Shown: positions 1-64,000 of the stretch, piece after piece | Layout: each line of letters begins with the position of its first letter | Numbering within the stretch: the first letter of the stretch is position 1 | Origin: a virus | Virus record (IMG/VR): IMGVR_UViG_3300025117_000042 | Coordinates: 39,541 to 103,540 of that record | Direction: 5' to 3' (one strand) | Length of the DNA stretch: 64,000 nt | Notes under the pieces: model-generated | Database searches by the model: none | What the model saw: the letters and a program-made list of their open reading frames with translations, nothing else | What the model was told of the DNA's origin: nothing | Made by a program: the position numbers and the translations under genes

Positions 1-2
1 AT

Positions 3-980
3 ATAGACACTAGAAACTTAACAGCTTTTATTAGGAACAATGCAGCAGGTAATGCTGACTTGTACGATCATTTTAAACTACAAGCTCCTACTACAGGTGG
101 TCGTAACCCTGTGCCTTTGGCTACTTCTCCAGATACCAACGATGCAGGAGATGGTGGTTCTGTTGCCGGTGTCACAGTAGCTTTCGGAGCTGCACAGGCT
201 GATATTGACGGTGATGGTAGCAATGAGAATTACGATGTAACTATCGACGGTAACAGTAATACCTGTGCTGATGTGTACAAGTATCTTAAATATATTACAA
301 GAAGAGAAAATACTAGTGCAGTAGGTACAGGAACTACGACCGAAGGTAGATTTTACCTTGCTGCTGATGGTGCTTACGCTGAAGTTAAAGCTGCTCCTTT
401 CGGGACATTTGCTGGCGGAAAATTCTTTGGTGCCAGGGGTATTTTGGTAACAAATGTTAGTGATCCAAATAACAGAGTTCTAATAGATGCAAGTAACACC
501 ACTCGTACTCCTCCGGTGCAGATGACAGTAACTGTATCTGCTGTACAATCTGGCGACAGGGTTCTAGTAGCTCGTTCTTCGGCTGGAACTATAAATAAAT
601 CACAGTTTACAATAGCTTCGCGTACAACTACTACTGTCACAGTAAATGAGGTAGTGGGATCTGATATTTCAACAACTGGAGTGCTACGTGTAGGTGATGA
701 TCGTTATACTTATTCTGGTTTGAACAGAGGCACCAAAACATTTTCTGGAATGACAGCTGTTTCTGAGTATGCCGGAGGTACTGCCTGTTATGTACCTCTA
801 ATAGATGACGTAGCTTCAGGAACTTCGATATCTAGTTCAGCTATAACGTATGTTTCTGACTTTGATGTAATAGCTAGGGTCAGAAAAAAATCAATACTTC
901 CATTCGAGAACACTGGAACAGTAACTTCCGCAGGTTTGACTGTTGCTGCTATTAGAACAGCTGATACTATCGTACAGTAA
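3..980 (+). CDS. Virion accessory/structural protein, 5'-truncated (frame open from position 3)
   Basis: The frame is open upstream of the track's TTG start. The protein is Thr/Ser/Gly/Val-rich and beta-strand-like, and lies upstream of the neck genes. Confidence 0.6.
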   Translation: MDTRNLTAFIRNNAAGNADLYDHFKLQAPTTGGRNPVPLATSPDTNDAGDGGSVAGVTVAFGAAQADIDGDGSNENYDVTIDGNSNTCADVYKYLKYITRRENTSAVGTGTTTEGRFYLAADGAYAEVKAAPFGTFAGGKFFGARGILVTNVSDPNNRVLIDASNTTRTPPVQMTVTVSAVQSGDRVLVARSSAGTINKSQFTIASRTTTTVTVNEVVGSDISTTGVLRVGDDRYTYSGLNRGTKTFSGMTAVSEYAGGTACYVPLIDDVASGTSISSSAITYVSDFDVIARVRKKSILPFENTGTVTSAGLTVAAIRTADTIVQ

Positions 981-991
981 GGGGTTATGTA

Positions 992-1582
992 ATGGCTTTT
1001 GTGTACGATTTCGTACAAAAGTACATATACGTACCTGTTGATTCTGTTGATGTTGATGTTCAGACACTCTTGAATGATATCAGAACAACAGAGTCCTCAG
1101 AGGTAGGTATATTATACCCTCCGATAGCTTCTGCCTCCGGTAAAGAAAATTTAGGTGGGGGGGTTGCTATCGGAATTACCTTAAACCTATTAGGCTGGCA
1201 ACTTAAGTTCCCTGATGCTCCTATAGGCGGATATACCGCTAAAATTTACGGGGGCAATCTAGTAGGTGGGGTAGATGGTGACACTGTAGCTTATTCGGAT
1301 GGTGTACAGATTATGGTAATACAATCTGCTGCATCTACCATAGTTACACAGAATACAGGATCAGGTTTGTCAGAAGAGCAAGATCAGCTGTTACGTAGTG
1401 CTGTAACTCAATCTACAGCAGCTTCTATACAAGCTACTCTCAGCAGAAAGATGCAGACTAATAAAGCTGTTATCTCAGGTGATGGTTTATCTGTTATCAT
1501 ATATGAAGATGATGGTGTTACTCCTTTATGGCTATTCGATGTGAGTTCTAATAAACTTACTAGGATAGGTAGACAACCATAA
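992..1582 (+). CDS. Putative virion accessory protein
   Basis: 196-aa ORF with SD (AAGGGG) in the structural cluster. Confidence 0.5.
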   Translation: MAFVYDFVQKYIYVPVDSVDVDVQTLLNDIRTTESSEVGILYPPIASASGKENLGGGVAIGITLNLLGWQLKFPDAPIGGYTAKIYGGNLVGGVDGDTVAYSDGVQIMVIQSAASTIVTQNTGSGLSEEQDQLLRSAVTQSTAASIQATLSRKMQTNKAVISGDGLSVIIYEDDGVTPLWLFDVSSNKLTRIGRQP

Positions 1583-1583
1583 C

Positions 1584-1766
1584 ATGCATAAAAAAGAATT
1601 GGATAAAAACAGGAAAGTATACAGTTCAGATTCCTCAGCAGAATCATTTGATTATAGGTTGTATGGAGAGGGTTCTGAAAGGCAGACTGTTACTATTTTG
1701 GATATGATAGTTAGAAATCTCACCCTGAAAATTATATCTAATATGCTACTTGGAAAGAAGAAATGA
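1584..1766 (+). CDS. Hypothetical protein
   Basis: Tightly packed ORF coupled to the next gene by an ATGA overlap. Confidence 0.4.
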   Translation: MHKKELDKNRKVYSSDSSAESFDYRLYGEGSERQTVTILDMIVRNLTLKIISNMLLGKKK

Positions 1767-1960
1767 GTATTTACCCTGATTGGCTTTATCAAATAACAAA
1801 CAACGAGTTTTCAAACACACCTACTGTGGTTGATTTTAATCTAGTTCCTATAACTAGATCTTTTAATATAGATATACAGGAACGTAGTTTTGATTACAGT
1901 ATATCTCAGTATACTTTTGATTATATTATATTAGACAGAGAGTTTGAGGTGAATGTATGA
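1763..1960 (+). CDS. Hypothetical protein
   Basis: ATGA overlaps at both ends. Confidence 0.45.
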   Translation: MSIYPDWLYQITNNEFSNTPTVVDFNLVPITRSFNIDIQERSFDYSISQYTFDYIILDREFEVNV

Positions 1961-2280
1961 TTAAGCTAAAGCAAGGAAGCAGTTTAGGCATGGACATAAC
2001 ATCTCCTCAAGCTCCAGATCTTACAGGGGATTGGGCCGGTAAATGGGCTATAGTTAAAGTACTAGGGGTGCATACTGTAGATAATACAGTAGCTTCCGGT
2101 AATTTAACCAAATCAAATGATAATACAAAATTTGAACTTCGCGTACCTCCAACAGCTACAGAAGATGTGCCAGTTGGAAAGTACTTTCTAATAGTTCAAT
2201 GTGAAAGTGCTTCCTTGTCATTCAAAGATGAACCTATACAAGAAGTTCTGGATTTACTGCCGCAAGGGATAAAGGGGTAA
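1957..2280 (+). CDS. Small Ig-like/BppU-like virion protein (putative)
   Basis: GAGGTG SD. The 'IKLKQGSS...T..VPVGKY.L.VQ' pattern is typical of BppU-N-like domains. Confidence 0.4.
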   Translation: MIKLKQGSSLGMDITSPQAPDLTGDWAGKWAIVKVLGVHTVDNTVASGNLTKSNDNTKFELRVPPTATEDVPVGKYFLIVQCESASLSFKDEPIQEVLDLLPQGIKG

Positions 2281-2284
2281 TAGT

Positions 2285-3493
2285 ATGAATTTAGTACAGC
2301 TTGTATCCTTTGATACTCTACCTTATGCAAAGTTCACTCTGACAAGAGATATAGCTGCCGGGGCTACTGACATTTATTTGACTGCTACTGAGGGTTTATC
2401 TAAAGGGAGTTTTCTAATAGTAGGTTCTATCAATAGTCCTACAGCTCAGTTAGTAGAGATAGATTCAATAACAAACTCTACAACTGTTAAACTTGTTGCT
2501 GCCTTGAGATATGCACATCTAATAGATGATCCAGTTACTTTAACTCTTTTCGATCAGTTTAACATCTATTTCGGTACTACCGCTGACTTTAATAGCCATA
2601 CCCTTCTGGACACTATTGATATTATGGTATCCAGAAATATCACGACTTACGTGGATGAGGACACTTCCCATACACCTTCTACCTTTTACAGCTATTCGTA
2701 CTATAATTCAGATACCGGGATTGAGAGCAACCGTATTCCGGTCATCTCCTCTGGCCTGGATATTGACATTACTCCTCAATACCTCCGTGAGAACTATCTG
2801 TATGGGTTGGATCTTACGGAAGATAACGGAAACCCTCTCCCTGAAGGCGTGTATTGGGAAGGCATTAAAGCTGGTATAGATTGGCTTGAGCAAGTTTTGA
2901 ACATTGATATTATATCTCGTACTCATACTGATGAGATGAGTGACTTTAATAGACAAGAGTACTTGCAATGGGTATTCCTTAAAGCCAAACACTTCCCGAT
3001 CAGAGAAGTTCTGTCAGTAAAAGGCTCTTATTACGGTAATGAAATTACTTTCCCGCTAGATTGGGTAAGGCTAAAAGAACGAGCTGGTATTATAAATCTT
3101 GTTCCTGGGGCTTCTACGTTCTCTAGCTTCCTTATTCCGGCAAGCGGGGGCATTCTTCCCATATTAAACAATCAAGTATCGTACATACCAGGATTCTGGA
3201 GAATTTCTTACACATCAGGATTTGCCAGAGGGACAATTCCTTACAACCTCAAGGCTTTGATCTGTAAAAAAGCTGCATTCATGCCTCTGAACATCCTGGG
3301 CGACTTGGTTGGTGGTGTTGCTATTGCCAGTAAGAGCATTGGTATAGACGGCTTGAGTCAGTCTATTAACACTACAAACAGTGCTGAGAACGCTGGTTAT
3401 AGTGCAAGGCTTAGAATGTACCTGAAAGAGATAGATCAGGAGCTTCCACAGGTTCAGAAATTCTGGCGACCTATTAATTTTGTATGTGTTTGA
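2285..3493 (+). CDS. Head-tail adaptor (neck) protein with N-terminal extension
   Basis: The C-terminal ~245 aa match SPO1/K-like adaptors (YLYGLDL, ISYTSGF, SIGIDGLSQSI, GYSARL). Position precedes the sheath. Confidence 0.7.
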   Translation: MNLVQLVSFDTLPYAKFTLTRDIAAGATDIYLTATEGLSKGSFLIVGSINSPTAQLVEIDSITNSTTVKLVAALRYAHLIDDPVTLTLFDQFNIYFGTTADFNSHTLLDTIDIMVSRNITTYVDEDTSHTPSTFYSYSYYNSDTGIESNRIPVISSGLDIDITPQYLRENYLYGLDLTEDNGNPLPEGVYWEGIKAGIDWLEQVLNIDIISRTHTDEMSDFNRQEYLQWVFLKAKHFPIREVLSVKGSYYGNEITFPLDWVRLKERAGIINLVPGASTFSSFLIPASGGILPILNNQVSYIPGFWRISYTSGFARGTIPYNLKALICKKAAFMPLNILGDLVGGVAIASKSIGIDGLSQSINTTNSAENAGYSARLRMYLKEIDQELPQVQKFWRPINFVCV

Positions 3494-3501
3494 GGTGACA
3501 A

Positions 3502-4164
3502 ATGGGTAAGGCAAGCCAACGAGTTGATTTCGTTGTTGAAGAGTTTGATAAAACAATAAAAGAAAAAGGCTATCATCTATTACATGAAAAAGCTTATCGG
3601 TGTCCTTGTGTCAATGACTCCGGTGAGCTTCAGATAACCTGTCCTCACTGTCATGGCAAAGGTATACGCTACGTGGGAGATGCCGCACGTATAGAGGGTA
3701 TCCTTACCAGCATGAGCAAGGATTGGATGTTCGATGAGTACGGAGTATCATCTACAGGGACTGTCTATGTAACGACACATGCAAAGTATAAGCTTGGTTT
3801 TGCTGACAGACTTACTCTATTAGACGGTAAAATAGTGTTTTCTGAAGTAATCGAAAATCTCAATACAATTCCGGTACTTAAGTATCCTATAATTGACGTT
3901 GACTCTATTGTGAGTTTTAATAAAGTTTATGTGGAAAATACTGATTACTCTTTGGCTAATGGAGTTATCACTTGGCTTAAGCCTGTACATGAGGCTTACA
4001 GCATTCGTTATATTACATATCCTACTTTTATTATTCTTAATTTCCCGAACGTTGTCAGAGGTACACAGGCTAAAGTAAAACAGCCGGTCATTCGGTATGT
4101 AGATCTGCCAGTACGAGCCTTAGCTAAGCTGGAGTTCAAAGTAAAGGTAGCTGAGTTACAATAA
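3502..4164 (+). CDS. Head closure/neck protein
   Basis: CPC...CPHCHGKG motif typical of Herelleviridae-like neck proteins; synteny. Confidence 0.65.
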   Translation: MGKASQRVDFVVEEFDKTIKEKGYHLLHEKAYRCPCVNDSGELQITCPHCHGKGIRYVGDAARIEGILTSMSKDWMFDEYGVSSTGTVYVTTHAKYKLGFADRLTLLDGKIVFSEVIENLNTIPVLKYPIIDVDSIVSFNKVYVENTDYSLANGVITWLKPVHEAYSIRYITYPTFIILNFPNVVRGTQAKVKQPVIRYVDLPVRALAKLEFKVKVAELQ

Positions 4165-4607
4165 TGGAATTTTCAATAGAAGTAACAGATGCTAAGGCAG
4201 TATCACTGAAGAAGCTCCAACAAGCTGCCGAGGAAGTGCGTAAGAAAATGATGCAGCTTGCATACCAGAACCTGTCGCCTGAGACTGCTGCGATCTACAC
4301 GATGGCATTGACTCCGGTTAGGCTTATAGGCACTGAAGCTGTCTTTGAGCTAGAAGGCTGGCTGGCAAAGTCATTGGAAGAAGGAGTTGATCCGTTCGAC
4401 ATGAAACCAGGAATGCTTAGAAGCCATAAAGCTCAAGTATCCAAAACAGGATCTACATTTCTGCGTGTTCCGATCAGAGACAAAGAGGAAGGAAAACTTT
4501 CTATTAGAACAGTCAGTTCCAGGTCTAAGCCGGGAAGCTGGATACATCCAGGGTTGACCGGTAGACACTTTTGGGAACAAGCTAAAATTGAATGGAGTAA
4601 AAAGTAA
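4164..4607 (+). CDS. Neck/tail-completion protein
   Basis: LEEG..PFDMK, RTVS..S..SWIHPG motifs; synteny. Confidence 0.6.
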   Translation: MEFSIEVTDAKAVSLKKLQQAAEEVRKKMMQLAYQNLSPETAAIYTMALTPVRLIGTEAVFELEGWLAKSLEEGVDPFDMKPGMLRSHKAQVSKTGSTFLRVPIRDKEEGKLSIRTVSSRSKPGSWIHPGLTGRHFWEQAKIEWSKK

Positions 4608-5225
4608 ATGGGCATTATATTAGTAAACCGATTCGTTCAGTCATTACTGAGCACGTGCATGGAAAACTTGATAAACGATACAGCTTCCATAATTCCTGAG
4701 ATATATTCTCCTGACATGTACAAACCAACAGAAGTAAGTCAGCTTGTAGAGTATTACGGAGGTAACAGGGTAAAAGTGAAAGGAGGCTATCCTTCTGAGG
4801 AAGTATCATCACCTTCTGTCTATGTTGCAACCGGCAATGCAAATCTAATAGAAGAGATGATAGGGTTTGCTGAACGATATGATATAGTTGCTAGTGAGAC
4901 TGTCGGCACTATGGAAGGCAAAGTCTATAATAAATCATGTCGTGTAGTAGTGGCATCTGAGAACCATACTGTCAGTGATACTCTGTCCGGTATATGTGAA
5001 TATTTCCTTCACCAAAACGAGGAAACATTCACTAGGTATGGAATGACCAATCTACACTGTTCCTTTCAGGAAGTTGATCTATTATCAAGGCTATTTCCTC
5101 AAGGGTTCTTCTATAGAACATTTATCGTTACTTTTGACGTTGTAGATACTATGATAGTAAGTAAAGATCGTTTGATAAAAACAATAGATATAGGTACTAT
5201 CACGTTCAATTTAGAAGGAGAATAG
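4608..5225 (+). CDS. Tail terminator/completion protein (putative)
   Basis: Size and position just upstream of the sheath. Confidence 0.5.
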   Translation: MGIILVNRFVQSLLSTCMENLINDTASIIPEIYSPDMYKPTEVSQLVEYYGGNRVKVKGGYPSEEVSSPSVYVATGNANLIEEMIGFAERYDIVASETVGTMEGKVYNKSCRVVVASENHTVSDTLSGICEYFLHQNEETFTRYGMTNLHCSFQEVDLLSRLFPQGFFYRTFIVTFDVVDTMIVSKDRLIKTIDIGTITFNLEGE

Positions 5226-5226
5226 A

Positions 5227-5463
5227 ATGAAGGAAAAAGAAGAAAGGAAAGAACTGCCTGTGTACGCCGAACCTGTTGTGGAAGAGCCTGTGAAGGTTGT
5301 CGGTGAGGTTATTCACGTATCTCACTCTGACTTCGTATCCACACTCAAAGACACTGATTATCTTATAGGTATGGCTATGAGACAGGAGTTCCAACGTAAA
5401 CGGTTATCAATGGAAGAGTGGCACATAGAACTACGCAAATTTGGGAAAAGGGAGGTAAAATAA
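5227..5463 (+). CDS. Small hypothetical protein preceding sheath
   Basis: AGGAG SD; synteny. Confidence 0.5.
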   Translation: MKEKEERKELPVYAEPVVEEPVKVVGEVIHVSHSDFVSTLKDTDYLIGMAMRQEFQRKRLSMEEWHIELRKFGKREVK

Positions 5464-5466
5464 CAA

Positions 5467-7233
5467 ATGAGTGTTTACAAGGGGATTTACTTTCGAGGTC
5501 GGGGCATCATCATTCCCGGTGCCTATGCTGATGTAGACGCAACAAGCATGGTGCCGAACAGATTGTCTCCTGCCAATGTCCTTGCAATGCTGGGGCAAGC
5601 TAAAGGTGGGGTTCCGAATCAAGCTGTGCGGGTTCTTAACCTGCGGGATGCTGTAAACATGCTGCGGAGTGGCGATCTTAAGACTGCGGCAGAACTTGCC
5701 TACGATCCAAGTGCTGACATGCCTGGAGCTGGGGAAGTTATCTTTATCAGGGTAGCTGGTACAGGTTGTGCTAGATCAACTTCTGACCTTTCGAGTCAGG
5801 TTACTCTTACAGCCGTTGACTATGGGGAACATACAAACTTTCTCCGTAGGAAAATTGAAGCTGGTTCTGTAGCTGGCCGGAAAATCACTATCAACCATCA
5901 GGCAGATGATATTACAGAAGTATATGATAACATCGGGCCTGTCTTTCAAATCCAGTACGTAGGGTCTGCTTCGGCTGCTCGTATGAGTTTCGATGCTAGT
6001 ACAAAGATTCTGCTTATCGAAATAAATACTGGTTCGTGGGTTCCGCTGGTTACTTATACTGTAACCAACATTGCTGTTGATACAATCTCTGAACTTGTGA
6101 CTATCCTTGACTCTCATCAGGATCTTACTTGTAATATACACAAGTATGGTTCTGGCAACATGAGTTCTTCTTTGCTGGATGCAATGACTCAGGTTGATAT
6201 TAAAACCGCTCTTACCACTGTATCTTCTGAAGTTGGTTCTCTTATCACTTGGGTTAACAATCGTTCTGCGCTGTGTACTGCGGCTGCTGGTGTGTCTGCC
6301 ACTGGTAACTTTACTAATAGCAACTGGACAAATTTCGTAAACGGTTCTGAAGGTTCCGCTCCTGATGTAGCTGCATGGTCGGCAGCTCTGGCTCTTCTTG
6401 AGTCTGAGACTGATGTTAAATACATCTATTGTGCTACTGACAATGAATCCATCCATACCGCAGCTATCGCACATTGCACCACTCAGTCAGATCCTAAAGT
6501 AGGCCGGGAACGTAGGCTTATCTTCGGTGGTGCTGCTTCTGAAACTGTCGATCAGGCTACTACAAGGGCTATCAATCAAGGTTCTCCAAGAGCCATGCTT
6601 GTATATCCTGGTATCAAGCGGGTTAACGCTCAGACTAACCTGTTGACCGTTATTCCTCCGTATCTCACAGCCGCAGCTGTCGCTGGAATGGCTGCTGGTG
6701 CTACGCCGGAAACTCCGCTTACCTACAAAACCATCAAAGCTCATGGGATGGAAAAATACCTGAAGGATGCTGAAGTTGAACAGCTCCTACAACAGGGTGT
6801 TACTCCTATTCGGTACGTAAAAGAAGATGCTATCTATCAGATCGTTCAGTCTATTACAACTTGGCAGAAAGATGCCAATGTAATCTATCGCAAATGGTCT
6901 GGTATGGGCATTCACGATTACCTCCGTCAGGAAGCTCGTAATACGGCTAAACCATTCATCGGAAGAGTAGGCGATATGTATGCTATGTTGTCTATTAAAA
7001 ACGCCGTAGCAGCAAAACTTGACCTTCTTACCCGTACTCCTCAGAATCCTAACGGTGTCCTTACGAAAGTATGGGACTATGCAAAAGAGCAGGTACTACC
7101 TGCTTGGGATAACCTGTTGGTTGAATGGGATGGTTATGACCATGTAAACGTTTCCTTCAGGGCACATCCTGTCGGGGAAATTGCTTACATCACGATCATG
7201 TGTACTCTTGAACCTGCAAAGATGACAGTATAA
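5467..7233 (+). CDS. Tail sheath protein
   Basis: 588 aa. N-terminal PGAY.DVD; C-terminal AAAVAG...PLTYK...LL..GV...ITT sheath motifs. Strong SD GGAGGT. Confidence 0.92.
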   Translation: MSVYKGIYFRGRGIIIPGAYADVDATSMVPNRLSPANVLAMLGQAKGGVPNQAVRVLNLRDAVNMLRSGDLKTAAELAYDPSADMPGAGEVIFIRVAGTGCARSTSDLSSQVTLTAVDYGEHTNFLRRKIEAGSVAGRKITINHQADDITEVYDNIGPVFQIQYVGSASAARMSFDASTKILLIEINTGSWVPLVTYTVTNIAVDTISELVTILDSHQDLTCNIHKYGSGNMSSSLLDAMTQVDIKTALTTVSSEVGSLITWVNNRSALCTAAAGVSATGNFTNSNWTNFVNGSEGSAPDVAAWSAALALLESETDVKYIYCATDNESIHTAAIAHCTTQSDPKVGRERRLIFGGAASETVDQATTRAINQGSPRAMLVYPGIKRVNAQTNLLTVIPPYLTAAAVAGMAAGATPETPLTYKTIKAHGMEKYLKDAEVEQLLQQGVTPIRYVKEDAIYQIVQSITTWQKDANVIYRKWSGMGIHDYLRQEARNTAKPFIGRVGDMYAMLSIKNAVAAKLDLLTRTPQNPNGVLTKVWDYAKEQVLPAWDNLLVEWDGYDHVNVSFRAHPVGEIAYITIMCTLEPAKMTV

Positions 7234-7267
7234 CCAAATACAGTAGTTAAAGGGGAGGTGTTACAAA

Positions 7268-7711
7268 GTGCCTAACACGTTTATTACAACTGGTCATAAC
7301 ATCCTTTTGAAGGTCAAAGGAGAAGAGGTAGGTGCCGCAAGGAGCATCGTCGGGAATCAGGACTTCGGTGTTGAAGGTGCCTATGTAATCGGTTCCATCC
7401 TTCCTGTAGAGAACACTCCGCAGAAATGGACAGGCAACCTGGAAATCGACAAGTTCTTTATCAAACGGGATATCCATCTTCTGGCTAACGTTGATACAAG
7501 CTCTGAAGGGGTACTGGAAATCAGTCCTGTTGATATCGAAATTATCGAAAAAGAAACAGGCAGCACTGTTATGATCTATCAGGGATGTACTCTTACATCC
7601 ACGACCATCACAATCACTGCCAATGCCTATGTAGGAGAAAGAGCAGTATTTGTACCGTTGCGGGTCATTCGTGCCGCTTTGGGCAAATCCATCCTTCCTC
7701 CAGGGGTTTAA
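7268..7711 (+). CDS. Tail tube protein
   Basis: 147 aa directly after the sheath; GTG start with GGAGGT SD; IGS..P.E motif. Confidence 0.85.
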   Translation: MPNTFITTGHNILLKVKGEEVGAARSIVGNQDFGVEGAYVIGSILPVENTPQKWTGNLEIDKFFIKRDIHLLANVDTSSEGVLEISPVDIEIIEKETGSTVMIYQGCTLTSTTITITANAYVGERAVFVPLRVIRAALGKSILPPGV

Positions 7712-7742
7712 CAATAAAACCGCATATTTAGGTATCTTTCTA

Positions 7743-7772
7743 GGGGAGGAGTCAATCAGGCTCCTCCTCTTT
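7743..7772 (+). terminator. Intrinsic terminator after tail tube
   Basis: GGGGAGGAGTC-AATCA-GGCTCCTCCTC followed by TTT. Confidence 0.65.
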
Positions 7773-7801
7773 ATCTATTAACTAAAAAGGAGCAATACAC
7801 A

Positions 7802-8248
7802 ATGGAAGACGCGAAAAAAGCACTCAATCAGATCAACGCTGGTGACTCTCTCACTATCGACGTTCCTTACGAACTTACAATTAAAAACAAATCATACAAA
7901 GGAACAGTAGGATTCAGGTTCCCAAGTGTAAGGGATCAGATCGCTATCGGCCTGGAAGAAGCAAAGCTGCGTGGTAATGTAATAGAACTTAACGGTAAGC
8001 CTGAACTATTGGCAATACCAGCAGAAGCTCTTGATTCATATACCGCTCATCTGGTAGAGGCTATAGCTACTATTAGAGTACTTGCTGTTGACAAGAAGGA
8101 GAACTATGAAGTAATGCCGCCTGAAGTGATATCTGAGATTTATCGGGGGTATCTTCGGGCAGAAGGTGACGATGGAACACTACCTGATGACGGCGATACC
8201 GAAAACACTGGAGCTGACACAGGCGAAACTTCAGAGCAGAGTGTCTGA
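7802..8248 (+). CDS. Tail assembly chaperone (G-like)
   Basis: Lies between tube and tape measure; FRFPSVRDQIAIG motif. Confidence 0.75.
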   Translation: MEDAKKALNQINAGDSLTIDVPYELTIKNKSYKGTVGFRFPSVRDQIAIGLEEAKLRGNVIELNGKPELLAIPAEALDSYTAHLVEAIATIRVLAVDKKENYEVMPPEVISEIYRGYLRAEGDDGTLPDDGDTENTGADTGETSEQSV

Positions 8249-8414
8249 TATATACAGAGTAAGTCCATTCTCTGAAGACATACTACGCATGACTACAGTG
8301 CAGATGCTATGGATCATAAAGAGTGATCTAATAAATAAAGGCATTGACGATAACAATGAGAGCTTTATAGATGAGGATTACGAAGAGAAGAAAAAACAAG
8401 CTCTAGGGGAATAG
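8148..8414 (+). CDS. Tail chaperone extension (T-like), overlapping in the +1/-2 frame
   Basis: Frame open 8130-8414, overlapping the chaperone; GG-GGG slippery run at 8145-8149. Confidence 0.6.
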   Translation, partial: GIFGQKVTMEHYLMTAIPKTLELTQAKLQSRVSDIYRVSPFSEDILRMTTVQMLWIIKSDLINKGIDDNNESFIDEDYEEKKKQALGE

Positions 8415-8417
8415 TAA

Positions 8418-11400
8418 ATGGATCAGAACAATCTGGTTTTTAAATTTAAGTCACACGATGTTAATAATAGTGCTTTAGAGAGTATCCGTAAGCACATTGA
8501 ACAGATTGCGAATGAACATAAGGGTATCCCTAAATCAGCTGAAGAGTGGAACAAACTTCTAATATCACAAAAAGAACACTCAAAAGAGCTGGCATCTCAA
8601 ATTGATAATATTAAGACTAAGCTGCATGAGATACAAGTTCAGTCTAATATATCATCGAATGAAACAACCAACTCCCTACAAAAAGAAATAAATCTATTAG
8701 AGAGAAGGCTTAAGCTTCGCCAGAAGGATTATGTAGAGTCCAGGCAAGCTGCTAATGCCATAGATAGCTTGATGCAACAACAGCATGCTATACCTGCAAA
8801 AATGCTTCCAGCTATACTTGGTGGTGGTAGAACTCAATCTGGAGGAGGAACAGCACAACCTAGCACTCCCCACCTTCCTGCCGAGAAAAAGCCTATATTG
8901 CCTGAACAAGCTGCAAAGCATATGGGTGACTTTGCTAAAGGTGGGGCTGAAGCTCTGGCTCATGGTGTTACAGGAGCACTTATGGGAACTATTACAAGAG
9001 TAATAGCCTCAGCTACTAACCCTGTAACCCTTGCTGCTGCTGTTGTAGGTGCTGTTGCCTTTGGTGCTAAAAAAACGATGGATTGGGGCTGGGAAAAAGC
9101 AGCTCCTGCCAGAGAATATGTAACTCAGTCACAGAAAATGTCATACAGATACAGGCTAGGTGAGGATCTTTCTGACTACACCACAAAGAACAATCCAGGT
9201 GCTGCTGGCTTGTATTCTGATAAAGAGCTTATGGAGGAGATGTATCCAGCTATAGGTGGAGCAACAGGCTCTACCTACCTGGAAGGTGCCAATAAAAATA
9301 AATACTTACCTTATCTTGCAAAGTACACCAGGGAACAGGGGATGAGCTTCGGGGAAACAGCTCAGAATCTGCAAATAGGTATGCGTGGCGGCATGATCCT
9401 GCCTTCAGGTGAAGGGACTACTGAATCTCTGGCTGTTCTTACTAACGCTATGACTTCAGGGGCTAAACTTGGATTCGATAGGTCTGAACGAGTAGGACAG
9501 CTACAGAAGGTTATCCAGCTTGGTAACAGGGATCTAGGGGCGATCTACAAAGACACCGGTAAAAATATGGTGGCTGAATTGAGAGCCTTCGAACGTGCCG
9601 GTATGCGTGGTGTTACAGGCGATCGCGCTTTAGATATGTTAGCTAATACAAAAGGCATGGTTTCTAATATGCCTATTCAGCGATATGCTAGCATGCAGAT
9701 GATGGGCCTACTTCCTGATATGGAGGAAGAAGCTATTAAAAATCTTGCTGACACTCATGGTGGTGATATGAAAACAGCAAGAGAAACTTATAAAGGCATG
9801 ACTCCAGCACAACAGATGCAGTTACAGCGACAGACTCTGCTTACAAGCTCTGAATCTTTGCCAGCAATGAGTAAGCTGATAAAGCAATTTGAAGGTAGAG
9901 AAGGTATGCTTGGCATGATGTTGAAAGGTGGAGAGCTTACTGATAAAGAGCAGACTCAGTGGACTGATTTTGTTATGGGAGTAAAACAAGGAAAGTTCAA
10001 TAAGGAAGCTCTATCTGCTGTCTTAGGTGAGCAAGACAAGATGCCAAAGGATCACATAGCTCATAACGAAAAAGCCAGACAGTCAGAACAAGCTAAGATG
10101 ATGGAAGATCAGGTAAAACTGCGTGGTGCTCTGATAGCTCTGGATAAAACGATTGATATGCAGATTGGTAAATTGAACCTGGAAATGAAAGCTCTAAATG
10201 CTTTCTTTGGTAATTCAGGTTTGACTAATACAGAACAACCTAAAGGACAACGCAAACCTTTTGAGGAGAAGACACCTATAGGAAGGTTCTTTAACAGGGT
10301 GGAGAATGCTGCTGAAAAGCCTTTCTTCAACTTCCTGGGGGATACTGCGAAAGGTGCTGCTACAAGTGTCAAAGAAGCAGCACAAGCTACGTATCCAAAA
10401 GAATTCAAAGCCTTGTCGAGTATGGGGAAATGGATATCCAAACGATGGGCGGCAGCTCAAGGCACAGTATCAGAGGCACATGCAGCTAATCCCTCTGTTC
10501 CTAAAGCTCTTATCAATGCTGTTATAAGGGCTGAAAGTGAATACAATCCTAAAGCAGTGTCCAGTGCAGGAGCACAAGGCATGATGCAGCTGATGCCAGC
10601 TACTGCCAGGGGTTTGAACGTAAAGAATCCTTTCGATCCTGAGCAAAACATACATGGCGGTACAAAGCACTTAGCTTATCTATTAGAGAAGTATAACGGT
10701 GATATGGAGAAAGCTGTAGCTGCTTATAATGCCGGTGAAGGTACAGTCAATAAGGCTATTAAGAAAGGAAAGCCTTTACCACAAGAAACACAGGACTATG
10801 TACCTAAAGTAATGAAGTACTATGAGGAAGAGAAACAGCGTGAAGCTAACTCTGAGATACAGACAACTTTAAATAAAGGCATGTCTACTCATGGCTCTAA
10901 GAAAGACAAAGAGTTTGCTGATGAGTTTAATACTAAGCAAATTAAACGTAATAAGGTAGTAGAAGAGTCTAAAGAGAGCACAACAAACAAATCGTTGGAT
11001 GTAACAAATAAAAGTAACAGTGTATCTCTTATGTCTTCTCATGTATCATCTGTTAATATGCGTACTGATAATAAAAGTCAGTCAAGTACTCATAGCACAT
11101 CAGATGTTCCTGTAAGAGACAGTAAGAAAGAAGTCATCAAAGAGAAGAGCATAGAGAAACACTTAGCACCAAAGCAAAATGTATTAGAAAAACAAATGTC
11201 TTCTCATAAGGCAACTCAGGATAAGATAGAGAAGATATATAATAAAGAGACAGTGTTGAAAGAGAAACAGATCGAAAAAGAGCAAAAAAATACTGTACGT
11301 CTTGCTGAGGAGCGTGACAATACCAGATCCAACTCAACCGGTACTTCTGCTTCTGGAGTCAATGTGAACTCAGTACATGTTGACGTTCCAGGCTTTACTA

Positions 11401-11483
11401 TTACACAACAGGGTAGGGATGAGATGAAGAAGACTTTCGAACATCATCTTGTACCTCTGCCTAAATCCAACGGGAAGAGATAA
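8418..11483 (+). CDS. Tape measure protein with lytic transglycosylase (SLT) domain
   Basis: Helical Ala/Gly/Met-rich body. SLT motifs AVIRAES.YNP.AVS.AGAQGMMQLMP, AAYNAG and ETQDYV at ~10500-10820. Confidence 0.9.
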   Translation: MDQNNLVFKFKSHDVNNSALESIRKHIEQIANEHKGIPKSAEEWNKLLISQKEHSKELASQIDNIKTKLHEIQVQSNISSNETTNSLQKEINLLERRLKLRQKDYVESRQAANAIDSLMQQQHAIPAKMLPAILGGGRTQSGGGTAQPSTPHLPAEKKPILPEQAAKHMGDFAKGGAEALAHGVTGALMGTITRVIASATNPVTLAAAVVGAVAFGAKKTMDWGWEKAAPAREYVTQSQKMSYRYRLGEDLSDYTTKNNPGAAGLYSDKELMEEMYPAIGGATGSTYLEGANKNKYLPYLAKYTREQGMSFGETAQNLQIGMRGGMILPSGEGTTESLAVLTNAMTSGAKLGFDRSERVGQLQKVIQLGNRDLGAIYKDTGKNMVAELRAFERAGMRGVTGDRALDMLANTKGMVSNMPIQRYASMQMMGLLPDMEEEAIKNLADTHGGDMKTARETYKGMTPAQQMQLQRQTLLTSSESLPAMSKLIKQFEGREGMLGMMLKGGELTDKEQTQWTDFVMGVKQGKFNKEALSAVLGEQDKMPKDHIAHNEKARQSEQAKMMEDQVKLRGALIALDKTIDMQIGKLNLEMKALNAFFGNSGLTNTEQPKGQRKPFEEKTPIGRFFNRVENAAEKPFFNFLGDTAKGAATSVKEAAQATYPKEFKALSSMGKWISKRWAAAQGTVSEAHAANPSVPKALINAVIRAESEYNPKAVSSAGAQGMMQLMPATARGLNVKNPFDPEQNIHGGTKHLAYLLEKYNGDMEKAVAAYNAGEGTVNKAIKKGKPLPQETQDYVPKVMKYYEEEKQREANSEIQTTLNKGMSTHGSKKDKEFADEFNTKQIKRNKVVEESKESTTNKSLDVTNKSNSVSLMSSHVSSVNMRTDNKSQSSTHSTSDVPVRDSKKEVIKEKSIEKHLAPKQNVLEKQMSSHKATQDKIEKIYNKETVLKEKQIEKEQKNTVRLAEERDNTRSNSTGTSASGVNVNSVHVDVPGFTITQQGRDEMKKTFEHHLVPLPKSNGKR

Positions 11484-11485
11484 CC

Positions 11486-13057
11486 ATGCAATTAGGGGTA
11501 ATGGTAGACATATACAGGCTTAACGGCAGCTGTCCTTATAATATGCATGATTGGTTTGAGTTTGGGGCAACTAACCCTACTTCAGCCTTTGTGTCTATTA
11601 AAATAGATAGAGCTATCAATACACCTCTGTTCAGTGCTTCCCTGGTTCTCAAGCCTATGAAGGATGCTCAAGGTAAAACATGGGCTGATCTAATACAACT
11701 TATGGATGTGGTGGTAGTAACTGTACGGCAAAGTATAGATAGAGAGGTAGTCGAAAGGATCAAATTCTTCGGGTTCGTTATGGATATCATAGAGGATGAA
11801 TCGTGGGATATACACATGGGCAAGGGTAACATCGTCTTACAGTGTCAAGCCTATCCATTCCTGACAAATCCGCTACTTGCTTTTGATAATATGTCCGATC
11901 CGATGGCTGCTGGTATAGGGGTGAAAACTCGCATTTGGGAAAGCCTCGCTCCCTTGGAGGACAAGCCTTCTCTGTCGATGGGTAAGATCATTGATAACGG
12001 TCTGTACGAGCTTCTGAAGCCGATCAAGCTGGATGGCAATCCCATTGGTGACTATCTTCACTATGTCTTTGAGACTTGTTCTAATATATTACCTTTCACA
12101 TACACAATGGCGCACTCTTATATTACAGATGCCATGATGTATGATTTCTGGTCGGCACTATCAAAGCTTGCAGAGATACAGGGTGAGGCTGGCTGGCTGC
12201 ATGAGATGTTTCTGGATATAGTTGATGACGAGCAGATGAACAACATGTCCGGTGATGCGGTAGGCCCAATGGTAGCTATCCCTGGTACGGCTAGGGAAAA
12301 CTTTTATCTTACATTGGTGTGCCGAGAAAATCCTTTTCCTACATTCACAACAGGAAATGCTGGATTGAAGGACATAGACTTCATTTCTCTACCTGGGGGA
12401 GGAGTTTCTTACGATAGCTCCAGGTGGGATGACCTTCTGGTGAATACCTTAAGAGGAAATCCCATTGCTTTTCAGTCATGTAAGAGTGCAAATCTATTAA
12501 AGACTATATTCACCATTGACATGGAAGTCGATCCTACAAGGTGGTGGAGCTGGAACCTCCCTACGATTGTAGATGTGCTGGGGTACACTCGCATAGGGTA
12601 TAACTCCTTGAACATACTCACATCTTATGCAAGGTGTAGATCTGGTTTAACTTCAGGTTCTATCATTGAGAAGGACGAAACTCTATTAAACATCATCCAG
12701 CTCAACTTGAGGAATGCCAGCTACAATGCCTGTATGGATCTTTACAAGCAAGCTACTCTGGTGATACCTCTGGATATCTCTGTAGGATTGGGTGAGCTGT
12801 ACTTTCTGCCACAAGATATAACTGGTAAAAAAGATCAGACTTATTACATTAACAGAATATCTGATATTATTACTACAGAAGGCATAAGTAGTACGACGAT
12901 GACATTGACCAGGGGAATGTATGACTCCGAACACGACAGTTTAGAAACAGCTATTTCTAATAGATTAGCTTTCGCTAGAACTGTTGATATTCAGAAGAGG
13001 CTGGACAATCTGCCAGCTCCAATAAAAGATGGATACTTAAAGGGGTTAGCACAATAA
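11486..13057 (+). CDS. Baseplate hub protein (putative)
   Basis: Position after the tape measure; C-terminal YYI..I....TT.TLTRG hub pattern. Confidence 0.65.
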   Translation: MQLGVMVDIYRLNGSCPYNMHDWFEFGATNPTSAFVSIKIDRAINTPLFSASLVLKPMKDAQGKTWADLIQLMDVVVVTVRQSIDREVVERIKFFGFVMDIIEDESWDIHMGKGNIVLQCQAYPFLTNPLLAFDNMSDPMAAGIGVKTRIWESLAPLEDKPSLSMGKIIDNGLYELLKPIKLDGNPIGDYLHYVFETCSNILPFTYTMAHSYITDAMMYDFWSALSKLAEIQGEAGWLHEMFLDIVDDEQMNNMSGDAVGPMVAIPGTARENFYLTLVCRENPFPTFTTGNAGLKDIDFISLPGGGVSYDSSRWDDLLVNTLRGNPIAFQSCKSANLLKTIFTIDMEVDPTRWWSWNLPTIVDVLGYTRIGYNSLNILTSYARCRSGLTSGSIIEKDETLLNIIQLNLRNASYNACMDLYKQATLVIPLDISVGLGELYFLPQDITGKKDQTYYINRISDIITTEGISSTTMTLTRGMYDSEHDSLETAISNRLAFARTVDIQKRLDNLPAPIKDGYLKGLAQ

Positions 13058-13962
13058 TGCAAGCATTCATAGCAAGAGTAGTCAGTAACGATGAATATCC
13101 TGATGAAGACTGTATCGACGTAGTATTTATCAGGGAATCAATGATGAAAGCTAAGGTTCATGTATTACATGATCGAGCTAATCCTTTGTATGGCAGGAGT
13201 GGGTACTTACCAGACGTAGGAGAGACAGGCATTGTTATCAGAGTGTCTGACTTTGGTGATACCTACTACTGGCTAGGTAGTTTCCATGATCCTTGTGATA
13301 ATATATGTACCAAGAATACTTTTGAAGTAGGTAGAGACTTGTACCATCATCAATCAGATGTTTGGCATCAGATACTGAAGGATGGCACAGTTGAATTCTC
13401 ACATCCCTCTGGTACATTCATAAAACTTGGTTCAGGCACTACGCTGAATAGCAGGACTAGGTTTCAGAAATTGCCTAAATTGTACAATCAGAAAGCAGAA
13501 AACCCATATCCGAACAGGGGCGAAACTCCTGTAGCTCTGACTATCAACCATACTTGGCTGAACGGTGGAGCTAGTCAGCAAACATATGCAATAGACAAAC
13601 GTAAACAGCACCATACTGGTGATATTAAAACTACAAAACTTATATTAGATGCTTTCGGTGGCATCACGCTTGACCATGAGACAGCAACCGGAACTCACAT
13701 GACGCTGACCATAGATAATGCTGGCAACGTTGCTGCCTGTGCTCCTACATTCAATTTCTCCGGTATAGGTGGACAAACAGCTGTAACTATCAACGGTACG
13801 CTGCATACAACTAATAATATACTCTGTGATACTAACATAAAGGCTGTAGCTGAAGTGTATGATATGAACGGATCACAACCTACTTTCTGTATGTCTGGAA
13901 TGAGAGCCGTTTATAACCTACATCAACATGCTGATTCACCGCCACCTTCGCCTTCAATGTAG
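13057..13962 (+). CDS. Baseplate central spike (gpV/gp5-like)
   Basis: N-terminal OB-fold LP.VGE.G.V; beta-helix repeats; terminal YNLHQH (HxH metal-binding tip). Confidence 0.8.
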   Translation: MQAFIARVVSNDEYPDEDCIDVVFIRESMMKAKVHVLHDRANPLYGRSGYLPDVGETGIVIRVSDFGDTYYWLGSFHDPCDNICTKNTFEVGRDLYHHQSDVWHQILKDGTVEFSHPSGTFIKLGSGTTLNSRTRFQKLPKLYNQKAENPYPNRGETPVALTINHTWLNGGASQQTYAIDKRKQHHTGDIKTTKLILDAFGGITLDHETATGTHMTLTIDNAGNVAACAPTFNFSGIGGQTAVTINGTLHTTNNILCDTNIKAVAEVYDMNGSQPTFCMSGMRAVYNLHQHADSPPPSPSM

Positions 13963-14008
13963 ATGATTCACAGGAATTGAGTTAATATCAATAAAGAGGG
14001 TTTATATT

Positions 14009-15103
14009 ATGGCTGGTTCTCAGGCTAAACAAACAATCACGTTCATGGTTACTGATTCTGGTGGATCACCTATGGGAAGCTGGGATTCACGCATTTCCGC
14101 ATCCAGTAAACCCTCATACACTTTTAATATAAATCCTACCGATCTAATCAGAAATCAGCCGATGCGTAGCGAGGTCACTCCTAGTATCTGTTTTGACGCA
14201 GATACAAGCCCTACAGGTCTTGTTCAAACTTGGGGTGAGGGGTTGCCTACCTGGACTATCCGAGGGCATACAGGGTACAGCCAAGGCGCACAGGGGGTCG
14301 ATGGCTTTCAAGCTTATGTTGCGCTGTATCAAATGTTCGAAGCTTACGCAAAGCAGAACGTTCTTCTATTAAAAGATAACAAGCCACCTTGCCAGATGAT
14401 CTTTATCAATTGGGCAGACACGTTTCAGGATTGGTGGTTCGTGGAGCCTACTAAGATCCCCGATAAGATACGTTCCTGCGATAGGCCATTGTATTATTTC
14501 TATGATATAAACCTTGTCGGTGTGAAGCCTTACGCTAATGTTATGAAGGTAACAGACGCCATTTCGACTACAGTAAATAGGCCGGATATCCGCTTGCCGA
14601 AAGTCGCAGCATCTATCAAAGCACAGAAGGAATCTCTTGATGCTTTCGGAGACAAGATGTATGCCAGTTCCCTGGAAGCAGGAGGGCTGAACTCATACAT
14701 AGGGTCTATTATAAATCCAAATTCGATCACTGATTTCCCGACAAAGATCAGAAACGCTTACGCTGATATCAAAGACAGAGTTGAACAGATTCTGTATAAA
14801 AACACAATCTTTACTAATATACAGAAGGCTGTGTACATAGCTCAGACCACTATCAATGTAATAAACAACGCAATCAATGACATAAAGACAACTGTAAAGA
14901 CTGTACTGTCTCCTCTGTACGGTCTTGTTAACGTCTATAAGCAGCTTAAATGTGCACTTATGACTTTAATCACGCTTCCGATTGACTTGGTATCTTCTTC
15001 TATTAACAGTATTAAACAGCTTATTGCTAGTCTCAAGGCAAGCGGTTGTGGTACTACCATCACCTCTGACAATACTAAAATTGGTTTTAACTCAATCAAG
15101 TAA
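14009..15103 (+). CDS. Baseplate/tube initiator protein (putative)
   Basis: F.INP...I.G.TG and PL.Y.Y.I.L pattern; synteny. Confidence 0.55.
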   Translation: MAGSQAKQTITFMVTDSGGSPMGSWDSRISASSKPSYTFNINPTDLIRNQPMRSEVTPSICFDADTSPTGLVQTWGEGLPTWTIRGHTGYSQGAQGVDGFQAYVALYQMFEAYAKQNVLLLKDNKPPCQMIFINWADTFQDWWFVEPTKIPDKIRSCDRPLYYFYDINLVGVKPYANVMKVTDAISTTVNRPDIRLPKVAASIKAQKESLDAFGDKMYASSLEAGGLNSYIGSIINPNSITDFPTKIRNAYADIKDRVEQILYKNTIFTNIQKAVYIAQTTINVINNAINDIKTTVKTVLSPLYGLVNVYKQLKCALMTLITLPIDLVSSSINSIKQLIASLKASGCGTTITSDNTKIGFNSIK

Positions 15104-15118
15104 CGAGGAATATATACT

Positions 15119-15778
15119 GTGATAAAGAAGTACATTATACAAGAGAATGACACACTCAGGGATATAGCAAAGAGATTCTATGCCAATCCCAATATGTGGG
15201 TAAAGCTGGCAATAGATAACAATCTTGAGTATCCTTATGTCGGCAGAATCGGGGAAGGATACAATGGCAAGGTGCTGTATCCTGGTGATAGTATCATGCT
15301 CTCTTTCACCAACGATGAGAGTGAGAGCATTTACTTCACTGAAAGAAACGTAAGCAATATCAATTACCTGGATATGCTGATGGGTACTGATATAGGCTTG
15401 GTGAACGGTCAACTTGCATTGGTAGGGGGTAATGAAGGTTTTGACTTCTACACTGTCAAAGGATCATTCAATATAAAACAAGCAATCCAGCATAAATTCA
15501 AAGTTATAAAGGGTGGACTATTCTATTATCCTGATTACGGAACCAAACTGCCAACTTACATAGGCAATATCACTGATATGGATGCAATAGAAATGGTAAA
15601 AGCTGAGGCAGCTCGTACCATACTGGAGGATCTTAGGGTAGAGTCTTTGTCTTCTATTCAAGCTGAGTATGATGGACATGATTCTATTACAATATCGGCA
15701 GGATTACAGCTGGTGGGTAACTTTGTAACATCAATTGCTATTAAAATAGATGGTCAGAACTCAGTAATAATCCAATAG
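15119..15778 (+). CDS. LysM + gp25/W-like baseplate wedge (sheath initiator)
   Basis: N-terminal LysM (YII.E.DTL..IA..FY...W..LA..N.L). C-terminal gp25 motif (N..QAI...GG.FYYPDYG...D.RV). Confidence 0.8.
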   Translation: MIKKYIIQENDTLRDIAKRFYANPNMWVKLAIDNNLEYPYVGRIGEGYNGKVLYPGDSIMLSFTNDESESIYFTERNVSNINYLDMLMGTDIGLVNGQLALVGGNEGFDFYTVKGSFNIKQAIQHKFKVIKGGLFYYPDYGTKLPTYIGNITDMDAIEMVKAEAARTILEDLRVESLSSIQAEYDGHDSITISAGLQLVGNFVTSIAIKIDGQNSVIIQ

Positions 15779-15787
15779 GGAGTTAAC

Positions 15788-16894
15788 ATGGCGAACTTTG
15801 AAATAAAAGACTTTGAACTGCTGAAAGCAAGTCTATTAAACTATATTTTTTATTCAGACAACTCTCTCACTGACTTCAACGTAGGGGCGGTTATGCGCTG
15901 CTTGCTTGAGGCAGTAGCTCAGGAGGAGGAAGAAACCTACTTCAGGCTCTGGCAAGGGGTACAAAAAGCTATTCAAGAATCTATCCTGTTCGCATTCAAT
16001 TTTGTACCAACACAGGGTACATATGCATCAGGTATGGTGACATTCGGAAGGGACAACGCAGCTTCCACAGATATAGTCATTCCAGCTGGAACTGTTGTAG
16101 CATCTGCTGCCGGTAACACATATAAGACTCTGGCTGATGCAACAATCGCACTAGGCACCTACTCAATAGATGCTACTGTAATTGCCACAACCTATGGATC
16201 AGCTTACAACATTTTCTCACCAAACACTGTACTCAATATTACAAAACCTATGTATGGTGTCAGTTGGGCCAAAACAGCTTCCACCATAGCTGGAGGTACT
16301 GATACAGAGAGCCAATCATCGTTGTTCTATCGGTTCACTCAATACATTGATTCATTGTCCAGGGGAACTATAGCCGCTATACAGTACGGGGCATCTCTGG
16401 CTGAGCTGGTAGATGCCGGTGGCAACACCACTGAGCGGGTCATCAGGGTAAAAGCATATGACTTCCCTAATAACCTGGGATATGTGGACTGCTACATCGA
16501 CAACGGATCAGGCACAGCTTCCGGTGGTCTGGTTACTAGAGCACAACAGATAATAGATGGATATACAAACAGTGATGGTATACTGGTTGAAGGTTATAAA
16601 GCAGCTGGAGTTAAAGTAGTAGTGTCACCGGTTCAGCCTGTTGCAATAGATATGGTGTTGACATTAAGTGCAGATGATTTCTATGGTGTTAAGCCCTATG
16701 TAGAGTCTGCTGTGAGTTATTACTTTTCAAAATTGGATATAGGACAGCCTGTTAACTATGAAAAGCTGATAGCTGATACGTTCTATTCAAACTCTGGTGT
16801 AAAAGATATTACAATATCCACACCGAATGCTGACATTTCTATTGGAACACATGAAATTGCGATACTTGGGACTTTAACGATAGTAGCTGCCTAA
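15788..16894 (+). CDS. Baseplate J-like wedge protein
   Basis: TDFNVGAVMR, IPAGT.V, GGTDTES, LSRGT..AI and YKAAGV motifs. Confidence 0.9.
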   Translation: MANFEIKDFELLKASLLNYIFYSDNSLTDFNVGAVMRCLLEAVAQEEEETYFRLWQGVQKAIQESILFAFNFVPTQGTYASGMVTFGRDNAASTDIVIPAGTVVASAAGNTYKTLADATIALGTYSIDATVIATTYGSAYNIFSPNTVLNITKPMYGVSWAKTASTIAGGTDTESQSSLFYRFTQYIDSLSRGTIAAIQYGASLAELVDAGGNTTERVIRVKAYDFPNNLGYVDCYIDNGSGTASGGLVTRAQQIIDGYTNSDGILVEGYKAAGVKVVVSPVQPVAIDMVLTLSADDFYGVKPYVESAVSYYFSKLDIGQPVNYEKLIADTFYSNSGVKDITISTPNADISIGTHEIAILGTLTIVAA

Positions 16895-16909
16895 AGGAGA
16901 TAGAAAGCT

Positions 16910-19900
16910 ATGGCTGTATACACACTTCCGATCAACAGGAATAGTACTTGGCAGGGTAATGCAGGGGTTAAGAATGACATTCCCTCAAGAACCACTATCT
17001 ATACCACTGTAAGCCCTTCCAATGACACTTCAGGGGCTACTGACTTTACTAATATAAACACAGCTCTAGCTAACTGCCCACAGAATCAAGTGGTTAAACT
17101 TGCTGCTGGTACGTTCTACACCAATGCTTTTATCAAAGTACCGAGTAATAAAACTCTACGTGGCAACGGGATGGGATCTACTGTATTGCGAGGTGTTGGT
17201 GGTAGCAATATTACGGCTATTGTAGGTTTTGATGGTGGGATGTATCAGGATGCAAACGGTATTAACGTTACTTCAGGTTACACAAAAGGTTCCACTCAAA
17301 TTGTAACTGCTACAGCTACTGGCTGGGCTGTTGGAGATATATTTCTATTAGATGAAATAATGGATGCCGGAGGCGATCCTCCTGTAACTAATACCGGGAG
17401 CAACGGAACGGCTACCTGGAACGCAAGAGATGGAAACCGATGCTTAGGGCAAGTAAACTCAGTAGCTGCTATTAACGGTAATACTATTACTTTGGATGTT
17501 CCTTTACACTGGAACTTTAGCACATCCAGGGTGCCACAGGTTATCAGGTACAACGCTCCAGTAAAATTAGCGGGTATAGAAGCTTTGACGGTAGATAATG
17601 CTGCTGATGCTACCAAACATGAAACAGGTGATCCTGCTAATATAAGTTTACTTGGGTGCTCTAACTGTTGGTGTTTAAACGTAGAATCCAAAAACATCTA
17701 TCAGTGTCACTTTAGGCTCAGGAGGAACTTTAGAACTACTATCAGAGGATGCGCTTTCTATGGGCATCTTGTTAGTGCTTCTAATAGATATGGAGTATGG
17801 CTTGGGCCAGCTGGATCTTGTCTGGTAGAAAACTGTATATCTTATCAGCTGTCTCCTGCTATCACAATGGCCTATGCTATTATGGGCAATGTAATTGGTT
17901 ATAACTGGCTGCACTGGATGGATGGGGAATCTTCCGGTTGGGCTGCAAACTGTATCAGTATCCACGGCGGTCACTGTGCATTTAATCTAATAGAAGGTAA
18001 CATTATTGAAGGTAGGATATCTGCTGATAACGTATGGGGAAGCGGAAGTCATACTGTATACCTTCGTAATAGAGTGTATCTTGATAGCAGAAGATTTCAA
18101 ACAGGTAACTGCGGAGCTTTTGACCTTGAGTTCCAGTATAACAGTCTGTATTACTCAACAATAGGTAATGTCATAGGGCAAGGTTCTGAGGGTTATGTTC
18201 TATTAAATGGGGTAGACATAATTGAAGGCTCAAGAAGTATCTATCGTACTGGTTACGTTTATGATAGTGATAACGGTGCTTCTGGAAATAACCCCAATGT
18301 ATTCACTACACTACTACGACATGGTGATTGGAATATAAAAGACAACGCTGTAATCTGGAATGGTGTTGATTCACATGAGCTTCCAGTTTCACTGTATCTT
18401 ACCGCCAAACCTGCATGGATGGGATCTGCAATATCATTTCCTTCAATTGGGCCTGATGTTACTCCAATGTATCCTACTCCTCCTACTGACAACACTATAT
18501 TTCCATTTACATCTTCAGGAGGTGGTGGTTCTCTACTAAATCTTTATGTTGCTACAACAGGAAGTGATACAGCCGGGAATGGATCAAGCTCTTCACCTTA
18601 TGCATCTCTGTCTAAGGCATGCTCAGTGGCTACAGCTGGTTATACAATCAATGTAGCTGCCGGAAATTATACTGATTACTCTCGTTGTAATATAGTTCCA
18701 GGTGTAAACGTTGTTGGAGCTGGTAAACAGAGTACTATTATAAACTGTCGTGTTGGAACTTCTTCTGACAGTTATTATTTCAATGCCAGAACAAGTGGCT
18801 CTTTAGGACATAACATCTCAGGTATTACCTTCATGGGCGGGACAAGTATAAGCAGCAGATCTTGTTCGGCTGTAGGTAGTTTCTGGAAGCGCAACAACGT
18901 TATATTACATGACTGTGACTTTAAGTACTTTTCAGGCACCAACACAGGCTTCTGTCTTGAGTTCCTGGGTGCTGCATCCTGGTCTGGTGAGGTCAGTGAT
19001 ACCTCTCCTCCTACTATGTGGCAGAGCGGCTGTCAGGTTTATAACTGTAGTTTCATAGGATGTGACTATGCTTCACAGTATACTGCCGCTTTCCGTGGTA
19101 GTGCTCTGAAGGACATGGTAGTTCATGACTGTATCTTTGATGAACGTGGTACAGGTGGTTACGGCATGAAACTGTCTAATCCTGGCTGGCTTAACAACTG
19201 TAAGTTCTATAATAACCAACATTTTGTTGATCCCTTTGGTGGTAGAGATGAGTCATTAAACATAGAATTGTGGAACCTTGTAAATAACTCTGAGATGTAT
19301 GGTTGCCAGTTTACTAACGGTTATATTTCCTTGGTTCGTGGGCAGCTTCTTGGTGGAACAAGATCTTTCTATGTTCATGACAACATACTTACCGATATGA
19401 TTGCCAATGAGTTTGCTGTACCTGAGATGACTGTATATAAAAATATTATCAAAGGGTATGGAACTACATCTAACTACGATAACTGTTCAGGCTTAAGAGT
19501 ATGGAGTCCTTATCCAGCTGTAACATACTTCAGTAACATGATCTTTTGTTACAACCAGTTTTATGATGGTCACACCGGTTCTCCTGCTATAGGATTTACT
19601 AACAACAATGGATCTGTAACTTGTGTTAATGCGCTTATATTCAATAATACATTTAATAATACAGGCCCAGCCTTCGATAACTCTATCTCAAGCTTACAGA
19701 ATTTAAAGTTTTGTAATAATATAGTTACAAGTTGCGCTGGTGGTGTCAACAACAGGGGAGGGCTTGCTGGTGTTGATGTACATAATAACTGCTTTAACTC
19801 TAATAGCTATAACTGGAATCTTGCTGGAGCTTCTGGTCAGAGTATTGTAGCCAATTTAGTGAGTGTAAGTCCTCTGTACGTGGATGCTACAAACAAAAAC

Positions 19901-22558
19901 TTTGCTTTGCAAGTGACTTCTCCATGTATTGATGCAGGTAAAGACATGGGTAGAGGCTATCCATTCGTAGGCTCAGGCTATGATATCGGAGCTAAGGAAT
20001 ATGGTTATGTTGAACCAGATCCTGAAGAGCCGCCTGAAGAGCCTGAAGATCCTGAAGCTCCTACAGCTGGAGCTATGTACTACGTAGACTTCGTAAGCGG
20101 TTCTGATAGTAACAATGGAACCTCTACTGGAACTCCTTTCCAACATTGCCCTGGTGACTCAGCGGCTACTGGATCAGCTGCTAGTACTGCTCTTGCAGCT
20201 GGTGACACTGTAGTTTTCAAGAAAGGTGTAACGTATAGACCTAATCTTATTACTATAGCCAATGAGGGAAGTACAGTTTGCACTGGAACAACAGGAATGC
20301 TCACATCATCTGGAGTATTCACTGATGCTTCTGGAACGTTTGTAACCAGTGGAATTAAAGTAGGTGATTATCTGTATATCTGGCATAGTCTTGATAGCAT
20401 GATAAACAACTATGTAGAGGAATGTGGGCTTTACAAAATAACTGCAATAGGTAGTAATACTCAGCTCACTATCACAGGATACTCAGGCCCTGGTTATAAT
20501 GCTGTAGCCACCATCTCCTACACTGTATGCAGACCTATTACATATAAGTCTTTGGCAGCTTGGGGTACTGGTTATGCTACTATAACAGGTGATATGAATG
20601 CCAGCGGTACAGTAGATTCTGGTGATAAGTTGAAGCTTATAGAGTTGAATGGTAAGAACCACATCAGGTTTGAGGATCTTCGATTCAACTTGTGTAATAC
20701 AGATACTAACGTAACTACAGCAGCAATTGCTAATACTGTCGGTGATGCTCTTTACTTACAGTTGATCGGGTGTACTTTTGACAACATCAAGTCAAGCAGT
20801 GTGTATACTGGACGGTCGATGTATACAATTTGTATCGGTAACATTTGTTCTAATATAGGATTTAATGCTCTCCCTCCAGGTGGGGAAGGTTGTCTGTATG
20901 AGTACAACATGATTTCCGGCCCAGGTTGTCGCAGTGGCTGCTATGGATTGAGATACAGTATTACACGTTATAATACAATAAAGGATCTTACAACTGCCTG
21001 GAACTCAAACGTACCTTACGCAATCGGGCCTATTGATGCGGGGTCACTGAACAACGGATGGTGGGGGTGGGTACATGGGAACTTTATTGATAATTGTACT
21101 TATGGTGTGGTTCTGCCTAACAATTCCAACAAACCGGCCAAAGAATGGGTAATTCATAGTAATGTATTCGTAGGCAGGATGGAACAGACCGGATTTGGGA
21201 CAGCAGCAATTCTTTTATCTGGTTCAGCTGATGTAGGGATCTATAATAACACTATCTATGGCTCAGCTGGTAAAGGCTGGATAGATGGTATTAAGATGGA
21301 AGCTTCAGGATCTTATAACTGTTCTGGAACTGACATTAAAAATAACATCTTCTATCATATGATCGGTGTGTCAAGTCCTGCAAGGCAGATGATTAACGTT
21401 GCTGCTAATCAATCTACCGGTTTGGTGAGTGACTACAACCACTATTACACTGACAATCCTACTCCGTTCATATACGAAGGCGATCCTAAAGCTTTAGTTC
21501 AGTGGAAGGCTCTCAGCTTCGATGTACACGGTGTACATTCATTGCTGGATATAAATGCTAACCCAAACTTTGTTAATACAAACCTCAGTAACTTGAGCCT
21601 TGCTTTACAGTCCTCAAGTCCTGATATATCGAAAGGTATCAGCTGTGCTACAGCCTTTACTAAAGATATATTAGGTAACAAACGTGCTATTTGGGATACT
21701 GGTGCTTATATGTACGGTGCTAGTACTCCTCCAGGTGCTGTTGGTGCTGGTCAGAACAGGATCAGATACAGTGTTGACGATTGTACTACCTACTCCTGGT
21801 CAGTATCTACAGGAACCAAAGCGATCATGTCTTCTGCTAATATACAGATACTTGATGGCGATCAGTATGCTACCAACATGGTTGACTTTGCCAATAAGGG
21901 AATGATGATACATTTCCCCGGTAACTTGTCTATTAACAATATAAAGCTTAAGTTCAACCAAAGCAGCACATCGTTGAAGATCGAAACCTCAGCTGACTCT
22001 ACCGATGGTTTTGATGGAACCTGGACTACCTTGATAAACAACGGTAGCTATCTGACTCCGAACTACACTATGTACGGGATGAATGATACTGTTTGTACTT
22101 GGGTAAGGGTATCTAATACAAACGGTGGAACCATCTACTGTGCTCATATCTTTGGTACATACACTGTACCTAAGATAGAGGTGTGGAGAGCTGATAAGAC
22201 GCAGGAATTCACGGCAGATTACCCTCTGTCATTCCCAAACATACCGGACAGTTCAAACTTCTCCAGCTATGTTGATTTCAAGATTCTGAATAAAGACTCA
22301 GTGCCTCACTCATATCAATTGACTGTAGGAGCGGTTAAATATAACGGTGACGTTATAATAACAAACTACTTCAAACTATCACTTGATAATGGTGTAACAA
22401 AAGCAACAACAGTTATCGCAAAGAGTGAAGCTAACGTATCTGTAGCAGTTCCTTCAAATGGTTATTCACAGACAGTAAGAATCTACGCAGATATACTTAA
22501 GACTCAGAACCCGGCTGATGGTTATCACTACTTCACAATAGCTATAGAAGAGGTGTAA
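16910..22558 (+). CDS. Giant tail spike/fibre with three tandem right-handed beta-helix (pectin-lyase-like) modules
   Basis: Module starts T.IN.AL..CP...V.L.AGTF, LYVATTGSD..GNGS and YYVDF.SGSDSNNG. Asn/Cys ladders. Module ends SPCIDAG...DIGA and SPDI.KG...DTGAY. Confidence 0.75.
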   Translation: MAVYTLPINRNSTWQGNAGVKNDIPSRTTIYTTVSPSNDTSGATDFTNINTALANCPQNQVVKLAAGTFYTNAFIKVPSNKTLRGNGMGSTVLRGVGGSNITAIVGFDGGMYQDANGINVTSGYTKGSTQIVTATATGWAVGDIFLLDEIMDAGGDPPVTNTGSNGTATWNARDGNRCLGQVNSVAAINGNTITLDVPLHWNFSTSRVPQVIRYNAPVKLAGIEALTVDNAADATKHETGDPANISLLGCSNCWCLNVESKNIYQCHFRLRRNFRTTIRGCAFYGHLVSASNRYGVWLGPAGSCLVENCISYQLSPAITMAYAIMGNVIGYNWLHWMDGESSGWAANCISIHGGHCAFNLIEGNIIEGRISADNVWGSGSHTVYLRNRVYLDSRRFQTGNCGAFDLEFQYNSLYYSTIGNVIGQGSEGYVLLNGVDIIEGSRSIYRTGYVYDSDNGASGNNPNVFTTLLRHGDWNIKDNAVIWNGVDSHELPVSLYLTAKPAWMGSAISFPSIGPDVTPMYPTPPTDNTIFPFTSSGGGGSLLNLYVATTGSDTAGNGSSSSPYASLSKACSVATAGYTINVAAGNYTDYSRCNIVPGVNVVGAGKQSTIINCRVGTSSDSYYFNARTSGSLGHNISGITFMGGTSISSRSCSAVGSFWKRNNVILHDCDFKYFSGTNTGFCLEFLGAASWSGEVSDTSPPTMWQSGCQVYNCSFIGCDYASQYTAAFRGSALKDMVVHDCIFDERGTGGYGMKLSNPGWLNNCKFYNNQHFVDPFGGRDESLNIELWNLVNNSEMYGCQFTNGYISLVRGQLLGGTRSFYVHDNILTDMIANEFAVPEMTVYKNIIKGYGTTSNYDNCSGLRVWSPYPAVTYFSNMIFCYNQFYDGHTGSPAIGFTNNNGSVTCVNALIFNNTFNNTGPAFDNSISSLQNLKFCNNIVTSCAGGVNNRGGLAGVDVHNNCFNSNSYNWNLAGASGQSIVANLVSVSPLYVDATNKNFALQVTSPCIDAGKDMGRGYPFVGSGYDIGAKEYGYVEPDPEEPPEEPEDPEAPTAGAMYYVDFVSGSDSNNGTSTGTPFQHCPGDSAATGSAASTALAAGDTVVFKKGVTYRPNLITIANEGSTVCTGTTGMLTSSGVFTDASGTFVTSGIKVGDYLYIWHSLDSMINNYVEECGLYKITAIGSNTQLTITGYSGPGYNAVATISYTVCRPITYKSLAAWGTGYATITGDMNASGTVDSGDKLKLIELNGKNHIRFEDLRFNLCNTDTNVTTAAIANTVGDALYLQLIGCTFDNIKSSSVYTGRSMYTICIGNICSNIGFNALPPGGEGCLYEYNMISGPGCRSGCYGLRYSITRYNTIKDLTTAWNSNVPYAIGPIDAGSLNNGWWGWVHGNFIDNCTYGVVLPNNSNKPAKEWVIHSNVFVGRMEQTGFGTAAILLSGSADVGIYNNTIYGSAGKGWIDGIKMEASGSYNCSGTDIKNNIFYHMIGVSSPARQMINVAANQSTGLVSDYNHYYTDNPTPFIYEGDPKALVQWKALSFDVHGVHSLLDINANPNFVNTNLSNLSLALQSSSPDISKGISCATAFTKDILGNKRAIWDTGAYMYGASTPPGAVGAGQNRIRYSVDDCTTYSWSVSTGTKAIMSSANIQILDGDQYATNMVDFANKGMMIHFPGNLSINNIKLKFNQSSTSLKIETSADSTDGFDGTWTTLINNGSYLTPNYTMYGMNDTVCTWVRVSNTNGGTIYCAHIFGTYTVPKIEVWRADKTQEFTADYPLSFPNIPDSSNFSSYVDFKILNKDSVPHSYQLTVGAVKYNGDVIITNYFKLSLDNGVTKATTVIAKSEANVSVAVPSNGYSQTVRIYADILKTQNPADGYHYFTIAIEEV

Positions 22559-22561
22559 TCA

Positions 22562-23848
22562 ATGGCAAAGCTCAATATATCCGGTAAGTCAATACTTACT
22601 CCGCAAGATCAAACTAAGTTTTCTATTACAGGTTTTGCGATAGCTCTTAACTCATACACCACAACTACAGGAACTCCAGTAGCTCCTCTAGGTGTGAGTG
22701 CCATAGGTCAGAACAACCAAGTAAGACTGTCTTGGAGTCCTGTACCTCAAGCGGTATCGTATAACGTGTACTGGTCAACCATCTATGGGGTAACTCCAGT
22801 AAGCGGTTACAAACTGGCTTCTGTAAATTCTCCATACATACATGTAGGTCTAATAGCAAACACAACATACTTCTATTGTGTAACTGCTGTGAACGATATA
22901 GGTGAGGGGCCAGCTTCTAGGCAGGTTCATGCTACTACAGCTCAATCGGGAGTGGTTAAACCGCCGCTCCCTCCTCCTCCAACTCCGTCTACAGCGGTAA
23001 CATATCCTGTCAGTCCGATAAATCTAGTAGAAAACTTACCTTCATACTTTGACAAGGACAGTTACCCTACACCGGTTTTCAGGGTACTGGATGAGAGGGT
23101 AAACCATGTCAGGGTTGCTCCTGACTTAAAGAGTATCATTGTACGTCTGCCTGAAGCTGAGACAGAGATTGATATTGTAGGGAAGACCATAGGACAGATA
23201 GCTCAAGCTGTGAGAGATGCAGGGTTTCAGGTCGAGGCGATAAACCTGGAGTATGACAACCTGAAGAACCACACTCTCACCAATGGGCCTACGATCAGTA
23301 ACACAGTGTACTTTGAGACTTCTTTTAATAGAAGAATCTGTGCTTCCATAGAGCAGTTTTTGATGAGTAACATTAGCGATTTCATAGCTGGAAAGGATGA
23401 AATCTATTTCTCAAGATCTGATAACGACTGGTTGACTCTCTGGTGCAGGTACTTTGGATTTGGGAGACTAACAGCTGAGGATGATGCTGTACTGTTTCGT
23501 AGAGCCTTAGCAGGTATATCTGCTATTAAAATAAACGAGAAAGCTCTTATCAAATTGATGCTTTCTCAGCTAGGTTATTCAGTAACAATAACGGATGAGT
23601 ACCCTACAATAAGGAATACTTTCGGGATAAAGTTTCAAGGTGTAGATATATCAAAACTTCCACAGGTAGATATAGATGCTATAATAGACGTTGTGAATAG
23701 GTATAGAGCAGCTGGTTGTTTTCCTATATACTATATTCAGAGCGGTTATTTGCACACTAACACTGTGGGAGAAACCACGAATAATTCTCAGTGGAGAACA
23801 GCCCCAGGCAGTGTTCTGTACATACCGATAGTATTACAGCACTCATAA
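22562..23848 (+). CDS. Fn3-domain + baseplate wedge (I/gp7-like) protein
   Basis: Fn3 (LSW.PV..A.SYNVYW...YFY.VTAVN..GEG), a Pro-rich linker, then WL..W..YFG..R...E.D...R and RAAG motifs. Confidence 0.7.
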   Translation: MAKLNISGKSILTPQDQTKFSITGFAIALNSYTTTTGTPVAPLGVSAIGQNNQVRLSWSPVPQAVSYNVYWSTIYGVTPVSGYKLASVNSPYIHVGLIANTTYFYCVTAVNDIGEGPASRQVHATTAQSGVVKPPLPPPPTPSTAVTYPVSPINLVENLPSYFDKDSYPTPVFRVLDERVNHVRVAPDLKSIIVRLPEAETEIDIVGKTIGQIAQAVRDAGFQVEAINLEYDNLKNHTLTNGPTISNTVYFETSFNRRICASIEQFLMSNISDFIAGKDEIYFSRSDNDWLTLWCRYFGFGRLTAEDDAVLFRRALAGISAIKINEKALIKLMLSQLGYSVTITDEYPTIRNTFGIKFQGVDISKLPQVDIDAIIDVVNRYRAAGCFPIYYIQSGYLHTNTVGETTNNSQWRTAPGSVLYIPIVLQHS

Positions 23849-23862
23849 AGAGGACATGACAA

Positions 23863-24948
23863 ATGATAAAGGGAATCAACTGGACAGGCAATTACTCGCG
23901 CTTTGGCTACGATGAGGCTGATAATTATCTCATGGTGCTAAAAGAAATGGGTGTACCTGTTCCTGATGACGAATTCAATGCTATGCAGGAGATGCAGCTT
24001 ACCTATCTGCGTAGAATAGCTTACATGATCGTTGGTGATGGTACGAATGACAATGGCTTTCTATGTGTAGGCACCGGAGCTGCAAACAACTTTACTATAA
24101 AAGCCGGTAAACATCTATTAGACGGTTGGTACATAGCTAACTCAATAGACTGTACTTACACGACTCAACCTAATACACAGCCAGCATTGACAACACCTAG
24201 CGGTGCTCGTCAAGACAATGTGTACCTTGATATTTGGTATGATGAAATAAACGATCTTGCCGATCCAGATATCAAAGATCCTACTCTCAACATCAGAACC
24301 TCCTGCCGACTCAAACTTAATTGGGCTGTTAAAGTGGCTGAAGCTAATAGCACAATGTCAAACTACTCTGACAGTAACCAGAGGTATCATTGGGTTACAT
24401 TGATAGCTATCCTAAATAGATCTGCTTCAACTGCTATTGATGCCAGTATGGTTACTGACAAGCGGAGACTTTGGGGGGGCAGTAGTGCAGAATATATTGC
24501 TCAAGTTGCTTTTTTTGCTAGGTCTACTGTACCTGCTGGCTGGCTTGTATGTGACGGTTCAGCTATTAGCAGAACTACCTATGCTACCCTTTATGCAGCC
24601 ATAGGTACGACTTTTGGGATAGGTGATGGTACTACTACGTTTAATCTACCTAACATGACCGGTCAATTTGTACGTGGTTGGAATGGCACATCTACAGGTC
24701 TTGATGCTAATAGAACATTTGGTAGTACTCAAACTGACAACTTCAAGGCTCACAAACACACTGTACCTTGGGGTGGCGGTAACAATACTGAGCATATTTT
24801 TGGTTATAATATGGCATATGGTTTATTGAATCCTGGTACAGACAGTACCGATTGGGATAACGCTTTGCCGTACTCTGATGAAGCTGGAGGGGGAACTGAA
24901 ACAAGACCACATAACATAGCACTGTTGCCTTGTATAAGATTCCGGTAA
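23863..24948 (+). CDS. Tail fibre with tail-collar domain
   Basis: P.GWL.CDG.AISRTTYA.L.AAIGT.FG.GDG.TTFNLP...G.FVRG and terminal ETRP.NIAL..CI. Confidence 0.88.
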   Translation: MIKGINWTGNYSRFGYDEADNYLMVLKEMGVPVPDDEFNAMQEMQLTYLRRIAYMIVGDGTNDNGFLCVGTGAANNFTIKAGKHLLDGWYIANSIDCTYTTQPNTQPALTTPSGARQDNVYLDIWYDEINDLADPDIKDPTLNIRTSCRLKLNWAVKVAEANSTMSNYSDSNQRYHWVTLIAILNRSASTAIDASMVTDKRRLWGGSSAEYIAQVAFFARSTVPAGWLVCDGSAISRTTYATLYAAIGTTFGIGDGTTTFNLPNMTGQFVRGWNGTSTGLDANRTFGSTQTDNFKAHKHTVPWGGGNNTEHIFGYNMAYGLLNPGTDSTDWDNALPYSDEAGGGTETRPHNIALLPCIRFR

Positions 24949-24955
24949 ACACTAC

Positions 24956-25330
24956 TTGTCAGAAGGGAGCGGAGGGTTGACAGAGGAAATTGAAAAAAAC
25001 AGAATAAAGGAGTTGGAACAAGGATACCTAACACTGAAAGTTATCAGTGAGGTAACGCAAGAGTCAGTTCATGAAATTAAATCTGATGTAAAGGATATCA
25101 AAGAGTCTGTAAATGAAATACAGAAATCGCTGGAAGTAAATGCAGCTCTACAGAAATATAAGAACGATACCAGCCTTTGGCTGGGTATCAAGAAGAACAC
25201 TGCTAATATACTTGTTTGGGTAGGTATTGTTTTCATGTTCTTCATGGTGCTGACACACCTGGATGAGTTCAGAAGCTGGGAAAAATCTTCGGTGTATCCG
25301 TCCTCACATGCAGCACCGATCCAAAAGTAA
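24956..25330 (+). CDS. Coiled-coil + single-TM protein (holin/antiholin-like)
   Basis: Coiled coil followed by the hydrophobic ILVWVGIVFMFFMVL, directly upstream of the endolysin. The true start is probably TTG ~24977. Confidence 0.5.
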   Translation: MSEGSGGLTEEIEKNRIKELEQGYLTLKVISEVTQESVHEIKSDVKDIKESVNEIQKSLEVNAALQKYKNDTSLWLGIKKNTANILVWVGIVFMFFMVLTHLDEFRSWEKSSVYPSSHAAPIQK

Positions 25331-25357
25331 AACGTCTGTAAATTATAGGGAACAAAA

Positions 25358-25867
25358 ATGGCTACTACCCTAAAACCTATCACTACCAATGCCGAGCGCA
25401 TGAAAGTCTTTGGTTATTTCAAATACAGTAAGCTAGACAACGGAGAGGTGAAAATCCTGGGGGGTTGGATAGGTAAAAACATAGTCAAAGTAAATATCCC
25501 TCAGTTAAAGAATGTAAAGGGTGCGCCTAAAGATTGTAATATATATGTGCATAAGAAAGCGGCTGAAGCAATAAAAGCAATGTTTGCTGAGTTTGAAACA
25601 GCAGGATTGCTGAAGTATCTATTATCATGGGATGGTTCATTCTATCCTCGTATGGTTCGTGGCAGTACCAAAACCCTGAGTAATCATACCTTCGGCACTG
25701 CTTTTGATATCAACGCCCGATGGAATCCTTTAGGTGTCACACCAGCTACAGGCACTGGAACAGTAGAGCCTCTAGTTGAGATTGCAAATAAACATGGATT
25801 TTTTTGGGGGGGAGATTATATTAAAAGGGCTGATCCAATGCATTTCGAGTATTGTATTACAACATAG
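25358..25867 (+). CDS. Endolysin, M15 family Zn peptidase
   Basis: R...SNHTFGTAFD (SxHxxGxAxD) and WGG....DPMHFE. Confidence 0.88.
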   Translation: MATTLKPITTNAERMKVFGYFKYSKLDNGEVKILGGWIGKNIVKVNIPQLKNVKGAPKDCNIYVHKKAAEAIKAMFAEFETAGLLKYLLSWDGSFYPRMVRGSTKTLSNHTFGTAFDINARWNPLGVTPATGTGTVEPLVEIANKHGFFWGGDYIKRADPMHFEYCITT

Positions 25868-25873
25868 AAAGGG

Positions 25874-26068
25874 GTGAAGGAGATGACTACGAACACGCTA
25901 TTTGCACTGACATTATGTATTATAGCAATCCTCAGTTTTTGGGTTCCAGTACCCAATGTCAACATGGAGTTGCTTAAAATGATAGCATCGGCATTGATCG
26001 GTGCTGTATCTGCTGTAGGAGTACAATCTGTAATCAAAAAAACCACAGGAAAGGTGGAGCAAAAATGA
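25874..26068 (+). CDS. Small two-TM membrane protein (holin candidate)
   Basis: Two hydrophobic segments and a basic C-terminus, after the endolysin. Confidence 0.55.
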   Translation: MKEMTTNTLFALTLCIIAILSFWVPVPNVNMELLKMIASALIGAVSAVGVQSVIKKTTGKVEQK

Positions 26069-26481
26069 GAAAATATCTAATAGCAATGTTGATACCGCTC
26101 ATGCTGATATTTGCAAGCGGTTGTGCTACGTTTAACAAGGGGCCGGATCTTACTCCGCTACAGAACTCACAGCAAGCAGCTGAACAGACTGTTTATGCTA
26201 TCGGCGTATCCCTCCAGGCTATTCCTGGGATCTGTGATGCGTTCTATGCTGCCGGGAAGATGGATAAGGAAACTTATAATAAAGTAGTTCCTATCTATAA
26301 CCAAGCTCTAGGGTCGTACAAGCTACTGCTGATGGCCTTGAGAGAAAGTTTGGTTGCTGGCAATGATCCAAATGCACAGACTGCCTACGTTACTGCTCTG
26401 AACAGATTTCTACTGGACAAGCAAATGCTGGATAGTCTAGCTCTAGCTCTAGGTGTACAACCGGCAGGAGGTGGTAAATAA
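26065..26481 (+). CDS. Lipoprotein (spanin candidate)
   Basis: Signal peptide with lipobox FASG-C. Confidence 0.65.
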   Translation: MRKYLIAMLIPLMLIFASGCATFNKGPDLTPLQNSQQAAEQTVYAIGVSLQAIPGICDAFYAAGKMDKETYNKVVPIYNQALGSYKLLLMALRESLVAGNDPNAQTAYVTALNRFLLDKQMLDSLALALGVQPAGGGK

Positions 26482-26660
26482 TGGATGCCATGACTGTATT
26501 ATCTATTATGCAGCTTGCTGCTGTATTGACTCCGCAAGCTGTTGTGCTCACCAACACTCTGATTGATGCTTTTAATAGATCTGACATGAGTGATGATGAA
26601 AAACTTCGGAAGATCAACGAGTTGCTTGAAAATCTCAAGCCTATGGAACTGAAAAAATAA
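26481..26660 (+). CDS. 59-aa protein missing from the ORF track (MDAMTVLSIMQLAAV...MELKK)
   Basis: GGAGGT SD; TAATG coupling to the lipoprotein gene; ends before a terminator. Confidence 0.65.
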   Translation: MDAMTVLSIMQLAAVLTPQAVVLTNTLIDAFNRSDMSDDEKLRKINELLENLKPMELKK

Positions 26661-26705
26661 CAAATAGCGTTTTTTGGTGATAAAACGTTTCAGGTGGTGT
26701 AGTAT

Positions 26706-26742
26706 GAGAAGTCCCGCTGGTTAATTCTAGTGGGGCTTTCTT
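26706..26742 (+). terminator. Terminator ending the late/lysis operon
   Basis: GAGAAGTCCCGCTGG-TTAATT-CTAGTGGGGCTTTC-TT hairpin. Confidence 0.6.
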
Positions 26743-26786
26743 GTCTGTACTAACTTAATACTTATGTATTATAAGAAAGGATCACC

Positions 26787-27128
26787 ATGTTAAAGTACGG
26801 TAGACCGCAGGATGTTTCAAGAGAAGATATTTTTATATTACAACATCTAAAACGTCATTTGCAGTCCTGGTCAGCTTCCGCAATACTTACCCTTATATTA
26901 GAAGAAATACCCAATCCTTCAGTACCTTATGTAACAATAGACAGTAAGTTAAGTACTAGACTTTACATAAGTTTGGCAGAAATACGAACAGCCAAAAGAG
27001 TTCTAATAGAATCTGGACTTGTTAATATAAAAGTAAGGGGTTTACCGAAGGCAACCTACTATACAGTAGATTTCAAGCAACTAGCTGTAATTGAAAAGAA
27101 ATATGGCTTCAAATCCGATTATAAATAA
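26787..27128 (+). CDS. Winged-HTH DNA-binding protein (replication-initiator N-domain-like)
   Basis: LS.AEIR.AK..L...GL......G.P...YY.VD pattern. Confidence 0.55.
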   Translation: MLKYGRPQDVSREDIFILQHLKRHLQSWSASAILTLILEEIPNPSVPYVTIDSKLSTRLYISLAEIRTAKRVLIESGLVNIKVRGLPKATYYTVDFKQLAVIEKKYGFKSDYK

Positions 27129-27353
27129 TAGATAAAATTGCAGATCTTCAAAAGAACAATGTCAAAGAATGAAAAAATAAATGTTTAGTTTCTTAGTTTT
27201 TAGGTGTTTTACATAATGATTTCAATAAAGTATTTACATGTTCACTTTTTCTTTACTATATATACTATGTAAACATTGTACTTAGACATTTACTTCGTAA
27301 ATGGTAGAAAAAAATTTTTCTATCGGCAACATCTCGCAAAGGAATTGAGTCAT

Positions 27354-28094
27354 ATGCTATTAGACATACCTACTGTCAACGAGAAATCATCTCTGCCAAC
27401 GAGGAAAGCTAAAGTCGATCATCGTCAACTTGCATTAGATAAACTTAAGGAACTGACAGACAGATCCTTCTTCGGAACTGAGAAGGAAATATACAACTTG
27501 TCTATTATATATGACAGGCTGTTGTTGAAGTACACCGGGATAAAAAAGCACTCGCTATCACCTTTGCCGAAGGTAGCTCGTTCAGGTAAGAACTGGCAGA
27601 AGTTTAGAAAGCTCCATTCTCTGCTGTCCACGTACAACTTCCCCGCAGAGCTGTTCATTGAGGTTCAGTTTATGGTGTTTGCTGGTAAACGCAAATTTGC
27701 TGGCAACATCTATCCATTCCCTTCGATGCTGTACGGTCAATGGGCTGAAGAAAACTATGCTAGATTCATTCAGGAACGCATAGAAACAGAAACCCTTGAG
27801 TCAGCTTTCTACACAGAACGATCTAAAATTCAGCAGCAAATCAAAGACTCCATAGAAACAATCAGTAGTTTCAGGAAGTACAATCCAGACGTAACAGAAC
27901 TCCAGTTACTGTTGATGCTTGAGAGTATGCTGTCTCCTGTTTATCTGATAACAAACAAAACTTTTATGAGGTACATCAATGAAAACAACATAGATTTGCC
28001 TTCTGATTTGATAAGTCCACTTATAAGGATGCAAAGGGATAAGCAGTATTATCAAACAGTGCTAAATGTTATAGCTGAAATGAAGGGGAAGTGA
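27354..28094 (+). CDS. Replication protein/helicase loader (putative)
   Basis: ATG 27354 with SD-like AAGGA; YP.PSML motif; directly upstream of the helicase. Confidence 0.45.
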   Translation: MLLDIPTVNEKSSLPTRKAKVDHRQLALDKLKELTDRSFFGTEKEIYNLSIIYDRLLLKYTGIKKHSLSPLPKVARSGKNWQKFRKLHSLLSTYNFPAELFIEVQFMVFAGKRKFAGNIYPFPSMLYGQWAEENYARFIQERIETETLESAFYTERSKIQQQIKDSIETISSFRKYNPDVTELQLLLMLESMLSPVYLITNKTFMRYINENNIDLPSDLISPLIRMQRDKQYYQTVLNVIAEMKGK

Positions 28095-28097
28095 CAG

Positions 28098-29426
28098 ATG
28101 GAACTTGAGAAATTTGATGTTGATATGCAGCAAAAGGTACTTGCTGTAATGGTTCAAGATAGGATGTTCTTAGCTCAGGTGGCTGAGTTAGTGAAACCAT
28201 CGTACTTTGATTCAGAAGTGCTGGTAGATCTGGTAAGGATAACGGAGGATTACTACCGGGAATTTGGGGCAGCTCCTACGCCTTTAGCCTTATCCCATAG
28301 CACAAAAGAGTATCTGCTAGCAGCCAAAAAGAAAAATCCTTCCAGGTACTTCGACATGATCGAAGATATATTTTCTGACTCACTTCCAGAGAAGGATTAT
28401 ATTACAAAAACAACCATAGACTTTGTTCAGGCACACGAAATACGAAATTCGCTTGCGGAATGTGTAGACTTGTGGCAAAATCGGAATTTCAGCAAGATGA
28501 AGCAGATTTTAGACAAGTCTTTCAGCATTTCAGAGGTAAAACGCAGTGCTTACAGGTATTTCGATCCAGAGGCAATCAAAGAGCGATATACGCAAAACAC
28601 CGCAGAGCGGCTACCAACGGGCTATGCAGCGGTTGACAAGAGCATCGACGGAGGGCTATTGCCTGGGGAGCTGGGTATCGTCCTGGCACCTACCAACGTG
28701 GGGAAGTCGATCTGGCTTACGCTTTTTGGCAGCAATGCGCTCAAGCTGCGGAAGTCTGTTTTGCACGTTTCCTTGGAGATGGACAAGCAGCAGATCGGTA
28801 TCAGGTATGACCGTAATCTCACCGGTAAAACCAAGTCCCTACTGGCAGCAGGGGTTGATGATCTGGCTGAGTACCTTTTGGGGTTGCAGAAGTCGTACAA
28901 ATGTGATTTAATCATCGAAAAATTCCCCACCAGGGGGCTTTCTGTCGCGGAACTCAAAGCTTATTTGAACTTTTTAAGGTTAGATAACTTTGTTCCTGGC
29001 CTGATGTTGGTTGACTACGCATCTATTATGAAACCCTCCTCGAAACGGGGCAGTAGGCACGAAGAGATTGAAGAAACTGTTGAAGATTTGAGGGGTTTGG
29101 GCGACGAGTTTGGTATACCCGTATGGAGCGCAGCACAGACAAAGCAAAGTGCAGTCAATAAAAAGCGCATATCAGTCGAGGATTTAGGAGAAGCTTATGC
29201 TCAAGCAAAGGTAGCAGATGTAATTTTCGCTTTATGCCAAACACGATCAGAGAGCTTAAACGATCAGACACGGCTTTTCCTGGCGAAGAATCGTAACGGT
29301 AAAAAGTTTCAAACGTTCTTGTTTCATACGATCTATGACATTATGAGGGTAAGATTTGAGCAGGAGATAACTGATGCTGGCCCATCCGATGATGACGATG
29401 ACAAAGGAAAGGGCAAGCAGAAATGA
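28098..29426 (+). CDS. dnaB: Replicative DnaB/gp41-like helicase
   Basis: Walker A APTNVGKS, SLEM, VDY, WSAAQ and KNRNG motifs. Confidence 0.92.
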   Translation: MELEKFDVDMQQKVLAVMVQDRMFLAQVAELVKPSYFDSEVLVDLVRITEDYYREFGAAPTPLALSHSTKEYLLAAKKKNPSRYFDMIEDIFSDSLPEKDYITKTTIDFVQAHEIRNSLAECVDLWQNRNFSKMKQILDKSFSISEVKRSAYRYFDPEAIKERYTQNTAERLPTGYAAVDKSIDGGLLPGELGIVLAPTNVGKSIWLTLFGSNALKLRKSVLHVSLEMDKQQIGIRYDRNLTGKTKSLLAAGVDDLAEYLLGLQKSYKCDLIIEKFPTRGLSVAELKAYLNFLRLDNFVPGLMLVDYASIMKPSSKRGSRHEEIEETVEDLRGLGDEFGIPVWSAAQTKQSAVNKKRISVEDLGEAYAQAKVADVIFALCQTRSESLNDQTRLFLAKNRNGKKFQTFLFHTIYDIMRVRFEQEITDAGPSDDDDDKGKGKQK

Positions 29427-30451
29427 GTACTCTCCGGTTTGCATTGACAGAAGCTGGCGTAAAGACAAAGCCACTCCCAAAGAAGACCGAATTTGCCATT
29501 AAGTGCTTTAAGTGCAATGACACTGGTATGCACATGTATGTGAATGAAGGGGTTGTAAGGGAAGGAGTCAGAGGCTGGTGTTACTGTCATAGAAGAGGGT
29601 GTGTAGCTACAGTAAAGCAACTTGCTATACATTATCAACTATTATATGATTACGATAGCTATAGAGCTGGTGTTACCACTACAGAGGCAGTGCTTACAAA
29701 GCTAGCCAATTTGGGATTCGAACAGCCAGTAGGCAAGATCAGTATACAAGATAGTTGGTTCAATTTCGATCAGTTTGAGAGTCCTTTAACGTCTAAGTCA
29801 TTTTTCGCACAAAAGGCTAAGACCTATCTCAACAATAGACGAGGCTTTTCAGATCCTCTAATAGCTTTATATGACTTTCGCTTTGCTGATGCAGGGGATT
29901 ATGCCGGAAGGATCATCATCCCATTTACGGAACGTGGCGAATTAGTTTATTTTCAGGCTAGAAGTTATCTGTTAGCATCGACGTTAAAGGTTCTCAATCC
30001 TCCAGAAGGTGTGTTTATAGGGGGGAAGTCTGAATACCTGTACAATTTTGATAGAGCAAGGCTATTTCCAACTGTTGTAATAGCTGAAGGCTGGGCATCT
30101 GCTGTGTCTTGCGGTTTGAATGGGGTTGCGATCAATGGCAATGCCGCTTCTGACATACAGCTCGAAAAGCTATTAGAATATTGGGATAACTACGTTGTAG
30201 TTCTGGATAATGGAGTGGAAGATAAAACATTCGATTTGGCTGAAAGCCTGTTGCACAGGAAACCTAAATCCAATGTGAGTATAGTACTGCTTCCCGAAGG
30301 CGATCCAAATGACTACACATTCAAAGAGATGAAGACATTTATTAGCAATGCTAAGAGATATCATTCAGTCTCTGAGATAAAAGCCGAAGCTATCAAATTC
30401 CCTGCCAGAGGACATGATGATAAAAATAATCAAAGGGATAAACAGCAGTAA
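29423..30451 (+). CDS. DNA primase (Zn finger + TOPRIM)
   Basis: CxxC...CH.xC; GRIIIP, FQAR, EG, LDN and DPND motifs. Confidence 0.88.
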   Translation: MSTLRFALTEAGVKTKPLPKKTEFAIKCFKCNDTGMHMYVNEGVVREGVRGWCYCHRRGCVATVKQLAIHYQLLYDYDSYRAGVTTTEAVLTKLANLGFEQPVGKISIQDSWFNFDQFESPLTSKSFFAQKAKTYLNNRRGFSDPLIALYDFRFADAGDYAGRIIIPFTERGELVYFQARSYLLASTLKVLNPPEGVFIGGKSEYLYNFDRARLFPTVVIAEGWASAVSCGLNGVAINGNAASDIQLEKLLEYWDNYVVVLDNGVEDKTFDLAESLLHRKPKSNVSIVLLPEGDPNDYTFKEMKTFISNAKRYHSVSEIKAEAIKFPARGHDDKNNQRDKQQ

Positions 30452-31829
30452 AGTAGTAACAGATGACGCAAAAGTTTTAATAGAATTAGATGAATTGTTT
30501 GCTTTCAAAGTTCCAGGTTGTGAGTTTGTCGATGCCTACAAGAGGAAGCTATGGGATGGTAAGTCTCATATGTTCAGTAGGTTAACCGGCAAGTTCAACA
30601 CTGGTCTTCTCCCAAGAGTAGTTGATGAAATATACAAGCTTACATCAACTATGCCTACCATAGAAACAACCTACGATCTACTTATTTCAAAGAAACCGAT
30701 AATAGATAAACTGAATGGAATAGAGCTACGACAGTACCAGACTGAAGCAGCTGATGCATTCATGCGTCCTGGTCGAGGTATCGTCAAAGCAGCAACCAAC
30801 TCTGGAAAGACAGAGATAATGGCTGAACTGTTACGAAGGATCAATAGACCTTCTATAGTTCTATTACATAGACAGGAGATTATGTATCAAACAGCAGAAC
30901 GTCTGGAGGAGAGACTATCTGTTCCTGTTGGGATTATTGGTGATAATAATTCTAATATCAAAGATATAACAGTAGTAATGTTTCAGTCAATAACAGAGCG
31001 GAAAGCTGTAAAGAACACTTTTGGGCAAACAAAGAAATCCAAAGCATGGAGAATGAAAGATGAATATAAGCATCTTTGTGATCAGCCTGTACTGTTCTTT
31101 GATGAGTGTCATAATATATCTGATGACAGAGCTAAGATAGTGGCTAAAGAGAGTAAGGCTATATTTCGAGGTGCGTTTTCAGGTACACCTTTGCTGCATG
31201 ATGAAATAACCAATTTGACTCTTGAGGGTCTGTTTGGTGGTGTTGTTTATGAAATATCTAATAAAGAACTTATAGCTTTGGGTGTATCCTCAATCCCGGT
31301 CTGCCACATAATGAAGATCGACACAAAGGGTATTCTGTCTGCCGACTATGCGAAAGCCTACGATAAAGGGGTAGTGTATAGTAGTACCAGGAATGGGGCT
31401 ATAAGGGAGATAGCTGTCAACCATGCTAACGAGGGGAAGAGTGTTCTTATAATAGCAAGGGAGCATAATCATATTATGAACCTGATGGAGCTTATACCAG
31501 GGGCAGAGTATGTGCATGGGGCTATGCCGAGTAAAACCAGGAGAGCCAGATTATTGGCCTTCAAGCAGGGTAAGATTAAAACTCTCATATCATCCACCAT
31601 TCTTGATGAGGGTGTTGATATCTCTAATATAGAGGTGCTGATACTTGCAGCCGGGGGGAAATCCAGTATCAAGATCTTGCAGAGAATCGGTAGGGGGTTA
31701 CGTGCCAACGAGTCGATGCAGCTGGCTGTATATGATTTTATGGATATAGGGAATTGGTATCTTTTGGATCATTCGCAGCAGAGGATACAGATGTTGAAAT
31801 CGGAGGGGTTCAGGGTAAAATTGGGCTAA
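30414..31829 (+). CDS. SF2 DExH helicase (UvsW-like)
   Basis: LRQYQ, ATNSGKT, DECH, SGTP and QRIGRGLR motifs. Confidence 0.92.
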   Translation: MMIKIIKGINSSKVVTDDAKVLIELDELFAFKVPGCEFVDAYKRKLWDGKSHMFSRLTGKFNTGLLPRVVDEIYKLTSTMPTIETTYDLLISKKPIIDKLNGIELRQYQTEAADAFMRPGRGIVKAATNSGKTEIMAELLRRINRPSIVLLHRQEIMYQTAERLEERLSVPVGIIGDNNSNIKDITVVMFQSITERKAVKNTFGQTKKSKAWRMKDEYKHLCDQPVLFFDECHNISDDRAKIVAKESKAIFRGAFSGTPLLHDEITNLTLEGLFGGVVYEISNKELIALGVSSIPVCHIMKIDTKGILSADYAKAYDKGVVYSSTRNGAIREIAVNHANEGKSVLIIAREHNHIMNLMELIPGAEYVHGAMPSKTRRARLLAFKQGKIKTLISSTILDEGVDISNIEVLILAAGGKSSIKILQRIGRGLRANESMQLAVYDFMDIGNWYLLDHSQQRIQMLKSEGFRVKLG

Positions 31830-31848
31830 ACGACTGTTTTTTCCAGGG

Positions 31849-31910
31849 AAAAAATATATTATAAAAGTGCTTGCATTGTTGTGTAGTTTTGATATTATAT
31901 CAGTGTAGCA
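31849..31910 (+). promoter_or_regulatory. Early sigma70-type promoter, copy 1 of a ~62-bp direct repeat
   Basis: A/T UP tract; TTGCAT-16-TATTAT with TGn extension; palindrome TGATAT-T-ATATCA over the -10. Confidence 0.8.
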
Positions 31911-31912
31911 TG

Positions 31913-31926
31913 TTGATCTTTGAAAT
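31913..31926 (+). promoter_or_regulatory. boxA-like antitermination element
   Basis: TTGATCTTTGAAAT resembles the rrn leader boxA and sits between the promoter and the ncRNA. Confidence 0.45.
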
Positions 31927-31929
31927 TAC

Positions 31930-32070
31930 GGGGCTTTCGTTCAACCGTGTTTAGGACACTCAGACCCGAACATCTTTTTAATTAGTACCTAAGCTTGAAC
32001 CTACCGGGGGTTCGCTAGGGGAAATGTAAAGAGGTGCTGAGAGATGTGGGTTCGATACCTACAAGCCTCC
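31930..32070 (+). ncRNA. tRNA-like RNA with a 66-nt hairpin in the anticodon arm
   Basis: Acceptor GGGGCTT/AAGCCTC; D stem GTTC/GGAC; anticodon stem CTCAG/CTGAG; T arm GTGGG-TTCGATA-CCTAC; 73 nt between the anticodon-stem strands. Confidence 0.8.
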
Positions 32071-32072
32071 GC

Positions 32073-32135
32073 AAAAAATATATTATAAAATGTGCTTGCA
32101 ATGTTATGGAAGTTTGATATTATATCAGTGTAGCA
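32073..32135 (+). promoter_or_regulatory. Early sigma70-type promoter, copy 2 of the direct repeat
   Basis: TTGCAA-16-TATTAT, near-identical to 31849-31910. Confidence 0.8.
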
Positions 32136-32168
32136 ACAACGCAGGTTGCCCAAACGAAAGGAGATATT

Positions 32169-32999
32169 ATGTTTACATCTACTAAAGTTCTCACCCCTGA
32201 GCAGCTGCGCCGGTCTGTACCTTCAGCTTTTGCCGTTGAAGCTCATGAGTCCATGAGTGATCGTTATGGCTTCATCTCTACTGAGCAGGTTATCAATGCT
32301 CTCGTTAATGAAGGTTTCCTTCCAGTGTATGCACGTCAAACCAATGTACGAGATAAAGGTAAGCAGGACTACACAAAGCATCTGATACGGTTCCGGCATG
32401 TCGATGTTAAGCCTGTTGTCGGGGATGTGTTCCCTGAGATAGTGCTTGTCAACTCCCATGATGGCCTGAGCAAGTACAAGATGGATGCAGGGCTGCTCCG
32501 GTTGGCTTGCTACAACGGCATGGTTGTGGGGGAAGGCACCATCTCTCAGGTAGCTATCCGCCACAATAAAAACGTGGTCGATGGGGTACTGGAAGCAGCC
32601 TTTGAAATCACTGAGCAGGTTCCTTTGATAGCCGGGGCTGTAGAAGAGATGCGAAGGGTTATGCTGAACTATGAAGAGCGTCTGGTTTTGGCTAAGGCGG
32701 CTTTGGTTTTCAGGTACGAAAAAGAGCCGGAAGACCTGGAAGAGATACCAGTTAAACCAGGGCAGCTTCTTCAGGTACGTAGGTATCAGGATAAGGAAGT
32801 ACAAAATACACTGTGGGGTACTTATAATATTGTTCAGGAGAACTTGACGAAGGGTGGGGTTCATTACAACAGAGTGAATCCCGAAACTCACAGGGTACGG
32901 CATCAGACAACCAGGGAAATTAAGTCGATCAGCGAAGATATCAAGCTGAATAAAGCTCTCTGGACATTGGCAGAGGAGATGAAGAACATTAAAGGGTAA
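32169..32999 (+). CDS. DUF932/DUF945-family protein
   Basis: SDRY.FI.T, KH..RFR, NSHDG.S, RL.C.NG, TLW..YN..QEN and LN.ALW motifs. Confidence 0.88.
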   Translation: MFTSTKVLTPEQLRRSVPSAFAVEAHESMSDRYGFISTEQVINALVNEGFLPVYARQTNVRDKGKQDYTKHLIRFRHVDVKPVVGDVFPEIVLVNSHDGLSKYKMDAGLLRLACYNGMVVGEGTISQVAIRHNKNVVDGVLEAAFEITEQVPLIAGAVEEMRRVMLNYEERLVLAKAALVFRYEKEPEDLEEIPVKPGQLLQVRRYQDKEVQNTLWGTYNIVQENLTKGGVHYNRVNPETHRVRHQTTREIKSISEDIKLNKALWTLAEEMKNIKG

Positions 33000-33000
33000 T

Positions 33001-33046
33001 TACCTTTAAGGGGGGTCTGGTCAGAGCAGACTTCTCAATTGAGGTA
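33001..33046 (+). other. Long intergenic stem-loop without U-tract
   Basis: TACCTTTAA-GGGGGTCTG...CAGACTTCTC-AATTGAGGTA. Confidence 0.5.
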
Positions 33047-33070
33047 GTCACCAAGGAAAGGGGGCTTATC

Positions 33071-33310
33071 ATGGAAGCGAATAATAGACAGATTCGTGGA
33101 GATAAGTATATTCTATTAGAGAAACCTTACAACAAGGCGGATAATAATTTGACTGTAGTGCTTGCGACTTGGAAGGATGAGTTATGTACATGGGTATACA
33201 ATAAAATAGATGGTTCCTTCTGCTGGGGGCATTACTTCAACAACAAGGAGCGTGAAGAGAACGTAAAAGCAGCCCTGGACGACTTTAACAGTAGGGGGTT
33301 AGTACAATGA
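33071..33310 (+). CDS. Hypothetical early protein
   Basis: SD present; TW.Y......F.WGHYF motif. Confidence 0.6.
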   Translation: MEANNRQIRGDKYILLEKPYNKADNNLTVVLATWKDELCTWVYNKIDGSFCWGHYFNNKEREENVKAALDDFNSRGLVQ

Positions 33311-33993
33311 CTTGGGATGATGTGTACGCAAAAGCTGAAAAGCTTATAAGTATCAAGGCTTACCAGTGGCAGAGGGAAGAGCATTTTGCGCTGAACAGAG
33401 AAGATCTAATAGCTGAAGGTTGGCTAGCCTACTCTGCTCTGCTTGCCAGTACCAGAAGTAGGAACCTGGAGCCTCTGGAGTTTTGGAAGATATTTACATC
33501 CAGTTTGCATGGTCATATGTGGAACTTGTATCGGGATCATAAGACCAGAGCTAAACGAGCAGAAGGTGAACGGGCTTATGCTCCAGGTGGTTCAGGCCAT
33601 GATGTAGATCTATCTGATATCTTTGAGTTCATCGGTGCTGAGGGCTTTGAGTTATGTCTAATAGATGAGTACTGCAACGAGGTGCGATCTATTATTAAAG
33701 ACAACGCTAATCTGTTGGAGCTTTTTGAAGTTCTAATAAATCCACCTGCTGAGGTAGAGGATATGGCACTAGCTACACATAAGCGTAGATGCAGACTGCA
33801 TGCACAAGGTCAACATGTACGAGGCTTGAATCTGGTTGCACCTGATGATAACCACTTTGCGAAGTTCCTGGGATGGAGCAGCAGCAAGCTGTACAAATAT
33901 CGGAAGCAGCTGGAGCATATTGTGGAGAGGGTAATCCAGTTGCATTCCAACGGGATGAGCAGCTATAAGCTGGGGCATTTTACGTTAGGCTGA
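33307..33993 (+). CDS. Phage sigma-factor-like protein
   Basis: Region-2-like REDL.AEGWL and a C-terminal HTH-like A.FLG.S...YKY...L. Confidence 0.6.
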   Translation: MTWDDVYAKAEKLISIKAYQWQREEHFALNREDLIAEGWLAYSALLASTRSRNLEPLEFWKIFTSSLHGHMWNLYRDHKTRAKRAEGERAYAPGGSGHDVDLSDIFEFIGAEGFELCLIDEYCNEVRSIIKDNANLLELFEVLINPPAEVEDMALATHKRRCRLHAQGQHVRGLNLVAPDDNHFAKFLGWSSSKLYKYRKQLEHIVERVIQLHSNGMSSYKLGHFTLG

Positions 33994-34080
33994 AATAGTT
34001 TGACAATATAATGTAAAAGTGGTGATTTATAATAGTAAGAGGGAACTGGCAATTAACTATTAAAAAAGGAGAAGGACAAA

Positions 34081-34923
34081 ATGGCTGAGAATCTGAAAAC
34101 ACTTTATGAGACTGCTGATGACTGCTTTGGGAAGATGCCGGATCTGACTGAACCTGAATGCGTTAAGTGCCACAACCTTGAAGCTTGTCAGGCGTGGAAA
34201 GCAGCTGGGGGCGATCCTGCGGGTAAGGTTGAGAAACCGGCTAAAGTCAAAAAAGGCGGGAAAAAGCCTGTCGAGGAGCCTAAGCAGGAAGAGCCTGAAG
34301 TTATTACTGAGCGGGAAGAAATGACACCTGAACCTGGGCCTGAGCCTGAAGTTATTACCGAGCGGGAAGATGCACCAGAAGTAGTAGCTGAACCGGCCAA
34401 AGAACCGGCCAAAGGTAAAGGGAAACAGGCTAAAGCTCCTGCTAAACCTGAGAAGAAAGCTCCTGCGAAACCGGCCAAAAAAGAGGCGGCAAAGAAAGCA
34501 TCGGCAAAGAAAGCCGATGTGAAAAAGGAAGCTCCTAAATCAGTCGAGAAACCCGCTAAAAAGGGTAGCGAGGGTAAGGCTAAGGGTAAAAAAGAAAAAC
34601 CAGCTCAGAAGGCAAATGTGAAGGCTGAGAAGCCAAAAAAAGTTACTGAGCGTAAACCGGTCGATGAACATGGTTTCCGTATCGGCACCAAGACAGCAAG
34701 GTATTTTGCCCTGTTGCAGGAAGGAACGCACACGGCAGATGATATTATCAAAATCACTTCCAAAGAGTTCAAGTGTCCGATGTTGAACAACTATGGAACG
34801 TTCAAAGTCTTCCTGTCACATCTCCAGAGCGTACCGGAAGAAGGCGGCAATAAGAAGTACTCTGCAAGTCGAGGGATCAAGGTTCACCAGGATGAGAGCG
34901 GTGTTCTGAGTCTTCGGAAGTAA
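34081..34923 (+). CDS. Lys/Ala/Pro-rich histone-H1-like DNA-binding protein
   Basis: N-terminal CFG...C..C....C; central PAKK repeats; C-terminal wHTH-like domain; strong SD. Confidence 0.55.
   Translation: MAENLKTLYETADDCFGKMPDLTEPECVKCHNLEACQAWKAAGGDPAGKVEKPAKVKKGGKKPVEEPKQEEPEVITEREEMTPEPGPEPEVITEREDAPEVVAEPAKEPAKGKGKQAKAPAKPEKKAPAKPAKKEAAKKASAKKADVKKEAPKSVEKPAKKGSEGKAKGKKEKPAQKANVKAEKPKKVTERKPVDEHGFRIGTKTARYFALLQEGTHTADDIIKITSKEFKCPMLNNYGTFKVFLSHLQSVPEEGGNKKYSASRGIKVHQDESGVLSLRK
34291..34370 (+). repeat. Intragenic 29-bp duplication (EPEVITERE x2)
   Basis: GAGCCTGAAGTTATTAC(T/C)GAGCGGGAAGA occurs twice. Confidence 0.8.
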
Positions 34924-34929
34924 AGGTAG

Positions 34930-34966
34930 GGTTCCCCGGTTGGTCATGGGGATTGACCGGGGAATT
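34930..34966 (+). terminator. 16-bp hairpin after the H1-like gene (terminator or processing site)
   Basis: GGTTCCCCGGTTGGTC-ATGGG-GATTGACCGGGGAATT; weak U tail. Confidence 0.5.
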
Positions 34967-35132
34967 ACACACAAGAAAGGGGTTGGTGATGGAACGCAAG
35001 GTTAGGTTTTGTTTCCCAAGTTTTCTTTGGTTTCATACAGGCAAGGTAGTGAAGGAGAATTCAGATGGCAGCATGGTTGTGGAGGTAGAGATACCAAAAA
35101 GCTGTCTATTACAAGATTAAAAGGAGGCTCAT

Positions 35133-35315
35133 ATGAAAAGACGAGAAATCTATGATGGGCGTAAAGGTCGGTTGCGGAAAGAAGCAGAAGAACGCAACAC
35201 AAAATGGGCTGCTCTAACTCCCGCAGAACAGCTCAGGGAGCTGGATAGACGAGGTGTGGTTGCAGAGAAACAGCGAACACGGATTTTGAAAAAGCTTTCG
35301 GCAAATATACAGTAA
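35133..35315 (+). CDS. Small basic hypothetical protein
   Basis: AGGAGG SD; W..LTP.EQL.ELD.R motif. Confidence 0.6.
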   Translation: MKRREIYDGRKGRLRKEAEERNTKWAALTPAEQLRELDRRGVVAEKQRTRILKKLSANIQ

Positions 35316-35329
35316 ATATTCTATGGCAG

Positions 35330-35369
35330 CAGGGGTAGCGTACCTATACAAGGTGCTACCCTTGTTTTG
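35330..35369 (+). terminator. Intrinsic terminator ending the early island
   Basis: CAGGGGTAGCGTACC...AGGTGCTACCCTTG-TTTT. Confidence 0.65.
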
Positions 35370-35387
35370 TCTTTAAGGTACTGAATT

Positions 35388-36566
35388 ATGCAATGTGAAT
35401 TCTCAGAAAGCTGTAGTCTGCATGGTTCCTGTAACAGCCCTAAGATCAGAATTGAAGGAAAGGTAAACCCTGATGTGCTGATCATTAGCGACTGCCCACA
35501 TGCTGAGGATGATAATTGTAACAGCGTCCTGGTAGGTGAAGGTGGGGAGCTGTTACGTGAAGCTTTGAGGGGCAATGGTTTTAATCTTAGCAAAGTAGCT
35601 TATACGTTTGTGGTGAAATGTAGACCTACGCAACAGAAGTGGGGTAAGATCGTAAATCGTGATCCTTCAGACAAGGAAGTAAAAACGTGTAAGCCTTTTG
35701 TATTAGCAGAGATAGAGGTATTCAAGCCAAAGATCATCCTCCTACTAGGCTCTGTAGCGTTCAAGGCTGTATTAGATGGTAAGGGGATCATGGCTAACCG
35801 GGGAAGGCTGTTTGAATACAACGGTATCCCGGTCATTCCGACCCTTCACCCTGATATGGTTATTAGAGATGATACACATCTAAATCCTTTCGTTAAAGAT
35901 ATCGAAACCCTGTGGAAGTTCTTCACCGGCACTATGCCAGTAGAGGAAAAGCCTACTGATTATATTCTCTGTGACACCAAACAAAAACTAGATGATCTAA
36001 TAGACTATGCTTCAGATAAAGATGAGTCAGCAGTTGACTTAGAAACATCTACTCTCAACATGTTTAAGGATGATTCACAGATCGTATGCTGTAGTTTTTC
36101 CTTCTTCGAATATGAAGCTCACATAATACCTTTGTATAATAAACAACAAATTTTTACCGGCAAGATGTTGAATTACGCAAAAGCGGTGTTAAAGATATTA
36201 TGTGAGTCTGAAATTAGGAAGATCCTTCAAAATGGTAAGTTCGATATCAAGTACCTGGAAGTGACGGAAGGTATTCTATTAAACAACATGGTTTCAGATA
36301 TCATGATGAAGTCCTACCTGTTCAATGAAGAGGCTAAAACACATGCTCTGGATTATCTGGTGTGGCAGTATGTGCCGGAAATGGGGAGCTATTGGGATGG
36401 TCTGGAGCAGTACAAGGCAGAGCACAAGGATTGTGATCCTGAGCAAGGCGGGACGTACAGGAATATTCCTTGGAAAGTAATGATACCTTATGTTGGAGCA
36501 GATACTGATGCTACTATTAGAATAGATCATCGGCTGAATGATTTACTGAAAGGAAAACAACCATGA
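35388..36566 (+). CDS. DNA polymerase N-terminal subunit: family-4 UDG-like domain + 3'-5' exonuclease
   Basis: Fe-S cysteines, VKCRP and TLHP (UDG-4); ExoI DLETS, ExoII QNGKFD, ExoIII Y..AD.D. Confidence 0.85.
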   Translation: MQCEFSESCSLHGSCNSPKIRIEGKVNPDVLIISDCPHAEDDNCNSVLVGEGGELLREALRGNGFNLSKVAYTFVVKCRPTQQKWGKIVNRDPSDKEVKTCKPFVLAEIEVFKPKIILLLGSVAFKAVLDGKGIMANRGRLFEYNGIPVIPTLHPDMVIRDDTHLNPFVKDIETLWKFFTGTMPVEEKPTDYILCDTKQKLDDLIDYASDKDESAVDLETSTLNMFKDDSQIVCCSFSFFEYEAHIIPLYNKQQIFTGKMLNYAKAVLKILCESEIRKILQNGKFDIKYLEVTEGILLNNMVSDIMMKSYLFNEEAKTHALDYLVWQYVPEMGSYWDGLEQYKAEHKDCDPEQGGTYRNIPWKVMIPYVGADTDATIRIDHRLNDLLKGKQP

Positions 36567-36982
36567 AGATCTACATTGCATCTTGTAACCAAAACGTAGC
36601 AAGATCAGTTGCAGATTGTCTATTAAAAGAAGGTGGGTTTGAGATAGTGTCTACCTGGATCTATAAGGAGTTTAGCCGTACAGCAGATCTTACTGTTGAG
36701 GAACGGATTGAGATAGCTACCAGGGACACCAAGGAAGTATGCAGCGCCGATGCTTTGGTATTGTGTAGCGGGATACAACACTTTGCTGGCGGGAAGCATG
36801 TAGAAGCTGGCATAGCTATCGGTAGAGGCATTCCAGTTATAATATATGGTCATATAGAAAACATGCTTTATTGGAATCCAGATGTAGAGTGTTACAGTAA
36901 TATGGGCGAAGTACTACTGAGTCTAATAGCAAAGAAGCATGCGAAATATGATTATGTCTCTGAACACTTCACAAGAGGGTAA
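36563..36982 (+). CDS. Nucleoside 2-deoxyribosyltransferase/DNPH1-like N-glycosidase
   Basis: KIYIAS...D...V..AD.LV...GG.HVE.G.A...G.PV pattern. Confidence 0.7.
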   Translation: MKIYIASCNQNVARSVADCLLKEGGFEIVSTWIYKEFSRTADLTVEERIEIATRDTKEVCSADALVLCSGIQHFAGGKHVEAGIAIGRGIPVIIYGHIENMLYWNPDVECYSNMGEVLLSLIAKKHAKYDYVSEHFTRG

Positions 36983-37001
36983 AAGAGAGGAGTTATTGTC
37001 T

Positions 37002-37541
37002 ATGATTGTGCTTGTCGATATGGATGGAATTGTAGCTAAGTTAGAAGAACCTTGGCTAGCTTTGTATAACAAAGATTATGATGACTGTCTTGTGTCAGAG
37101 GATATGACTGATTTCGATTGGTCGAAGATAGTAAAGCCTGAATGTGGCACTAAGATCTTCAGTTATTTAGCTACAGAAGGCTTATTTCTTAACTGTGAGC
37201 CTTACGAAAACTCAGTTGATGCTTTATTACAACTATATTTAGACAAGCACGAACTGTATTTTGTAACAAAAGCTCATAATCTGGCAAAGTTTGCCGTTAT
37301 AGAGAAGATGGATTGGGTTGACAAGCACTTTCCGTTCATAGGTCGAGATAAAGTTATTTGTACAGGTTATAAGCACTTGATTCGTGGAGATGTTTTAATA
37401 GATGACTACCACAAAAACTTCCGTGGTTTTCAGGGTAAGAAGCTCCTGTTTGATCGTCCCTGGAATAGGAGTGCTTGCGAGATTGATCTGGTGAGAGTTT
37501 ACACCTGGGATCATGTACTTTATGAAATAGAGAATATGTAA
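37002..37541 (+). CDS. 5'(3')-deoxyribonucleotidase (HAD, NT5C-like)
   Basis: VDMDGIV, K..WV..HFPF, LIDD and F..PWN motifs; ATG 37002 with AGGAG SD. Confidence 0.88.
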   Translation: MIVLVDMDGIVAKLEEPWLALYNKDYDDCLVSEDMTDFDWSKIVKPECGTKIFSYLATEGLFLNCEPYENSVDALLQLYLDKHELYFVTKAHNLAKFAVIEKMDWVDKHFPFIGRDKVICTGYKHLIRGDVLIDDYHKNFRGFQGKKLLFDRPWNRSACEIDLVRVYTWDHVLYEIENM

Positions 37542-38902
37542 TGCTTGACGGTGTGTTTCCTTCACAAAATAGTTTCTCAGAGGTAAACGATCATCTGTTT
37601 ATCCCTGCACTGTACGCTCTTAAAGAGGTAGAGAAGCAGGGATTTACTATTGATATGAATAAGTTTCTCTGTTTAGAGGAAGGTTACACAGTAAAGCTGA
37701 ATCAACTGGAGGATAGAGTCAGGAGCTATCCTGAAGTATTGAGTGTAGAAAAGAAGATAGACAAGAAGTTTAACCTTAATTCAGGGGATCAGATACATGA
37801 GCTGTTCTTTGTAGAGATGGGTCTATCTCCTGAAGGTATAGAACCGACAGATAGCGGTAAACGGTTAAGCACTGGTAAGAAGACCATAGCAAAGCTGAAA
37901 GATAAGCATGAGATAGTAGAGCTTATCAATCAGCATAAGAAGTACGCCACACTGTATAAGATGTTCGTTAAGCCATTGAGGAAGCACATTTGTCTTGATG
38001 GCAGGGTACATTGTGTCTATCTCCCTCTTACAAAGACAGGGAGGCTTATCTGTTTCGATCCAAACCTTCAGCAGATACCAAAGAACATAAAAGCTGCTGA
38101 CATAGGTTTCGACTTCGATCCTGCTCTGAACATAAAAACTATGTATATTCCATTCGATAAAGATTATTTATTGATGGAAGCTGACTATAGCCAGATGGAG
38201 CTTAGAATCCTTGCAGCCTATTGCCAGGATGAGGTGATGAAGGGGATCTTACTGCGGGGAGAGGATATTCACTTAGCTACAGGTCAGGCTATGGCCGATA
38301 TCGTGGAGCCTGGGGTTATTGTAGACAAGGACAGCAAATGGAGGAAAGCAGCAAAGACAATCAACTTTGGTATTATATATGGCGAGGGTGACAAGGCTCT
38401 AGCCGAGGCTCTGCATGTAACAGAGAAGGAAGCAAAACAGTTTAAGCGTAACTACTTCGATAGCATGCCTGGGGTTGAAACCTTCCTTGATGATGTATAC
38501 AATTTCGTATACGAAAATAGGTATGTTACTACAATGTTTGGGAATTACCGGAGGTTGTTGGGGGTAACATCTCCTCAGAAGTTTGTCAGGTTTGAGGCAC
38601 TGCGGCAAGCTTTGAACATGCCGATCCAAGGTACAGCAGGGCAGTACACTATCTGTGCTATTATAAACATCATTGATATTATACGTAAGTACAAGATGAA
38701 GTCTCGTATAATAGCAACAATTCACGACTCCATTATGTTTTGTGTACATAAAGATGAGATAAAACAAATGGCAGAGATAGCTCAGACAGTTATGGCGAAT
38801 CCTACTAACCCATTGATTTATTGGGATCTAGGTGTACCACTGAAAGCAGATTTGAAGTTGAGTGAAAATAGTTGGGCGGATCTGAAAGATTTTACACCGT
38901 AA
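37541..38902 (+). CDS. polA: DNA polymerase family A, polymerase-domain subunit
   Basis: TKTGRL...PNLQQIP; motif A DYSQMELR; motif B RKAAKTINFGIIYG; motif C IHDS. Confidence 0.93.
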   Translation: MLDGVFPSQNSFSEVNDHLFIPALYALKEVEKQGFTIDMNKFLCLEEGYTVKLNQLEDRVRSYPEVLSVEKKIDKKFNLNSGDQIHELFFVEMGLSPEGIEPTDSGKRLSTGKKTIAKLKDKHEIVELINQHKKYATLYKMFVKPLRKHICLDGRVHCVYLPLTKTGRLICFDPNLQQIPKNIKAADIGFDFDPALNIKTMYIPFDKDYLLMEADYSQMELRILAAYCQDEVMKGILLRGEDIHLATGQAMADIVEPGVIVDKDSKWRKAAKTINFGIIYGEGDKALAEALHVTEKEAKQFKRNYFDSMPGVETFLDDVYNFVYENRYVTTMFGNYRRLLGVTSPQKFVRFEALRQALNMPIQGTAGQYTICAIINIIDIIRKYKMKSRIIATIHDSIMFCVHKDEIKQMAEIAQTVMANPTNPLIYWDLGVPLKADLKLSENSWADLKDFTP

Positions 38903-38960
38903 CGGGTATATACCCTAGTATGAGGGCTAAATTCCAACAGGGAGGATTAAAGGATAGTAT

Positions 38961-39464
38961 ATGGTAAAACACGATGCAGGAATTTTGAAGTTGTCTATTA
39001 CATTGGATCGTAAGTATGAGTGTGACTTGAACACTGACCTTGATATCGACAAAGGAGCTATAGATAAAGCTTTGTCGGATCAGCCTTCTATGTTTGCGTG
39101 GTACGCAGTGTTGAGTGAGATGGCTAAAGCAGCTGCTCTGTCGGCAAAAAATGACCTGGAATTGACAGAGGCTGAGTTGGATCAGCAGATAAGGAGAGAG
39201 TGGGATACAGACAAGTACGGAAAAATGACTGAAGCAGGTATACAGTCTATTATGCGAATGCTCACAAAGCATAAAAGAGCTGTAGAAGCCTATCATACAG
39301 CAAAGAAGAATGAAGGAATAATGGCTGTAGCAAAGCAGTCGTTCGAACAGCGTAAGGACATGCTTATCAGTATTGCTTCCAACATGAGAGCTGAGATGGA
39401 TGTGAATCTCAGAATCAATAAGCAATCAGTAGCAGAGAAAATCAGAAAGATAAAGGAGAGCTAA
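38961..39464 (+). CDS. UvsY-like recombination mediator
   Basis: QP..FAWY, FEQRKDMLISI...R.E; helical; precedes the SSB. Confidence 0.65.
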   Translation: MVKHDAGILKLSITLDRKYECDLNTDLDIDKGAIDKALSDQPSMFAWYAVLSEMAKAAALSAKNDLELTEAELDQQIRREWDTDKYGKMTEAGIQSIMRMLTKHKRAVEAYHTAKKNEGIMAVAKQSFEQRKDMLISIASNMRAEMDVNLRINKQSVAEKIRKIKES

Positions 39465-39467
39465 GTA

Positions 39468-40493
39468 ATGGCATTCTCAGCGGAAGATGCAAAGAAGAAA
39501 CTGGCAGAGCTTAAAGCAAAAAACAAGGGAGGTGATTATTTACAGTGGAAAGATGGTGCTAACAATCTTAGGGTACTGTGTGACGAGGATCTTGATTGGT
39601 ACGCTGAGGTAGACTTGCATTATTTTAAAGTAGGCAAGGATACAATGGCTGTAGCTTGTAACAAGTCGATAGATGGCAGTGACTGTTACTTCTGTAATAT
39701 GGTAGAAGCTCTGTATGCTACTAAAGATAAAAATGATAAGGAGCTGGCAGGTAGGCTAAAGGCAAAGACACGCTTTTATGCTAATGTAATAGATCGTGAT
39801 GATGACAATAAGATCAAAGTAGCTCAGTTTGGTTCTCAGGTGTTGGAAGGTATGCTAAAGTATTTTGCTCATATCGACTACCAAGATGATTTGTTCACAA
39901 AACCTGATGGGTTTAATTATGATTTTATTGTCACAAAAGCCGGAGAAGGCAAGGATAATACCAAGTATTCTGTTGAGGCTCGTAAGAATCCATCGAAGTT
40001 GGGTGTAAAGAGAGAAGATATCAAGCTTGCCGATCTTAACGCTCTGGCAACAACAGAAGTGTTTACTGCCGATGAGCAGGAGAAGTTGCTGGATGGCACA
40101 AGCAAGGAAGATATTATAAAAGCTAGGAAAGGGGGAGGCGATACAAAGAAGGAGACTAAGAAAGAAACCAAGAAAGAAGAACCTGCGCGTAAAGCGAAAC
40201 CGGAAGTCAAGAAGATGAGTCCAGAAGACAAGTATGCTGAGTATATTAGCAAACTTCCGATGGAGATTCCTAAAGTCAAGAAGCTGTACAACCTGTGGTT
40301 GGAAGATGATGGCACAGAAGAAGGTATCCTTGCCCTGGTCGAGAAGTATGGCGAGGATGATGATCCACCTGTTCCGCCTGAAGAGGAAGAAACTACACCT
40401 GAAACTGAGTCCGGTGATGGAGAGGAATCAGATCTGGATGCAGAGATTAAGGCAGCAGCCGCACGTTTTGCTAAAGGTAAAGGTAAAAAATAA
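39468..40493 (+). CDS. Single-stranded DNA-binding protein (gp32-like)
   Basis: G.N.LRVL, H...C...C.FC Zn site, FYANVIDR, TKY.V; acidic tail. Confidence 0.8.
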   Translation: MAFSAEDAKKKLAELKAKNKGGDYLQWKDGANNLRVLCDEDLDWYAEVDLHYFKVGKDTMAVACNKSIDGSDCYFCNMVEALYATKDKNDKELAGRLKAKTRFYANVIDRDDDNKIKVAQFGSQVLEGMLKYFAHIDYQDDLFTKPDGFNYDFIVTKAGEGKDNTKYSVEARKNPSKLGVKREDIKLADLNALATTEVFTADEQEKLLDGTSKEDIIKARKGGGDTKKETKKETKKEEPARKAKPEVKKMSPEDKYAEYISKLPMEIPKVKKLYNLWLEDDGTEEGILALVEKYGEDDDPPVPPEEEETTPETESGDGEESDLDAEIKAAAARFAKGKGKK

Positions 40494-40513
40494 TATAAGG
40501 AGTGAATTTTCTT

Positions 40514-40693
40514 ATGGATGAGTTTCAAAAGCTTGAAAAGGTCATTGCTGAAGCAAGGACTGATGCAGATAAGTTCTTTAACAGAGGTAACAATGCAGCT
40601 GGGACAAGACTTCGTGCTCATATGCAGACCATTAAGCAGCTGGCACAATCAGTAAGGATTAACGTATCTGAAGCAAGAAGTTCCGAGCAGTAA
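40514..40693 (+). CDS. Hc1-type histone H1-like protein
   Basis: D..KF...GN.AAGTR.R.....K......R pattern of the Hc1 family. Confidence 0.8.
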   Translation: MDEFQKLEKVIAEARTDADKFFNRGNNAAGTRLRAHMQTIKQLAQSVRINVSEARSSEQ

Positions 40694-40710
40694 AGATATC
40701 TATTACAACC

Positions 40711-40748
40711 AAAAGGCACTAGGACTGATACTCTTAGTGCCTTTTTTT
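40711..40748 (+). terminator. Intrinsic (possibly bidirectional) terminator
   Basis: AAAAGGCACTAGGA-CTGATAC-TCTTAGTGCCTTTTTTT. Confidence 0.8.
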
Positions 40749-40757
40749 GGAGGTTTT

Positions 40758-41039
40758 GTGAATGTTGATACTATAAATGGTTTGTTTGAGCTAGTAGGGG
40801 GGATTATTTGTTGGTTGAATGTAAGAAAGCTTCTAATAGATAAAAGCATCAAAGGTGTGCATTGGGGTGTACAAGCCTTTTTCTCTGTATGGGGCGTGTG
40901 GAATTTATATTATTATCCGTCATTAGGCCAGTGGTGTTCTTTTTGGGGGGGTGTTTTCCTTATGACCGGTAATGCTATATGGACTGTATTAGCTATACAT
41001 TATATAAGAAAGGAAAGAGATTATGGCAGAGTTCTGTAA
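40758..41039 (+). CDS. PQ-loop/SemiSWEET-like three-TM membrane protein
   Basis: Three TM segments; V.KL..DK...GV motif; GTG start after GGAGG. Confidence 0.55.
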   Translation: MNVDTINGLFELVGGIICWLNVRKLLIDKSIKGVHWGVQAFFSVWGVWNLYYYPSLGQWCSFWGGVFLMTGNAIWTVLAIHYIRKERDYGRVL

Positions 41040-41223
41040 CCAATGTGCTAAGATGTATGGCTTTCCTGAAGGAGACTTCAAGACAGAAGAGAAATTGGAG
41101 CCAGGGTTAGGCTGGGGAGTACTTTGTGAAGGTTGTGGCCCGATTCTGGTTGATTCAGACGGTAATTGCTTAGCTGAGAGTATGGGGTTCAAGTGTGATG
41201 AACCAAGTCACTATTGCAAGTAA
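41023..41223 (+). CDS. Small Zn-binding protein
   Basis: MAEFCxxC...LCEGCG..VD..G.C. Confidence 0.6.
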   Translation: MAEFCNQCAKMYGFPEGDFKTEEKLEPGLGWGVLCEGCGPILVDSDGNCLAESMGFKCDEPSHYCK

Positions 41224-41235
41224 GGAGAACAGTAC

Positions 41236-42354
41236 ATGGCAGTGAGAAAAAGCAAGGGAGCAGATCCAGTAGATGATCTAATAGATTCAGCGGTTAAAGC
41301 AGTACAAGGCAAGTTCGGTAAGGAGTCAGTAACAAGGCTTAACAATAGTTCCGATCTGGCTACTATCAAGAGCCATACCAGTTTTGGTCATTGGGGGCTG
41401 GATCGTATTACTGGTGGTGGTGCTCCTGCTGGTAGGTTGGTAGAGCTGTACGGTGCTAACTCAGTAGGGAAGAGCTTTCTAATAGATGCTCTGCTTGCCA
41501 ACTGTCAAGCTCAAGGTGGGATAGCTATATTAGATGACATGGAACATGCCTATGATCGTTTCTTCGGTGAGATTGCTGGTGTAGACAACGATAGGTTGAT
41601 ATACATGGCATCTGAAACTGTTGAGGAGTTTTGGGATCGGATGGAGTGTACTTTGGTTAGTATATTAACAAAGAATCCCAATGCATACATTCTGTACGCT
41701 GGAGACAGTATCGCTCAGGTTCCCTCCAAAGAAGAGAAGAATACCGATCTGGATGATGTAGGTGGATTCAGGACTGAGAAAGCTACAGCCATTACTATAG
41801 GAGCCAGGAAGACCACTAGCTTGATAGGCAAGCACAATGTAGCCTTAGTGATAGTGAATCAGCTGAAACATAAGGTAGGAGTTATGTTTGGCTCTGATGA
41901 GTATTGCGCTGGTGGTGATGCTTTAGGTTTTTGGGCATCTATTAGACTCCGCTTGTCTATTATAGACATGATCCGTGGCAACTTTGATGATGAGGACATG
42001 ACAGCTGCGGAGGAGCTTGAAGAGGATAAGAAGAAGGATAAGAAGAAAGGTGCTCCGAAGAAGGATAGCCCGATCATCGGTGTGCGTGGCAAGGCAATAG
42101 CCAAAAAGAATAAGATAGTGAAACCGTTCCAAGAAACGGAGTTCGATCTGTACTTTGATAAGGGGCTTGACTATACCAGCGGCTGCTTTGATCTACTACG
42201 TAAAGACGGCATAGTATCACCTGGATGTAACAAGGATGGAGAGATGACAAAAGGCTGGTATCTGTACGATGGCGCTAACTGGCGAAAGAAAGAGCTGGAG
42301 CAGCACTTTAGAGAACATCCAGACCTGTTGAAACAATACTCTAATCTGAGGTGA
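41236..42354 (+). CDS. recA: RecA/UvsX recombinase
   Basis: LD...GGG.P.GR.VELYG..S.GKS, D.EHA.D, DS.A, NQL, GG.AL.F.AS.RL and KNK..PF motifs. Confidence 0.95.
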   Translation: MAVRKSKGADPVDDLIDSAVKAVQGKFGKESVTRLNNSSDLATIKSHTSFGHWGLDRITGGGAPAGRLVELYGANSVGKSFLIDALLANCQAQGGIAILDDMEHAYDRFFGEIAGVDNDRLIYMASETVEEFWDRMECTLVSILTKNPNAYILYAGDSIAQVPSKEEKNTDLDDVGGFRTEKATAITIGARKTTSLIGKHNVALVIVNQLKHKVGVMFGSDEYCAGGDALGFWASIRLRLSIIDMIRGNFDDEDMTAAEELEEDKKKDKKKGAPKKDSPIIGVRGKAIAKKNKIVKPFQETEFDLYFDKGLDYTSGCFDLLRKDGIVSPGCNKDGEMTKGWYLYDGANWRKKELEQHFREHPDLLKQYSNLR

Positions 42355-42357
42355 TGT

Positions 42358-42684
42358 ATGAATAAGAAAGCAGTCATTGAAAAAATAGTGGAAAAGGTTT
42401 TAAATACGACCTTAAAGGATGGCAAGTATTTAGGCCAAGAGGGTATCTTTGACCCTTTCCTGTTTGTTACTCATGACACTATTGTATTAAATTATATCAA
42501 TACTCATTGGAGCACCGAGGATAAGACAAAGTTTCTGCGCTGGTATGGTTCACTACAACAACGTAGGTTATATAATAGAATGACACATAAAGATCATTCT
42601 ACAACGAAGGTTGGAGTTCAGCTACCTGGAGACTACAGCCTAGCAGCATTGAGGGTTTTAGGGATAGATCCGTGGCAACTCTAA
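42358..42684 (+). CDS. Hypothetical protein
   Basis: GAGGTG SD; fills the gap between recA and the exonuclease. Confidence 0.55.
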   Translation: MNKKAVIEKIVEKVLNTTLKDGKYLGQEGIFDPFLFVTHDTIVLNYINTHWSTEDKTKFLRWYGSLQQRRLYNRMTHKDHSTTKVGVQLPGDYSLAALRVLGIDPWQL

Positions 42685-43574
42685 TAGTAGACGGCAATAA
42701 TTTAGCCAAACGAGTTTGGAAAGGCACTCCAATGCTTACTACCTCCTCTGGTAAGCATGTGTCTACCATTTTTGGGGTGCTGAGGGCTTTGCGTTCAGGG
42801 GTGGTACGATTTAAGCCTTCAGAAGTTCTCGTTACCTGGGATGACCACCCCAAAGCTCGTTTGGCTATTTTTCCTGAATACAAAAAGAAACGTAAGGAAA
42901 AGAGGAAGGAGTTCACTCCTGAAGAGGAAGAGGAGTACAGGCAGCATAACGAGCAGGTTAAGGAGCTATTTAATATAATAGCAATGTTGGGGGTTCATCA
43001 GTACAAGGGTAAGAATATTGAGGCAGACGATATAATAGCATTGCTAGCTAAGGAATCCAGCGATAAAGCTATTATCTTATCTGAGGATAAAGACTTCCTT
43101 CAGCTGGTATCGGAGAAGGTGCATGTTTACCGGCCTATGGCAGACAAGTATTATACTGTGGACAATTTTGAGGAGCATACTGGTGTGGCTACACCTGAGA
43201 TGTATCTGCATGTTCGCTTTATTACTGGTGATAGCTCTGACGAGATACCTGGGGTGCCAGGGTTCAAGGAGACAAGAGCTTTGCCGTTAATCCAGAAGCA
43301 TGGTGATATTAGAAAAGTTATGGCGGCAGCTAAACTTGAAAAAGGTAAGCTAATGCAGACACTTGCAAGTTCTACAAAAACTATAGCTCGTAACATTTTG
43401 TTGATGGATTTAAGGTACTCCGTTGACTTTATGTACGATGAGTTATATAATATAAGATATGAGGGTAGTTTTGACGAAAGAGAATTTAGAGCCACACTAA
43501 TTAAATATGAGTTTTATAGCTTCCTCCGAAACATGAGGGAGTTTATGCTGCCATTCAAGAACCTAGTGAGGTAG
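42672..43574 (+). CDS. 5'-3' exonuclease/flap endonuclease (Pol I N-domain-like)
   Basis: VDGNN, YK..R, EADDII, S.DKDFLQL and GDSSD.IPGVPG motifs. Confidence 0.93.
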   Translation: MATLIVDGNNLAKRVWKGTPMLTTSSGKHVSTIFGVLRALRSGVVRFKPSEVLVTWDDHPKARLAIFPEYKKKRKEKRKEFTPEEEEEYRQHNEQVKELFNIIAMLGVHQYKGKNIEADDIIALLAKESSDKAIILSEDKDFLQLVSEKVHVYRPMADKYYTVDNFEEHTGVATPEMYLHVRFITGDSSDEIPGVPGFKETRALPLIQKHGDIRKVMAAAKLEKGKLMQTLASSTKTIARNILLMDLRYSVDFMYDELYNIRYEGSFDEREFRATLIKYEFYSFLRNMREFMLPFKNLVR

Positions 43575-43578
43575 AAGG

Positions 43579-43842
43579 ATGCAGAGGAAAGCTAAGGGTG
43601 CTCCGGTAGTTGATGAGGAGGAGTTAACATCGGCTGAGAAGGATAGGAGAAAGCGGTTATTTAATAGAAAGCTCAAAAGCCCTTGCTTGATCTGTGAAAA
43701 GCCCAACATACCACGTTGTATAAGGAAGTGCAAGACGTTAGAATGCTTCCAGCAAGCCTTAAGAAGTGTACCTTTGTATCAGAAAGCAGTAAATACTGAG
43801 GATAATTCTTATGTGATAATGTATGACAGTGAGGAGGAATGA
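43579..43842 (+). CDS. Small Cys-rich basic protein
   Basis: SPC..C....P.C...C pattern. Confidence 0.5.
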   Translation: MQRKAKGAPVVDEEELTSAEKDRRKRLFNRKLKSPCLICEKPNIPRCIRKCKTLECFQQALRSVPLYQKAVNTEDNSYVIMYDSEEE

Positions 43843-43857
43843 AAGGGGAAAATTACA

Positions 43858-44199
43858 ATGGCTAAAACTTCTGTGAAGTCCGAAGATCGTACACGCAAAG
43901 TCAGTAACGCACGTATCTATGAGGATGGAGAAATGATAGCTGTAATGGATGGAACAGTAGAAGAAGTAGAGAAGATGGCTCAGAGGTTCCGCAACAGCTC
44001 AAAGCGTAAAGGTGCTGTTGTAGCTCTTAAGTATGAAGGTAAGAAGGTAGAGTTCACTGAAGTAAAATCATTGTCAAAAGAACATAATCCTGACTATGCA
44101 ATAGAAGCAAACGGTGAATGGTTTAATGATAGGGCAAGGCACAATCCCAAAAAGAAAAAAGTAGTTGCGCCTACACTTCCTGTCAGAAAGGCGAAATGA
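43858..44199 (+). CDS. Basic hypothetical protein ending in PVRKAK
   Basis: SD present; ATGA coupling to the next gene. Confidence 0.6.
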   Translation: MAKTSVKSEDRTRKVSNARIYEDGEMIAVMDGTVEEVEKMAQRFRNSSKRKGAVVALKYEGKKVEFTEVKSLSKEHNPDYAIEANGEWFNDRARHNPKKKKVVAPTLPVRKAK

Positions 44200-45233
44200 T
44201 GGATGTTGTAGTCTTTGCAGATGTTCATGCCCATAAACACTCTCAGTTTTCCACTCCAGATCCAGAATTCGGGACTAATAGAATGAGACACATAATCCTT
44301 TGTCTTAGACAGGCAAGGGATTATGCTATTGATAATAGTATAAAGCATGTCTTTATAGTAGGTGACTTGTTTCATTCGAGAGGGATATTGTCTGTTGAGG
44401 TCTATGATCTGATACTGGATGAGATAAAAGCAATGAAGGATATGGATCTGAACGTGATTATAGTTGCAGGTAATCACGATCAAGCTAACAAGTCAGGCTC
44501 TATTACATCTATCAAAGGACTACAAGCCTATGCTGATGTGATAGAGCGATTCTTTATTGATGATGATATAGCTTTCATTCCATTCAGTGAGAGTAAGGAA
44601 GAGATAATAGAACAGTTTGCTATATGTAGATCCAAGAAAGTAAAGAGAGTGTTTGCACATATACCTGTAGCCGGTGGTGAGATGGTGGATGGTTACTACT
44701 CATCCTCTGCTTATGAGGTATCTCTTTCTGACATACAGCCGAAAGCTTTTAACTTTGTAGCTATGGGGCATTACCATATCCCTCAATTCATAAGCAATTC
44801 GAATGTGTTCTATTTGGGTAGTCTATTACATCATTCGTTTGCTGACAGTGGACAGGCTAAGGGGTTCTGGCATATGAAGCTTAGATCTGGAGAGGATCAG
44901 TCTGTATTTTGTCCTACTCTTTATCCAAAATTCATCAAGGCAGATCTGCCAGATAAGAAGTCACTGTTAAAATTCCTTAAAGAGTATAACGGAAACAACT
45001 TCTACAAGGTAGTGATGAGTTCAAAGCTATCGCTTCCTGATACCATAGACAATGTTATAATAGAAGTTATGCAGGAAGAGTTTAAGCATAAGCAACGCTT
45101 GCAAGGCATAGGTGAAGGTTTAAGCTCTAGTCCTATGGAGGTCGTAGAGGCTTATCTGAGGTATAAGGGTATATCTAATATACAAGCTTATGCAGCTTAT
45201 GCTAACAGTGTGTTTAGTAGGTTGGAGAAATAA
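44196..45233 (+). CDS. sbcD: SbcD/Mre11-like nuclease
   Basis: D.H, GDLF, GNHD, H and GHYH metallophosphoesterase motifs. Confidence 0.9.
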   Translation: MMDVVVFADVHAHKHSQFSTPDPEFGTNRMRHIILCLRQARDYAIDNSIKHVFIVGDLFHSRGILSVEVYDLILDEIKAMKDMDLNVIIVAGNHDQANKSGSITSIKGLQAYADVIERFFIDDDIAFIPFSESKEEIIEQFAICRSKKVKRVFAHIPVAGGEMVDGYYSSSAYEVSLSDIQPKAFNFVAMGHYHIPQFISNSNVFYLGSLLHHSFADSGQAKGFWHMKLRSGEDQSVFCPTLYPKFIKADLPDKKSLLKFLKEYNGNNFYKVVMSSKLSLPDTIDNVIIEVMQEEFKHKQRLQGIGEGLSSSPMEVVEAYLRYKGISNIQAYAAYANSVFSRLEK

Positions 45234-45266
45234 GCATTTTTTAGGGATATTAACTATAGAGGGGAG

Positions 45267-45509
45267 GTGATACCGATGGCTGAAGTAACGAAGAACATAA
45301 CGAACCAGCATGATGAAATCAAAACGATTTGCAACAGTGAAAACTGTGGTGCTGTGCAGACCACACCAACAAAGGTTTATTACAGAGTTGGTGGGGCTAG
45401 GTGCTCCAAATGCAAGGTAGGAACGTTACGTGCTGCTATGAATACCAGTAAAAGGCAGACTCACAAAAATAGCCGGGATCGTAAACCTCGCGGTGGACAG
45501 AAAGGATAA
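45267..45509 (+). CDS. Small Zn-ribbon protein
   Basis: C...CG...CxxC. Confidence 0.5.
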   Translation: MIPMAEVTKNITNQHDEIKTICNSENCGAVQTTPTKVYYRVGGARCSKCKVGTLRAAMNTSKRQTHKNSRDRKPRGGQKG

Positions 45510-45515
45510 TAGACA

Positions 45516-45845
45516 ATGTTACATGTGACAACTGAGAATGTGATCGTAAAAGGCGAGAAGTTTGTAAGGGTAAAAAAGATACGGGCAATGAAGCATAAGC
45601 AATTGCCCGATATGTATGTCAGTGATCCACATGGCAGAGCGGTGTACCTGACAGATGACAACAAAGAACTGATAACTCCCAAGAACTTCTGTGTTATGAA
45701 GGTTGGGGAACTGTATGAGCTGGAATTTTTCTCAAGCAAACTTGCTTTTATAGAGGAGTGCGGGGAACGGCTCATGCGGATTAAGCTGTATCTGGCAAAA
45801 GAAAATGAGAACTATGCTGGTGTCCTGGTTACACATCACATATGA
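45516..45845 (+). CDS. Hypothetical protein
   Basis: Coupled to sbcC by ATGA. Confidence 0.55.
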   Translation: MLHVTTENVIVKGEKFVRVKKIRAMKHKQLPDMYVSDPHGRAVYLTDDNKELITPKNFCVMKVGELYELEFFSSKLAFIEECGERLMRIKLYLAKENENYAGVLVTHHI

Positions 45846-47449
45846 CCTTCCAGAAAATCATACTAAATAACTTTCAGAGATGGGATCATCTGGAGCTGGA
45901 CCTAGCTTCAGGTGGTCTTATCTTGTTTACCGGTAAGGTGGGATCTGGTAAGTCTTCTATTTGGGATGCACTGACATGGTGTTTGTTCGGTGTAACTCTG
46001 AAGGGACAAAAGGCTGATGAGATAGTAAGCACTTTTGCCGGGAAGGACTGTAGTGTTTTTCTAACAATAGAGGATGGTGATGCAGTTTACACTGTGCAGA
46101 GATACAGAGGTCATAAAGAGCACAAGAATAATTTGTACTTTAAACTAGGTGACACAGACTTAGGTGGCTGGGATACAGACAGTACACAGGAGCGCATTAA
46201 TAGTCAGCTGGGTATGGATGTTAAGCTGTTCACCAACTCTGTAGTATTTGCTCAGGGCTTTAGCAAGGTATTCGTTGCTCTGGATGACACAGAGCAGAAG
46301 AATCTAATAGAAGCATTTATTGATTCTACAGTATATTCTGAAGCTCTGAAGGTGGCAAAGCAAGATGTGCTGGAGTTCTCCGAGAAGGCAAGGGAATACG
46401 AACGGGACGAGGAAGAGCTATTAGCTAAAATAGAGAACCTGGAAGTAGATATAGCTCAGTATGAGGAAGGGCAAGTTAACTTTGAACAGAGACATACCCA
46501 AGCTATAGCGAAGCAGAAGGGAATTCTAAAGGGGCTGATGGATGATTACGACCAGAAACGGAAAGAGCAAAAAGATGCACAGGATCGGTTGCCTAAGATC
46601 CATAAGCAGATTGAGAAATTACAGGCAGAAAAAGACAGCAATGTCTGTACGGCTTGTGGTCAGGGTTTACCCTTCAAACAACAAAATGCATTGGATGATT
46701 TGCAGAACGAAGCACAGGATTTGCGGAGAACCGTTGCAGTATGTGACAGTAGTTTAAAGTACCTGAAGACTCAGAGGGAAGAGACAGCTGAAAACATAGT
46801 GGGGCTGATGGAAGAGGAGGATATCTATGCACAGCTAATAGAAAAGGCCCATAACAAAAAGGTGGAAGCTGAGCTGTTGTTGGTTGAGACACGATCATCT
46901 AAAGCGAGGTACGAGGACAAGCAGGTATTAGCTGAGTTCTTTGTAGAAGGCTTTGGGCCGAGAGGAATTAAGTCTCTGCTGTTCGATGATATACTCCCGG
47001 CGCTTAATCAACATCTGGAATACTATGCTAATATAATTTCTGAAGGAACGATCCAGGTTAAGTTGTTGCCTAACAAGACATTGAAGTCAGGCGATATCAG
47101 AGATAAGTTTTCAATTCAAATATCTAATTCAGAAGGGGGAAAATCATATAAGGACAGCTCTAACGGGGAGAAGCGGCAGATCAATCTGACATTCTTGTTT
47201 GCTATTCAACGATTAGCCAGGGAGAGGCTAAAGTCTTCTATTAATATATCCGTACTGGATGAGCCTTTTGATGCACTGGATTCAGACCATATAGAATCCA
47301 TCTTCAATGTATTAAAAGAGCAAGCAAAGAGTATGTCTGTATTCGTTGTGTCTCATATTGATGACATAAAATCTTCTGCTGCTTTTGATAAGGTGTACCA
47401 TGTAGAGAAACGATCCGGTAGGAGTAGACTTAATGGCATATTATTATGA
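45842..47449 (+). CDS. sbcC: SbcC/Rad50-like ATPase
   Basis: Walker A GKVGSGKS; coiled coil with Zn hook CTAC; signature S.GEK; Walker B LDE. Confidence 0.92.
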   Translation: MTFQKIILNNFQRWDHLELDLASGGLILFTGKVGSGKSSIWDALTWCLFGVTLKGQKADEIVSTFAGKDCSVFLTIEDGDAVYTVQRYRGHKEHKNNLYFKLGDTDLGGWDTDSTQERINSQLGMDVKLFTNSVVFAQGFSKVFVALDDTEQKNLIEAFIDSTVYSEALKVAKQDVLEFSEKAREYERDEEELLAKIENLEVDIAQYEEGQVNFEQRHTQAIAKQKGILKGLMDDYDQKRKEQKDAQDRLPKIHKQIEKLQAEKDSNVCTACGQGLPFKQQNALDDLQNEAQDLRRTVAVCDSSLKYLKTQREETAENIVGLMEEEDIYAQLIEKAHNKKVEAELLLVETRSSKARYEDKQVLAEFFVEGFGPRGIKSLLFDDILPALNQHLEYYANIISEGTIQVKLLPNKTLKSGDIRDKFSIQISNSEGGKSYKDSSNGEKRQINLTFLFAIQRLARERLKSSINISVLDEPFDALDSDHIESIFNVLKEQAKSMSVFVVSHIDDIKSSAAFDKVYHVEKRSGRSRLNGILL

Positions 47450-47589
47450 TATAAAGCCGGGTGTTGTTTGTCCGGTGTGCAGAAGGTCATATCTAATAAT
47501 ATTAGAAGACCTCAGTTTAGCTTTGTGCAAGCGTTGTGGCTTGCGTCTGTTGCCAGTAAATTACCCTGAAGAGAAAAGAGGTAGGAAAA

Positions 47590-48824
47590 ATGGCCGGAGG
47601 AAGGCATAAGAAGGTTATTCGTACAGTAACATTGGAAGAGCTGGAGCCACCTAAACCGGATATGGGTAATTTCAGGCCGAAAGAAGCACACCCTAAAAAG
47701 TGTCCTGCATGTAAAGCCTGGATGGATGAGAAAGCTTCAAATTGTCCTTATTGTGATTTTCTTATGGTAAAACATGAATCCAAAGCTAAATAGCATCTGT
47801 ATGCATGCAGTAGAGAGGTTTAAAACAAGAACAGGTGCTAAGTACTCCAGCAGTAAAGTTAGAGAACGTCTTACACAACTGTATGAACAAGCTGAACGTG
47901 TTGAGTTAAAGCCGAAATTCATAGTCACAACAATACTTCAACACAATTTTGAAGAAGCTGAGTACTACAGTGCTGGTGGCTTTATTATGGTTATAGTCAA
48001 CGGTGAGATGAAGACGGTACACAAAGGAGAGGCGCACAAATGGCAGAAAATGAAGAAGTGAAATGTTGTAATACAAAAGCAAAGTTTGTGACAGCATGGG
48101 CTAAATGTGGAAAGGCGTTTAACCTGTACGTGTGTAGTAAATGTGGTGTAGTGCTGAGAGAGAATTTGACTGGTTCCAGGCAGGTCATGGCTCTTGATAG
48201 CGGAGGAGCTGTTCATGTACTGGAATAACTCATGGAACGTAAAGCAAAGATAAATACTCCTGTCAGGAAAGCTAAGGTAGATCCAGAACCGGAAGAGGAG
48301 TTACATTACGTACTCTACTGTCACTGTTTGTGGTTCCCTTACAAAGACCCGCAGTGTAAGCCTTTACCAAAGGACGAGTACAAAAAATATGTAGCTATGC
48401 TTAAATCTTGGCATCCTGAGTGGTGGGAAGAGGAGAAGAAGCCCTGGACTGAGGCGGTGAAAGTATGAACACTTTAGTAAAAGGATCAACGGTAGACAAT
48501 CTATTAGATAAGTTTGTATCGTTACTTAAATTTTTGGATAAGGACTATGTGGTTATTGATCGTTTGTCCTTCATCCCTATGGAAGCAAGGAGAAAACATG
48601 GTGAGGTGAAGTGGTTTGTGGATCGACCAGGGGTGTTCTGTTATGCCGCCTGGAACGATGATTATACAGATCCGACACAAGGTAGGTTGAAGGTTAATCT
48701 CAGAGTACTGGAGGATGCTTATTGGCAGCATTTTGCTATGGCTAAGGATAAGGCTAAACAGATTATATTAGACAAGCAAGCCGAAGATTACATAGCACAT
48801 ACTGTGTTCGGAGAGGAGAGGTAA
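47590..48824 (+). CDS. Cluster of five small hypothetical ORFs (47590, 47774, 48040, 48232, 48465), several with CxxC
   Basis: Tightly overlapping + strand ORFs with SDs. Confidence 0.55.
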
Positions 48825-49369
48825 TGAAAAAAGGTGGTGGCAGTCTTAAAGGGGGGGCTTTTGAGCGTCAAACTGCAAAGACCTTATCTTTATGGCTCAG
48901 TAACGGTTCTGATAAGGATTTGCTGTGGAGAACGGCATCCTCTGGAGGTAGAGCATCTACTGGCAAGGCAACAACGGGGTTTGGGGATCTTGGTATAGAT
49001 AAGGATCATCCTGATGCCAGGAGGTTCCTCAAGCTGTTTTGTGTCGAGTGTAAGAACTACAAAACAGTATCTATTACAAAAGCCTTCTTCAACGAGAAGA
49101 ACGATCTGTGGAAGTGGTGGGATCAGGCTGTTACACAGGCTAAAGGCGCAGGTTGTTGTCCTATGCTAATAGCTAAAGGTGACAGGCAACCTACGCTGTT
49201 GATATTACCGACAGAGCTTACTTATCTAATAACTAAGATAAAGTTCTGCATGTTTACTGATTCAACTTTGCAAAGCAGTGTGATAGCTGTAGACTTTAAC
49301 GAGTTCCTGGTTACACATACATGGAAGGATGTTTATAATACAATGAAGTCATTTGGAGGTGTCAAGTGA
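48824..49369 (+). CDS. Holliday junction resolvase (PD-(D/E)XK)
   Basis: KG..FER..A..LS.W, R..SGG, GD, VECK and WW.QA motifs. Confidence 0.85.
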   Translation: MKKGGGSLKGGAFERQTAKTLSLWLSNGSDKDLLWRTASSGGRASTGKATTGFGDLGIDKDHPDARRFLKLFCVECKNYKTVSITKAFFNEKNDLWKWWDQAVTQAKGAGCCPMLIAKGDRQPTLLILPTELTYLITKIKFCMFTDSTLQSSVIAVDFNEFLVTHTWKDVYNTMKSFGGVK

Positions 49370-49719
49370 GGAAGTTTGAGACAGGAGCAACACGTAATAG
49401 TGATACAAGCAAGTTTGACTACGAGGGCTTTCTGTCACCAGCTGTGTTAGAGAGGTTCGGTGCTTATATGCACAAGCATCGTACACAAGCTGATGGTAAT
49501 TTCAGGGACTCTGACAACTGGCAAAAGGGAATGCCGAAGACACAGTATATGAAGTCTCTCATAAGGCATACTATTGACTTGTGGAGAGCACATAGAGGTT
49601 ATATTGTAATAGACAAGGACTCAGGTGAACGTGTTACAAAGGAAGAGTTGCTTTGTGCTATTATCTTTAACGCTCAAGGTTATCTGTTTGAGATGCTACG
49701 TAAACGGAAAAGACAATGA
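49366..49719 (+). CDS. dATP/dGTP diphosphohydrolase-like (DUF5664) protein
   Basis: RKFETGA.R, NWQKG.P, SL.RH and A..FN motifs. Confidence 0.75.
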   Translation: MRKFETGATRNSDTSKFDYEGFLSPAVLERFGAYMHKHRTQADGNFRDSDNWQKGMPKTQYMKSLIRHTIDLWRAHRGYIVIDKDSGERVTKEELLCAIIFNAQGYLFEMLRKRKRQ

Positions 49720-50489
49720 AAAAGACAGATGACGCAAGCCAGATAGAGCGTAAATCGAAACGGTTTGATACCTCTGAAGATAAGATAACCGCAAGGAAGG
49801 GGAAGGGGGGCAAGGATAACCTTACTCCCTTTGAGCCTGGAGTAGCTTGTAAACGTTATGCTATGGAGAAACAGATGAAGGCCAAAGCTCTGTTTCTGTC
49901 GAAGAAAGGTAATATATCAGATGCGGCTATCGCTAAGGCTGTAAACGCAAGTCATCGTAGTGTTATTAGGTGGCGGCATGACCAGAAATGGGAAGAGGAG
50001 CTGGAGAGGTTTCAAGCTGAGTTTAAGGAAGATTTGGTAGGCATGATACGGGATGCTGCACAGTCACAGATACCTCCTACAGTCACTGATGAGCAGTTGG
50101 TGGGCGTGGTTCAGGAGATAGTTGGCCCGACTGTAGCGACACATCTATCAGAGTTTCTTGTCAGGATACACAAGGCAGACCTGGAAGATCTGGAGAAGCT
50201 GAACATTGCTATTAGACATAAGCTTACTCCGAATGCTGATGGTAAGATTGATGTTGCGCCTATGGCTATTTCACAGCTGGTGAATGCCAAGATTAATATT
50301 ATAAAAGGTGTAAGGCTTATCCTGGGGCAGTCTACAGAGAATATCAAGCCTATCGGTGCTGGTGGGGATGAAGAAATAGCTATAGCTATATCGGTATCCC
50401 CTGAGATAGCACGTAGCTTGAGTACATTATCTAATATCACTGATGCAGAATTTACGGAGCTACCAAAGGAGAATGTAGATGGAGAGTAA
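49716..50489 (+). CDS. Terminase small subunit (putative)
   Basis: NL.PF motif; HTH (A..LF....G......IA..V......V..W.....W); helical oligomerisation region; upstream of TerL. Confidence 0.6.
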   Translation: MKKTDDASQIERKSKRFDTSEDKITARKGKGGKDNLTPFEPGVACKRYAMEKQMKAKALFLSKKGNISDAAIAKAVNASHRSVIRWRHDQKWEEELERFQAEFKEDLVGMIRDAAQSQIPPTVTDEQLVGVVQEIVGPTVATHLSEFLVRIHKADLEDLEKLNIAIRHKLTPNADGKIDVAPMAISQLVNAKINIIKGVRLILGQSTENIKPIGAGGDEEIAIAISVSPEIARSLSTLSNITDAEFTELPKENVDGE

Positions 50490-51679
50490 GGAAATATTTT
50501 CCTGTGCAGATGTACAGGAGTTTGCAACAAAGCTACAGCTGGCTGTAGCAACCAGTTTGCAGGAGGAAGCAAAGAACTGTTTGTTTACACTTGGGATAGA
50601 CTTTACTGAAGAGACTACAGTAGATGCTCAAATGAAATTAGCTAATATAGAGATACGAAGTGAGGGTAATAGATTGTTGATCTATAAAAACGGCAGTCTT
50701 GAGTATTCTATAGGCATGGTATCTGAAACTAGGGAGGGAGTTATCTACTGTCATCTGGAAACTGAGATAGAATCGAATGTTGAAATAGTGTCATGAAACA
50801 AAAACAACGTACAATTGAATATGACGATATGACTTTAGTAAAAGCCGAGAATGATACTCTAATTTTCACTAACCTAGAGGACATGGTGATTCTCTCCAGG
50901 CTCCCATTGGGGCTTAAGGGTAAAGTTATTTTTATTGTAAATGATAAGGAGGAAACGGGTATATGAGTAGGTAGGGAGACAGATATGGACATAGAGCAGC
51001 TTCAGACTGTCAATAAAAACGCAAACAGTATAATATGTAGGATGATGGATGCTACTGGATTAGAAACACGCATAGGCGATCCAGTTATGTTGATTGAGCT
51101 GTTAAAGAAAGAACGAGACAGTCTTAAGGGTATTTTGGAGTATCTGCTGGAAACAAAGGTTATATCCAGCGATATAGCAGTAGACCATGCAACCAAAGCT
51201 CTTAAGTCTCTGTCACAGGAGAAGAGGAGATGATTGTAGATTTCAGGTGGGGCGAAACATCACAAATGTCTGAAATGCTAATAGGAGAGGAGGAAGTAGA
51301 GAGCTGGGTGAAGCGTATTGATGCAATGTCTATTAGTGAATTGGCTACATTACATCGGAGAACAAAAGTAGGTCATCCAGTGTTTACCAATCCGGTGTTA
51401 TATAAGCAATTTACTGATAGAGTTGATAGCTTGGGAGGGATTACACCAGAAGTATTGCTGATAATCAAAAAATACTGAAGGGAAGGGCTAATGTCTAACC
51501 TAAACCATCCTAATGTAGTGTTTGTTGGGAGAAAAGAAACAAAACGGGGTAAGGTTATTGAAGTTGTTGTAATAGATAAGACTCCTTACTTTGTTATCCT
51601 CTGTGAGGACTGTTCTTTTACCAGCAAACCTGTGGATCAGTGCAAGTTAGACGAAGACGATGAACCTTTTGCAACTTAA
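50479..51679 (+). CDS. Five small ORFs between TerS and TerL (50479, 50793, 50985, 51230, 51491)
   Basis: Consecutive + strand ORFs; 50793-50966 is absent from the track. Confidence 0.55.
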
Positions 51680-51685
51680 AATGAT

Positions 51686-53131
51686 ATGACAACTGAAAAT
51701 GTGACGGTAAAGTATACCGCAAAGCAGTTATTAGCAAACTTCTTCCTATTTACGATCATCGTATTAGGTTATGAGCTTCATGAATTCCATGTCAGGTGGG
51801 CAAGATTCCAGCTGTCCCGCTCCAGGTCGCTGGTACTTGCCCCAAGGGGTCATGGAAAGTCAACCATCCTCACGATTGCCTATCTTATCTGGCGAATAGT
51901 CCAGAATCCTAACATACGTATTCTAATAGTATCAAACGCAGCAACAGCGGCTGAGAAGTTCCTAGAATCCATAAAGGATCATTTCGAGAAGAACGAGCTA
52001 TTACGTACTTTGTATGGTGATTTTGTTGGTAAGAAGTGGAACACAGGCTCTATCACGGTTGCAAAGCGTACAAAGGTAGGGATCAAAGAGCCTACTGTCA
52101 GCACTGTCGGTGTGTATGGATCTATCGTTTCAGGTCACTTCGATCTAATTATGGTCGATGACCTTGTAGACTTTGAGAACGCTCTTAAGAAGGAGTCCAG
52201 GGATAAGATGTGGAACTGGCTCTGGACTGTTCTTATGCCTACAGCTGATGGTGAGATTCACTTTATAGGCACTCGTTACAACGATGACGATCTGTATGGT
52301 AGAGCGATACGTAAAGAGTCAACGATGACCTCACAGAGGGGTCAGATCGAAGGCGAGAACGAAGGGTTCCTGGCTGATTGCTGGATCAGGGATAGAGCAC
52401 TTAAGAACAAAGACGGAGATAAGTACACTCCAGATGGTAAGCTGTTTCCTGTTGATTACGCTCATCCTGAGAACCTTGTGGCACTGTGGCCTGAAAAGAA
52501 AGGCTGCTCTGTACCTGAGCTATTGGAGACACGTAGACAGGACTCTATCATCTTTGAGATGCAGTATCAGAATAACAGTGAACTGGCAAGAGAGAGGATC
52601 TTTAAGAAGCATTACTTTACTGGCAGGTATAAGATGTTGCCGGAACGTTGCATGATCTTTGGTGGTAGTGACTTAGCTATTAGTGAGAAAACATCTGCTG
52701 ACTATTTTGTAATAGTCATACTGGCAATAGATACTCAGAAGAATGTGTATATTATAGATCTATGGAGGGATAAGATATCAGCTCCCAAACAGTTTGAGGC
52801 ATTCAAAGCTGAGTATAATAAACATAAGTTTATAGCTATGGGAGTTGAGAGTGTAGCCTACCAAGAAGCTATGACACAGTTTCTACAGGAGAACACAGCA
52901 GTACCGGCAAAGCCTGTAAAAGTACACAAGGACAAAGTTATCAGAGCACATTCTGTATTAGGTATGTTTGAGAATGGGAAAGTGTTCTGGCCCGAAGGTA
53001 TGGATATTACCGATATTGTGGAAGAATTCTGTATGTTCCCTGAAGGGGTTCATGACGATATGGTAGACGCTGTAGTAATGGCTATTAATATAGCTATATC
53101 TACTTCAAGTTTTGCTTTTTCTTTTGCGTAG
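51686..53131 (+). CDS. terL: Terminase large subunit
   Basis: Walker A PRGHGKS; Walker B IMVDD; GTR coupling motif; YQN; nuclease DLA, ESVAYQ and HDD.VDA. Confidence 0.93.
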   Translation: MTTENVTVKYTAKQLLANFFLFTIIVLGYELHEFHVRWARFQLSRSRSLVLAPRGHGKSTILTIAYLIWRIVQNPNIRILIVSNAATAAEKFLESIKDHFEKNELLRTLYGDFVGKKWNTGSITVAKRTKVGIKEPTVSTVGVYGSIVSGHFDLIMVDDLVDFENALKKESRDKMWNWLWTVLMPTADGEIHFIGTRYNDDDLYGRAIRKESTMTSQRGQIEGENEGFLADCWIRDRALKNKDGDKYTPDGKLFPVDYAHPENLVALWPEKKGCSVPELLETRRQDSIIFEMQYQNNSELARERIFKKHYFTGRYKMLPERCMIFGGSDLAISEKTSADYFVIVILAIDTQKNVYIIDLWRDKISAPKQFEAFKAEYNKHKFIAMGVESVAYQEAMTQFLQENTAVPAKPVKVHKDKVIRAHSVLGMFENGKVFWPEGMDITDIVEEFCMFPEGVHDDMVDAVVMAINIAISTSSFAFSFA

Positions 53132-53160
53132 TAAAATTAAGCGTAAAAAGGGGTATAAAC

Positions 53161-54612
53161 ATGTTGAGAGCTGAAACCGTTTGTCGTGATCTTAATTACA
53201 CCAAGGAAGAGCTTCTACAGGTTATTAAGGATGCTGATACATGTCTCAGGCAACATAGGGGAGTTGGCCTGGATTATTACATGCATGATCCTGAGATATG
53301 TGGTCAGTGTCGATCCTCTGTAATAAGAAGTAAGAACATTCTTAGATACATATTCGGAGGTAAGAATGATCGGTAATATGATAGCAGAAGAAAAGGCAGA
53401 GGAGAATTATGATGACATACGGAGTGACTACCTAGCTAGTAAGGAATCGGAAGGCTATAAGATTGTATTACCTAAGCGGAATGAGCTACAGATAGATGTT
53501 GATACAGAGGAACAGTTTAAAGCATTTGCTGCTATGTATATAAGACTAGCCAAGGTTTGTGACAGCGAATTGTCTTATAAAGACAAGGTAAGTGAAAGCG
53601 GAGGCTGGCATAGGCATATCACTGTAACTCTACCTTTTAACGTAACACAGACAGAGCGTGTTGCTTTGCAAGCTATACTCTCATCAGATCCTGTGCGTGA
53701 GTTACTGTCATTTATCAGGATACAGAGAGGCGATAAAAGACCAACGTTATTTCTGGAGAAAGACTAATGGCTAATAAAAAAGTGGTAATAGATACAGATG
53801 AATTCGGAACAGCAGTATGTAGTAAGTGTGGCAGAGTATTCAGCTTTGATCCTGAAGATAGTACAAAGGTATTGATATGTCCTACTTGTCACAGCACAAC
53901 ATAATCATAAGAGTAGATCCATCTGTACCGAAGGATGAAGTACACTTCAAAGATAGCCACGGCAATGTAATATATAAGATTATCAATCTTAATACTGATG
54001 AGCCAAGGAAAGTGTATGCAGATAACGGTAAACGAGGAGGATCTGAAGACCAGCTATTTCAGTGTGACATGTCTCCTCTGCCAGAGTCGGTTTGATTATC
54101 GAGAGCTGGCGCAACTTTGTGTAATACATGATACGCAAGCATGGTTGTGTAAACGATGCGAGTCAAGGAAAGGAGTAATCAGATATGCTGATAGGGGATC
54201 AGGAACAGAAGACAAAGCGGATCAATGAGTTCATCAAGGAATGCACTGATAAGGGGATGACCAGAGCTGAGATAAACAAGGAGCTGAAGCGTAAATATCA
54301 TGTACATTTCAAGGACAATCCGACCTCAAAGTACGAGAGGCATGCAGGAGCCAAGGAGAAAGCCAAAAATCTTAAACGTCTGCAAAATAGCAGAGGAGGT
54401 AAGGCATGACTGAAACAGCATGGCTTGTGGAGCTACCAAATCCTGCAAGATGGGTGGGTTTTGAGAAAGGTGCTCCGATCTGGACTGATGACCCTGAGAA
54501 AGCACTCAGGTTTGCTCGTAAAGAGGATGCAGATAACTTCCTATCGTGGTGGTGCTTGACTGCCATAAGTACTGAGCATATCTGGATTGACGATCTGCAT
54601 CTTGTTGATTAA
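53161..54612 (+). CDS. Cluster of small hypothetical ORFs
   Basis: 53161, 53366, 53877, 53998/54185 and 54406; SDs and overlaps. Confidence 0.5.
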
Positions 54613-54627
54613 ATAGAGGTTTATGAG

Positions 54628-54691
54628 AGGGGAATATTTTTTATTTTTATATTAGATATTCCCTTTACATTTATCTATAGGGTTGTATAAT
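54628..54691 (+). promoter_or_regulatory. Sigma70-type promoter preceded by an inverted repeat
   Basis: GGGGAATAT...ATATTCCCC, then TTTACA-16-TATAAT. Confidence 0.65.
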
Positions 54692-54952
54692 AGATAATAT
54701 AGGGATGGGGGAAAGGAAAGGATTTAATGATACAAGCATTTAAAATCTTAGCGTTGTTGGTCGTAACCACTCTAGGCTTAGCACTGATAGTAGGTAAACT
54801 CTTTATGTGGAGGTTAGCATGGAATCAGCACAAGACCAGTACGGGAGGATTCAAAGGGAGCTACAGGAAGCAGCTGCATTAATCCGGTTGCGGTACATGA
54901 AGTTCAGGATCAACAGGCTGTTGGGTAAGGAGCTGGAAGAGGAGGGCGACTA

Positions 54953-55339
54953 GTGAAAGTTATGACGGTAACAGGCATTGAGATGCTTAAACTGGCAGGT
55001 AAAGGGGAGTTGGTTCCGCAGGTCAAGAAAGACAACGAGTTTATTAGAATAATTTGTGATGGTATCAATCATTTTTACCCGAAGTACGATCTATCTGAAG
55101 GTACGTTTGTATATGCTGTATTGAAGAATAGAGATTTCATTGAAGGTGGTGGGCCGATGGTGCTCCATAAAATATTCAAAAGATTCGATAAAGCGGTAAG
55201 TTACATCATGGGTCAGGATGGTATTTATAGCAGCAAGCAGTATGTACAAACGTATGCAGGTGTTGCTGTAGATGGTGAGCCTTTTGCTTGGACTAGCTTT
55301 AATGGGTATGAAATTAGAATAGTTAAGATTGAGGAGTGA
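54953..55339 (+). CDS. Hypothetical protein
   Basis: GAGGAGG SD with a GTG start. Confidence 0.55.
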   Translation: MKVMTVTGIEMLKLAGKGELVPQVKKDNEFIRIICDGINHFYPKYDLSEGTFVYAVLKNRDFIEGGGPMVLHKIFKRFDKAVSYIMGQDGIYSSKQYVQTYAGVAVDGEPFAWTSFNGYEIRIVKIEE

Positions 55340-55460
55340 CATGATGAAGTGCACAAACTACGTAAAAGGTGAAAAGGATAAGCATGTGTCTTGCGCTGAA
55401 GGGTGTGATTGCCCAAACACAGATTGCAAGTTTCATGTGTCTTTTGGGAAGGAGTAAAAG

Positions 55461-56144
55461 ATGAAGGAATATCATAAGATACAGACCATCTATAAGAGGG
55501 ATATGTTCTCGAAAGAAAAACATATATTAGAGGGTCAGTGGTCTTTGCCTGAATTCGAGTTCTTGCAAAATAATATATGGGAGTTCACTGAAAAGGTGGA
55601 TGGCACCAATATTCGTGTAATGCCTACAGAAACAACAGTATTATTTGGTGGGAAGACCGATAACGCACAGATACCCGCACCTCTGGCTAATCGGTTGAAT
55701 GAGCGGTTTTTACCTTTGCATGAGCGTATGGTGGATTTGTTTAGGGATAATATAGGTTCAGTGTGCTTATATGGCGAAGGGTATGGAGCCAAGATTCAGA
55801 AAGGTGGAGGGAACTACCGGCAAGATCAGGATTTCGTGTTGTTTGATATTAGAATAGGTGAATGGTGGCTGCAACGTAATGATGTGGAGAATGTAGCTGC
55901 TACTCTTGGATTGGAGATTGTACCTGTAATAGGGTACGGTACGCTTCACGATGCTATTAGAACAGTTAAGAATGGTTTGTTATCAATGTGGGGGATTTTC
56001 AGGGCTGAAGGGATCGTCGCAAGACCGAAGGTGGAGCTTAAAGCCAGGAGTGGTCAGAGGATTATTACCAAGATCAAGTGTTGTGATTTTGACTTGGGAA
56101 GGGGAGACTATGGAAGCGATCAGGTATCTGGAAAAGGTAATTGA
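55461..56144 (+). CDS. RNA ligase (Rnl2-like nucleotidyltransferase)
   Basis: Y.KI, motif I EKVDGTN, III YGE, IIIa F.LFDI, IV EGIV, V KIK. Confidence 0.88.
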   Translation: MKEYHKIQTIYKRDMFSKEKHILEGQWSLPEFEFLQNNIWEFTEKVDGTNIRVMPTETTVLFGGKTDNAQIPAPLANRLNERFLPLHERMVDLFRDNIGSVCLYGEGYGAKIQKGGGNYRQDQDFVLFDIRIGEWWLQRNDVENVAATLGLEIVPVIGYGTLHDAIRTVKNGLLSMWGIFRAEGIVARPKVELKARSGQRIITKIKCCDFDLGRGDYGSDQVSGKGN

Positions 56145-59100
56145 AAAGAAAGCCGCAGCAAATGGGCATTCTATTACATTTATACGTCGAGGATACTCTG
56201 AGGGAGGAGTTCATTCTGTAATGATATGTGAGCATTGCTGGCTCATGGGTAATGCTTATGAGAAGCCGCCTAAAGGTGCAGCTTATATCTTTGGTGGAGT
56301 GCTAAATTGGGGCTGTGACAAGAATATAGTGGGGAAATAACCATGCCAACATACCAGACACAAGGAGTAGTATTTGCAGTGGTGGATCAGGCCGGTAACG
56401 TATGCAGCACCATTACTACGGATAAGAACGAGGCATGGACTAGCTTCTTTCGAGGTGTACCACATGGTATGGATCAGAAAGAAGCTATTAGAGCATATTC
56501 CTCTGTTGGATATAGGTTGGTTGAGTTCAACCTGAGTGAGTATGATCTATTAGAATCAATTGTAGGCAATCTCACGTATGCTACGTTGAAAGCCATTCAA
56601 AAAGATCTGCAATATGCTGTTTCAACACAGTTTTTTCCGCAAGCACATGATGCTGTGTCATATATTAACAGCTTTATAGACACTAATTTCGAAGAGGAGG
56701 AATAAAAAGAAAGGGGAATAGTTATGGGATTTATCATCGGTTTGCTAATAGGCTACTTCGTGATAGGTAGGCTGTGGGAGAAGAAGGAAGATCAGCTTAC
56801 GGATCTACAGAACACAGTGAATGAACTGCTTGAACGAGTTACATCACTGGAGAGGGTTATAAAAAATGATACGCATGTTTAAGATCTTGAAACTTGTGAT
56901 GGAGGGTTGCGCGGGGATAGCTATCCTTGCCCTGGTTATGGGTGTAGCTTGTTTGATATTACAAAGTGTAGAAGTAGCTGGTTTACTTGTGGAAATATCA
57001 TTCATGGTGGGCTTGTCAACCTTTGTATGCTGGGAGATGATCGAAAAGCTGGAAAAAAGGTATATTAAACTTCAGGAGGATGAAAAGAAATGAAAACTGT
57101 CGAGACACTGCAAGCCAAGATCAGCCAGCTGAACCAGGAGCTGAAGAGAGTAAAGGAAGAGCTGGATGATATTACAACAATTAAACCTGAGCATATCGTG
57201 GCAGGGGCTGTGTTTTTTGTACCGGGTAGTGGTGCTTATGTTATTGTTTCCGATGCAGTGTGGGATTCTAGGGATGAGGCAAAGCGATATATCTTCACTG
57301 GACTTAAAGGTGCTAATAGATCTTACTCATTGGATGTAATGACCAGAGCACAGATGTACAATTATATAATAGAACGTGGCTACGTTCGCAAGCCTAATCT
57401 GAAGGTTGTCGTGATTGACACAGAAACAGGCAATGAAGTGAAGCTGTAATTGCATAAATGTCATAATACAAAAAGGACAGAAATTGATGGATAAATACAG
57501 ACTGAATGAGTTGCGAAAGATGAGAGTCGAGGACAGAGTGATGCTTGCAGCTGTGGAGTGGTGGGAAAGCAAAAGACCTATTACATACACAGAAGCAGAG
57601 CATTTTAGTAATCCAGCAGTGAACACAGCAAGTAGTTGGGAGAATGAGTTAGCACACGCAGTAGCTGATATGTTGTCTATTAGATAAGTGTTATGTCATG
57701 TGGTTCACTAATACATAAGAAAGGATATTAGACAATGAACACAGACCTCATCATATCTGCAATCCTCCTACTTGTCCTGTTTTTCGCAGTGTTTACCCAT
57801 ATTTTCCCGGTATGTTCCATATGTAATAGGGTGAAGTTCTTCATGGAGGGACTTAATGTAATATCAGATACCAAAGAAGAGTTGGAGTGGCAGTGCAATG
57901 AGTGCCGAAAGGAGCAGTAAGATGAGAGAGCTAGTGTTTGTTAACAAAGAAACAGGTGTAGAAGTAAAAGATGAGAATCTATGGGTGAATAACAAGTTCC
58001 ACGTAGTAAGAATGATAGCTGGAAGAGTAGTAGAGGATTGCGTTTGCCTGGAGGCGATATGCAGGAATTCATAGTCCTCTGGTTTATTATAACAGCTAAG
58101 GCATTCGTGGGTTGCTTGGGTGTAATCGCAGCATCCTATATCTATGTGAGGATAGCAGAAAGGAGAAATGATGATAAAGATTGAATCCTGGGAACAAGCT
58201 CTTGACCTATTAGAACGCAACTATGATCCTAAAGGTTACTTGAAGAAAGAGGAGCAGGACTACTTACAGCGTTACTGTCCTCTGTGTAATATGACGGATC
58301 GTGTAGCAGAGCATCATGGCTGTGGAGATTGCTTGTGGTGGAAGTACGAAGGGAGTGAGTGTCCCGATGGATATACTACTATCAGAATGTTTCCTGGGAG
58401 CTTTCCAGAGAAAGCTCAAAAAGCCCTGGAGCGCATAAAAAGGTGGAGAGAAAACCTGAAAAGGGAGAAGTGATGGGAGAGATAACGTTAGCAGCAATGA
58501 CGATAGGAGCTGTGCTGGTGGTTATAGCATCAATGGGCCTATGGGATCAAAAGAAAGGAAAAAAGTATATGTGGATAACGAGAAAAGAACTGGATAAGAA
58601 ACTGTTAAATAGCATAGATAATGTATTTGACTTCTTCAAAGCGGAATTAAAAGAGAGGGATGAAGCAATAAAGGAATTGAGGGAGAGGATAGATAAGCTG
58701 GAGAGAGCTGCAAATATATTGGTGTATTCAGAAAGTGAATTACCAGCTTATATGTCAGTGTTTGGCATATACAAGCACAGGATATCAGTGGCTGAGGTAT
58801 TGGAAAGGGTGCTGGAGAGGTTAAATTTGCGGTTGGTTAGGCATGTGGCAAGGGAGCACATCGACCTGGAGAGTACAGCCAAAGATGACAAGTGTTCCTG
58901 CCTGGGAACGGATGTAAGCTGTAATTGTAATAAAGAAGATCTTGTAGCTCAGTGTAAGCCTATAAAGGGGAATAAGCCATGAGATTAGGGGGCATGTCAC
59001 TTATGTATTATACATTGTATACAACAACTGACTTTGTATACATGGATGGTGGGCTGCAATATGAGAATGCCTGGATGCAGTTTATACGTAGAGAGCAGAG

Positions 59101-62100
59101 GGATATGCTTAGATTAAGTGAGGGGGAGGGGCATGTTATAATATACAGAGAGTCGAATTGGGAGGATGACATTCATTCTGTCTATATCAATACCCTGGAT
59201 GATGCTATTAGACTAAAGGAATCGTTGCAGAAGCTGATATTCAGGCTACAGCAGAGAGATAAATGATGATTTACACAAGGTATATATTAGCATTTCTGCT
59301 TGCAGTTGTAGGTGGCATAGCTGTATATGTTACGCTCAGAGTGAAAGATTTTAAGTTCAATAATAAACTGTTCAATGTTTCTTTTAGGATTGATGCAGAT
59401 GGTTATATGTACTCCAACAAGAATGTACATCCTTTGGGGTTAATGTTCTTCATTTCGTATTACTATATTAAAAAACAGTTAAGAGGTAGAAATAATGGCT
59501 AATAAAAGAGTGATATGTAGTAGATCTGCTGAGTGTACTGTGGCTGGGGTTGTTGATTGCTTACACTTGGGGGAGCACTATCATGCATCAGCTTGTAGTA
59601 GTCCCTACTGTGATATTTTGGAGAAGCCCTGCAAGTGTCATAATATAACAACAAAGAAGGGACAAGCAGTATTGAGTGATATAAATAATCAGGGAATGCA
59701 AGATCCAGTTGAAGCAGCTGTAGTGCAGGTTCTGGAGACTCAAGCTGAGTTCGATCAAGCTCTGTACAATATGGTTCAGCGTATGAAGGCAAAGCGGATT
59801 GTGAGCCTGATAAAAGCCCTGCATGCTGAGGTTGTTATTAATAAAAAAGGTGGGAACAAAGTCAAATGGATGGCAGACGAGCTGAAAGAGCTATTAGCTG
59901 TTTGCAGGGTGGAAGATTACATAAACGAGGTGGATTTATGACAAAACGGGTATTAGCTTCAAGTAGGCTTACAAGTTATTTCAATGAAGACGAGCATAAA
60001 ACAAAAACGGTAACGGTGCTGTTCTGGTCTGATGGATCAGTTACCTGGATAGAGGAATAGTATGCATAAAAATGCTGTAGATTATGATCTGGCAAGGGGT
60101 GTTGATAACAGGTTTGGATCTAAATCGGGTTTGCCACGTGACCCTAAAGATTACGTCCCTGAAAATCGACCTTGTGATTGGTGCGGAGGGATAGTGAAAA
60201 AAGGGTATATACATAATGAGTGTTTGGGTAAGGAAGCTGATTCGTGGCTGGATATTTTGTATTAGATAGGTTGACATGTACAAAAACGGTGATAATCTAT
60301 TATAAGAGGGTAACACAAGGAGCCTAATATGCCAAATCATGGCCTGGATTGTGGATGCACGTATGCAGATTTGGAGCCAGTAGCAATGATTGAGAGCGGA
60401 GTATATACGTTTATATGCAGGAAACATGGGATTGTATATTATACACGTAACCCTCAGTCTATATTGAATGCAGGTAAGACATGGCTGGACAGCCTAGCTC
60501 ACAGCTGCTGAAAGGGGAAATGATGGAATTTGCAACCTGGGAAGAGGCACTTGATCTATTAGAACGTAACTATGCGGGGGATGAGCTTACCGACGAGGAG
60601 CGGGATTTCCTGCATTACGGCTGTCCTCTTTGCAAGTGTGAGGATGAGTCATTGCCTAAATCAAAAGCAGTAGAAGCTCCAGATGAGACTTGTGCAAGGT
60701 GTCTTTGGTTGCTGTTCGAAGGCAAGGGCTGCAATGATGATATGACCTATTTTCGAAGAGTATGTATTAGAGAAGATCCCCTGGATTTTGTTGATGATGC
60801 AGAAGAGGCTCTGGAGCGGATTCACAGATGGCAAGGTTTGTTGAAAGAACTTAGATCGAAATAGGGGGATATAAGCTATGAGTGATGCATTGAATCAGTT
60901 GCTCCTGGGAGCTGCCTGTGGTGCTGGTGCTTACCTGATATTCTTGTTTATTATAGTAATCCCGGTAATCAAATTCAAAGCTTACTTGGAAAGGAGCAAA
61001 AGATGAAAAAGGTAGTCTTTCAAATTGAGGAGTCTGTAGTAGAGGCTGACGAGCTTACAGAGCATGATCTGGTAATATGTAACGATGATGTAGAGCGGGA
61101 ATACGGCATCCTGGGAGTGAACGCTAAGAAGTATGTATTTTGGGCTCCTTATACAGAATCTGTGATACATCAATCTGAAGAAGGGGAGACTCTATTAGAC
61201 TTCCTGAAAGCTGTACATAAGTCTGATGCCAACGTAGAGCTTTTGTACTTCAGCTCTGGTCGGGAGCTGGTAGATTGGTTGATAGAAAGGGGATGATCGG
61301 ATGTTACGCTATGCCGACATGAATTCCAAAGATCCAATATGGGTAGTACGTAGAGCGGAGTTTACCCTTTATGCTTGTCCATACTGTTGGAACACTAGGA
61401 TCAGACCACACCATCAATGTTGTTTAAGATGTGGTGGCTTTCTACGCTGGCATGAAGTACCGGATGAGGATGGTTGTATATTTGAAAGGAGCTATTAGAG
61501 TGAAAACGAGATGTGTTTTGACTGATAGTTGTAGTATCACTGAATGTAGTCACTATGGTTTACATGAATATACTTTAGGTTGTGACTCAGATTGTGGGAA
61601 TAGGGGTCGCCCTAAAGATGGTGTAGGTGTTTGTCAAAAGGAATTAACAAAAGCTGAAGAAGCTCCACCGTTGGGTATTATACCTAGAAAGCTATGGCAA
61701 GAGCAACGTATGGTTGAGCTATCTAACTCTATTCAACGGTATCTAATAGCCAATAAATACTCTGATTGTCTATTAGAGTGGATAGACGAGCTAGGTGATA
61801 TGGTAAGGGAAAGGGCTAAACATGAAAGTCACAGCTGAGCAAAAGAAAAGAGTGTTTGAACCAATCAAGATAGAGATTGTAATAGAAGATGAGTTTGAGC
61901 TTAACAAGCTTAATCAGGAGTATGATACATTGCAGAAATATGTTCCTGGTATACTGCTGCCGAGGGATAGTATAAACTCAGATTCTAACTTGAGTCTTAT
62001 ATTGCATAGAGTCATGCAAGCTGTAAAGTTTGTTAATAAACAAAACACTGAGAGGTAATCTATGAACAATGGCGAGTGGGATAGTGAAGTACTAGGCAAT

Positions 62101-63975
62101 CCGATGACTGAATGTATCTGTGGTCATGTTAGATCTGAGCATGGCTATATCCTGGGGGCGAAAGGTAAAGGTAAGTGTACTCAGTTCCACTGTCATTGTA
62201 ATAGATTTATAGCGAAAGGAAAAAACCATGAGCACAAGTTTGAACCTGTGTAAGGTGATTGAGGAATATAACGACGATAATGGTGAGCTGATAAAGATCA
62301 GTAAGAGTATTACGGCAATAAGACAGCTAATAGAAATCTATGAGTGGAACAAAGGATCTACTGACGATAAGGAAGGCGAAGACTGTTTTGTACAGATAGT
62401 TTGTCCGTTGTGCAGCGTTGATAATAGATGCCGTTGTTGTCCTGCTCAGGCATTTATCATTTCCTCTTACGATGTGCCATATAGTTGTATTGCGAAAGAA
62501 GAAAGGTATCACTCTGTAGAGGCTTGTAGGGATCGGATTGACGAGCTTGTTATATTATACAACCTTTACCTTGTGGCAGGGATTATGCAGGGTGATCTAT
62601 TGTGCGAGGTGTAACCATGTTTACTGTAGACGCAGTAATAGTCTGGTTCGGCAAGCTTTTTTATAAGGAGAAGAGGACTTACAAGGTTTTCGGGTATACA
62701 TACCTTGTGAGGGAAGTAATTTTCGAGGTGGAGCGTTATGAAAAAGTATAGTGCTCTAATGCTGTGCTGCTGTGAGTCGTGTTTGCGCTATGAGATAGAT
62801 CGAATGTTAGGGCATTTGTATGGTCACTATATCCCATTCGGTCAACCTGTGTATGAAGTAATAGAAACTTCGTGCTGTACTGTAACTTTCATGCTGGAGT
62901 CTAGCAGATTACGAGGGCTGAGGTTCGATGCTGTAACAACTTGCGGTAACTGTACTGAGAAAGCTATGGATATAGCTGCTACGCTAAGGAGATAAACAAT
63001 GATATTATACTTTATAACGCTGATAGCCTGGGCATGGATAGTTATAGCTCTCATGTCCTTTTACTTGATCGTACAACACAATATGAAGTGGGAGCTTTTC
63101 CCGTTGAGACAGCTTAAGCTTGCACCAAATAAGCTGTTTGCATTCATACTGTCAGTACTTTGGCTTGTTGTCTATTACACATATTAAGGGGTACACAATG
63201 ACAGAGATTGAAGTTTACCAGTGGATCGCAAATTTGGATCTGGAAGGGGATGCAGGATGTTATGAGTGTAGAGCCTTACAGAAGAGGGTTCTAGCATTTG
63301 GGTTGAGCGAGGTAGCCAAGTACACAGGCTCTATCTGTGTAGGGGTGTTGGATATGCAGCTTAAGCTTGCTGAGGTAGAGAAAGTTAGGAATGTTACTAT
63401 CAGGTATGCGAATTTAAGCATTGATGGGGATAGAGTGGTAGGGAGGACTATCGGATGCTGGCAATGTGCTATGTATCAGGTTTTGGATGAGCAAGCTTTG
63501 CAAGATTATATTAAACAACTTGAAGAGGATCTTGCACAAGCCAGGATACTAAATCATACAGTGTTCGGAGCAAGGAGAGCCTTGGAGCATGGGTATGGTA
63601 TCACCAGGAGCGGTCATGCTTATCCTTTGGGAGGTATGCATGTCTGTACTGAACCAGACTGTCCTGCAAGGGTAGAGGGGGAGCTGAATAATGGATGATA
63701 AGCTGAGATTCTACTACAAGATGAGCGAGGAGCGGTACAACGAGATATTCAAGAAAAAGGAACCGACTACAGATGAGCTGTTGGAGCGGTTTAAGCGGGG
63801 AGAGCGTATACATACAAAGCATTCCTTGCACTCCGAAGAGAGGACCGATCTGAATTGTGTTCATCAGGGAAACTGGCGTTGCATCCTCTGTGACGGAGAT
63901 GAAGATGTAATAGAATGTTTTTTCTGTGGTAAACAGCTGTTGGTACGTTGTAACTTCGATGATGAATATGCATAG
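56110..63975 (+). CDS. Accessory region of ~30 small ORFs, many Cys-rich or single-TM
   Basis: Consecutive + strand ORFs of 40-200 aa with SDs; no recognisable families. Confidence 0.5.
58168..58473 (+). CDS. Cys-rich protein, paralog A
   Basis: WE.ALDLLERNY...CPLC...C..CLW...EG..C...ALERI.RW. Confidence 0.7.
   Translation: MMIKIESWEQALDLLERNYDPKGYLKKEEQDYLQRYCPLCNMTDRVAEHHGCGDCLWWKYEGSECPDGYTTIRMFPGSFPEKAQKALERIKRWRENLKREK
60271..60298 (+). promoter_or_regulatory. Sigma70-type promoter (putative)
   Basis: TTGACA-16-TAATCT with TGn, in an intergenic gap. Confidence 0.45.
60520..60864 (+). CDS. Cys-rich protein, paralog B
   Basis: Same motif string as 58168-58473. Confidence 0.7.
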   Translation: MMEFATWEEALDLLERNYAGDELTDEERDFLHYGCPLCKCEDESLPKSKAVEAPDETCARCLWLLFEGKGCNDDMTYFRRVCIREDPLDFVDDAEEALERIHRWQGLLKELRSK

Positions 63976-64000
63976 AAAGGGGTATGTATGAGAGAGACAC

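Follow-up and report, generated by a model that had tools for sequence, protein, structure and literature searches.

We analysed a 64-kb window, meaning the whole stretch of DNA examined here, from the 103.5-kb genome of an uncultured groundwater phage (G000) with almost all of its genes on the same strand. The phage proteins include DnaB, a DnaG-like primase, PolA, a RecA-like protein, a gp32-like protein and SbcCD, as well as a protein with an S-adenosylmethionine lyase domain. An array of 147 copies of the dyad T-N-TAWTA-N-A, which has no assigned strand, occupies the window from 291 to 63914 and runs on through the 39.5 kb of genome upstream. Counted in other forms, the same window holds 267 copies of K-N-TAWTA-N-M, 66 of CTAWTAG and 28 of the perfect word TCTAWTAGA. 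The first perfect copy lies at 479–487 (unstranded, as are all the others), and the remaining copies start at 797, 2518, 3816, 4500, 4844, 8693, 10679, 12956, 17344, 17780, 17986, 24114, 27002, 33112, 33657, 35996, 40832, 41277, 41478, 41938, 46303, 48500, 56546, 57676, 60555, 61191 and 61769. The copy at 17344–17352 is within an 1882-aa gene and closes a stretch free of the 7-mer, the copy at 41277–41285 lies at the start of the RecA-like gene, and the copy at 61769–61777 is 27 bp from a CTAWTAG at 61743, a rare close pair.

The original prediction reported at least 65 copies of CTAWTAG against 10–15 expected by chance. Both figures held, as the window contained exactly 66 copies (35 CTAATAG and 31 CTATTAG), among them all 29 that had been listed by position, and dinucleotide shuffles of the window gave 12.9 ± 3.8 and never more than 21. 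The feature was said to span the window and in fact extends genome-wide, with 98 copies in 103.5 kb. The 7-mer was enriched 4.5–5.5-fold in G000, and 4.5–10-fold over the whole genome under Markov models of orders 0–3. Genome-wide, the 98 copies compared with 20 in a synonymous-codon shuffle (z 18), 43 in a dinucleotide-preserving swap of third bases (z 12), 15 in a codon permutation and 25 in a shuffle that never created purged restriction words. A codon-pair (dicodon) Markov model, under which the enrichment had been proposed to vanish if it were spurious, still gave 98 versus 54 (z 6.4). An order-5 Markov model absorbed the 7-mer excess, a circular result because sub-words of the motif are enriched too.

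The 7-mer had been taken as the unit. Its excess is real, but the true unit is a 9-bp dyad, K-N-TAWTA-N-M, with TCTAWTAGA as its best form and the 7-mer as its core only. Enrichment rose with word length up to 9, and TCTA alone was not the enriched unit. In the genome, TCTAWTAGA occurred 39 times versus 1.8–2.4 expected (16–21-fold), and versus 9.2 under the dicodon model (z 10). Against the synonymous shuffle, TNTAWTANA gave 242 versus ~70 (z 30) and KNTAWTANM 423 versus 160 (z 31). Selection acts at the level of DNA, through codon choice, rather than on protein, as had been proposed; the synonymous and dicodon nulls and the site occupancy described below agree on this point. We found no paper that treats TCTAWTAGA or CTAWTAG as a biological motif.

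The TAWTA core was obligatory, any alteration bringing the observed/expected ratio (O/E) to 1 or less. At positions 2/8, C/G was preferred (5.0-fold), and other bases gave 2.5–3.1-fold enrichment (3.1-fold for G and 2.9-fold for T at position 2). The order of preference at positions 1/9 was T/A, G/C, A/T and C/G. By arithmetic on the shuffle counts, two good flanks gave 3.5-fold enrichment versus 1.5-fold for one flank alone, and TCTAWTAGA reached 16-fold versus ~7-fold if its halves were independent. The halves of the dyad thus reinforce each other. Spacing variants were depleted rather than enriched (TNTATANA, 37 versus 60; TNTAWWTANA, 5 versus 12), and one-mismatch variants of the core at positions 3–5 were somewhat rare (~12 versus 21 expected, summed over rows). 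Other purged palindromes showed no general "expanded site" effect when their two halves were set 1–5 bases apart. Counts were balanced between strands (TCTAATA 66 versus TATTAGA 65; TCTATTA 70 versus TAATAGA 91). Since reverse complements are about equally common despite the co-oriented genes, selection acts on double-stranded DNA. A polar motif of the Chi/KOPS type, the Chi-like site of the original prediction, was therefore rejected: the motif lacks strand polarity, and it is the complete dyad that is favoured, with its halves working jointly.

Sites were spaced ~430 bp apart on average, and 91% of them were intragenic, with intergenic copies also present. Of the several reading frames claimed for the motif, two are in use; the third would give an in-frame stop. 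Counts were uniform per 4-kb bin over the genome (chi-square about 26 on 25 df, summed by hand) and per gene (chi-square 149 on 169 df), and the array is even across all genes and gene classes. The reported density peak at 56–62 kb is literally true of the 7-mer, but with uniform 4-kb bins it is noise; likewise, the 7-mer is absent at 13–17.3 kb, but eight TNTAWTANA sites lie at 13161–15832.

Synonymous-permissive places were occupied in 218 of 551 cases (40%), versus 4–9% for three control words. The perfect word filled 38 of its 70 permissive places (54%). Occupancy was 5/10 in the RecA-like gene and 0/8 in the major capsid gene. It also depended on the distance to the neighbouring site, at 11% within 30 bp (Fisher p 2e-4), 22% at 30–60 bp (p 3e-9) and 46% beyond 60 bp. 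The same pattern appeared in G001, the sole close relative (TerL 89% identical), with 7% and 12% versus 34% beyond (p 0.005 and 5e-5). A new copy is thus unfavourable when another site lies within about 60 bp. Gaps in G000 were more even than Poisson (3 below 30 bp versus 16 expected; 115 of 200–500 bp versus 76), and the raw gap statistics of G001 showed evenness only as a trend.

G001 carries the same array, with 27 perfect sites versus ~1.8 expected. Conservation in relatives had been suggested as a check, and 40 of 138 sites (29%) were at the same position in G001, compared with 9–14% of matched words (13–19.5 expected; p 5e-6), a 2–3-fold higher conservation. The other 71% were not at the same position, and lost sites were not visibly replaced nearby. 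That most sites turn over with no nearby replacement points to weak selection per site. Other TerL relatives include P0003 (61% identity) and P0007 (49%); for relatives at 41–51% TerL identity a metagenome scan yielded nothing longer than short contigs, and those at 44–51% had 0 sites in 11 kb. As for the comparison with unrelated phages that had also been proposed, 54 such loci had an O/E of about 1 and were not equally enriched. Five prokaryote genomes contained ~8 sites per Mb versus 377 per Mb here. Six copies of TGTCGACA in L104 were considered as another array and rejected, as they form one local cluster. Judged from these sequence comparisons, the array is specific to this phage lineage, where it is carried by two genomes.

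No GenBank phage matched 20 kb of the window in a megablast search, and TerL had no cultured relative above 29% identity. Against genome contigs, TerL was 36–38% identical to archaeal proviruses and ~25% to prophages of candidate phyla, which is too distant to name a host. Six-frame searches detected no N6/N4, Dam-type or C5 methyltransferase and no thymidylate-synthase-type enzyme, and Pfam and PHROG scans of ~70 ORFs yielded no candidate reader of the motif. None of the TerS, 34081 and 26787 proteins was tied to the motif by our tests. A 113-aa basic ORFan at 43858–44199 of the window is present only in the two motif-bearing genomes; its predicted fold, at pLDDT 51, was set aside. In addition, 63 five- and six-base restriction-type words are purged from the genome, which suggests that the DNA is unprotected (unmodified), and CTAG and TCTAGA are strongly avoided.

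Several known systems resemble the array in part. Sites for ParB, KorB and Noc and the stoperators of Cluster A mycobacteriophages are 13–16 bp long, occur in 10–70 copies and are accompanied by an identifiable gene for ParB or a repressor; stoperators lack symmetry and point in the direction of transcription. In these systems, as would be the case here, many copies of one protein-binding word, some of them intragenic, lie along a replicon and serve one reader. The word here is symmetric, however, and ParB_N (six-frame search), RHH_1 and HTH_3 had no match in the phage genome. A ParB/KorB/Noc site array was rejected on the ParB_N result.

The closest published analogue is HIP1 (GCGATCGC), as the original prediction had suggested. 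According to Xu, Lawrence & Durand 2018 (PMC5861425), HIP1 is a highly iterated palindrome of cyanobacterial chromosomes, 15–300-fold over-represented, with no peptide, RNA or gene-regulation role and a suspected role in chromosome structure. Both are short perfect palindromes with an excess of at least 15-fold across the replicon (16–21-fold for TCTAWTAGA), both occur within genes as well as between them, use several frames and have no role as peptide or RNA, and the sites of both are conserved above control words (here 40/138 versus 13–19.5). In contrast to HIP1, the word is neither GCGATCGC nor a GATC-centred alternate, as its fixed positions are A/T-only, and its replicon is viral, 103 kb long, rather than a cellular chromosome. 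The outer positions here are graded and degenerate, there is no methylation site or methyltransferase, and short-range exclusion operates. HIP1 density also has a 10–90-kb periodicity; the genome here is only 103.5 kb long, with density flat at 4-kb resolution.

Phages offer two further comparisons. Cluster O mycobacteriophages carry a 17-bp dyad, TGTTCGG-N3-CCGAACA, in ~34 invariant copies, at least 14 of the 34 being intergenic (Cresawn et al. 2015, PMC4351075). It too is a genome-wide dyad word, intra- and intergenic and common to one phage cluster, but the array here has 240–420 copies of a graded 9-bp word, is 91% intragenic and is about ten times denser. Assignment to the Cluster O type, with tens of near-invariant 13–17-bp dyads, was rejected for a graded 9-bp word in 242–423 copies. 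The cultured Vibrio phage SSP002 (JQ692107) contained 300 copies of TTASTAA in 76 kb versus ~13 expected, spaced more evenly than Poisson (CV 0.83). Its annotated genes all share a single strand, and it lacks 24 six-base palindromes. TTASTAA and TNTAWTANA have the skeleton xTA-N-TAx in common, but they differ in the centre (S, not W) and flanks, and SSP002 showed no evident short-range exclusion (46 gaps shorter than 50 bp versus 53 expected). SSP002 and G000 have only generic replication proteins in common. In the literature, we found no mention of TTASTAA in a phage; it is known only as a yeast Yap1 site.

What the array does can be read in several ways. It is unlikely that the word serves replication or recombination as a cis-acting site on both strands, whether as a start for a DnaG-type primase or as an entry point or hot-spot for recombination-dependent replication, kept every few hundred bp so that all stretches of lagging-strand template have one. 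The even ~200–500 bp spacing, the redundancy of near neighbours and the encoded set from DnaB to SbcCD would suit such a role, and 5'-NTA-3' is available on both strands of the word, CTA and TTA being start triplets for some bacterial DnaG primases. Primases, however, use single strands and ~3 bases suffice for them, whereas here 7 of the 9 positions matter; this, together with the synergy of the dyad, points to duplex recognition by a dimer. That TCTA alone is not the enriched unit, and that the excess grows with word length up to 9 bases, also argues against a primase-type site. We consider it quite improbable that the word is a target for DNA modification, such as a self-mark, by a host enzyme or an unrecognised phage gene. 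A short, odd-length, W-centred palindrome has the typical shape of a type II site, and HIP1 provides a precedent in that it contains a methylated site (PMC6604393). The modification site of the original prediction nevertheless gained no support: all three methyltransferase families and a thymidylate-synthase-like enzyme were missing from the six-frame searches, the phage has a protein with an S-adenosylmethionine lyase domain, the 63 purged words suggest unprotected DNA, and modification enzymes have a strict specificity that the graded, degenerate outer positions do not match. With no methyltransferase family in these searches and with graded flanks, the word does not fit a type II restriction-modification site.

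A neutral process, in which biased mismatch repair or mutation turns near-matches into the word without function, is very improbable. Such a process might account for the turnover of most sites between G000 and G001 at a maintained density and for the relative rarity of one-mismatch variants of the core. Repair bias is blind to neighbours, however, whereas occupancy falls 2–4-fold within 60 bp in both genomes, sites are kept 2–3-fold above matched words, and the major capsid gene has none of its permissive places filled. Moreover, the 9-mer excess is 16–25-fold, and we know of no repair bias that yields an excess of that size. Finally, there is hardly any chance that the word is an artefact of translation or composition, that is, of hidden stops against frameshifted ribosomes, of codon or codon-pair usage or of restriction purging. 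The word does contain out-of-frame TAA/TAG, as had been noted in the original prediction as a possible explanation, the order-5 model absorbs the 7-mer, and CTAG and TCTAGA are avoided. Stop content in the outer positions was uncorrelated with enrichment, however: variants without outer stops were still enriched 2.5–3-fold, G and T at position 2 were nearly equivalent, and TTTAWTAAA, with stops on both strands, was not enriched (1 versus 2.3). T at position 1 and A at position 9 matter though outside any stop codon, counts are strand-symmetric despite co-oriented genes, and the excess persists in the synonymous, dicodon and avoidance-preserving nulls. On the nulls and the stop-content test, we rejected the hidden-stop, codon-bias and by-product-of-avoidance readings.

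The array of ~240–420 dyads most likely provides docking sites for a double-stranded-DNA-binding protein with two-fold symmetry, a reading in which our confidence is a little above even and which agrees with the dispersed binding site first proposed. A protein dimer would read each site, and it would bind the TCTAATAGA duplex specifically, over a duplex altered in TAWTA. Each bound unit may serve or occupy roughly 60 bp on either side. The role would extend to the chromosome as a whole rather than to the regulation of single genes, with marking, compaction, packaging or shielding of the phage DNA as candidate jobs. The putative reader is somewhat more likely phage- than host-encoded, because the word is rare in the sampled cellular genomes and confined to this lineage.

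More tentatively, and with considerable doubt, some virulent phages with co-oriented genes and purged restriction words may tag their own unmodified DNA by shared, previously undescribed means. Such a tag would consist of a hyper-abundant xTA-N-TAx palindrome of odd length (TNTAWTANA here, TTASTAA in SSP002), read by a family of small symmetric DNA-binding proteins, and it might serve to discriminate phage from host DNA or to organise DNA for packaging.

In this phage, about half of the available synonymous positions have been rewritten to hold one 9-base word. Such sites would be misread or destroyed by codon-usage models, host prediction and synthetic phage recoding. In cyanobacteria, the puzzle of hyper-abundant palindromes is more than 20 years old, and the small phage genome, together with the cultured SSP002 and its sister motif, would make the question directly testable. 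The array implies a genome-wide DNA–protein interaction that no annotation of the phage explains.

We counted CTAWTAG 66 times in the window, including every position listed in the original prediction, against 12.9 ± 3.8 in dinucleotide shuffles, and 98 times in the whole phage genome. Under Markov models of orders 0–3 the excess was 4.5–10-fold. An order-5 model absorbed the 7-mer; this outcome is circular, as sub-words of 5 and 6 bases already carry the enrichment. Enrichment rose stepwise with word length, from 1.5-fold through 2.5–3-fold and 5–6-fold to 20–30-fold at nine bases. Against the 98 copies, a synonymous-codon shuffle expected 20 (z = 18), third-base swaps preserving dinucleotides 43 (z = 12) and codon permutation 15 (z = 25). 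The excess also persisted under the dicodon control proposed in the original prediction: a codon-pair Markov model expected 54 copies of the 7-mer (z = 6.4), 9.2 of the 39 copies of TCTAWTAGA (z = 10) and 100 of the 242 copies of TNTAWTANA (z = 16). The feature is real and strongly selected.

The most enriched words were TCTAWTA (136 copies) and TAWTAGA (156 copies), and the full 9-mer, TCTAWTAGA, occurred 39 times where about 2 copies were expected. A substitution scan revealed a dyad grammar. The central TAWTA was obligatory, every change reducing observed/expected (O/E) to 1 or less, and positions 1/9 followed the order T/A (21-fold), G/C (10-fold), A/T (3-fold) and C/G (0.7-fold). Positions 2/8 were free, with C/G preferred; under the synonymous-shuffle null, enrichment at position 2 was 5.0-fold for C, 3.1-fold for G, 2.9-fold for T and 2.5-fold for A. 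Two further words that ranked high among k-mers, TATATTA and TAATATA, are versions of this motif carrying A at position 2. Looser forms were likewise in excess (TNTAWTANA, 242 vs 70 expected; KNTAWTANM, 423 vs 160). The excess of TAWTA was confined entirely to the K-N-TAWTA-N-M frame, cores lacking the outer T...A were not enriched (150 vs 175), and versions of the dyad with a 0-base or 2-base centre were depleted.

Almost every gene is on the + strand, whose ORFs by themselves account for 95% of the genome. Despite this co-orientation, words and their reverse complements were nearly equal in number (66 vs 65; 70 vs 91). Arithmetic on the counts gave 3.5-fold enrichment with both flanks good and 1.5-fold with one, and the perfect 9-mer reached 16-fold where independent halves would predict about 7-fold. 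Strand symmetry and mutually reinforcing halves speak against a reading in RNA, in translation or on a single strand, and the pattern argues for a putative dimer on duplex DNA. That selection acts on DNA, as originally proposed, is thus borne out by the strand-symmetric counts and by the gene-respecting nulls.

One close relative was found, IMGVR_UViG_3300025073_000032 (102.8 kb), with 89% identity in TerL; alignment to it covers 61% of our phage genome, at a nucleotide identity of about 72%. The relative shared the top words and the grammar and contained 27 perfect sites, where about 1.8 would be expected. Third codon positions were only 51% identical between the two genomes, so synonymous sites have been largely randomised, yet site density was kept in both. 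The conservation check suggested in the original prediction was positive: 40 of 138 sites (29%) occupied the same position, compared with 9–14% of matched words (p = 5 × 10−6). Sites are accordingly held in place weakly and mostly turn over; no local compensation for lost sites was seen between the two genomes. Contigs with TerL 44–51% identical contained no site in 11 kb in total, whereas the density of our phage would predict about 26. Equal enrichment in unrelated phages was not seen either, O/E being scattered around 1 across 54 loci. In five prokaryote genomes the perfect site occurred about 8 times per Mb, below the count of a reversed control word, vs 377 per Mb in the phage. Across the relatives, unrelated phages and prokaryotes compared, the array is lineage-specific rather than something common to phage or cellular DNA at large.

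The site rate was flat along the genome and along genes, every gene class carried sites (per-gene counts, chi-square 149 on 169 df), and intergenic density was about twice that of coding DNA (4.1 vs 2.2 per kb). The array was about half-saturated: 218 of the 551 synonymous-permissive places (40%) were occupied, and 38 of 70 (54%) for the perfect 9-mer, compared with 4–9% for three control words. Gaps in our phage were more even than random (CV 0.88–0.93), with 3 below 30 bp vs 16 expected and 115 of 200–500 bp vs 76. Neighbouring sites interfered with one another. When the nearest other site was <30 bp, 30–60 bp or >60 bp away, occupancy was 11%, 22% and 46%, respectively (Fisher p = 2 × 10−4 for 30–60 bp and 3 × 10−9 for <60 bp), and in the close relative it was 7%, 12% and 34% (p = 0.005 and 5 × 10−5). 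This pattern can arise from diminishing returns, or if bound units exclude one another sterically. In the major capsid gene (genome 26810–28228), none of 8 permissive places was occupied, which may reflect how costly rare-looking codons are when expression is high. Across the genome, Ile is encoded most often by ATA (45%) and Arg mainly by AGA/AGG.

Restriction-type words were purged to an extreme in both genomes. In our phage, TCTAGA (0 vs 42), AGCGCT (0 vs 40), CTGCAG (0 vs 44), ATCGAT (0 vs 39), GAGCTC, GGATCC, GGTACC, CCTAGG, CCTNAGG and GGTNACC were absent; GGWCC and the asymmetric pairs GAGATC/GATCTC, GACATC/GATGTC and TCTGGG/CCCAGA were absent or nearly so, and CTAG was reduced (137 vs 504). 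In total, 63 five- or six-base words were absent among those with 8 or more copies expected, as were about 27 of the 64 six-base palindromes. This suggests that the phage DNA may be unmodified and exposed to many type II systems. The array is not a by-product of such avoidance: a shuffle respecting all of it still expected only 70 sites, and a synonymous shuffle that never created the 63 purged words nor added CTAG expected 25 copies of the 7-mer (z about 17).

The virus record (IMG/VR) is 103,540 bp long, the window being bases 39541–103540, and the same DNA occurs in groundwater and soil metagenomes. It encodes tail sheath, a tail lysin with a transglycosylase domain, TerL, a DnaB-type helicase, PolA, a DnaG-like primase, a UDG-exonuclease fusion, RecA-like and gp32-like proteins, a 5'-3' exonuclease, an SbcCD-like nuclease, portal and an SU10-type capsid protein. 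Between the portal and head genes, upstream of the window, lies a 334-aa S-adenosylmethionine lyase domain protein (L022:3119–4123 = genome 23119–24123; PF23780, 35 bits, above cut-off). The DNA polymerase I gene is in two pieces (window 35388–38902), a UDG-like domain fused to a 3'-5' exonuclease (35388–36566) and the polymerase domain (37541–38902), separated by a weak nucleoside 2-deoxyribosyltransferase-like ORF and a deoxypyrimidine 5'-nucleotidase (NT5C). Window 49366–49719 had a weak, sub-cut-off match to the dATP/dGTP diphosphohydrolase N-terminal domain (PF18909), a family associated with phages having altered purines. A possible RNA-repair set comprises a Thg1-like tRNA-His guanylyltransferase, an RlaP-type nucleotidyltransferase and an RNA ligase (L021:2548–3237, L021:5871–6827 and window 55461–56144). 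No cultured relative was found with 20 kb of the window against GenBank phages or with TerL. Murein-degrading domains point to a probable bacterial host. Within cellular genomes, the TerL proteins most similar to that of the phage (36–38% identity) came from Methanoperedens and Archaeoglobales assemblies (L182, L178, L181), in contrast to the phage's bacterial-type replication genes and murein hydrolases.

With slightly better than even confidence, we read the word as a dispersed site at which a protein with two-fold symmetry docks on duplex DNA and acts chromosome-wide. Some protein would read the word, and it would be phage-encoded, since the word is rare in the sampled cellular genomes and confined to the lineage. 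Rather than controlling genes, the protein would mark, compact or protect the DNA, because density did not differ between early, replication and structural genes or with position along a gene. At 9 bp, the odd palindrome falls short of the usual length of helix-turn-helix operators; its size is that of targets of restriction-type enzymes or coiled-coil basic-region dimers. By family searches, the array is not a ParB, Cro/CI or ribbon-helix-helix operator set. A 113-aa basic protein (window 43858–44199; low-confidence predicted fold, pLDDT 51) is 84% identical in the close relative and had no further relative among 5.8 billion proteins, so that only the two genomes bearing the motif have it; any tie between this candidate and the motif is hypothetical.

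Other explanations fit less well. A cis-site for replication or recombination is unlikely. The Chi-like reading raised originally fails, as the motif has no polarity. We consider it quite unlikely that the word is a modification target: no known DNA-modification enzyme was found, six-frame searches giving no N6/N4, Dam-type or C5 methyltransferase and no thymidylate-synthase homologue, and the S-adenosylmethionine lyase domain is present. Maintenance by neutral bias is very unlikely, since site-by-site repair or mutation bias cannot give neighbour-dependent occupancy. A translation or composition artefact is hardly credible, as the excess survived the codon-pair, synonymous and avoidance-respecting nulls and did not track stop content. 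In particular, the off-frame stops offered as an alternative in the original prediction are ruled out: stop-making outer bases were not favoured as a class, T1/A9 lie outside any stop codon, and TTTAWTAAA, with stops on both strands, was not enriched (1 vs 2.3).

The array has published parallels. HIP1 of cyanobacteria, in the account of PMC5861425, is the closest, sharing over-representation, conservation and lack of gene-level function, in line with the HIP1-like character originally suggested; it differs in word and replicon and in being tied to methylation. The nearest phage case, the 17-bp dyad repeat of Cluster O mycobacteriophages, is by the description in PMC4351075 longer, invariant and about ten times sparser. 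In the cultured Vibrio phage SSP002 (JQ692107), TTASTAA occurred 300 times in 76 kb vs about 13 expected, with spacing more even than random (CV 0.83); 24 six-base palindromes were absent, and a single strand holds all annotated genes. We found no mention of this array in the literature searched. TTASTAA is also described as the yeast Yap1 bZIP site, which we offer only as an analogy. SSP002 shares with our phage the skeleton xTA-N-TAx and genome style, a suggestive likeness, but only generic replication proteins. In a distant relative's contig (L104:3797–4141), six copies of the palindrome TGTCGACA fall within 340 bp; they resemble a local cluster of the operator, origin or pac kind and do not form a dispersed array. 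We file the TCTAWTAGA array of our phage with highly iterated palindromes or dispersed dyad arrays; what is new here is the TCTAWTAGA-type word and the phage lineage carrying it.

Follow-up and report, generated by a model that had tools for sequence, protein, structure and literature searches.

In a contractile-tailed phage, proteins of DNA replication, recombination and packaging carry the short basic motif R-K-[AS]-K in their floppy ends well above the chance level, with modest statistical significance. By analogy with the T4 gp32 LAST motif, we tentatively propose that the copies may act as short disordered basic arms through which these proteins contact nucleic acid and/or acidic tails on the gp32-like SSB and DnaB-like helicase. 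The phage genome under study (G000, 103.5 kb) contains eight RKAK and three RKSK sequences. Eight of these copies lie in the window, the 64,000-nucleotide stretch analyzed here, and three lie elsewhere; one RKSK falls in a probably spurious minus-strand ORF. A first-pass annotation had listed the eight window copies, and all are found in frame where it placed them, with the codon variation it described (AGG/AGA/CGT; GCT/GCA/GCG). The copies and one further feature are as follows:

27402..27413, + strand, RKAK in SLPTRKAKVD, loader-like protein, in frame
40188..40199, + strand, RKAK in PARKAKP (EEPARKAKPE), linker of the gp32-like SSB, in frame
40359..40430, + strand, acidic stretch in the SSB C-terminal region (about aa 298-321), candidate counter-surface with a putative role
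41245..41256, + strand, RKSK in MAVRKSKG (MAVRKSKGADPVDDL), N-terminus of the RecA/UvsX-like recombinase
43585..43596, + strand, RKAK in MQRKAKG (MQRKAKGAPVVDEEE), N-terminus of the small Cys-rich protein 43579-43842
44185..44196, + strand, RKAK in APTLPVRKAK-stop, last four residues of the small protein 43858-44199
48238..48249, + strand, RKAK in MERKAKIN, first copy in the small protein 48232-48468
48265..48276, + strand, RKAK in NTPVRKAKVDPEPEEE, second copy in the small protein 48232-48468
49749..49760, + strand, RKSK in SQIERKSKRF, aa12 of the TerS-like protein 49716-50489

Both RKAK copies of the small protein 48232-48468 lie within MERKAKINTPVRKAKVD. Three motif copies have AGGAAAGCTAA in common, largely because of codon preference (AGG 28%, AAA 50%, GCT 53%). 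The flanks also repeat, with P-[VT]-RKAK-V-D occurring twice and PVRKAK three times. From the consensus P-x-R-K-[AS]-K drawn up in the annotation, the R-K-[AS]-K core is present in all eight window copies while Pro at position -2 is found in only four.

The motif is enriched among non-homologous DNA-transaction proteins

The naive expectation for RKAK is 0.35 copies in the 20,442 residues encoded by the 106 plus-strand ORFs of the window, in agreement with the earlier estimate of less than one. Treated as a 4-mer fixed beforehand, six or more copies have a probability of at most 0.001 (1000 shuffles for each of three kinds), and the motif remains enriched after composition-preserving shuffles. 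Look-elsewhere corrections are needed because the 4-mer was chosen after the data had been seen, and some 4-mer reaches at least five proteins in 72-84% of shuffles. RKAK is the top 4-mer by minimum Poisson p (1.7e-6, window), a value equalled in 10.5% of 400 local shuffles. Genome-wide (169 ORFs, 33,194 aa), RKAK is found eight times against 0.52 expected (p = 7.9e-8), a signal equalled in 4% of 300 shuffles after the same type of correction. The corrected enrichment is consequently modest, with p about 0.10 for the window and 0.04 for the genome. RKSK occurs three times in the genome against about 0.5 expected.

The copies are concentrated in the replication/recombination/terminase block, which contains eight against 0.43 expected (P = 1.9e-8, a 19-fold excess). 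Among the proteome's top three 4-mers, RKAK alone is explained neither by paralogy nor by a zinc knuckle. The carriers are not paralogs of each other, with every pairwise E at or above 0.01, and those that can be named are DNA-transaction proteins: the gp32-like SSB, RecA, the TerS-like protein and the loader-like gene beside DnaB. Short linear motifs are generally 3-10 residues long, lie in disordered regions, are evolutionarily plastic and arise convergently in unrelated proteins. Recurrence in non-homologous proteins above the level set by composition, as expected of such motifs, is observed here at modest significance.

Copies are preferentially terminal and strictly begin with Arg

Seven of the 11 RK[AS]K copies are located within 15 residues of a protein end, against 2.3 expected, and the SSB copy occupies a linker. 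The terminal location typical of short linear motifs is thus observed, and structural models show no secondary structure in the 43858 tail or, at low confidence, around the SSB copy. The annotation's placement of all copies in termini or linkers applies to most of them; several are found inside the protein or 12-17 residues away from its end. Its statement that virion proteins are free of the motif stands save for the copy in the probably spurious minus-strand ORF; this absence is uninformative because only 0.27 copies would be expected there.

The sequence preference is narrow. Genome-wide, RK[ASP]K is found 13 times against 1.27 expected, while KK[ASP]K occurs once (1.94 expected) and KR[ASP]K not at all (1.27 expected). 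The relative G001 repeats this pattern, with nine RK[ASP]K against 1.35 expected. Such strict use of Arg at position 1, never Lys, goes beyond what simple electrostatics would predict and suggests that a defined pocket or groove is involved, a point against the contact-arm reading proposed below.

A subset of copies is conserved at the protein level

For genome-scale comparison one near-complete relative was available, G001, with a mean identity of 61% over 105 protein pairs. RK[ASP]K is retained in the relative's orthologs of seven of 11 carriers and in one of 94 non-carriers, with four of the 11 carrier orthologs having none. In five of the seven the motif is found at the same position, partly because of shared ancestry at 61% identity. 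With the 13 RK[ASP]K sites taken together, motif positions are 54% identical (28/52) and flanking positions 46% (118/254; p = 0.36). About half of the copies show no conservation in G001. Those at genome 12589, at the C-terminus of the genome-8842 protein, at aa43 of the loader-like protein and the first copy of the 48232 protein are lost there. Positions shift from aa43 to aa76 in the loader-like protein, from aa241 to aa251 in the SSB and from C-terminal to internal in the genome-8842 protein. As four of its five RKAK copies are orthologous, the relative does not constitute an independent test.

Four sites are kept in G001 with synonymous codon changes, indicating a constraint on protein rather than DNA, as the annotation had argued from codon usage. 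Deeper families keep a looser R-[KRQ]-[PAS]-[KRH] and not RKAK itself, with motif flavours varying by family. An Arg-centred pattern is conserved independently in three unrelated families. On the contact-arm reading set out below, selection would act on five or six copies, namely those at the recombinase and 43579 N-termini, at the C-terminus of 43858 and in TerS, the second of the two 48232 copies and, loosely, that in the SSB linker. The remaining copies are probably due to chance or of recent origin. Conservation in orthologs, proposed earlier as a check, therefore holds at a subset of sites and fails at about half. Loss of enrichment after correction for composition or lack of conservation had been named as grounds for abandoning the idea; enrichment persists and a subset is kept, and the idea of a common docking, localisation or modification tag is partly supported as a whole.

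SSB, recombinase, loader-like and TerS-like carriers

The SSB (39468-40493) belongs to the gp32 family, matching PF08804 over residues 28-205 with 46.0 bits (cut-off 26.8) and phrog_1192 with E = 5.2e-33. Its RKAK lies at aa241, past the PF08804 match, in a K/E-rich linker that follows the OB core. This stretch is indel-rich, and residues 221-251 are without secondary structure in an AF2 model of poor quality (pLDDT below 50). R-K-[AP] is present in the linkers of four of five orthologs at shifted positions. The linker is followed by a C-terminal three-helix domain (aa 252-294), the acidic stretch and a terminal helix, the protein ending in a conserved amphipathic helix with a Lys-rich tip. 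Of all 20-residue windows in the module, the one starting at aa305 of the SSB is the most acidic (net charge -11), and the acidic stretch is disordered in the AF2 model. The DnaB-like helicase likewise carries an acidic run near its C-terminus.

The recombinase (41236-42354) is a RecA family member (PF00154, 142.6 bits, cut-off 27) of UvsX-like type (phrog_97, E = 4.5e-52). In alignment A1, comprising 11 orthologs down to 41% identity, Arg is present at the N-terminal motif in 10, R-K in eight and strict RK[AS][KR] in five; the L003 recombinase adds QRKSKAV. The longest ORF of the loader-like protein (27276-28094) is located directly upstream of the DnaB-like helicase and matches phrog_14232, a family of unknown function. 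A start at ATG 27354 (aa27), preceded by AAGGA 9-13 nt ahead, appears likelier, placing RKAK, at aa43 of the longest ORF, 17 aa from the start. The ortholog in G001 carries ARKSKNW at the shifted position. The TerS-like protein shows a weak match to phrog_2538 TerS (E = 6.8e-6) and is encoded directly upstream of the TerL region. Its G001 ortholog has IERKAKNL at the same site.

Small-protein carriers

The N-terminus of the 43579 protein reads MRRKAK-APVID in G001, with three of four motif codons synonymously changed, and the L004 ortholog is without such a tail. The 43858 stop codon overlaps the start of an SbcD-like gene (44196). This protein defines a new small-protein family of 14 sequences sharing 15-27% identity. 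Its tail Arg is invariant (14/14), and 11 of the 14 fit R-[KRQ]-[PAS]-[KRH] at the terminal element, with strict RK[ASP][KR] in only three. The G001 member keeps the motif as LPIRKAKA, and most distant members carry a second R-x-P-[RH] upstream. The AF2 model (mean pLDDT 65.6) predicts a beta-beta-alpha-beta-beta core at residues 14-69 and a tail (70-113) devoid of secondary structure. The G001 ortholog of the 48232 protein begins M-TPIRKAK; its TPIRKAKII corresponds to the second copy, with AGG changed to CGT and GCT to GCG.

The motif may form basic contact arms

R-K-[A/S/P]-[K/R], often preceded by Pro-x, would represent a recurrent basic arm in disordered N- and C-terminal tails and in one linker. 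Each arm would provide a flexible grip on the nucleic-acid backbone and/or on the acidic tails of the SSB and DnaB-like helicase, the acidic runs described above being candidate counter-surfaces. Such contacts could keep the local concentration of the carrier proteins high on DNA and on ssDNA coated with SSB. Similar arms would have arisen or been retained independently in several families, with no single dedicated receptor. Minor-groove motifs such as AT-hooks (R-G-R-P core) and SPKK are short Arg/Lys/Pro arms in disordered parts of DNA-binding proteins and have a specific requirement for Arg. The copies described here differ in that none contains a G-R-P core or S-P-K-K, and their DNA contact is a prediction from sequence.

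The closest likeness is to LAST, (Lys/Arg)3(Ser/Thr)2, present in T4 gp32 as KRKST (residues 3-7) and KRKTS (110-114), in the SSB N-domain and the ssDNA trough of the core; one copy contacts ssDNA while the other docks on a neighbouring protein, and this docking on the adjacent SSB leads to cooperative ssDNA binding (PMC12424627). LAST is likewise a very short, multi-use basic motif of an SSB of the same family (PF08804), has one copy at an N-terminus and serves both ssDNA contact and docking on an acidic region, the roles proposed here. It differs in having three consecutive basic residues before Ser/Thr instead of R-K-small-K and, in the available text of that report, it is known only within gp32, whereas the motif here spans at least seven unrelated proteins. 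The copies are not LAST sequences: each reads R-K-[A/S]-K, and in none do three consecutive basic residues precede two hydroxyl ones. Nor does the position correspond, with the SSB N-terminus reading MAFSAEDAKKKL (DAKKK, no RKAK) and RKAK lying at aa241.

The complementary half of the proposed mechanism also has precedents. The acidic C-terminal domain of T4 gp32 is described as a partner-binding hub (PMC12424635) and the acidic tail of T7 gp2.5 as an interaction hub (PMC10359462). As presented in the available parts of these sources, known partners use folded basic patches and no shared linear motif, in contrast to the arms proposed here, and the SSB of this phage ends in its amphipathic helix and Lys-rich tip, not in a purely acidic tip. 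An RPA32C-binding motif is common to XPA, UNG2, SMARCAL1, TIPIN, Rad14 and NEIL1 (PMC11387677). In that system, which is of the type proposed by the annotation, a similar basic motif is found in disordered regions of DNA-transaction proteins that are not related to one another, and it docks on an acidic surface of an ssDNA-binding protein. The RPA32C motif differs in being a longer, helical, eukaryotic element whose affinities for a winged-helix domain have been measured, whereas the present motif is known from sequence.

Alternative explanations

The contact-arm reading has to be weighed against a dedicated docking motif, in which RK[ASP]K with Pro-x before and often Val/Gly-Asp after would be read by one common receptor that gathers unrelated proteins at one place, like clamp-binding or RPA32C-binding motifs. 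Candidate receptors are the gp32-like SSB surface, the recombinase, the SbcCD-like nuclease or a host protein. Specificity beyond charge, with neither K-K nor K-R replacing R-K in G000, argues for such a receptor, as do the recurring flanks, the Arg conservation in two deep families (RecA clade 10/11, 43858 14/14) and the retention bias in G001 (7/11 against 1/94). Carrier status is also kept while positions turn over, a tendency of functional linear motifs. The concentration on one sequence is not seen in four comparator phages, where no basic 4-mer exceeds three copies in the RecA +-20 kb regions, and the SSB linker copy could be an internal competitor, as proposed for gp32 in the available text of PMC12424627. 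Retention at the same position is however partly explained by ancestry, flavours differ among families, half of the copies are not conserved, and the similarity of the recombinase N-terminal flanks to the proteome is not significant (24.5% of shuffled queries score equally high). We consider a dedicated docking motif doubtful, and a generic nucleic-acid or acidic-tail contact arm fits the data at least as well.

We also doubt that the copies lack any shared function, the common 4-mer being a coincidence amplified by choosing it after the data were seen. A few independently useful basic tails, for example those making recombinase filament contacts, a TerS DNA arm and the 43858-family tail, would then coexist with chance copies in a Lys-rich proteome. 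The look-elsewhere p of only 0.04-0.10, the ease with which some 4-mer reaches five proteins in shuffles, a motif overall no better conserved than its flanks, the four losses in G001 and the RKSK in a probably spurious ORF are consistent with this, and Bacillus phage SP-10 shows a comparable class-level excess of basic-small-basic 4-mers (12 against 5.0). Coincidence accounts less readily for RKAK topping the proteome's 4-mers, the strong R-K specificity, the terminal bias, the 19-fold excess in one functional block and the fact that three unrelated families have each preserved the Arg-centred pattern over deep divergence. A tag marking proteins for ClpX-type remodelling or degradation, for cleavage or for Lys/Arg modification is very unlikely. 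ClpX tags on phage replication and transposition proteins are similarly short, terminal and disordered, including the basic C-terminal RRKKAI of MuA and the lambda O N-terminus (PMC8138137), and two copies do end their proteins, 43858 in RKAK and genome-8842 in RKAKGK. Yet those ClpX tags are found at the extreme terminus and differ in sequence. Of the 11 RK[AS]K copies in G000, only these two reach a C-terminus or stop no more than two residues short of it, unlike a MuA-type tag; the others are N-terminal or internal, and several are well inside the protein or 12-17 residues away from its end. Among 121 ORFs scanned against Pfam, there is no protease, kinase, ADP-ribosyltransferase, acetyltransferase or phage-nucleus shell protein and no compartment shell or tubulin-like positioning family, although this negative is weak, most ORFs having no family match.

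Basic contact arms thus remain our preferred, tentative reading. In an unlikely but more specific version of docking, a single acidic receptor, likeliest the SSB C-terminal region, would read an RK[ASP]K tag, with Pro-x before it, on the recombinase, loader, TerS, SSB linker and several small proteins that are zinc-binding or of unknown type. The internal SSB copy would compete in cis, and receptor and motif flavour would evolve together from phage to phage (RKAK here; RRPR/RKPR in distant 43858 members). If docking at such a hub were true, it would assemble a replication-recombination-packaging factory and give prokaryotic viruses an equivalent of the motif systems that bind RPA32C or the clamp.

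The RKAK/RKSK motif and the proteins that carry it

The basic tetrapeptide RKAK/RKSK of this phage is a real motif, sequence-specific and constrained at the protein level at a subset of its sites. Eight copies had been picked out in the window by the first-pass annotation, in a loader-like protein, a gp32-like SSB, a RecA/UvsX-like recombinase, a TerS-like protein and three small proteins named by ORF start (43579, 43858 and 48232). All eight are in frame where it placed them, with the contexts and the varying codons it described. Outside the window, the genome (G000) adds two RKAK and one RKSK:

RKAK, C-terminal end (RKAKGK) of a 166-aa Cys-rich protein
RKAK, aa81 of a 514-aa protein
RKSK, minus-strand ORF, probably spurious

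The window covers bases 39541-103540 of one virus contig of 103,540 bp. By gene content the virus is assigned to the contractile-tailed phages, and almost all genes of the window lie on the + strand. No close named relative emerged when the phage collection was searched by DNA, and the best named-phage RecA is only 32% identical to the G000 recombinase.

Gene content according to Pfam and PHROGs
Virion: portal, SU10-type capsid, sheath, baseplate J, tail-collar fibre
Replication: DnaB-like helicase, primase, second helicase, family-A polymerase split in two
SSB and recombinase: gp32-family SSB (PF08804), RecA/UvsX-like recombinase (PF00154)
Nucleases: 5'-3' exonuclease, SbcD/SbcC-like nuclease subunits, RusA/PDDEXK-type resolvase
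Packaging: TerS-like protein and TerL, after the replication/recombination genes

The split polymerase occupies two genes (window 35388-36566 and 37541-38902), one combining a uracil-DNA-glycosylase-like domain with a 3'-5' exonuclease and the other holding the polymerase domain. Two genes separate them, one an NT5C-type deoxynucleotidase, and this order is also present in the near-complete relative G001. The phage further encodes an RNA-repair-like set (genome 2548-3237, genome 5871-6827 and window 55461-56144) made up of a Thg1-like tRNA-His guanylyltransferase domain, an RlaP-family nucleotidyltransferase and an RNA ligase. Proteins P0001, P0002, P0058, P0073 and P0074 are also found on contigs of ~204-206 kb, twice the genome length, which suggests concatemeric or duplicated assemblies of the G000 phage and of G001.

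The bare count is modest evidence

Fewer than one RKAK had been anticipated by chance, in agreement with a naive expectation of 0.35 in the window. Had the 4-mer been fixed beforehand, at least six copies would have a probability of <= 0.001 under each of three types of window shuffle that preserve composition. The significance of the bare count is only modest, because the 4-mer was chosen post hoc, after the data had been seen, and look-elsewhere shuffles that correct for this choice reach the observed value. RKAK is the top-ranked 4-mer of the window by minimum Poisson p (1.7e-6), and 10.5% of 400 local shuffles are as extreme; for the whole genome (8 copies vs 0.52 expected, p = 7.9e-8), 4% of 300 shuffles equal the result. 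Some 4-mer is present in at least five proteins in 72-84% of shuffled proteomes. Gene calls were longest ORFs, a few likely spurious small ORFs among them.

The rival top-ranking 4-mers have other explanations: HVHD/EHVH belongs to a repeated domain, CSKC to zinc knuckles. A conserved segment of ~25 residues, SDY.R.R.GKLEHVHD.R, is present three times in a 1070-aa DUF7178 protein (genome 15770-18982, outside the window) and a fourth time in a 334-aa protein with an S-adenosylmethionine lyase domain (genome 23119-24123). CSKC is found in four small proteins (4 copies vs 0.05 expected; window 45267-45509, 48040-48228 and 53767-53904; genome 3919-4407), which are probably independent zinc-ribbon proteins.

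The Arg-Lys order and the position of the copies are non-random

The consensus RK[ASP]K, broadened after the data had been seen, occurs 13 times in G000 against 1.27 expected, whereas the equally basic KK[ASP]K shows no excess (1 vs 1.94) and KR[ASP]K is absent (0 vs 1.27). The pattern is the same in G001 (RK[ASP]K 9 vs 1.35 expected), where the counts are largely orthologous to the G000 copies and hence not independent. The replication/recombination/terminase block contains 8 RK[AS]K against 0.43 expected (P = 1.9e-8). That virion proteins lack the motif, as had also been pointed out, carries no weight because just 0.27 copies are expected in the virion block. Copies cluster near protein ends: within 15 residues of a terminus lie 7 of the 11 in G000, where 2.3 are expected, and 6 of the 8 in G001; the loader copy probably lies 17 residues from the true start. 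Around RecA (±20 kb) in four other phages, basic 4-mers reach at most 3 copies each. In Bacillus phage SP-10, basic 4-mers as a class are in similar excess, but spread over several variants.

The probable start of the loader-like ORF (27276-28094) is the ATG at 27354 (aa27), 9-13 nt downstream of AAGGA, and not the TTG at 27276. The "helicase loader" label comes from its position upstream of the DnaB-like gene alone, its sole family match having no known function.

Cryptic paralogy of the carriers was rejected, as all pairwise BLASTP E-values are at least 0.01 and hits covering the motif span 5-12 residues. Mimicry of the recombinase N-terminus beyond the 4-mer by 43579 and other proteins is likewise unsupported: the best proteome hit scores 38 vs 35.9 ± 3.2 for shuffled queries, 24.5% of which reach 38. 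A DNA-level signal read in frame (ribosome-binding site, promoter or repeat) was rejected on codon preference and synonymous differences. The sequence AGGAAAGCTAA occurs three times, each in frame at a motif copy, and is absent elsewhere on both strands; its codons are the preferred ones, which explains its recurrence. Constraint acts on the protein and not on the DNA, since G000 and G001 differ synonymously at conserved sites, with AGG AAA GCT AAG vs AGA AAA GCC AAA in 43579 and AGG..GCT vs CGT..GCG in 48232.

A second type of basic tail, K-G-K-G-K, recurs at C-termini, and KGKG is found in 5 proteins. G001 keeps the Lys-rich C-termini of helicase and SSB.

K-G-K-G-K-type tails
29388-29426, DnaB-like helicase C-terminus: acidic run, then KGKGKQK
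40470-40493, SSB C-terminus: ends AKGKGKK
28080-28094, loader C-terminus: ends MKGK
genome 9325-9342, protein genome-8842 (named by ORF start): ends RKAKGK

An Arg-centred element is conserved at a subset of sites

Viral and metagenome scans identified G001 and four short contigs as relatives, while genome-contig scans found none. G001 (102,805 bp) shares 105 reciprocal-best pairs with G000 at a mean identity of 61%. Word-based homolog searches with 43858 and TerS returned G001 orthologs only. The motif is present in the G001 orthologs of 7 of 11 carriers but in only 1 of 94 non-carriers, and 5 of the 7 retained carriers have it at an unchanged position.

Fate of the copies in G001
Kept: 43579 N-terminus, 43858 C-terminus, second 48232 copy, TerS (RKSK to RKAK)
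Part-kept: SSB (RKAK to RKPK, about five residues on), recombinase (RKSK to RQSK)
Lost: loader aa43, first 48232 copy, both out-of-window copies
New: loader aa76 RKSK, internal RKAK at a G000 RKPK, C-terminal RKSK on a DUF1353 protein

Pooled over all 13 sites, 28/52 motif residues and 118/254 flanking residues are identical (p = 0.36), so the motif is conserved no better than its surroundings. Deeper alignments are more informative. The N-terminal Arg is found in 10 of 11 recombinase orthologs, which range down to 41% identity; 8 of them have R-K and 5 the strict RK[AS][KR]. SSB linkers retain R-K-[AP] in 4 of 5 sequences despite scrambled surroundings. In the 43858 family, collected by exhaustive profile search, all 14 members, mostly 15-27% identical, share an invariant Arg in the C-terminal tail; 11 of the 14 end in R-[KRQ]-[PAS]-[KRH], and most distant members have a second R-x-P-[RH] upstream. 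Single-probe searches with three distant members gave no match. From these comparisons, five or six sites are under selection for an Arg-centred basic element, and the remaining copies look like chance or recent turnover.

The motif lies in disordered segments of the 43858 family and the SSB

Proteins related to 43858 are ~80-113 aa long with a core ARIYVGG...AQ..AN.wP (window 43858-44199; positions 5609-5848 of L004, a short contig of a distant relative) and have no match in Pfam or PHROG. The family model, of moderate-to-low confidence (mean pLDDT 65.6), predicts a small beta-beta-alpha-beta-beta core (residues 14-69), followed by a tail (residues 70-113) without secondary structure. Foldseek against the PDB found no fold at E <= 0.001 (best 0.21), and the protein atlas gave no usable match. 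We regard this as a new small-protein family. Its gene lies directly upstream of an SbcD-like gene and overlaps its start both in the window and in L004, and this adjacency points to a role as nuclease accessory factor.

In the SSB model, which is of poor quality (mean pLDDT 47.3), the motif falls within residues 221-251, an unstructured stretch, in agreement with the indel-rich SSB alignment (A2). Beyond it lie a three-helix domain (252-294), then a disordered acidic stretch and finally a terminal helix. In contrast to T4 gp32 as described, this SSB clade has extra C-terminal elements after the linker (window 40224-40493, aa 252-341). The three-helix domain is conserved and is the best-modelled part (pLDDT ~70); the terminal helix is amphipathic and likewise conserved (LD.E....AL.RF), and its tip is Lys-rich. 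Co-folding of SSB (A2) with the 43858 family (alignment A5) scored 0.00, a "no answer" that weighs neither way on binding.

Possible roles of the motif

Our tentative preference, which we hold at somewhat short of even chances, is that the copies are short disordered basic arms analogous to the LAST motif of T4 gp32. Such arms would touch nucleic acid, the acidic runs found on the gp32-like SSB and at the helicase C-terminus, or both. In the passages of PMC12424627 on LAST, basic pentapeptides that are almost identical contact ssDNA at one location and dock a protein at another, and the part of PMC12424635 on gp32 names its acidic C-terminal domain as the hub for partner proteins. The dedicated docking motif first proposed is rather unlikely, though the strict Arg-Lys preference, the invariant Arg and the positional turnover of copies all speak for it. 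The known system most like it in kind is the RPA32C-binding motif, common to unrelated repair proteins in the relevant section of PMC11387677.

About as doubtful is the reading that the copies have no shared function. A degron, protease or modification tag is improbable; it has precedents in the MuA RRKKAI and lambda O tags (PMC8138137 Table 1). The little probability left over goes to other explanations. None of the 121 ORFs scanned was recognised as a compartment gene or as coding for a protease or modifying enzyme, a weak negative. The motif is best filed with known short basic contact motifs on DNA-transaction proteins, as a new variant and at most a putative docking tag.

Implications

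Shared linear motifs link unrelated DNA-transaction proteins to one hub in the case of sliding clamps, bacterial SSB tips and eukaryotic RPA. To our knowledge, such hub-linking motifs have barely been described for phage replication factories, and a full-text literature search found no papers on an RKAK motif in phage. A true docking tag would offer a sequence handle for partner proteins among the unannotated small ORFs of this phage group and a way into how gp32-type SSBs coordinate recombination, replication and packaging, and would test whether the T4 LAST idea extends beyond gp32. A generic basic arm would be of less value. It would still give an annotation to disordered tails in several families, and it defines as new the small-protein family whose C-terminal arginine is invariant, beside an SbcCD-like nuclease.

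Follow-up and report, generated by a model that had tools for sequence, protein, structure and literature searches.

Within the replication module of an uncultured groundwater phage lies an RNA gene that has the cloverleaf of a tRNA and a long hairpin set into its anticodon arm, and the question raised by this locus is what such a molecule does. A reading made from the sequence only had left two answers side by side, a non-decoding tRNA mimic and a phage tRNA with a protein-spliced intron. Here the fold, an ortholog, the results of tRNA and RNA-family detectors, the surrounding promoters and genes, and the identity marks of the tRNA body are used to weigh these two answers, together with three further explanations that are introduced where the evidence touches them.

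Phage genomes and locus

The window (64,000 nt, the whole stretch of DNA that was analysed) comprises bases 39541-103540 of a 103,540-bp IMG/VR virus record (G000). This genome is complete by CheckV, has a GC content of 41.7%, and its assembly is self-closing, with the first 50 bases repeated 165 bases ahead of the end. All DNA contigs covering the locus were identical, with zero variants and zero joints. Sequencing runs containing DNA of this phage came from groundwater and soil metagenomes, and no RNA run was among those listed. The sole related phage found is represented by a complete contig of 102,805 bp (G001), which contains the locus designated L003; G001 is collinear with G000 and shares with it a median protein identity of 61.5%, with 89% for TerL.

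The coordinates of all features are collected in Table 1. The gene order helicase, RNA, DUF932 is common to both phages. The upstream helicase closes a DnaB-like helicase / primase / helicase block, and its counterpart (L003:1289-2701, 59% identical) occupies the equivalent position; the downstream DUF932 protein is 58% identical to L003:2995-3855. The replication module around the RNA encodes a helicase-loader-like protein, a DnaB-like helicase, a primase, a helicase and a polymerase. For the DUF932 protein, a PDB sequence-profile search was empty, Foldseek returned nothing at E ≤ 0.001, the best VIA-align match (Z 7.4) was to a generic alpha+beta fold that gave no clue to function, and a full-text literature search yielded nothing useful on function. 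The tRNA-shaped RNA is present as a single copy in each of the two genomes, as judged with a covariance model, and no other tRNA was found in either genome by ARAGORN or Rfam.

Table 1. Features of the locus, of the RNA and of the genes discussed in the text. Positions are those of the window unless another reference is given.
Feature	Position	Strand	Basis or remark
ResIII/UvsW-like helicase, upstream neighbour	30414..31829	+	Pfam ResIII, Helicase_C, UvsW_N
Promoter block P1: A/T-rich stretch, -35 TTGCAT (31871-76), 16-nt spacer, TGn and -10 TATTAT (31893-98)	31843..31910	+	consensus match
tRNA-shaped RNA gene, 141 nt (RNA nt 1 = window 31930)	31930..32070	+	sequence, fold, ortholog
Acceptor stem, 5' strand GGGGCTT	31930..31936	+	pairs with 32063-32069; 7/7 pairs in both phages, 2 compensatory
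D arm, GTTC / AACCGTGTTTA / GGAC	31939..31957	+	A14, A15 present; GUG at the tRNA G18-G19 site
Anticodon stem, 5' strand CTCAG	31959..31963	+	pairs with 32037-32041; 5/5 pairs
Seven unpaired bases ACCCGAA, 'anticodon loop' (A32 C33 C34 C35 G36 A37 A38)	31964..31970	+	fold
Inserted 66-nt hairpin	31971..32036	+	RNAfold, helix check
Apical loop UACCGGG, RNA nt 73-79	32002..32008	+	fold
Anticodon stem, 3' strand CTGAG; abuts the hairpin, zero unpaired bases between	32037..32041	+	fold
4-nt variable loop AGAT and T arm GTGGG-TTCGATA-CCTAC	32042..32062	+	U48 can pair with A15
Acceptor stem, 3' strand AAGCCTC, and discriminator C73 (32070)	32063..32070	+	sequence
Promoter block P2, near-copy of P1, before DUF932: TTGCAA-16-TGnTATTAT (32096-32123)	32074..32140	+	consensus match
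DUF932 protein, 276 aa, downstream neighbour	32169..32999	+	Pfam PF06067, E 2e-42
RNA ligase	55461-56144		G000
Thg1-family enzyme	genome 2548-3237		G000
Metallophosphoesterase, then RlaP nucleotidyltransferase	genome 5368-6827		G000
143-nt counterpart RNA	L003:2754-2896		between orthologous helicase and DUF932

Architecture of the window RNA

The minimum-energy structure calculated with RNAfold was a cloverleaf with a long anticodon-arm hairpin, in which all listed helices were fully paired; the fold claimed from the letters was thereby reproduced, and the coordinates and strings given for the cloverleaf, the seven unpaired nucleotides and the 66-nt hairpin were all present in the sequence. 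T8 and C9 stand between the acceptor and D stems, A26 follows the D arm, and the D loop (AACCGUGUUUA) carries a base other than A at position 20. The inserted hairpin consists of a 10-bp outer stem, a 7x7 internal loop and a 6-bp stem with a bulged A, followed in its upper part by a UU bulge, a 5-bp stem and a 7-nt apical loop. Directly 3' of C73 lies GCAAAAAA, which encodes no CCA and contains no terminator, and the base at -1 is C, so that G-1 is not encoded. C33, GTG in the D loop and the absence of CCA, all three of which had been pointed out beforehand as departures from a usual tRNA, were confirmed in the window copy.

Compared with shuffled sequences, the window RNA had a folding z-score of -1.6; folding energy alone is therefore no evidence for it.

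Detection by tRNA and RNA-family models

ARAGORN was run on the whole G000 genome at the default threshold, with or without introns, and called no tRNA and no tmRNA. At a threshold of 90%, the window locus was called as tRNA-Arg(CCG) with a 66-nt intron (one of six calls in the genome), and since a lowered threshold was needed the window copy is borderline by itself. The intron-mode check proposed in the sequence-only reading gave a firmer result for the related phage, where the default threshold sufficed for the L003 copy to be called, as a 'tRNA-Ala(AGC)' containing a 69-nt intron. When intron mode (30-150 nt) was applied to 1.85 Mb of loci, one call was obtained besides the copies of the RNA.

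With Rfam 15 at the gathering threshold, no match was obtained in the window, in L100 or in the rest of both genomes. At E ≤ 10, tRNA-Sec was the sole row from the tRNA clan, and its score of 13 bits, where the cut-off is 47, carries no meaning; the models of group I introns, other introns and ribozymes had no match even at this level. No existing Rfam family thus accounted for the locus.

A score below the ARAGORN default, a z-score of this size, and a non-canonical D loop and position 33 in the window copy would suit an accidental fold, or a tRNA pseudogene in decay that is interrupted by a mobile or chance insertion, and it was the ortholog that bore on this explanation.

An ortholog with compensatory changes

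The counterpart RNA in L003 had a folding z-score of -3.8 against shuffles. RNAalifold on the pair of RNAs gave 31 consensus pairs, 12 of which were changed on both sides with pairing kept, and a helix-by-helix check (acceptor, D, anticodon and T stems, and the three hairpin stems) showed that every pair is standard in both RNAs. The 5' strand of the acceptor stem is GGGGCUU in the window and GGAGCAU in L003, the anticodon stem is CUCAG/CUGAG and UUCGG/CCGAA, respectively, and the T stem is GUGGG/CCUAC and AAGAG/CUCUU, with three of its five pairs changed on both sides and one on one side. Identical in the two copies are U8, C9, A14, A15, U48, the T loop UUCGAUA and C73. The D loop of the L003 RNA has the canonical GG, in AACAGGUUA, where the window copy has GUG. 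The L003 RNA likewise has C73 and no encoded CCA, and the base at -1 is C or A across the two copies, so that G-1 is encoded in neither. Its hairpin measures 69-70 nt and follows the same overall plan with a different sequence; what is conserved in the insert is its length and layout, not its sequence.

The covariation was thus read from a single comparison of two distinct sequences. Compensatory changes in homologs had been named in advance as the test of a functional structured RNA, and such an RNA is favoured here, as all stems covary in the single ortholog. The shared architecture of the L003 ortholog places the window RNA beyond chance, and the conserved ortholog, the covariation and the controls described below together argue that this tRNA-shaped RNA, which lies outside the Rfam families, is real and conserved, with its structure under selection.

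Decay or chance is accordingly disfavoured already, and we consider it extremely improbable: although the proteins have diverged by about 60%, every helix, the insert's among them, has been retained with many two-sided changes, the ortholog passes the default ARAGORN threshold in addition to its z-score, and the promoter arrangement is conserved as well.

Homolog searches and controls

IMG/VR was searched with an alignment of DUF932 proteins, which produced 80 loci; the RNA was found in L003 only, and was absent from the other 79 loci in a covariance model scan, so it is not tied to DUF932 genes generally. A covariance model (R1) was built from the window and L003 pair. Over 0.56 Mb of phage loci, R1 gave one weak unrelated match besides the RNA; over 19 whole records it gave nothing; and in bacterial DNA selected for a shared sequence pattern (approximately 0.87 Mb) there was no match at E ≤ 0.1. 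A match of L058 to R1 (24 bits) was attributed to a different odd tRNA-like gene, and its reading as a homolog was rejected. In GTDB genomes, at least 120 matches to one RNA pattern were obtained, and among the matches listed none passes R1.

Two RNA patterns searched in IMG/VR recovered only the L003 contig and an identical 6.6-kb fragment, the exact T-arm 24-mer was not found in IMG/VR, and neither GenBank phages nor PLSDB plasmids gave a blastn match to the locus. Helicase-based searches of IMG/VR and JGI metagenomes recovered only the already-known contig, and TerL-based searches of IMG/VR found no further member of the clade, the next best sequence being 38% identical. Closer relatives in a protein database were obtained for DUF932 (P0002, 56%; P0003, 53%) and for TerL (P0123-P0132, 42-61%). 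A full-text literature search did not find a description of such an RNA.

Promoters and neighbouring RNA-end enzymes

From promoter block P1, transcription would start near 31905, giving a leader of approximately 24 nt before G1; the L003 promoter (TTGCAA-16-TATAAT) lies 19 nt upstream of the RNA, with a predicted leader of approximately 12 nt. Leaders of these lengths would need an RNase P type 5' cut. Matches to CTTGCA-N15-19-TAWWWT occur twice in the 103.5-kb genome, at P1 and P2 only, and the layout in both phages is promoter, RNA, promoter, DUF932, with no terminator-like site. The sequence-only reading had credited the RNA with a strong promoter of its own; what holds of this is only a match to the consensus (TTGCAT-16-TGnTATTAT, 31871-31898).

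This layout could also be that of a cis-acting element, acting either as a processing signal in the long P1 transcript that continues into DUF932 or, at a replication origin, as a primer or R-loop transcript. Neither phage has a terminator between the RNA and DUF932, which would allow the former, but DUF932 has its own promoter right after the RNA and does not need the upstream transcript. The latter would suit a position between tandem promoters inside the replication gene module, where the two promoter copies have no further match in the genome, but the cumulative GC skew of the genome is monotonic, with no origin signal at the RNA or in the genome as a whole, and a conserved tRNA core with loop-loop pairing (below) would be unexpected in a mere primer. 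We regard an action in cis as very unlikely.

Besides the RNA, G000 encodes several enzymes that act on RNA ends (Table 1). Such RNA-repair genes in other phages have been read as answers to host tRNA attack (PMC7824862), and judging from these genes a tRNA-centred conflict is plausible for G000, and is put no higher here. The Thg1, RlaP and RNA ligase genes are absent from G001, where the RNA is kept. These enzymes were considered as obligatory partners of the RNA, and were rejected as such because G001 retains the RNA without any of them. The same comparison bears on a possible tRNA-His character, the marks of which are mixed: C73 is present in both copies, G-1 is not encoded, a GUG anticodon is absent, and the Thg1-family gene occurs in G000 only. 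As G001 keeps the RNA without Thg1, G-1 addition and histidine charging by way of a phage Thg1 would not be obligatory.

Complementarity of the anticodon bases to the apical loop

The unpaired ACCCGAA of the window RNA occupies nt 35-41, and its CCCG (31965-31968) is complementary to CGGG (32005-32008) of the apical loop, giving four Watson-Crick pairs. The L003 RNA has (G)GUAGCA unpaired at this site and AGGCUAC as its apical loop, giving five Watson-Crick pairs (GUAGC:GCUAC). Both RNAs have the apical loop at nt 73-79, the register is shared (position 2 of the bulge pairs with position 7 of the loop in both), and the duplex energy is -4.9 kcal/mol in each. In a Monte Carlo calculation with random composition-matched 7-mers, tested post hoc, both run lengths were reached with a frequency of 4e-4, and both run lengths together with the shared register with a frequency of 1e-4. 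The pairing was noticed post hoc in two sequences, and it is therefore a strong lead, short of proof.

U33 is near-universal in tRNAs. The C33 of the window copy is among the bases complementary to the apical loop, and on this sequence it fits the pairing constraint over the U-turn constraint. Two geometries were considered. For the window RNA, folding back of the arm is plausible, with 10 bp out and approximately 11-12 bp back across the 7x7 loop; for the L003 RNA, with 9 bp out and approximately 13 bp plus loops back, it is less obvious. Alternatively, two molecules could form a head-to-tail dimer, in which each tip would sit on the partner's bulge, and this could accommodate any arm length.

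The pairing also bears on the possibility that the tRNA body is a carrier providing processing and stability, and that the hairpin, either displayed on the body or freed by a double-strand RNase, is the active part as a protein-binding or antisense RNA. A body that evolves freely while its shape is kept, and a hairpin of conserved length and layout, would suit such an arrangement, and tRNA scaffolds reportedly stabilise inserted RNAs in E. coli. The divergence of the hairpin sequence, however, speaks against an antisense role with a fixed target and against a protein site defined by sequence, and the sole conserved property found for the insert is its pairing with the bulge of the same molecule, so we hold a carrier role to be quite unlikely.

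Decoding or mimicry

The features of an L-shaped core (cloverleaf stems, U8, A14, R15:Y48, T54-A58 and G53-C61) were present in both copies. The nominal anticodons at this orthologous locus are Arg CCG in the window and Ala AGC in L003. Position 33 is C in the window, and is U in L003 only in one of two possible registers (that used by ARAGORN); A37 is present in both copies. In place of a 7-nt anticodon loop, the copies encode a bulge of 6-7 nt and, behind it, a hairpin of 66-69 nt.

Alanyl-tRNA synthetase requires G3:U70, and the main mark recognised by arginyl-tRNA synthetase is A at D-loop position 20. Position 3:70 is A3-U70 in L003 and G-C in the window, with G3:U70 in neither, and by these rules neither copy has synthetase identity marks agreeing with its anticodon. 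To our knowledge, an AGC anticodon, with A34, is not normally used in bacteria. Codon usage is nearly identical in the two phages: CGG, at 4.3 and 3.1 per 1000, is rare in both, and Ala is most often encoded by GCU (approximately 40 per 1000 in both), so that no single logic of codon supply would account for an Arg-CGG and an Ala-GCU tRNA.

These observations were weighed against a pre-tRNA with a protein-spliced intron, from which a host or phage nuclease would remove the 66-69-nt hairpin and a ligase would rejoin the ends into a 74-75-nt decoder, the intron serving to mask or position the anticodon. The pairing described above does not by itself exclude splicing, since an intron that pairs with the anticodon is normal in eukaryotic intron-bearing pre-tRNAs. 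ARAGORN models both copies as a tRNA with an intron by the anticodon loop, the removal of which would leave a 7-nt loop, but that loop would present different anticodons in the two orthologs, on bodies that lack the corresponding marks (G3:U70, A20) and share C73, and in one case with the unusual A34; codon usage explains neither Arg-CGG in one phage nor Ala-GCU in the other. The purine A37 in both copies and U33 in L003, by the ARAGORN register, would suit a decoder, whereas C33 of the window copy would not. An RNA ligase, RlaP and a phosphoesterase are encoded by G000, but G001 is without ligase, RlaP and Thg1 genes. 'Enigmatic' introns in the tRNAs of Lak megaphages (PMC6784885) offer a precedent. 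On the other side, the 3' side of the present hairpin runs straight into the anticodon stem, so there is no bulge-helix-bulge; a group I intron would need more length than the insert has, and the Rfam intron and ribozyme models do not match it. Taken together, splicing is judged rather unlikely.

Of the two answers offered by the sequence-only reading, the non-decoding one is thus favoured, on the strength of the anticodon change, the loop covariation, C33, the identity marks and codon usage, while the spliced tRNA keeps the lower standing just given. The main reading, to which we assign a probability of about one half, is that the RNA is a non-decoding tRNA mimic, the anticodon of which would be locked by the tip of its own arm, and which would be released by host tRNA processing to target a factor able to recognise the tRNA body.

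Proposed mechanism and significance

Under the mimic reading, the RNA would be transcribed from the sigma-70-type promoter P1, with no terminator behind it, and would be cut out by host enzymes that recognise tRNA shape: RNase P would trim the 5' end, RNase Z or exonucleases would form the 3' end, and CCA would then be added. The arm would then fold back and its tip pair with the 'anticodon', or two molecules would pair head to tail. In either form, the pairing would hide the anticodon, and the arm would be too bulky for decoding, so that the RNA, as a mimic, may bind or distract a factor recognising the tRNA body and stay out of translation. Without decoding, a locked mimic could engage processing enzymes, defence nucleases or transferases, and perhaps the ribosome; the target that first comes to mind is a host defence enzyme directed at tRNA, which is named as a guess. 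The further proposal that a locked tRNA mimic carrying its own 'codon', as a monomer or a head-to-tail dimer, constitutes a new class of phage RNA that serves as a decoy or inhibitor in a tRNA conflict is put forward tentatively, as a possibility about which we have more doubt than confidence.

The interplay of phage tRNAs with host enzymes that cut or modify tRNA is a current focus of phage-defence research, in which two counter-measures are known, spare tRNAs and RNA repair enzymes. If the mimic reading is true, a conserved self-masked tRNA look-alike would be a third answer, an RNA decoy or inhibitor, and would also be a natural example of the laboratory 'tRNA scaffold' design. If the RNA is instead spliced, it would be a larger and more structured member of the unexplained non-self-splicing phage tRNA introns, and a bacterial tRNA splicing pathway would be implied.

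Comparison with known systems

Canonical phage tRNAs are known from the T4 and T5 clusters, and T5 tRNAs overcome PARIS or retron defences. The present RNA shares with such tRNAs the L-shape core, the T loop, the 7-bp acceptor stem, the need for RNase P processing and, with some of them, the lack of an encoded CCA, and its genome (G000) also carries tRNA-repair genes. It differs from them in the large anticodon-arm hairpin, C33, the GUG D loop and the absence of identity marks, and its window copy is missed by the Rfam tRNA model and by default ARAGORN.

The tRNA genes of Lak megaphages carry 'enigmatic' introns (Devoto et al. 2019, PMC6784885). The likeness is that a tRNA-shaped phage gene carries, in or beside its anticodon loop, an insert too small for a self-splicing group I intron. 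Different from the Lak case, the tRNA of the present phages is without a coherent amino-acid identity, has an anticodon that varies between orthologs, and is the sole tRNA-like gene in the genome; this comparison is with the published description of the Lak introns. The present insert measures 66-69 nt and has internal loops, and the apparent partner of the anticodon is its distant apical loop.

YrlA, the tRNA-like domain of tmRNA, viral 3' tRNA-like structures and gammaherpesvirus tRNA-miRNA hybrids resemble the present RNA in that the tRNA shape is copied to borrow the enzymes or partners of tRNA, and some tRNA-like non-coding RNAs are phage-borne (PMC7824862). YrlA ends in a Ro-binding stem and its acceptor-like stem is closed by a loop, whereas the present RNA ends in its acceptor stem, which is the opposite topology; no member of the TROVE/Rsr family was found among the proteins scanned, a set that left small ORFs aside. 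tmRNA has no D stem and carries G3:U70, whereas the present RNA has a D stem and G-C or A-U at 3:70, and no tmRNA was found by ARAGORN -m or Rfam. Self-splicing group I introns measure approximately 200 nt or more and contain a group I core. The exclusion of tmRNA and of a self-splicing group I intron in the sequence-only reading therefore holds, given the D stem, the absence of G3:U70, the insert of 66-69 nt and the unmatched Rfam models.

Intron-bearing pre-tRNAs of eukaryotes and archaea resemble the present RNA in that the insert follows right after the anticodon (37/38, by ARAGORN, in the window copy) and is partly complementary to it. The bulge-helix-bulge places a 3-nt bulge at each splice site, with the two bulges facing away on opposite strands and separated by 4 bp. 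The genome context here is bacterial, with sigma-70-type promoters and a Shine-Dalgarno sequence, and we know of no splicing endonuclease for the bulge-helix-bulge in bacteria. Unlike the eukaryotic and archaeal pre-tRNAs, the present RNA has no bulge-helix-bulge, and on inspection of the folds its unpaired junction bases lie on the 5' strand only.

Promoter-like blocks around the RNA gene and the DUF932 protein

The RNA gene was found to be flanked on both sides by two near-identical promoter-like blocks of ~65 nt each, composed, from 5' to 3', of an A/T-rich stretch, CTTGCA, TGnTATTAT, and then ATCAGTGTAGCA. Across the whole 103.5-kb genome (G000), the promoter pattern was matched by these two blocks only. 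For the DUF932 protein encoded downstream, a fairly confident AlphaFold model was obtained (pLDDT 78.7), and comparison of this model with the PDB returned no convincing structural relative, the top match (Z 7.4) being a generic alpha+beta sheet domain.

Features located in the two sister phages and in locus L058
Feature	Location	Strand	Match or size
Promoter-like blocks (two)	window 31843-31910 and 32074-32140
DUF932 protein	window 32169-32999
Thg1-family gene (tRNA-His guanylyltransferase-like, 3'-5' polymerase)	G000 2548-3237 (L102:2548-3237)	+	Pfam PF04446, E 8e-25
Metallophosphoesterase gene, then directly RlaP (RNA-repair Pol-beta nucleotidyltransferase) gene	G000 5368-6827 (L102)
RNA ligase	window 55461-56144		PF09414; 227 aa
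Split DNA polymerase (two genes)	window 35388-36566 and 37541-38902
LAGLIDADG ORF	L184:1953-2603 (G001 101953-102603)	-	LAGLIDADG, helix-turn-helix; 216 aa
tRNA-like gene	L058:4996-5105		110 nt

Gene content and genome ends

The Thg1-family gene, which lies upstream of the window and has no copy in the collinear sister phage G001, forms an RNA-end repair kit together with the metallophosphoesterase, RlaP, and the RNA ligase, the last encoded apart from the metallophosphoesterase/RlaP pair. This kit was present in G000 only, with none in G001. The LAGLIDADG ORF of G001, for which no counterpart was found in G000, is probably a free-standing homing endonuclease.

A DNA polymerase I-type enzyme was divided between two genes, one encoding the 3'-5' exonuclease in fusion with a UDG-superfamily domain, and the other, ~1 kb downstream and separated from it by two small ORFs, encoding the polymerase domain.

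The first 50 bases of G000 occur again at 103376, so that its two ends (1-165 and 103376-103540) overlap by 165 bp, and the protein database contains 206,207-bp contigs, about twice the genome length, with the same TerL; together, these observations point to circular or concatemeric assemblies.

A different tRNA-like gene in L058

L058 (IMGVR_UViG_3300050821_003306, 57.9 kb) carries an unusual tRNA-like gene that was called by neither ARAGORN nor Rfam. It is followed by an Rfam-detected tRNA ~300 nt downstream, and by a second tRNA, called by ARAGORN, ~1.4 kb downstream. Its acceptor stem has 7 bp and its T arm is normal; the 'D' hairpin is 8 bp long, and the anticodon arm, long and irregular, is tipped by a 7-nt loop.
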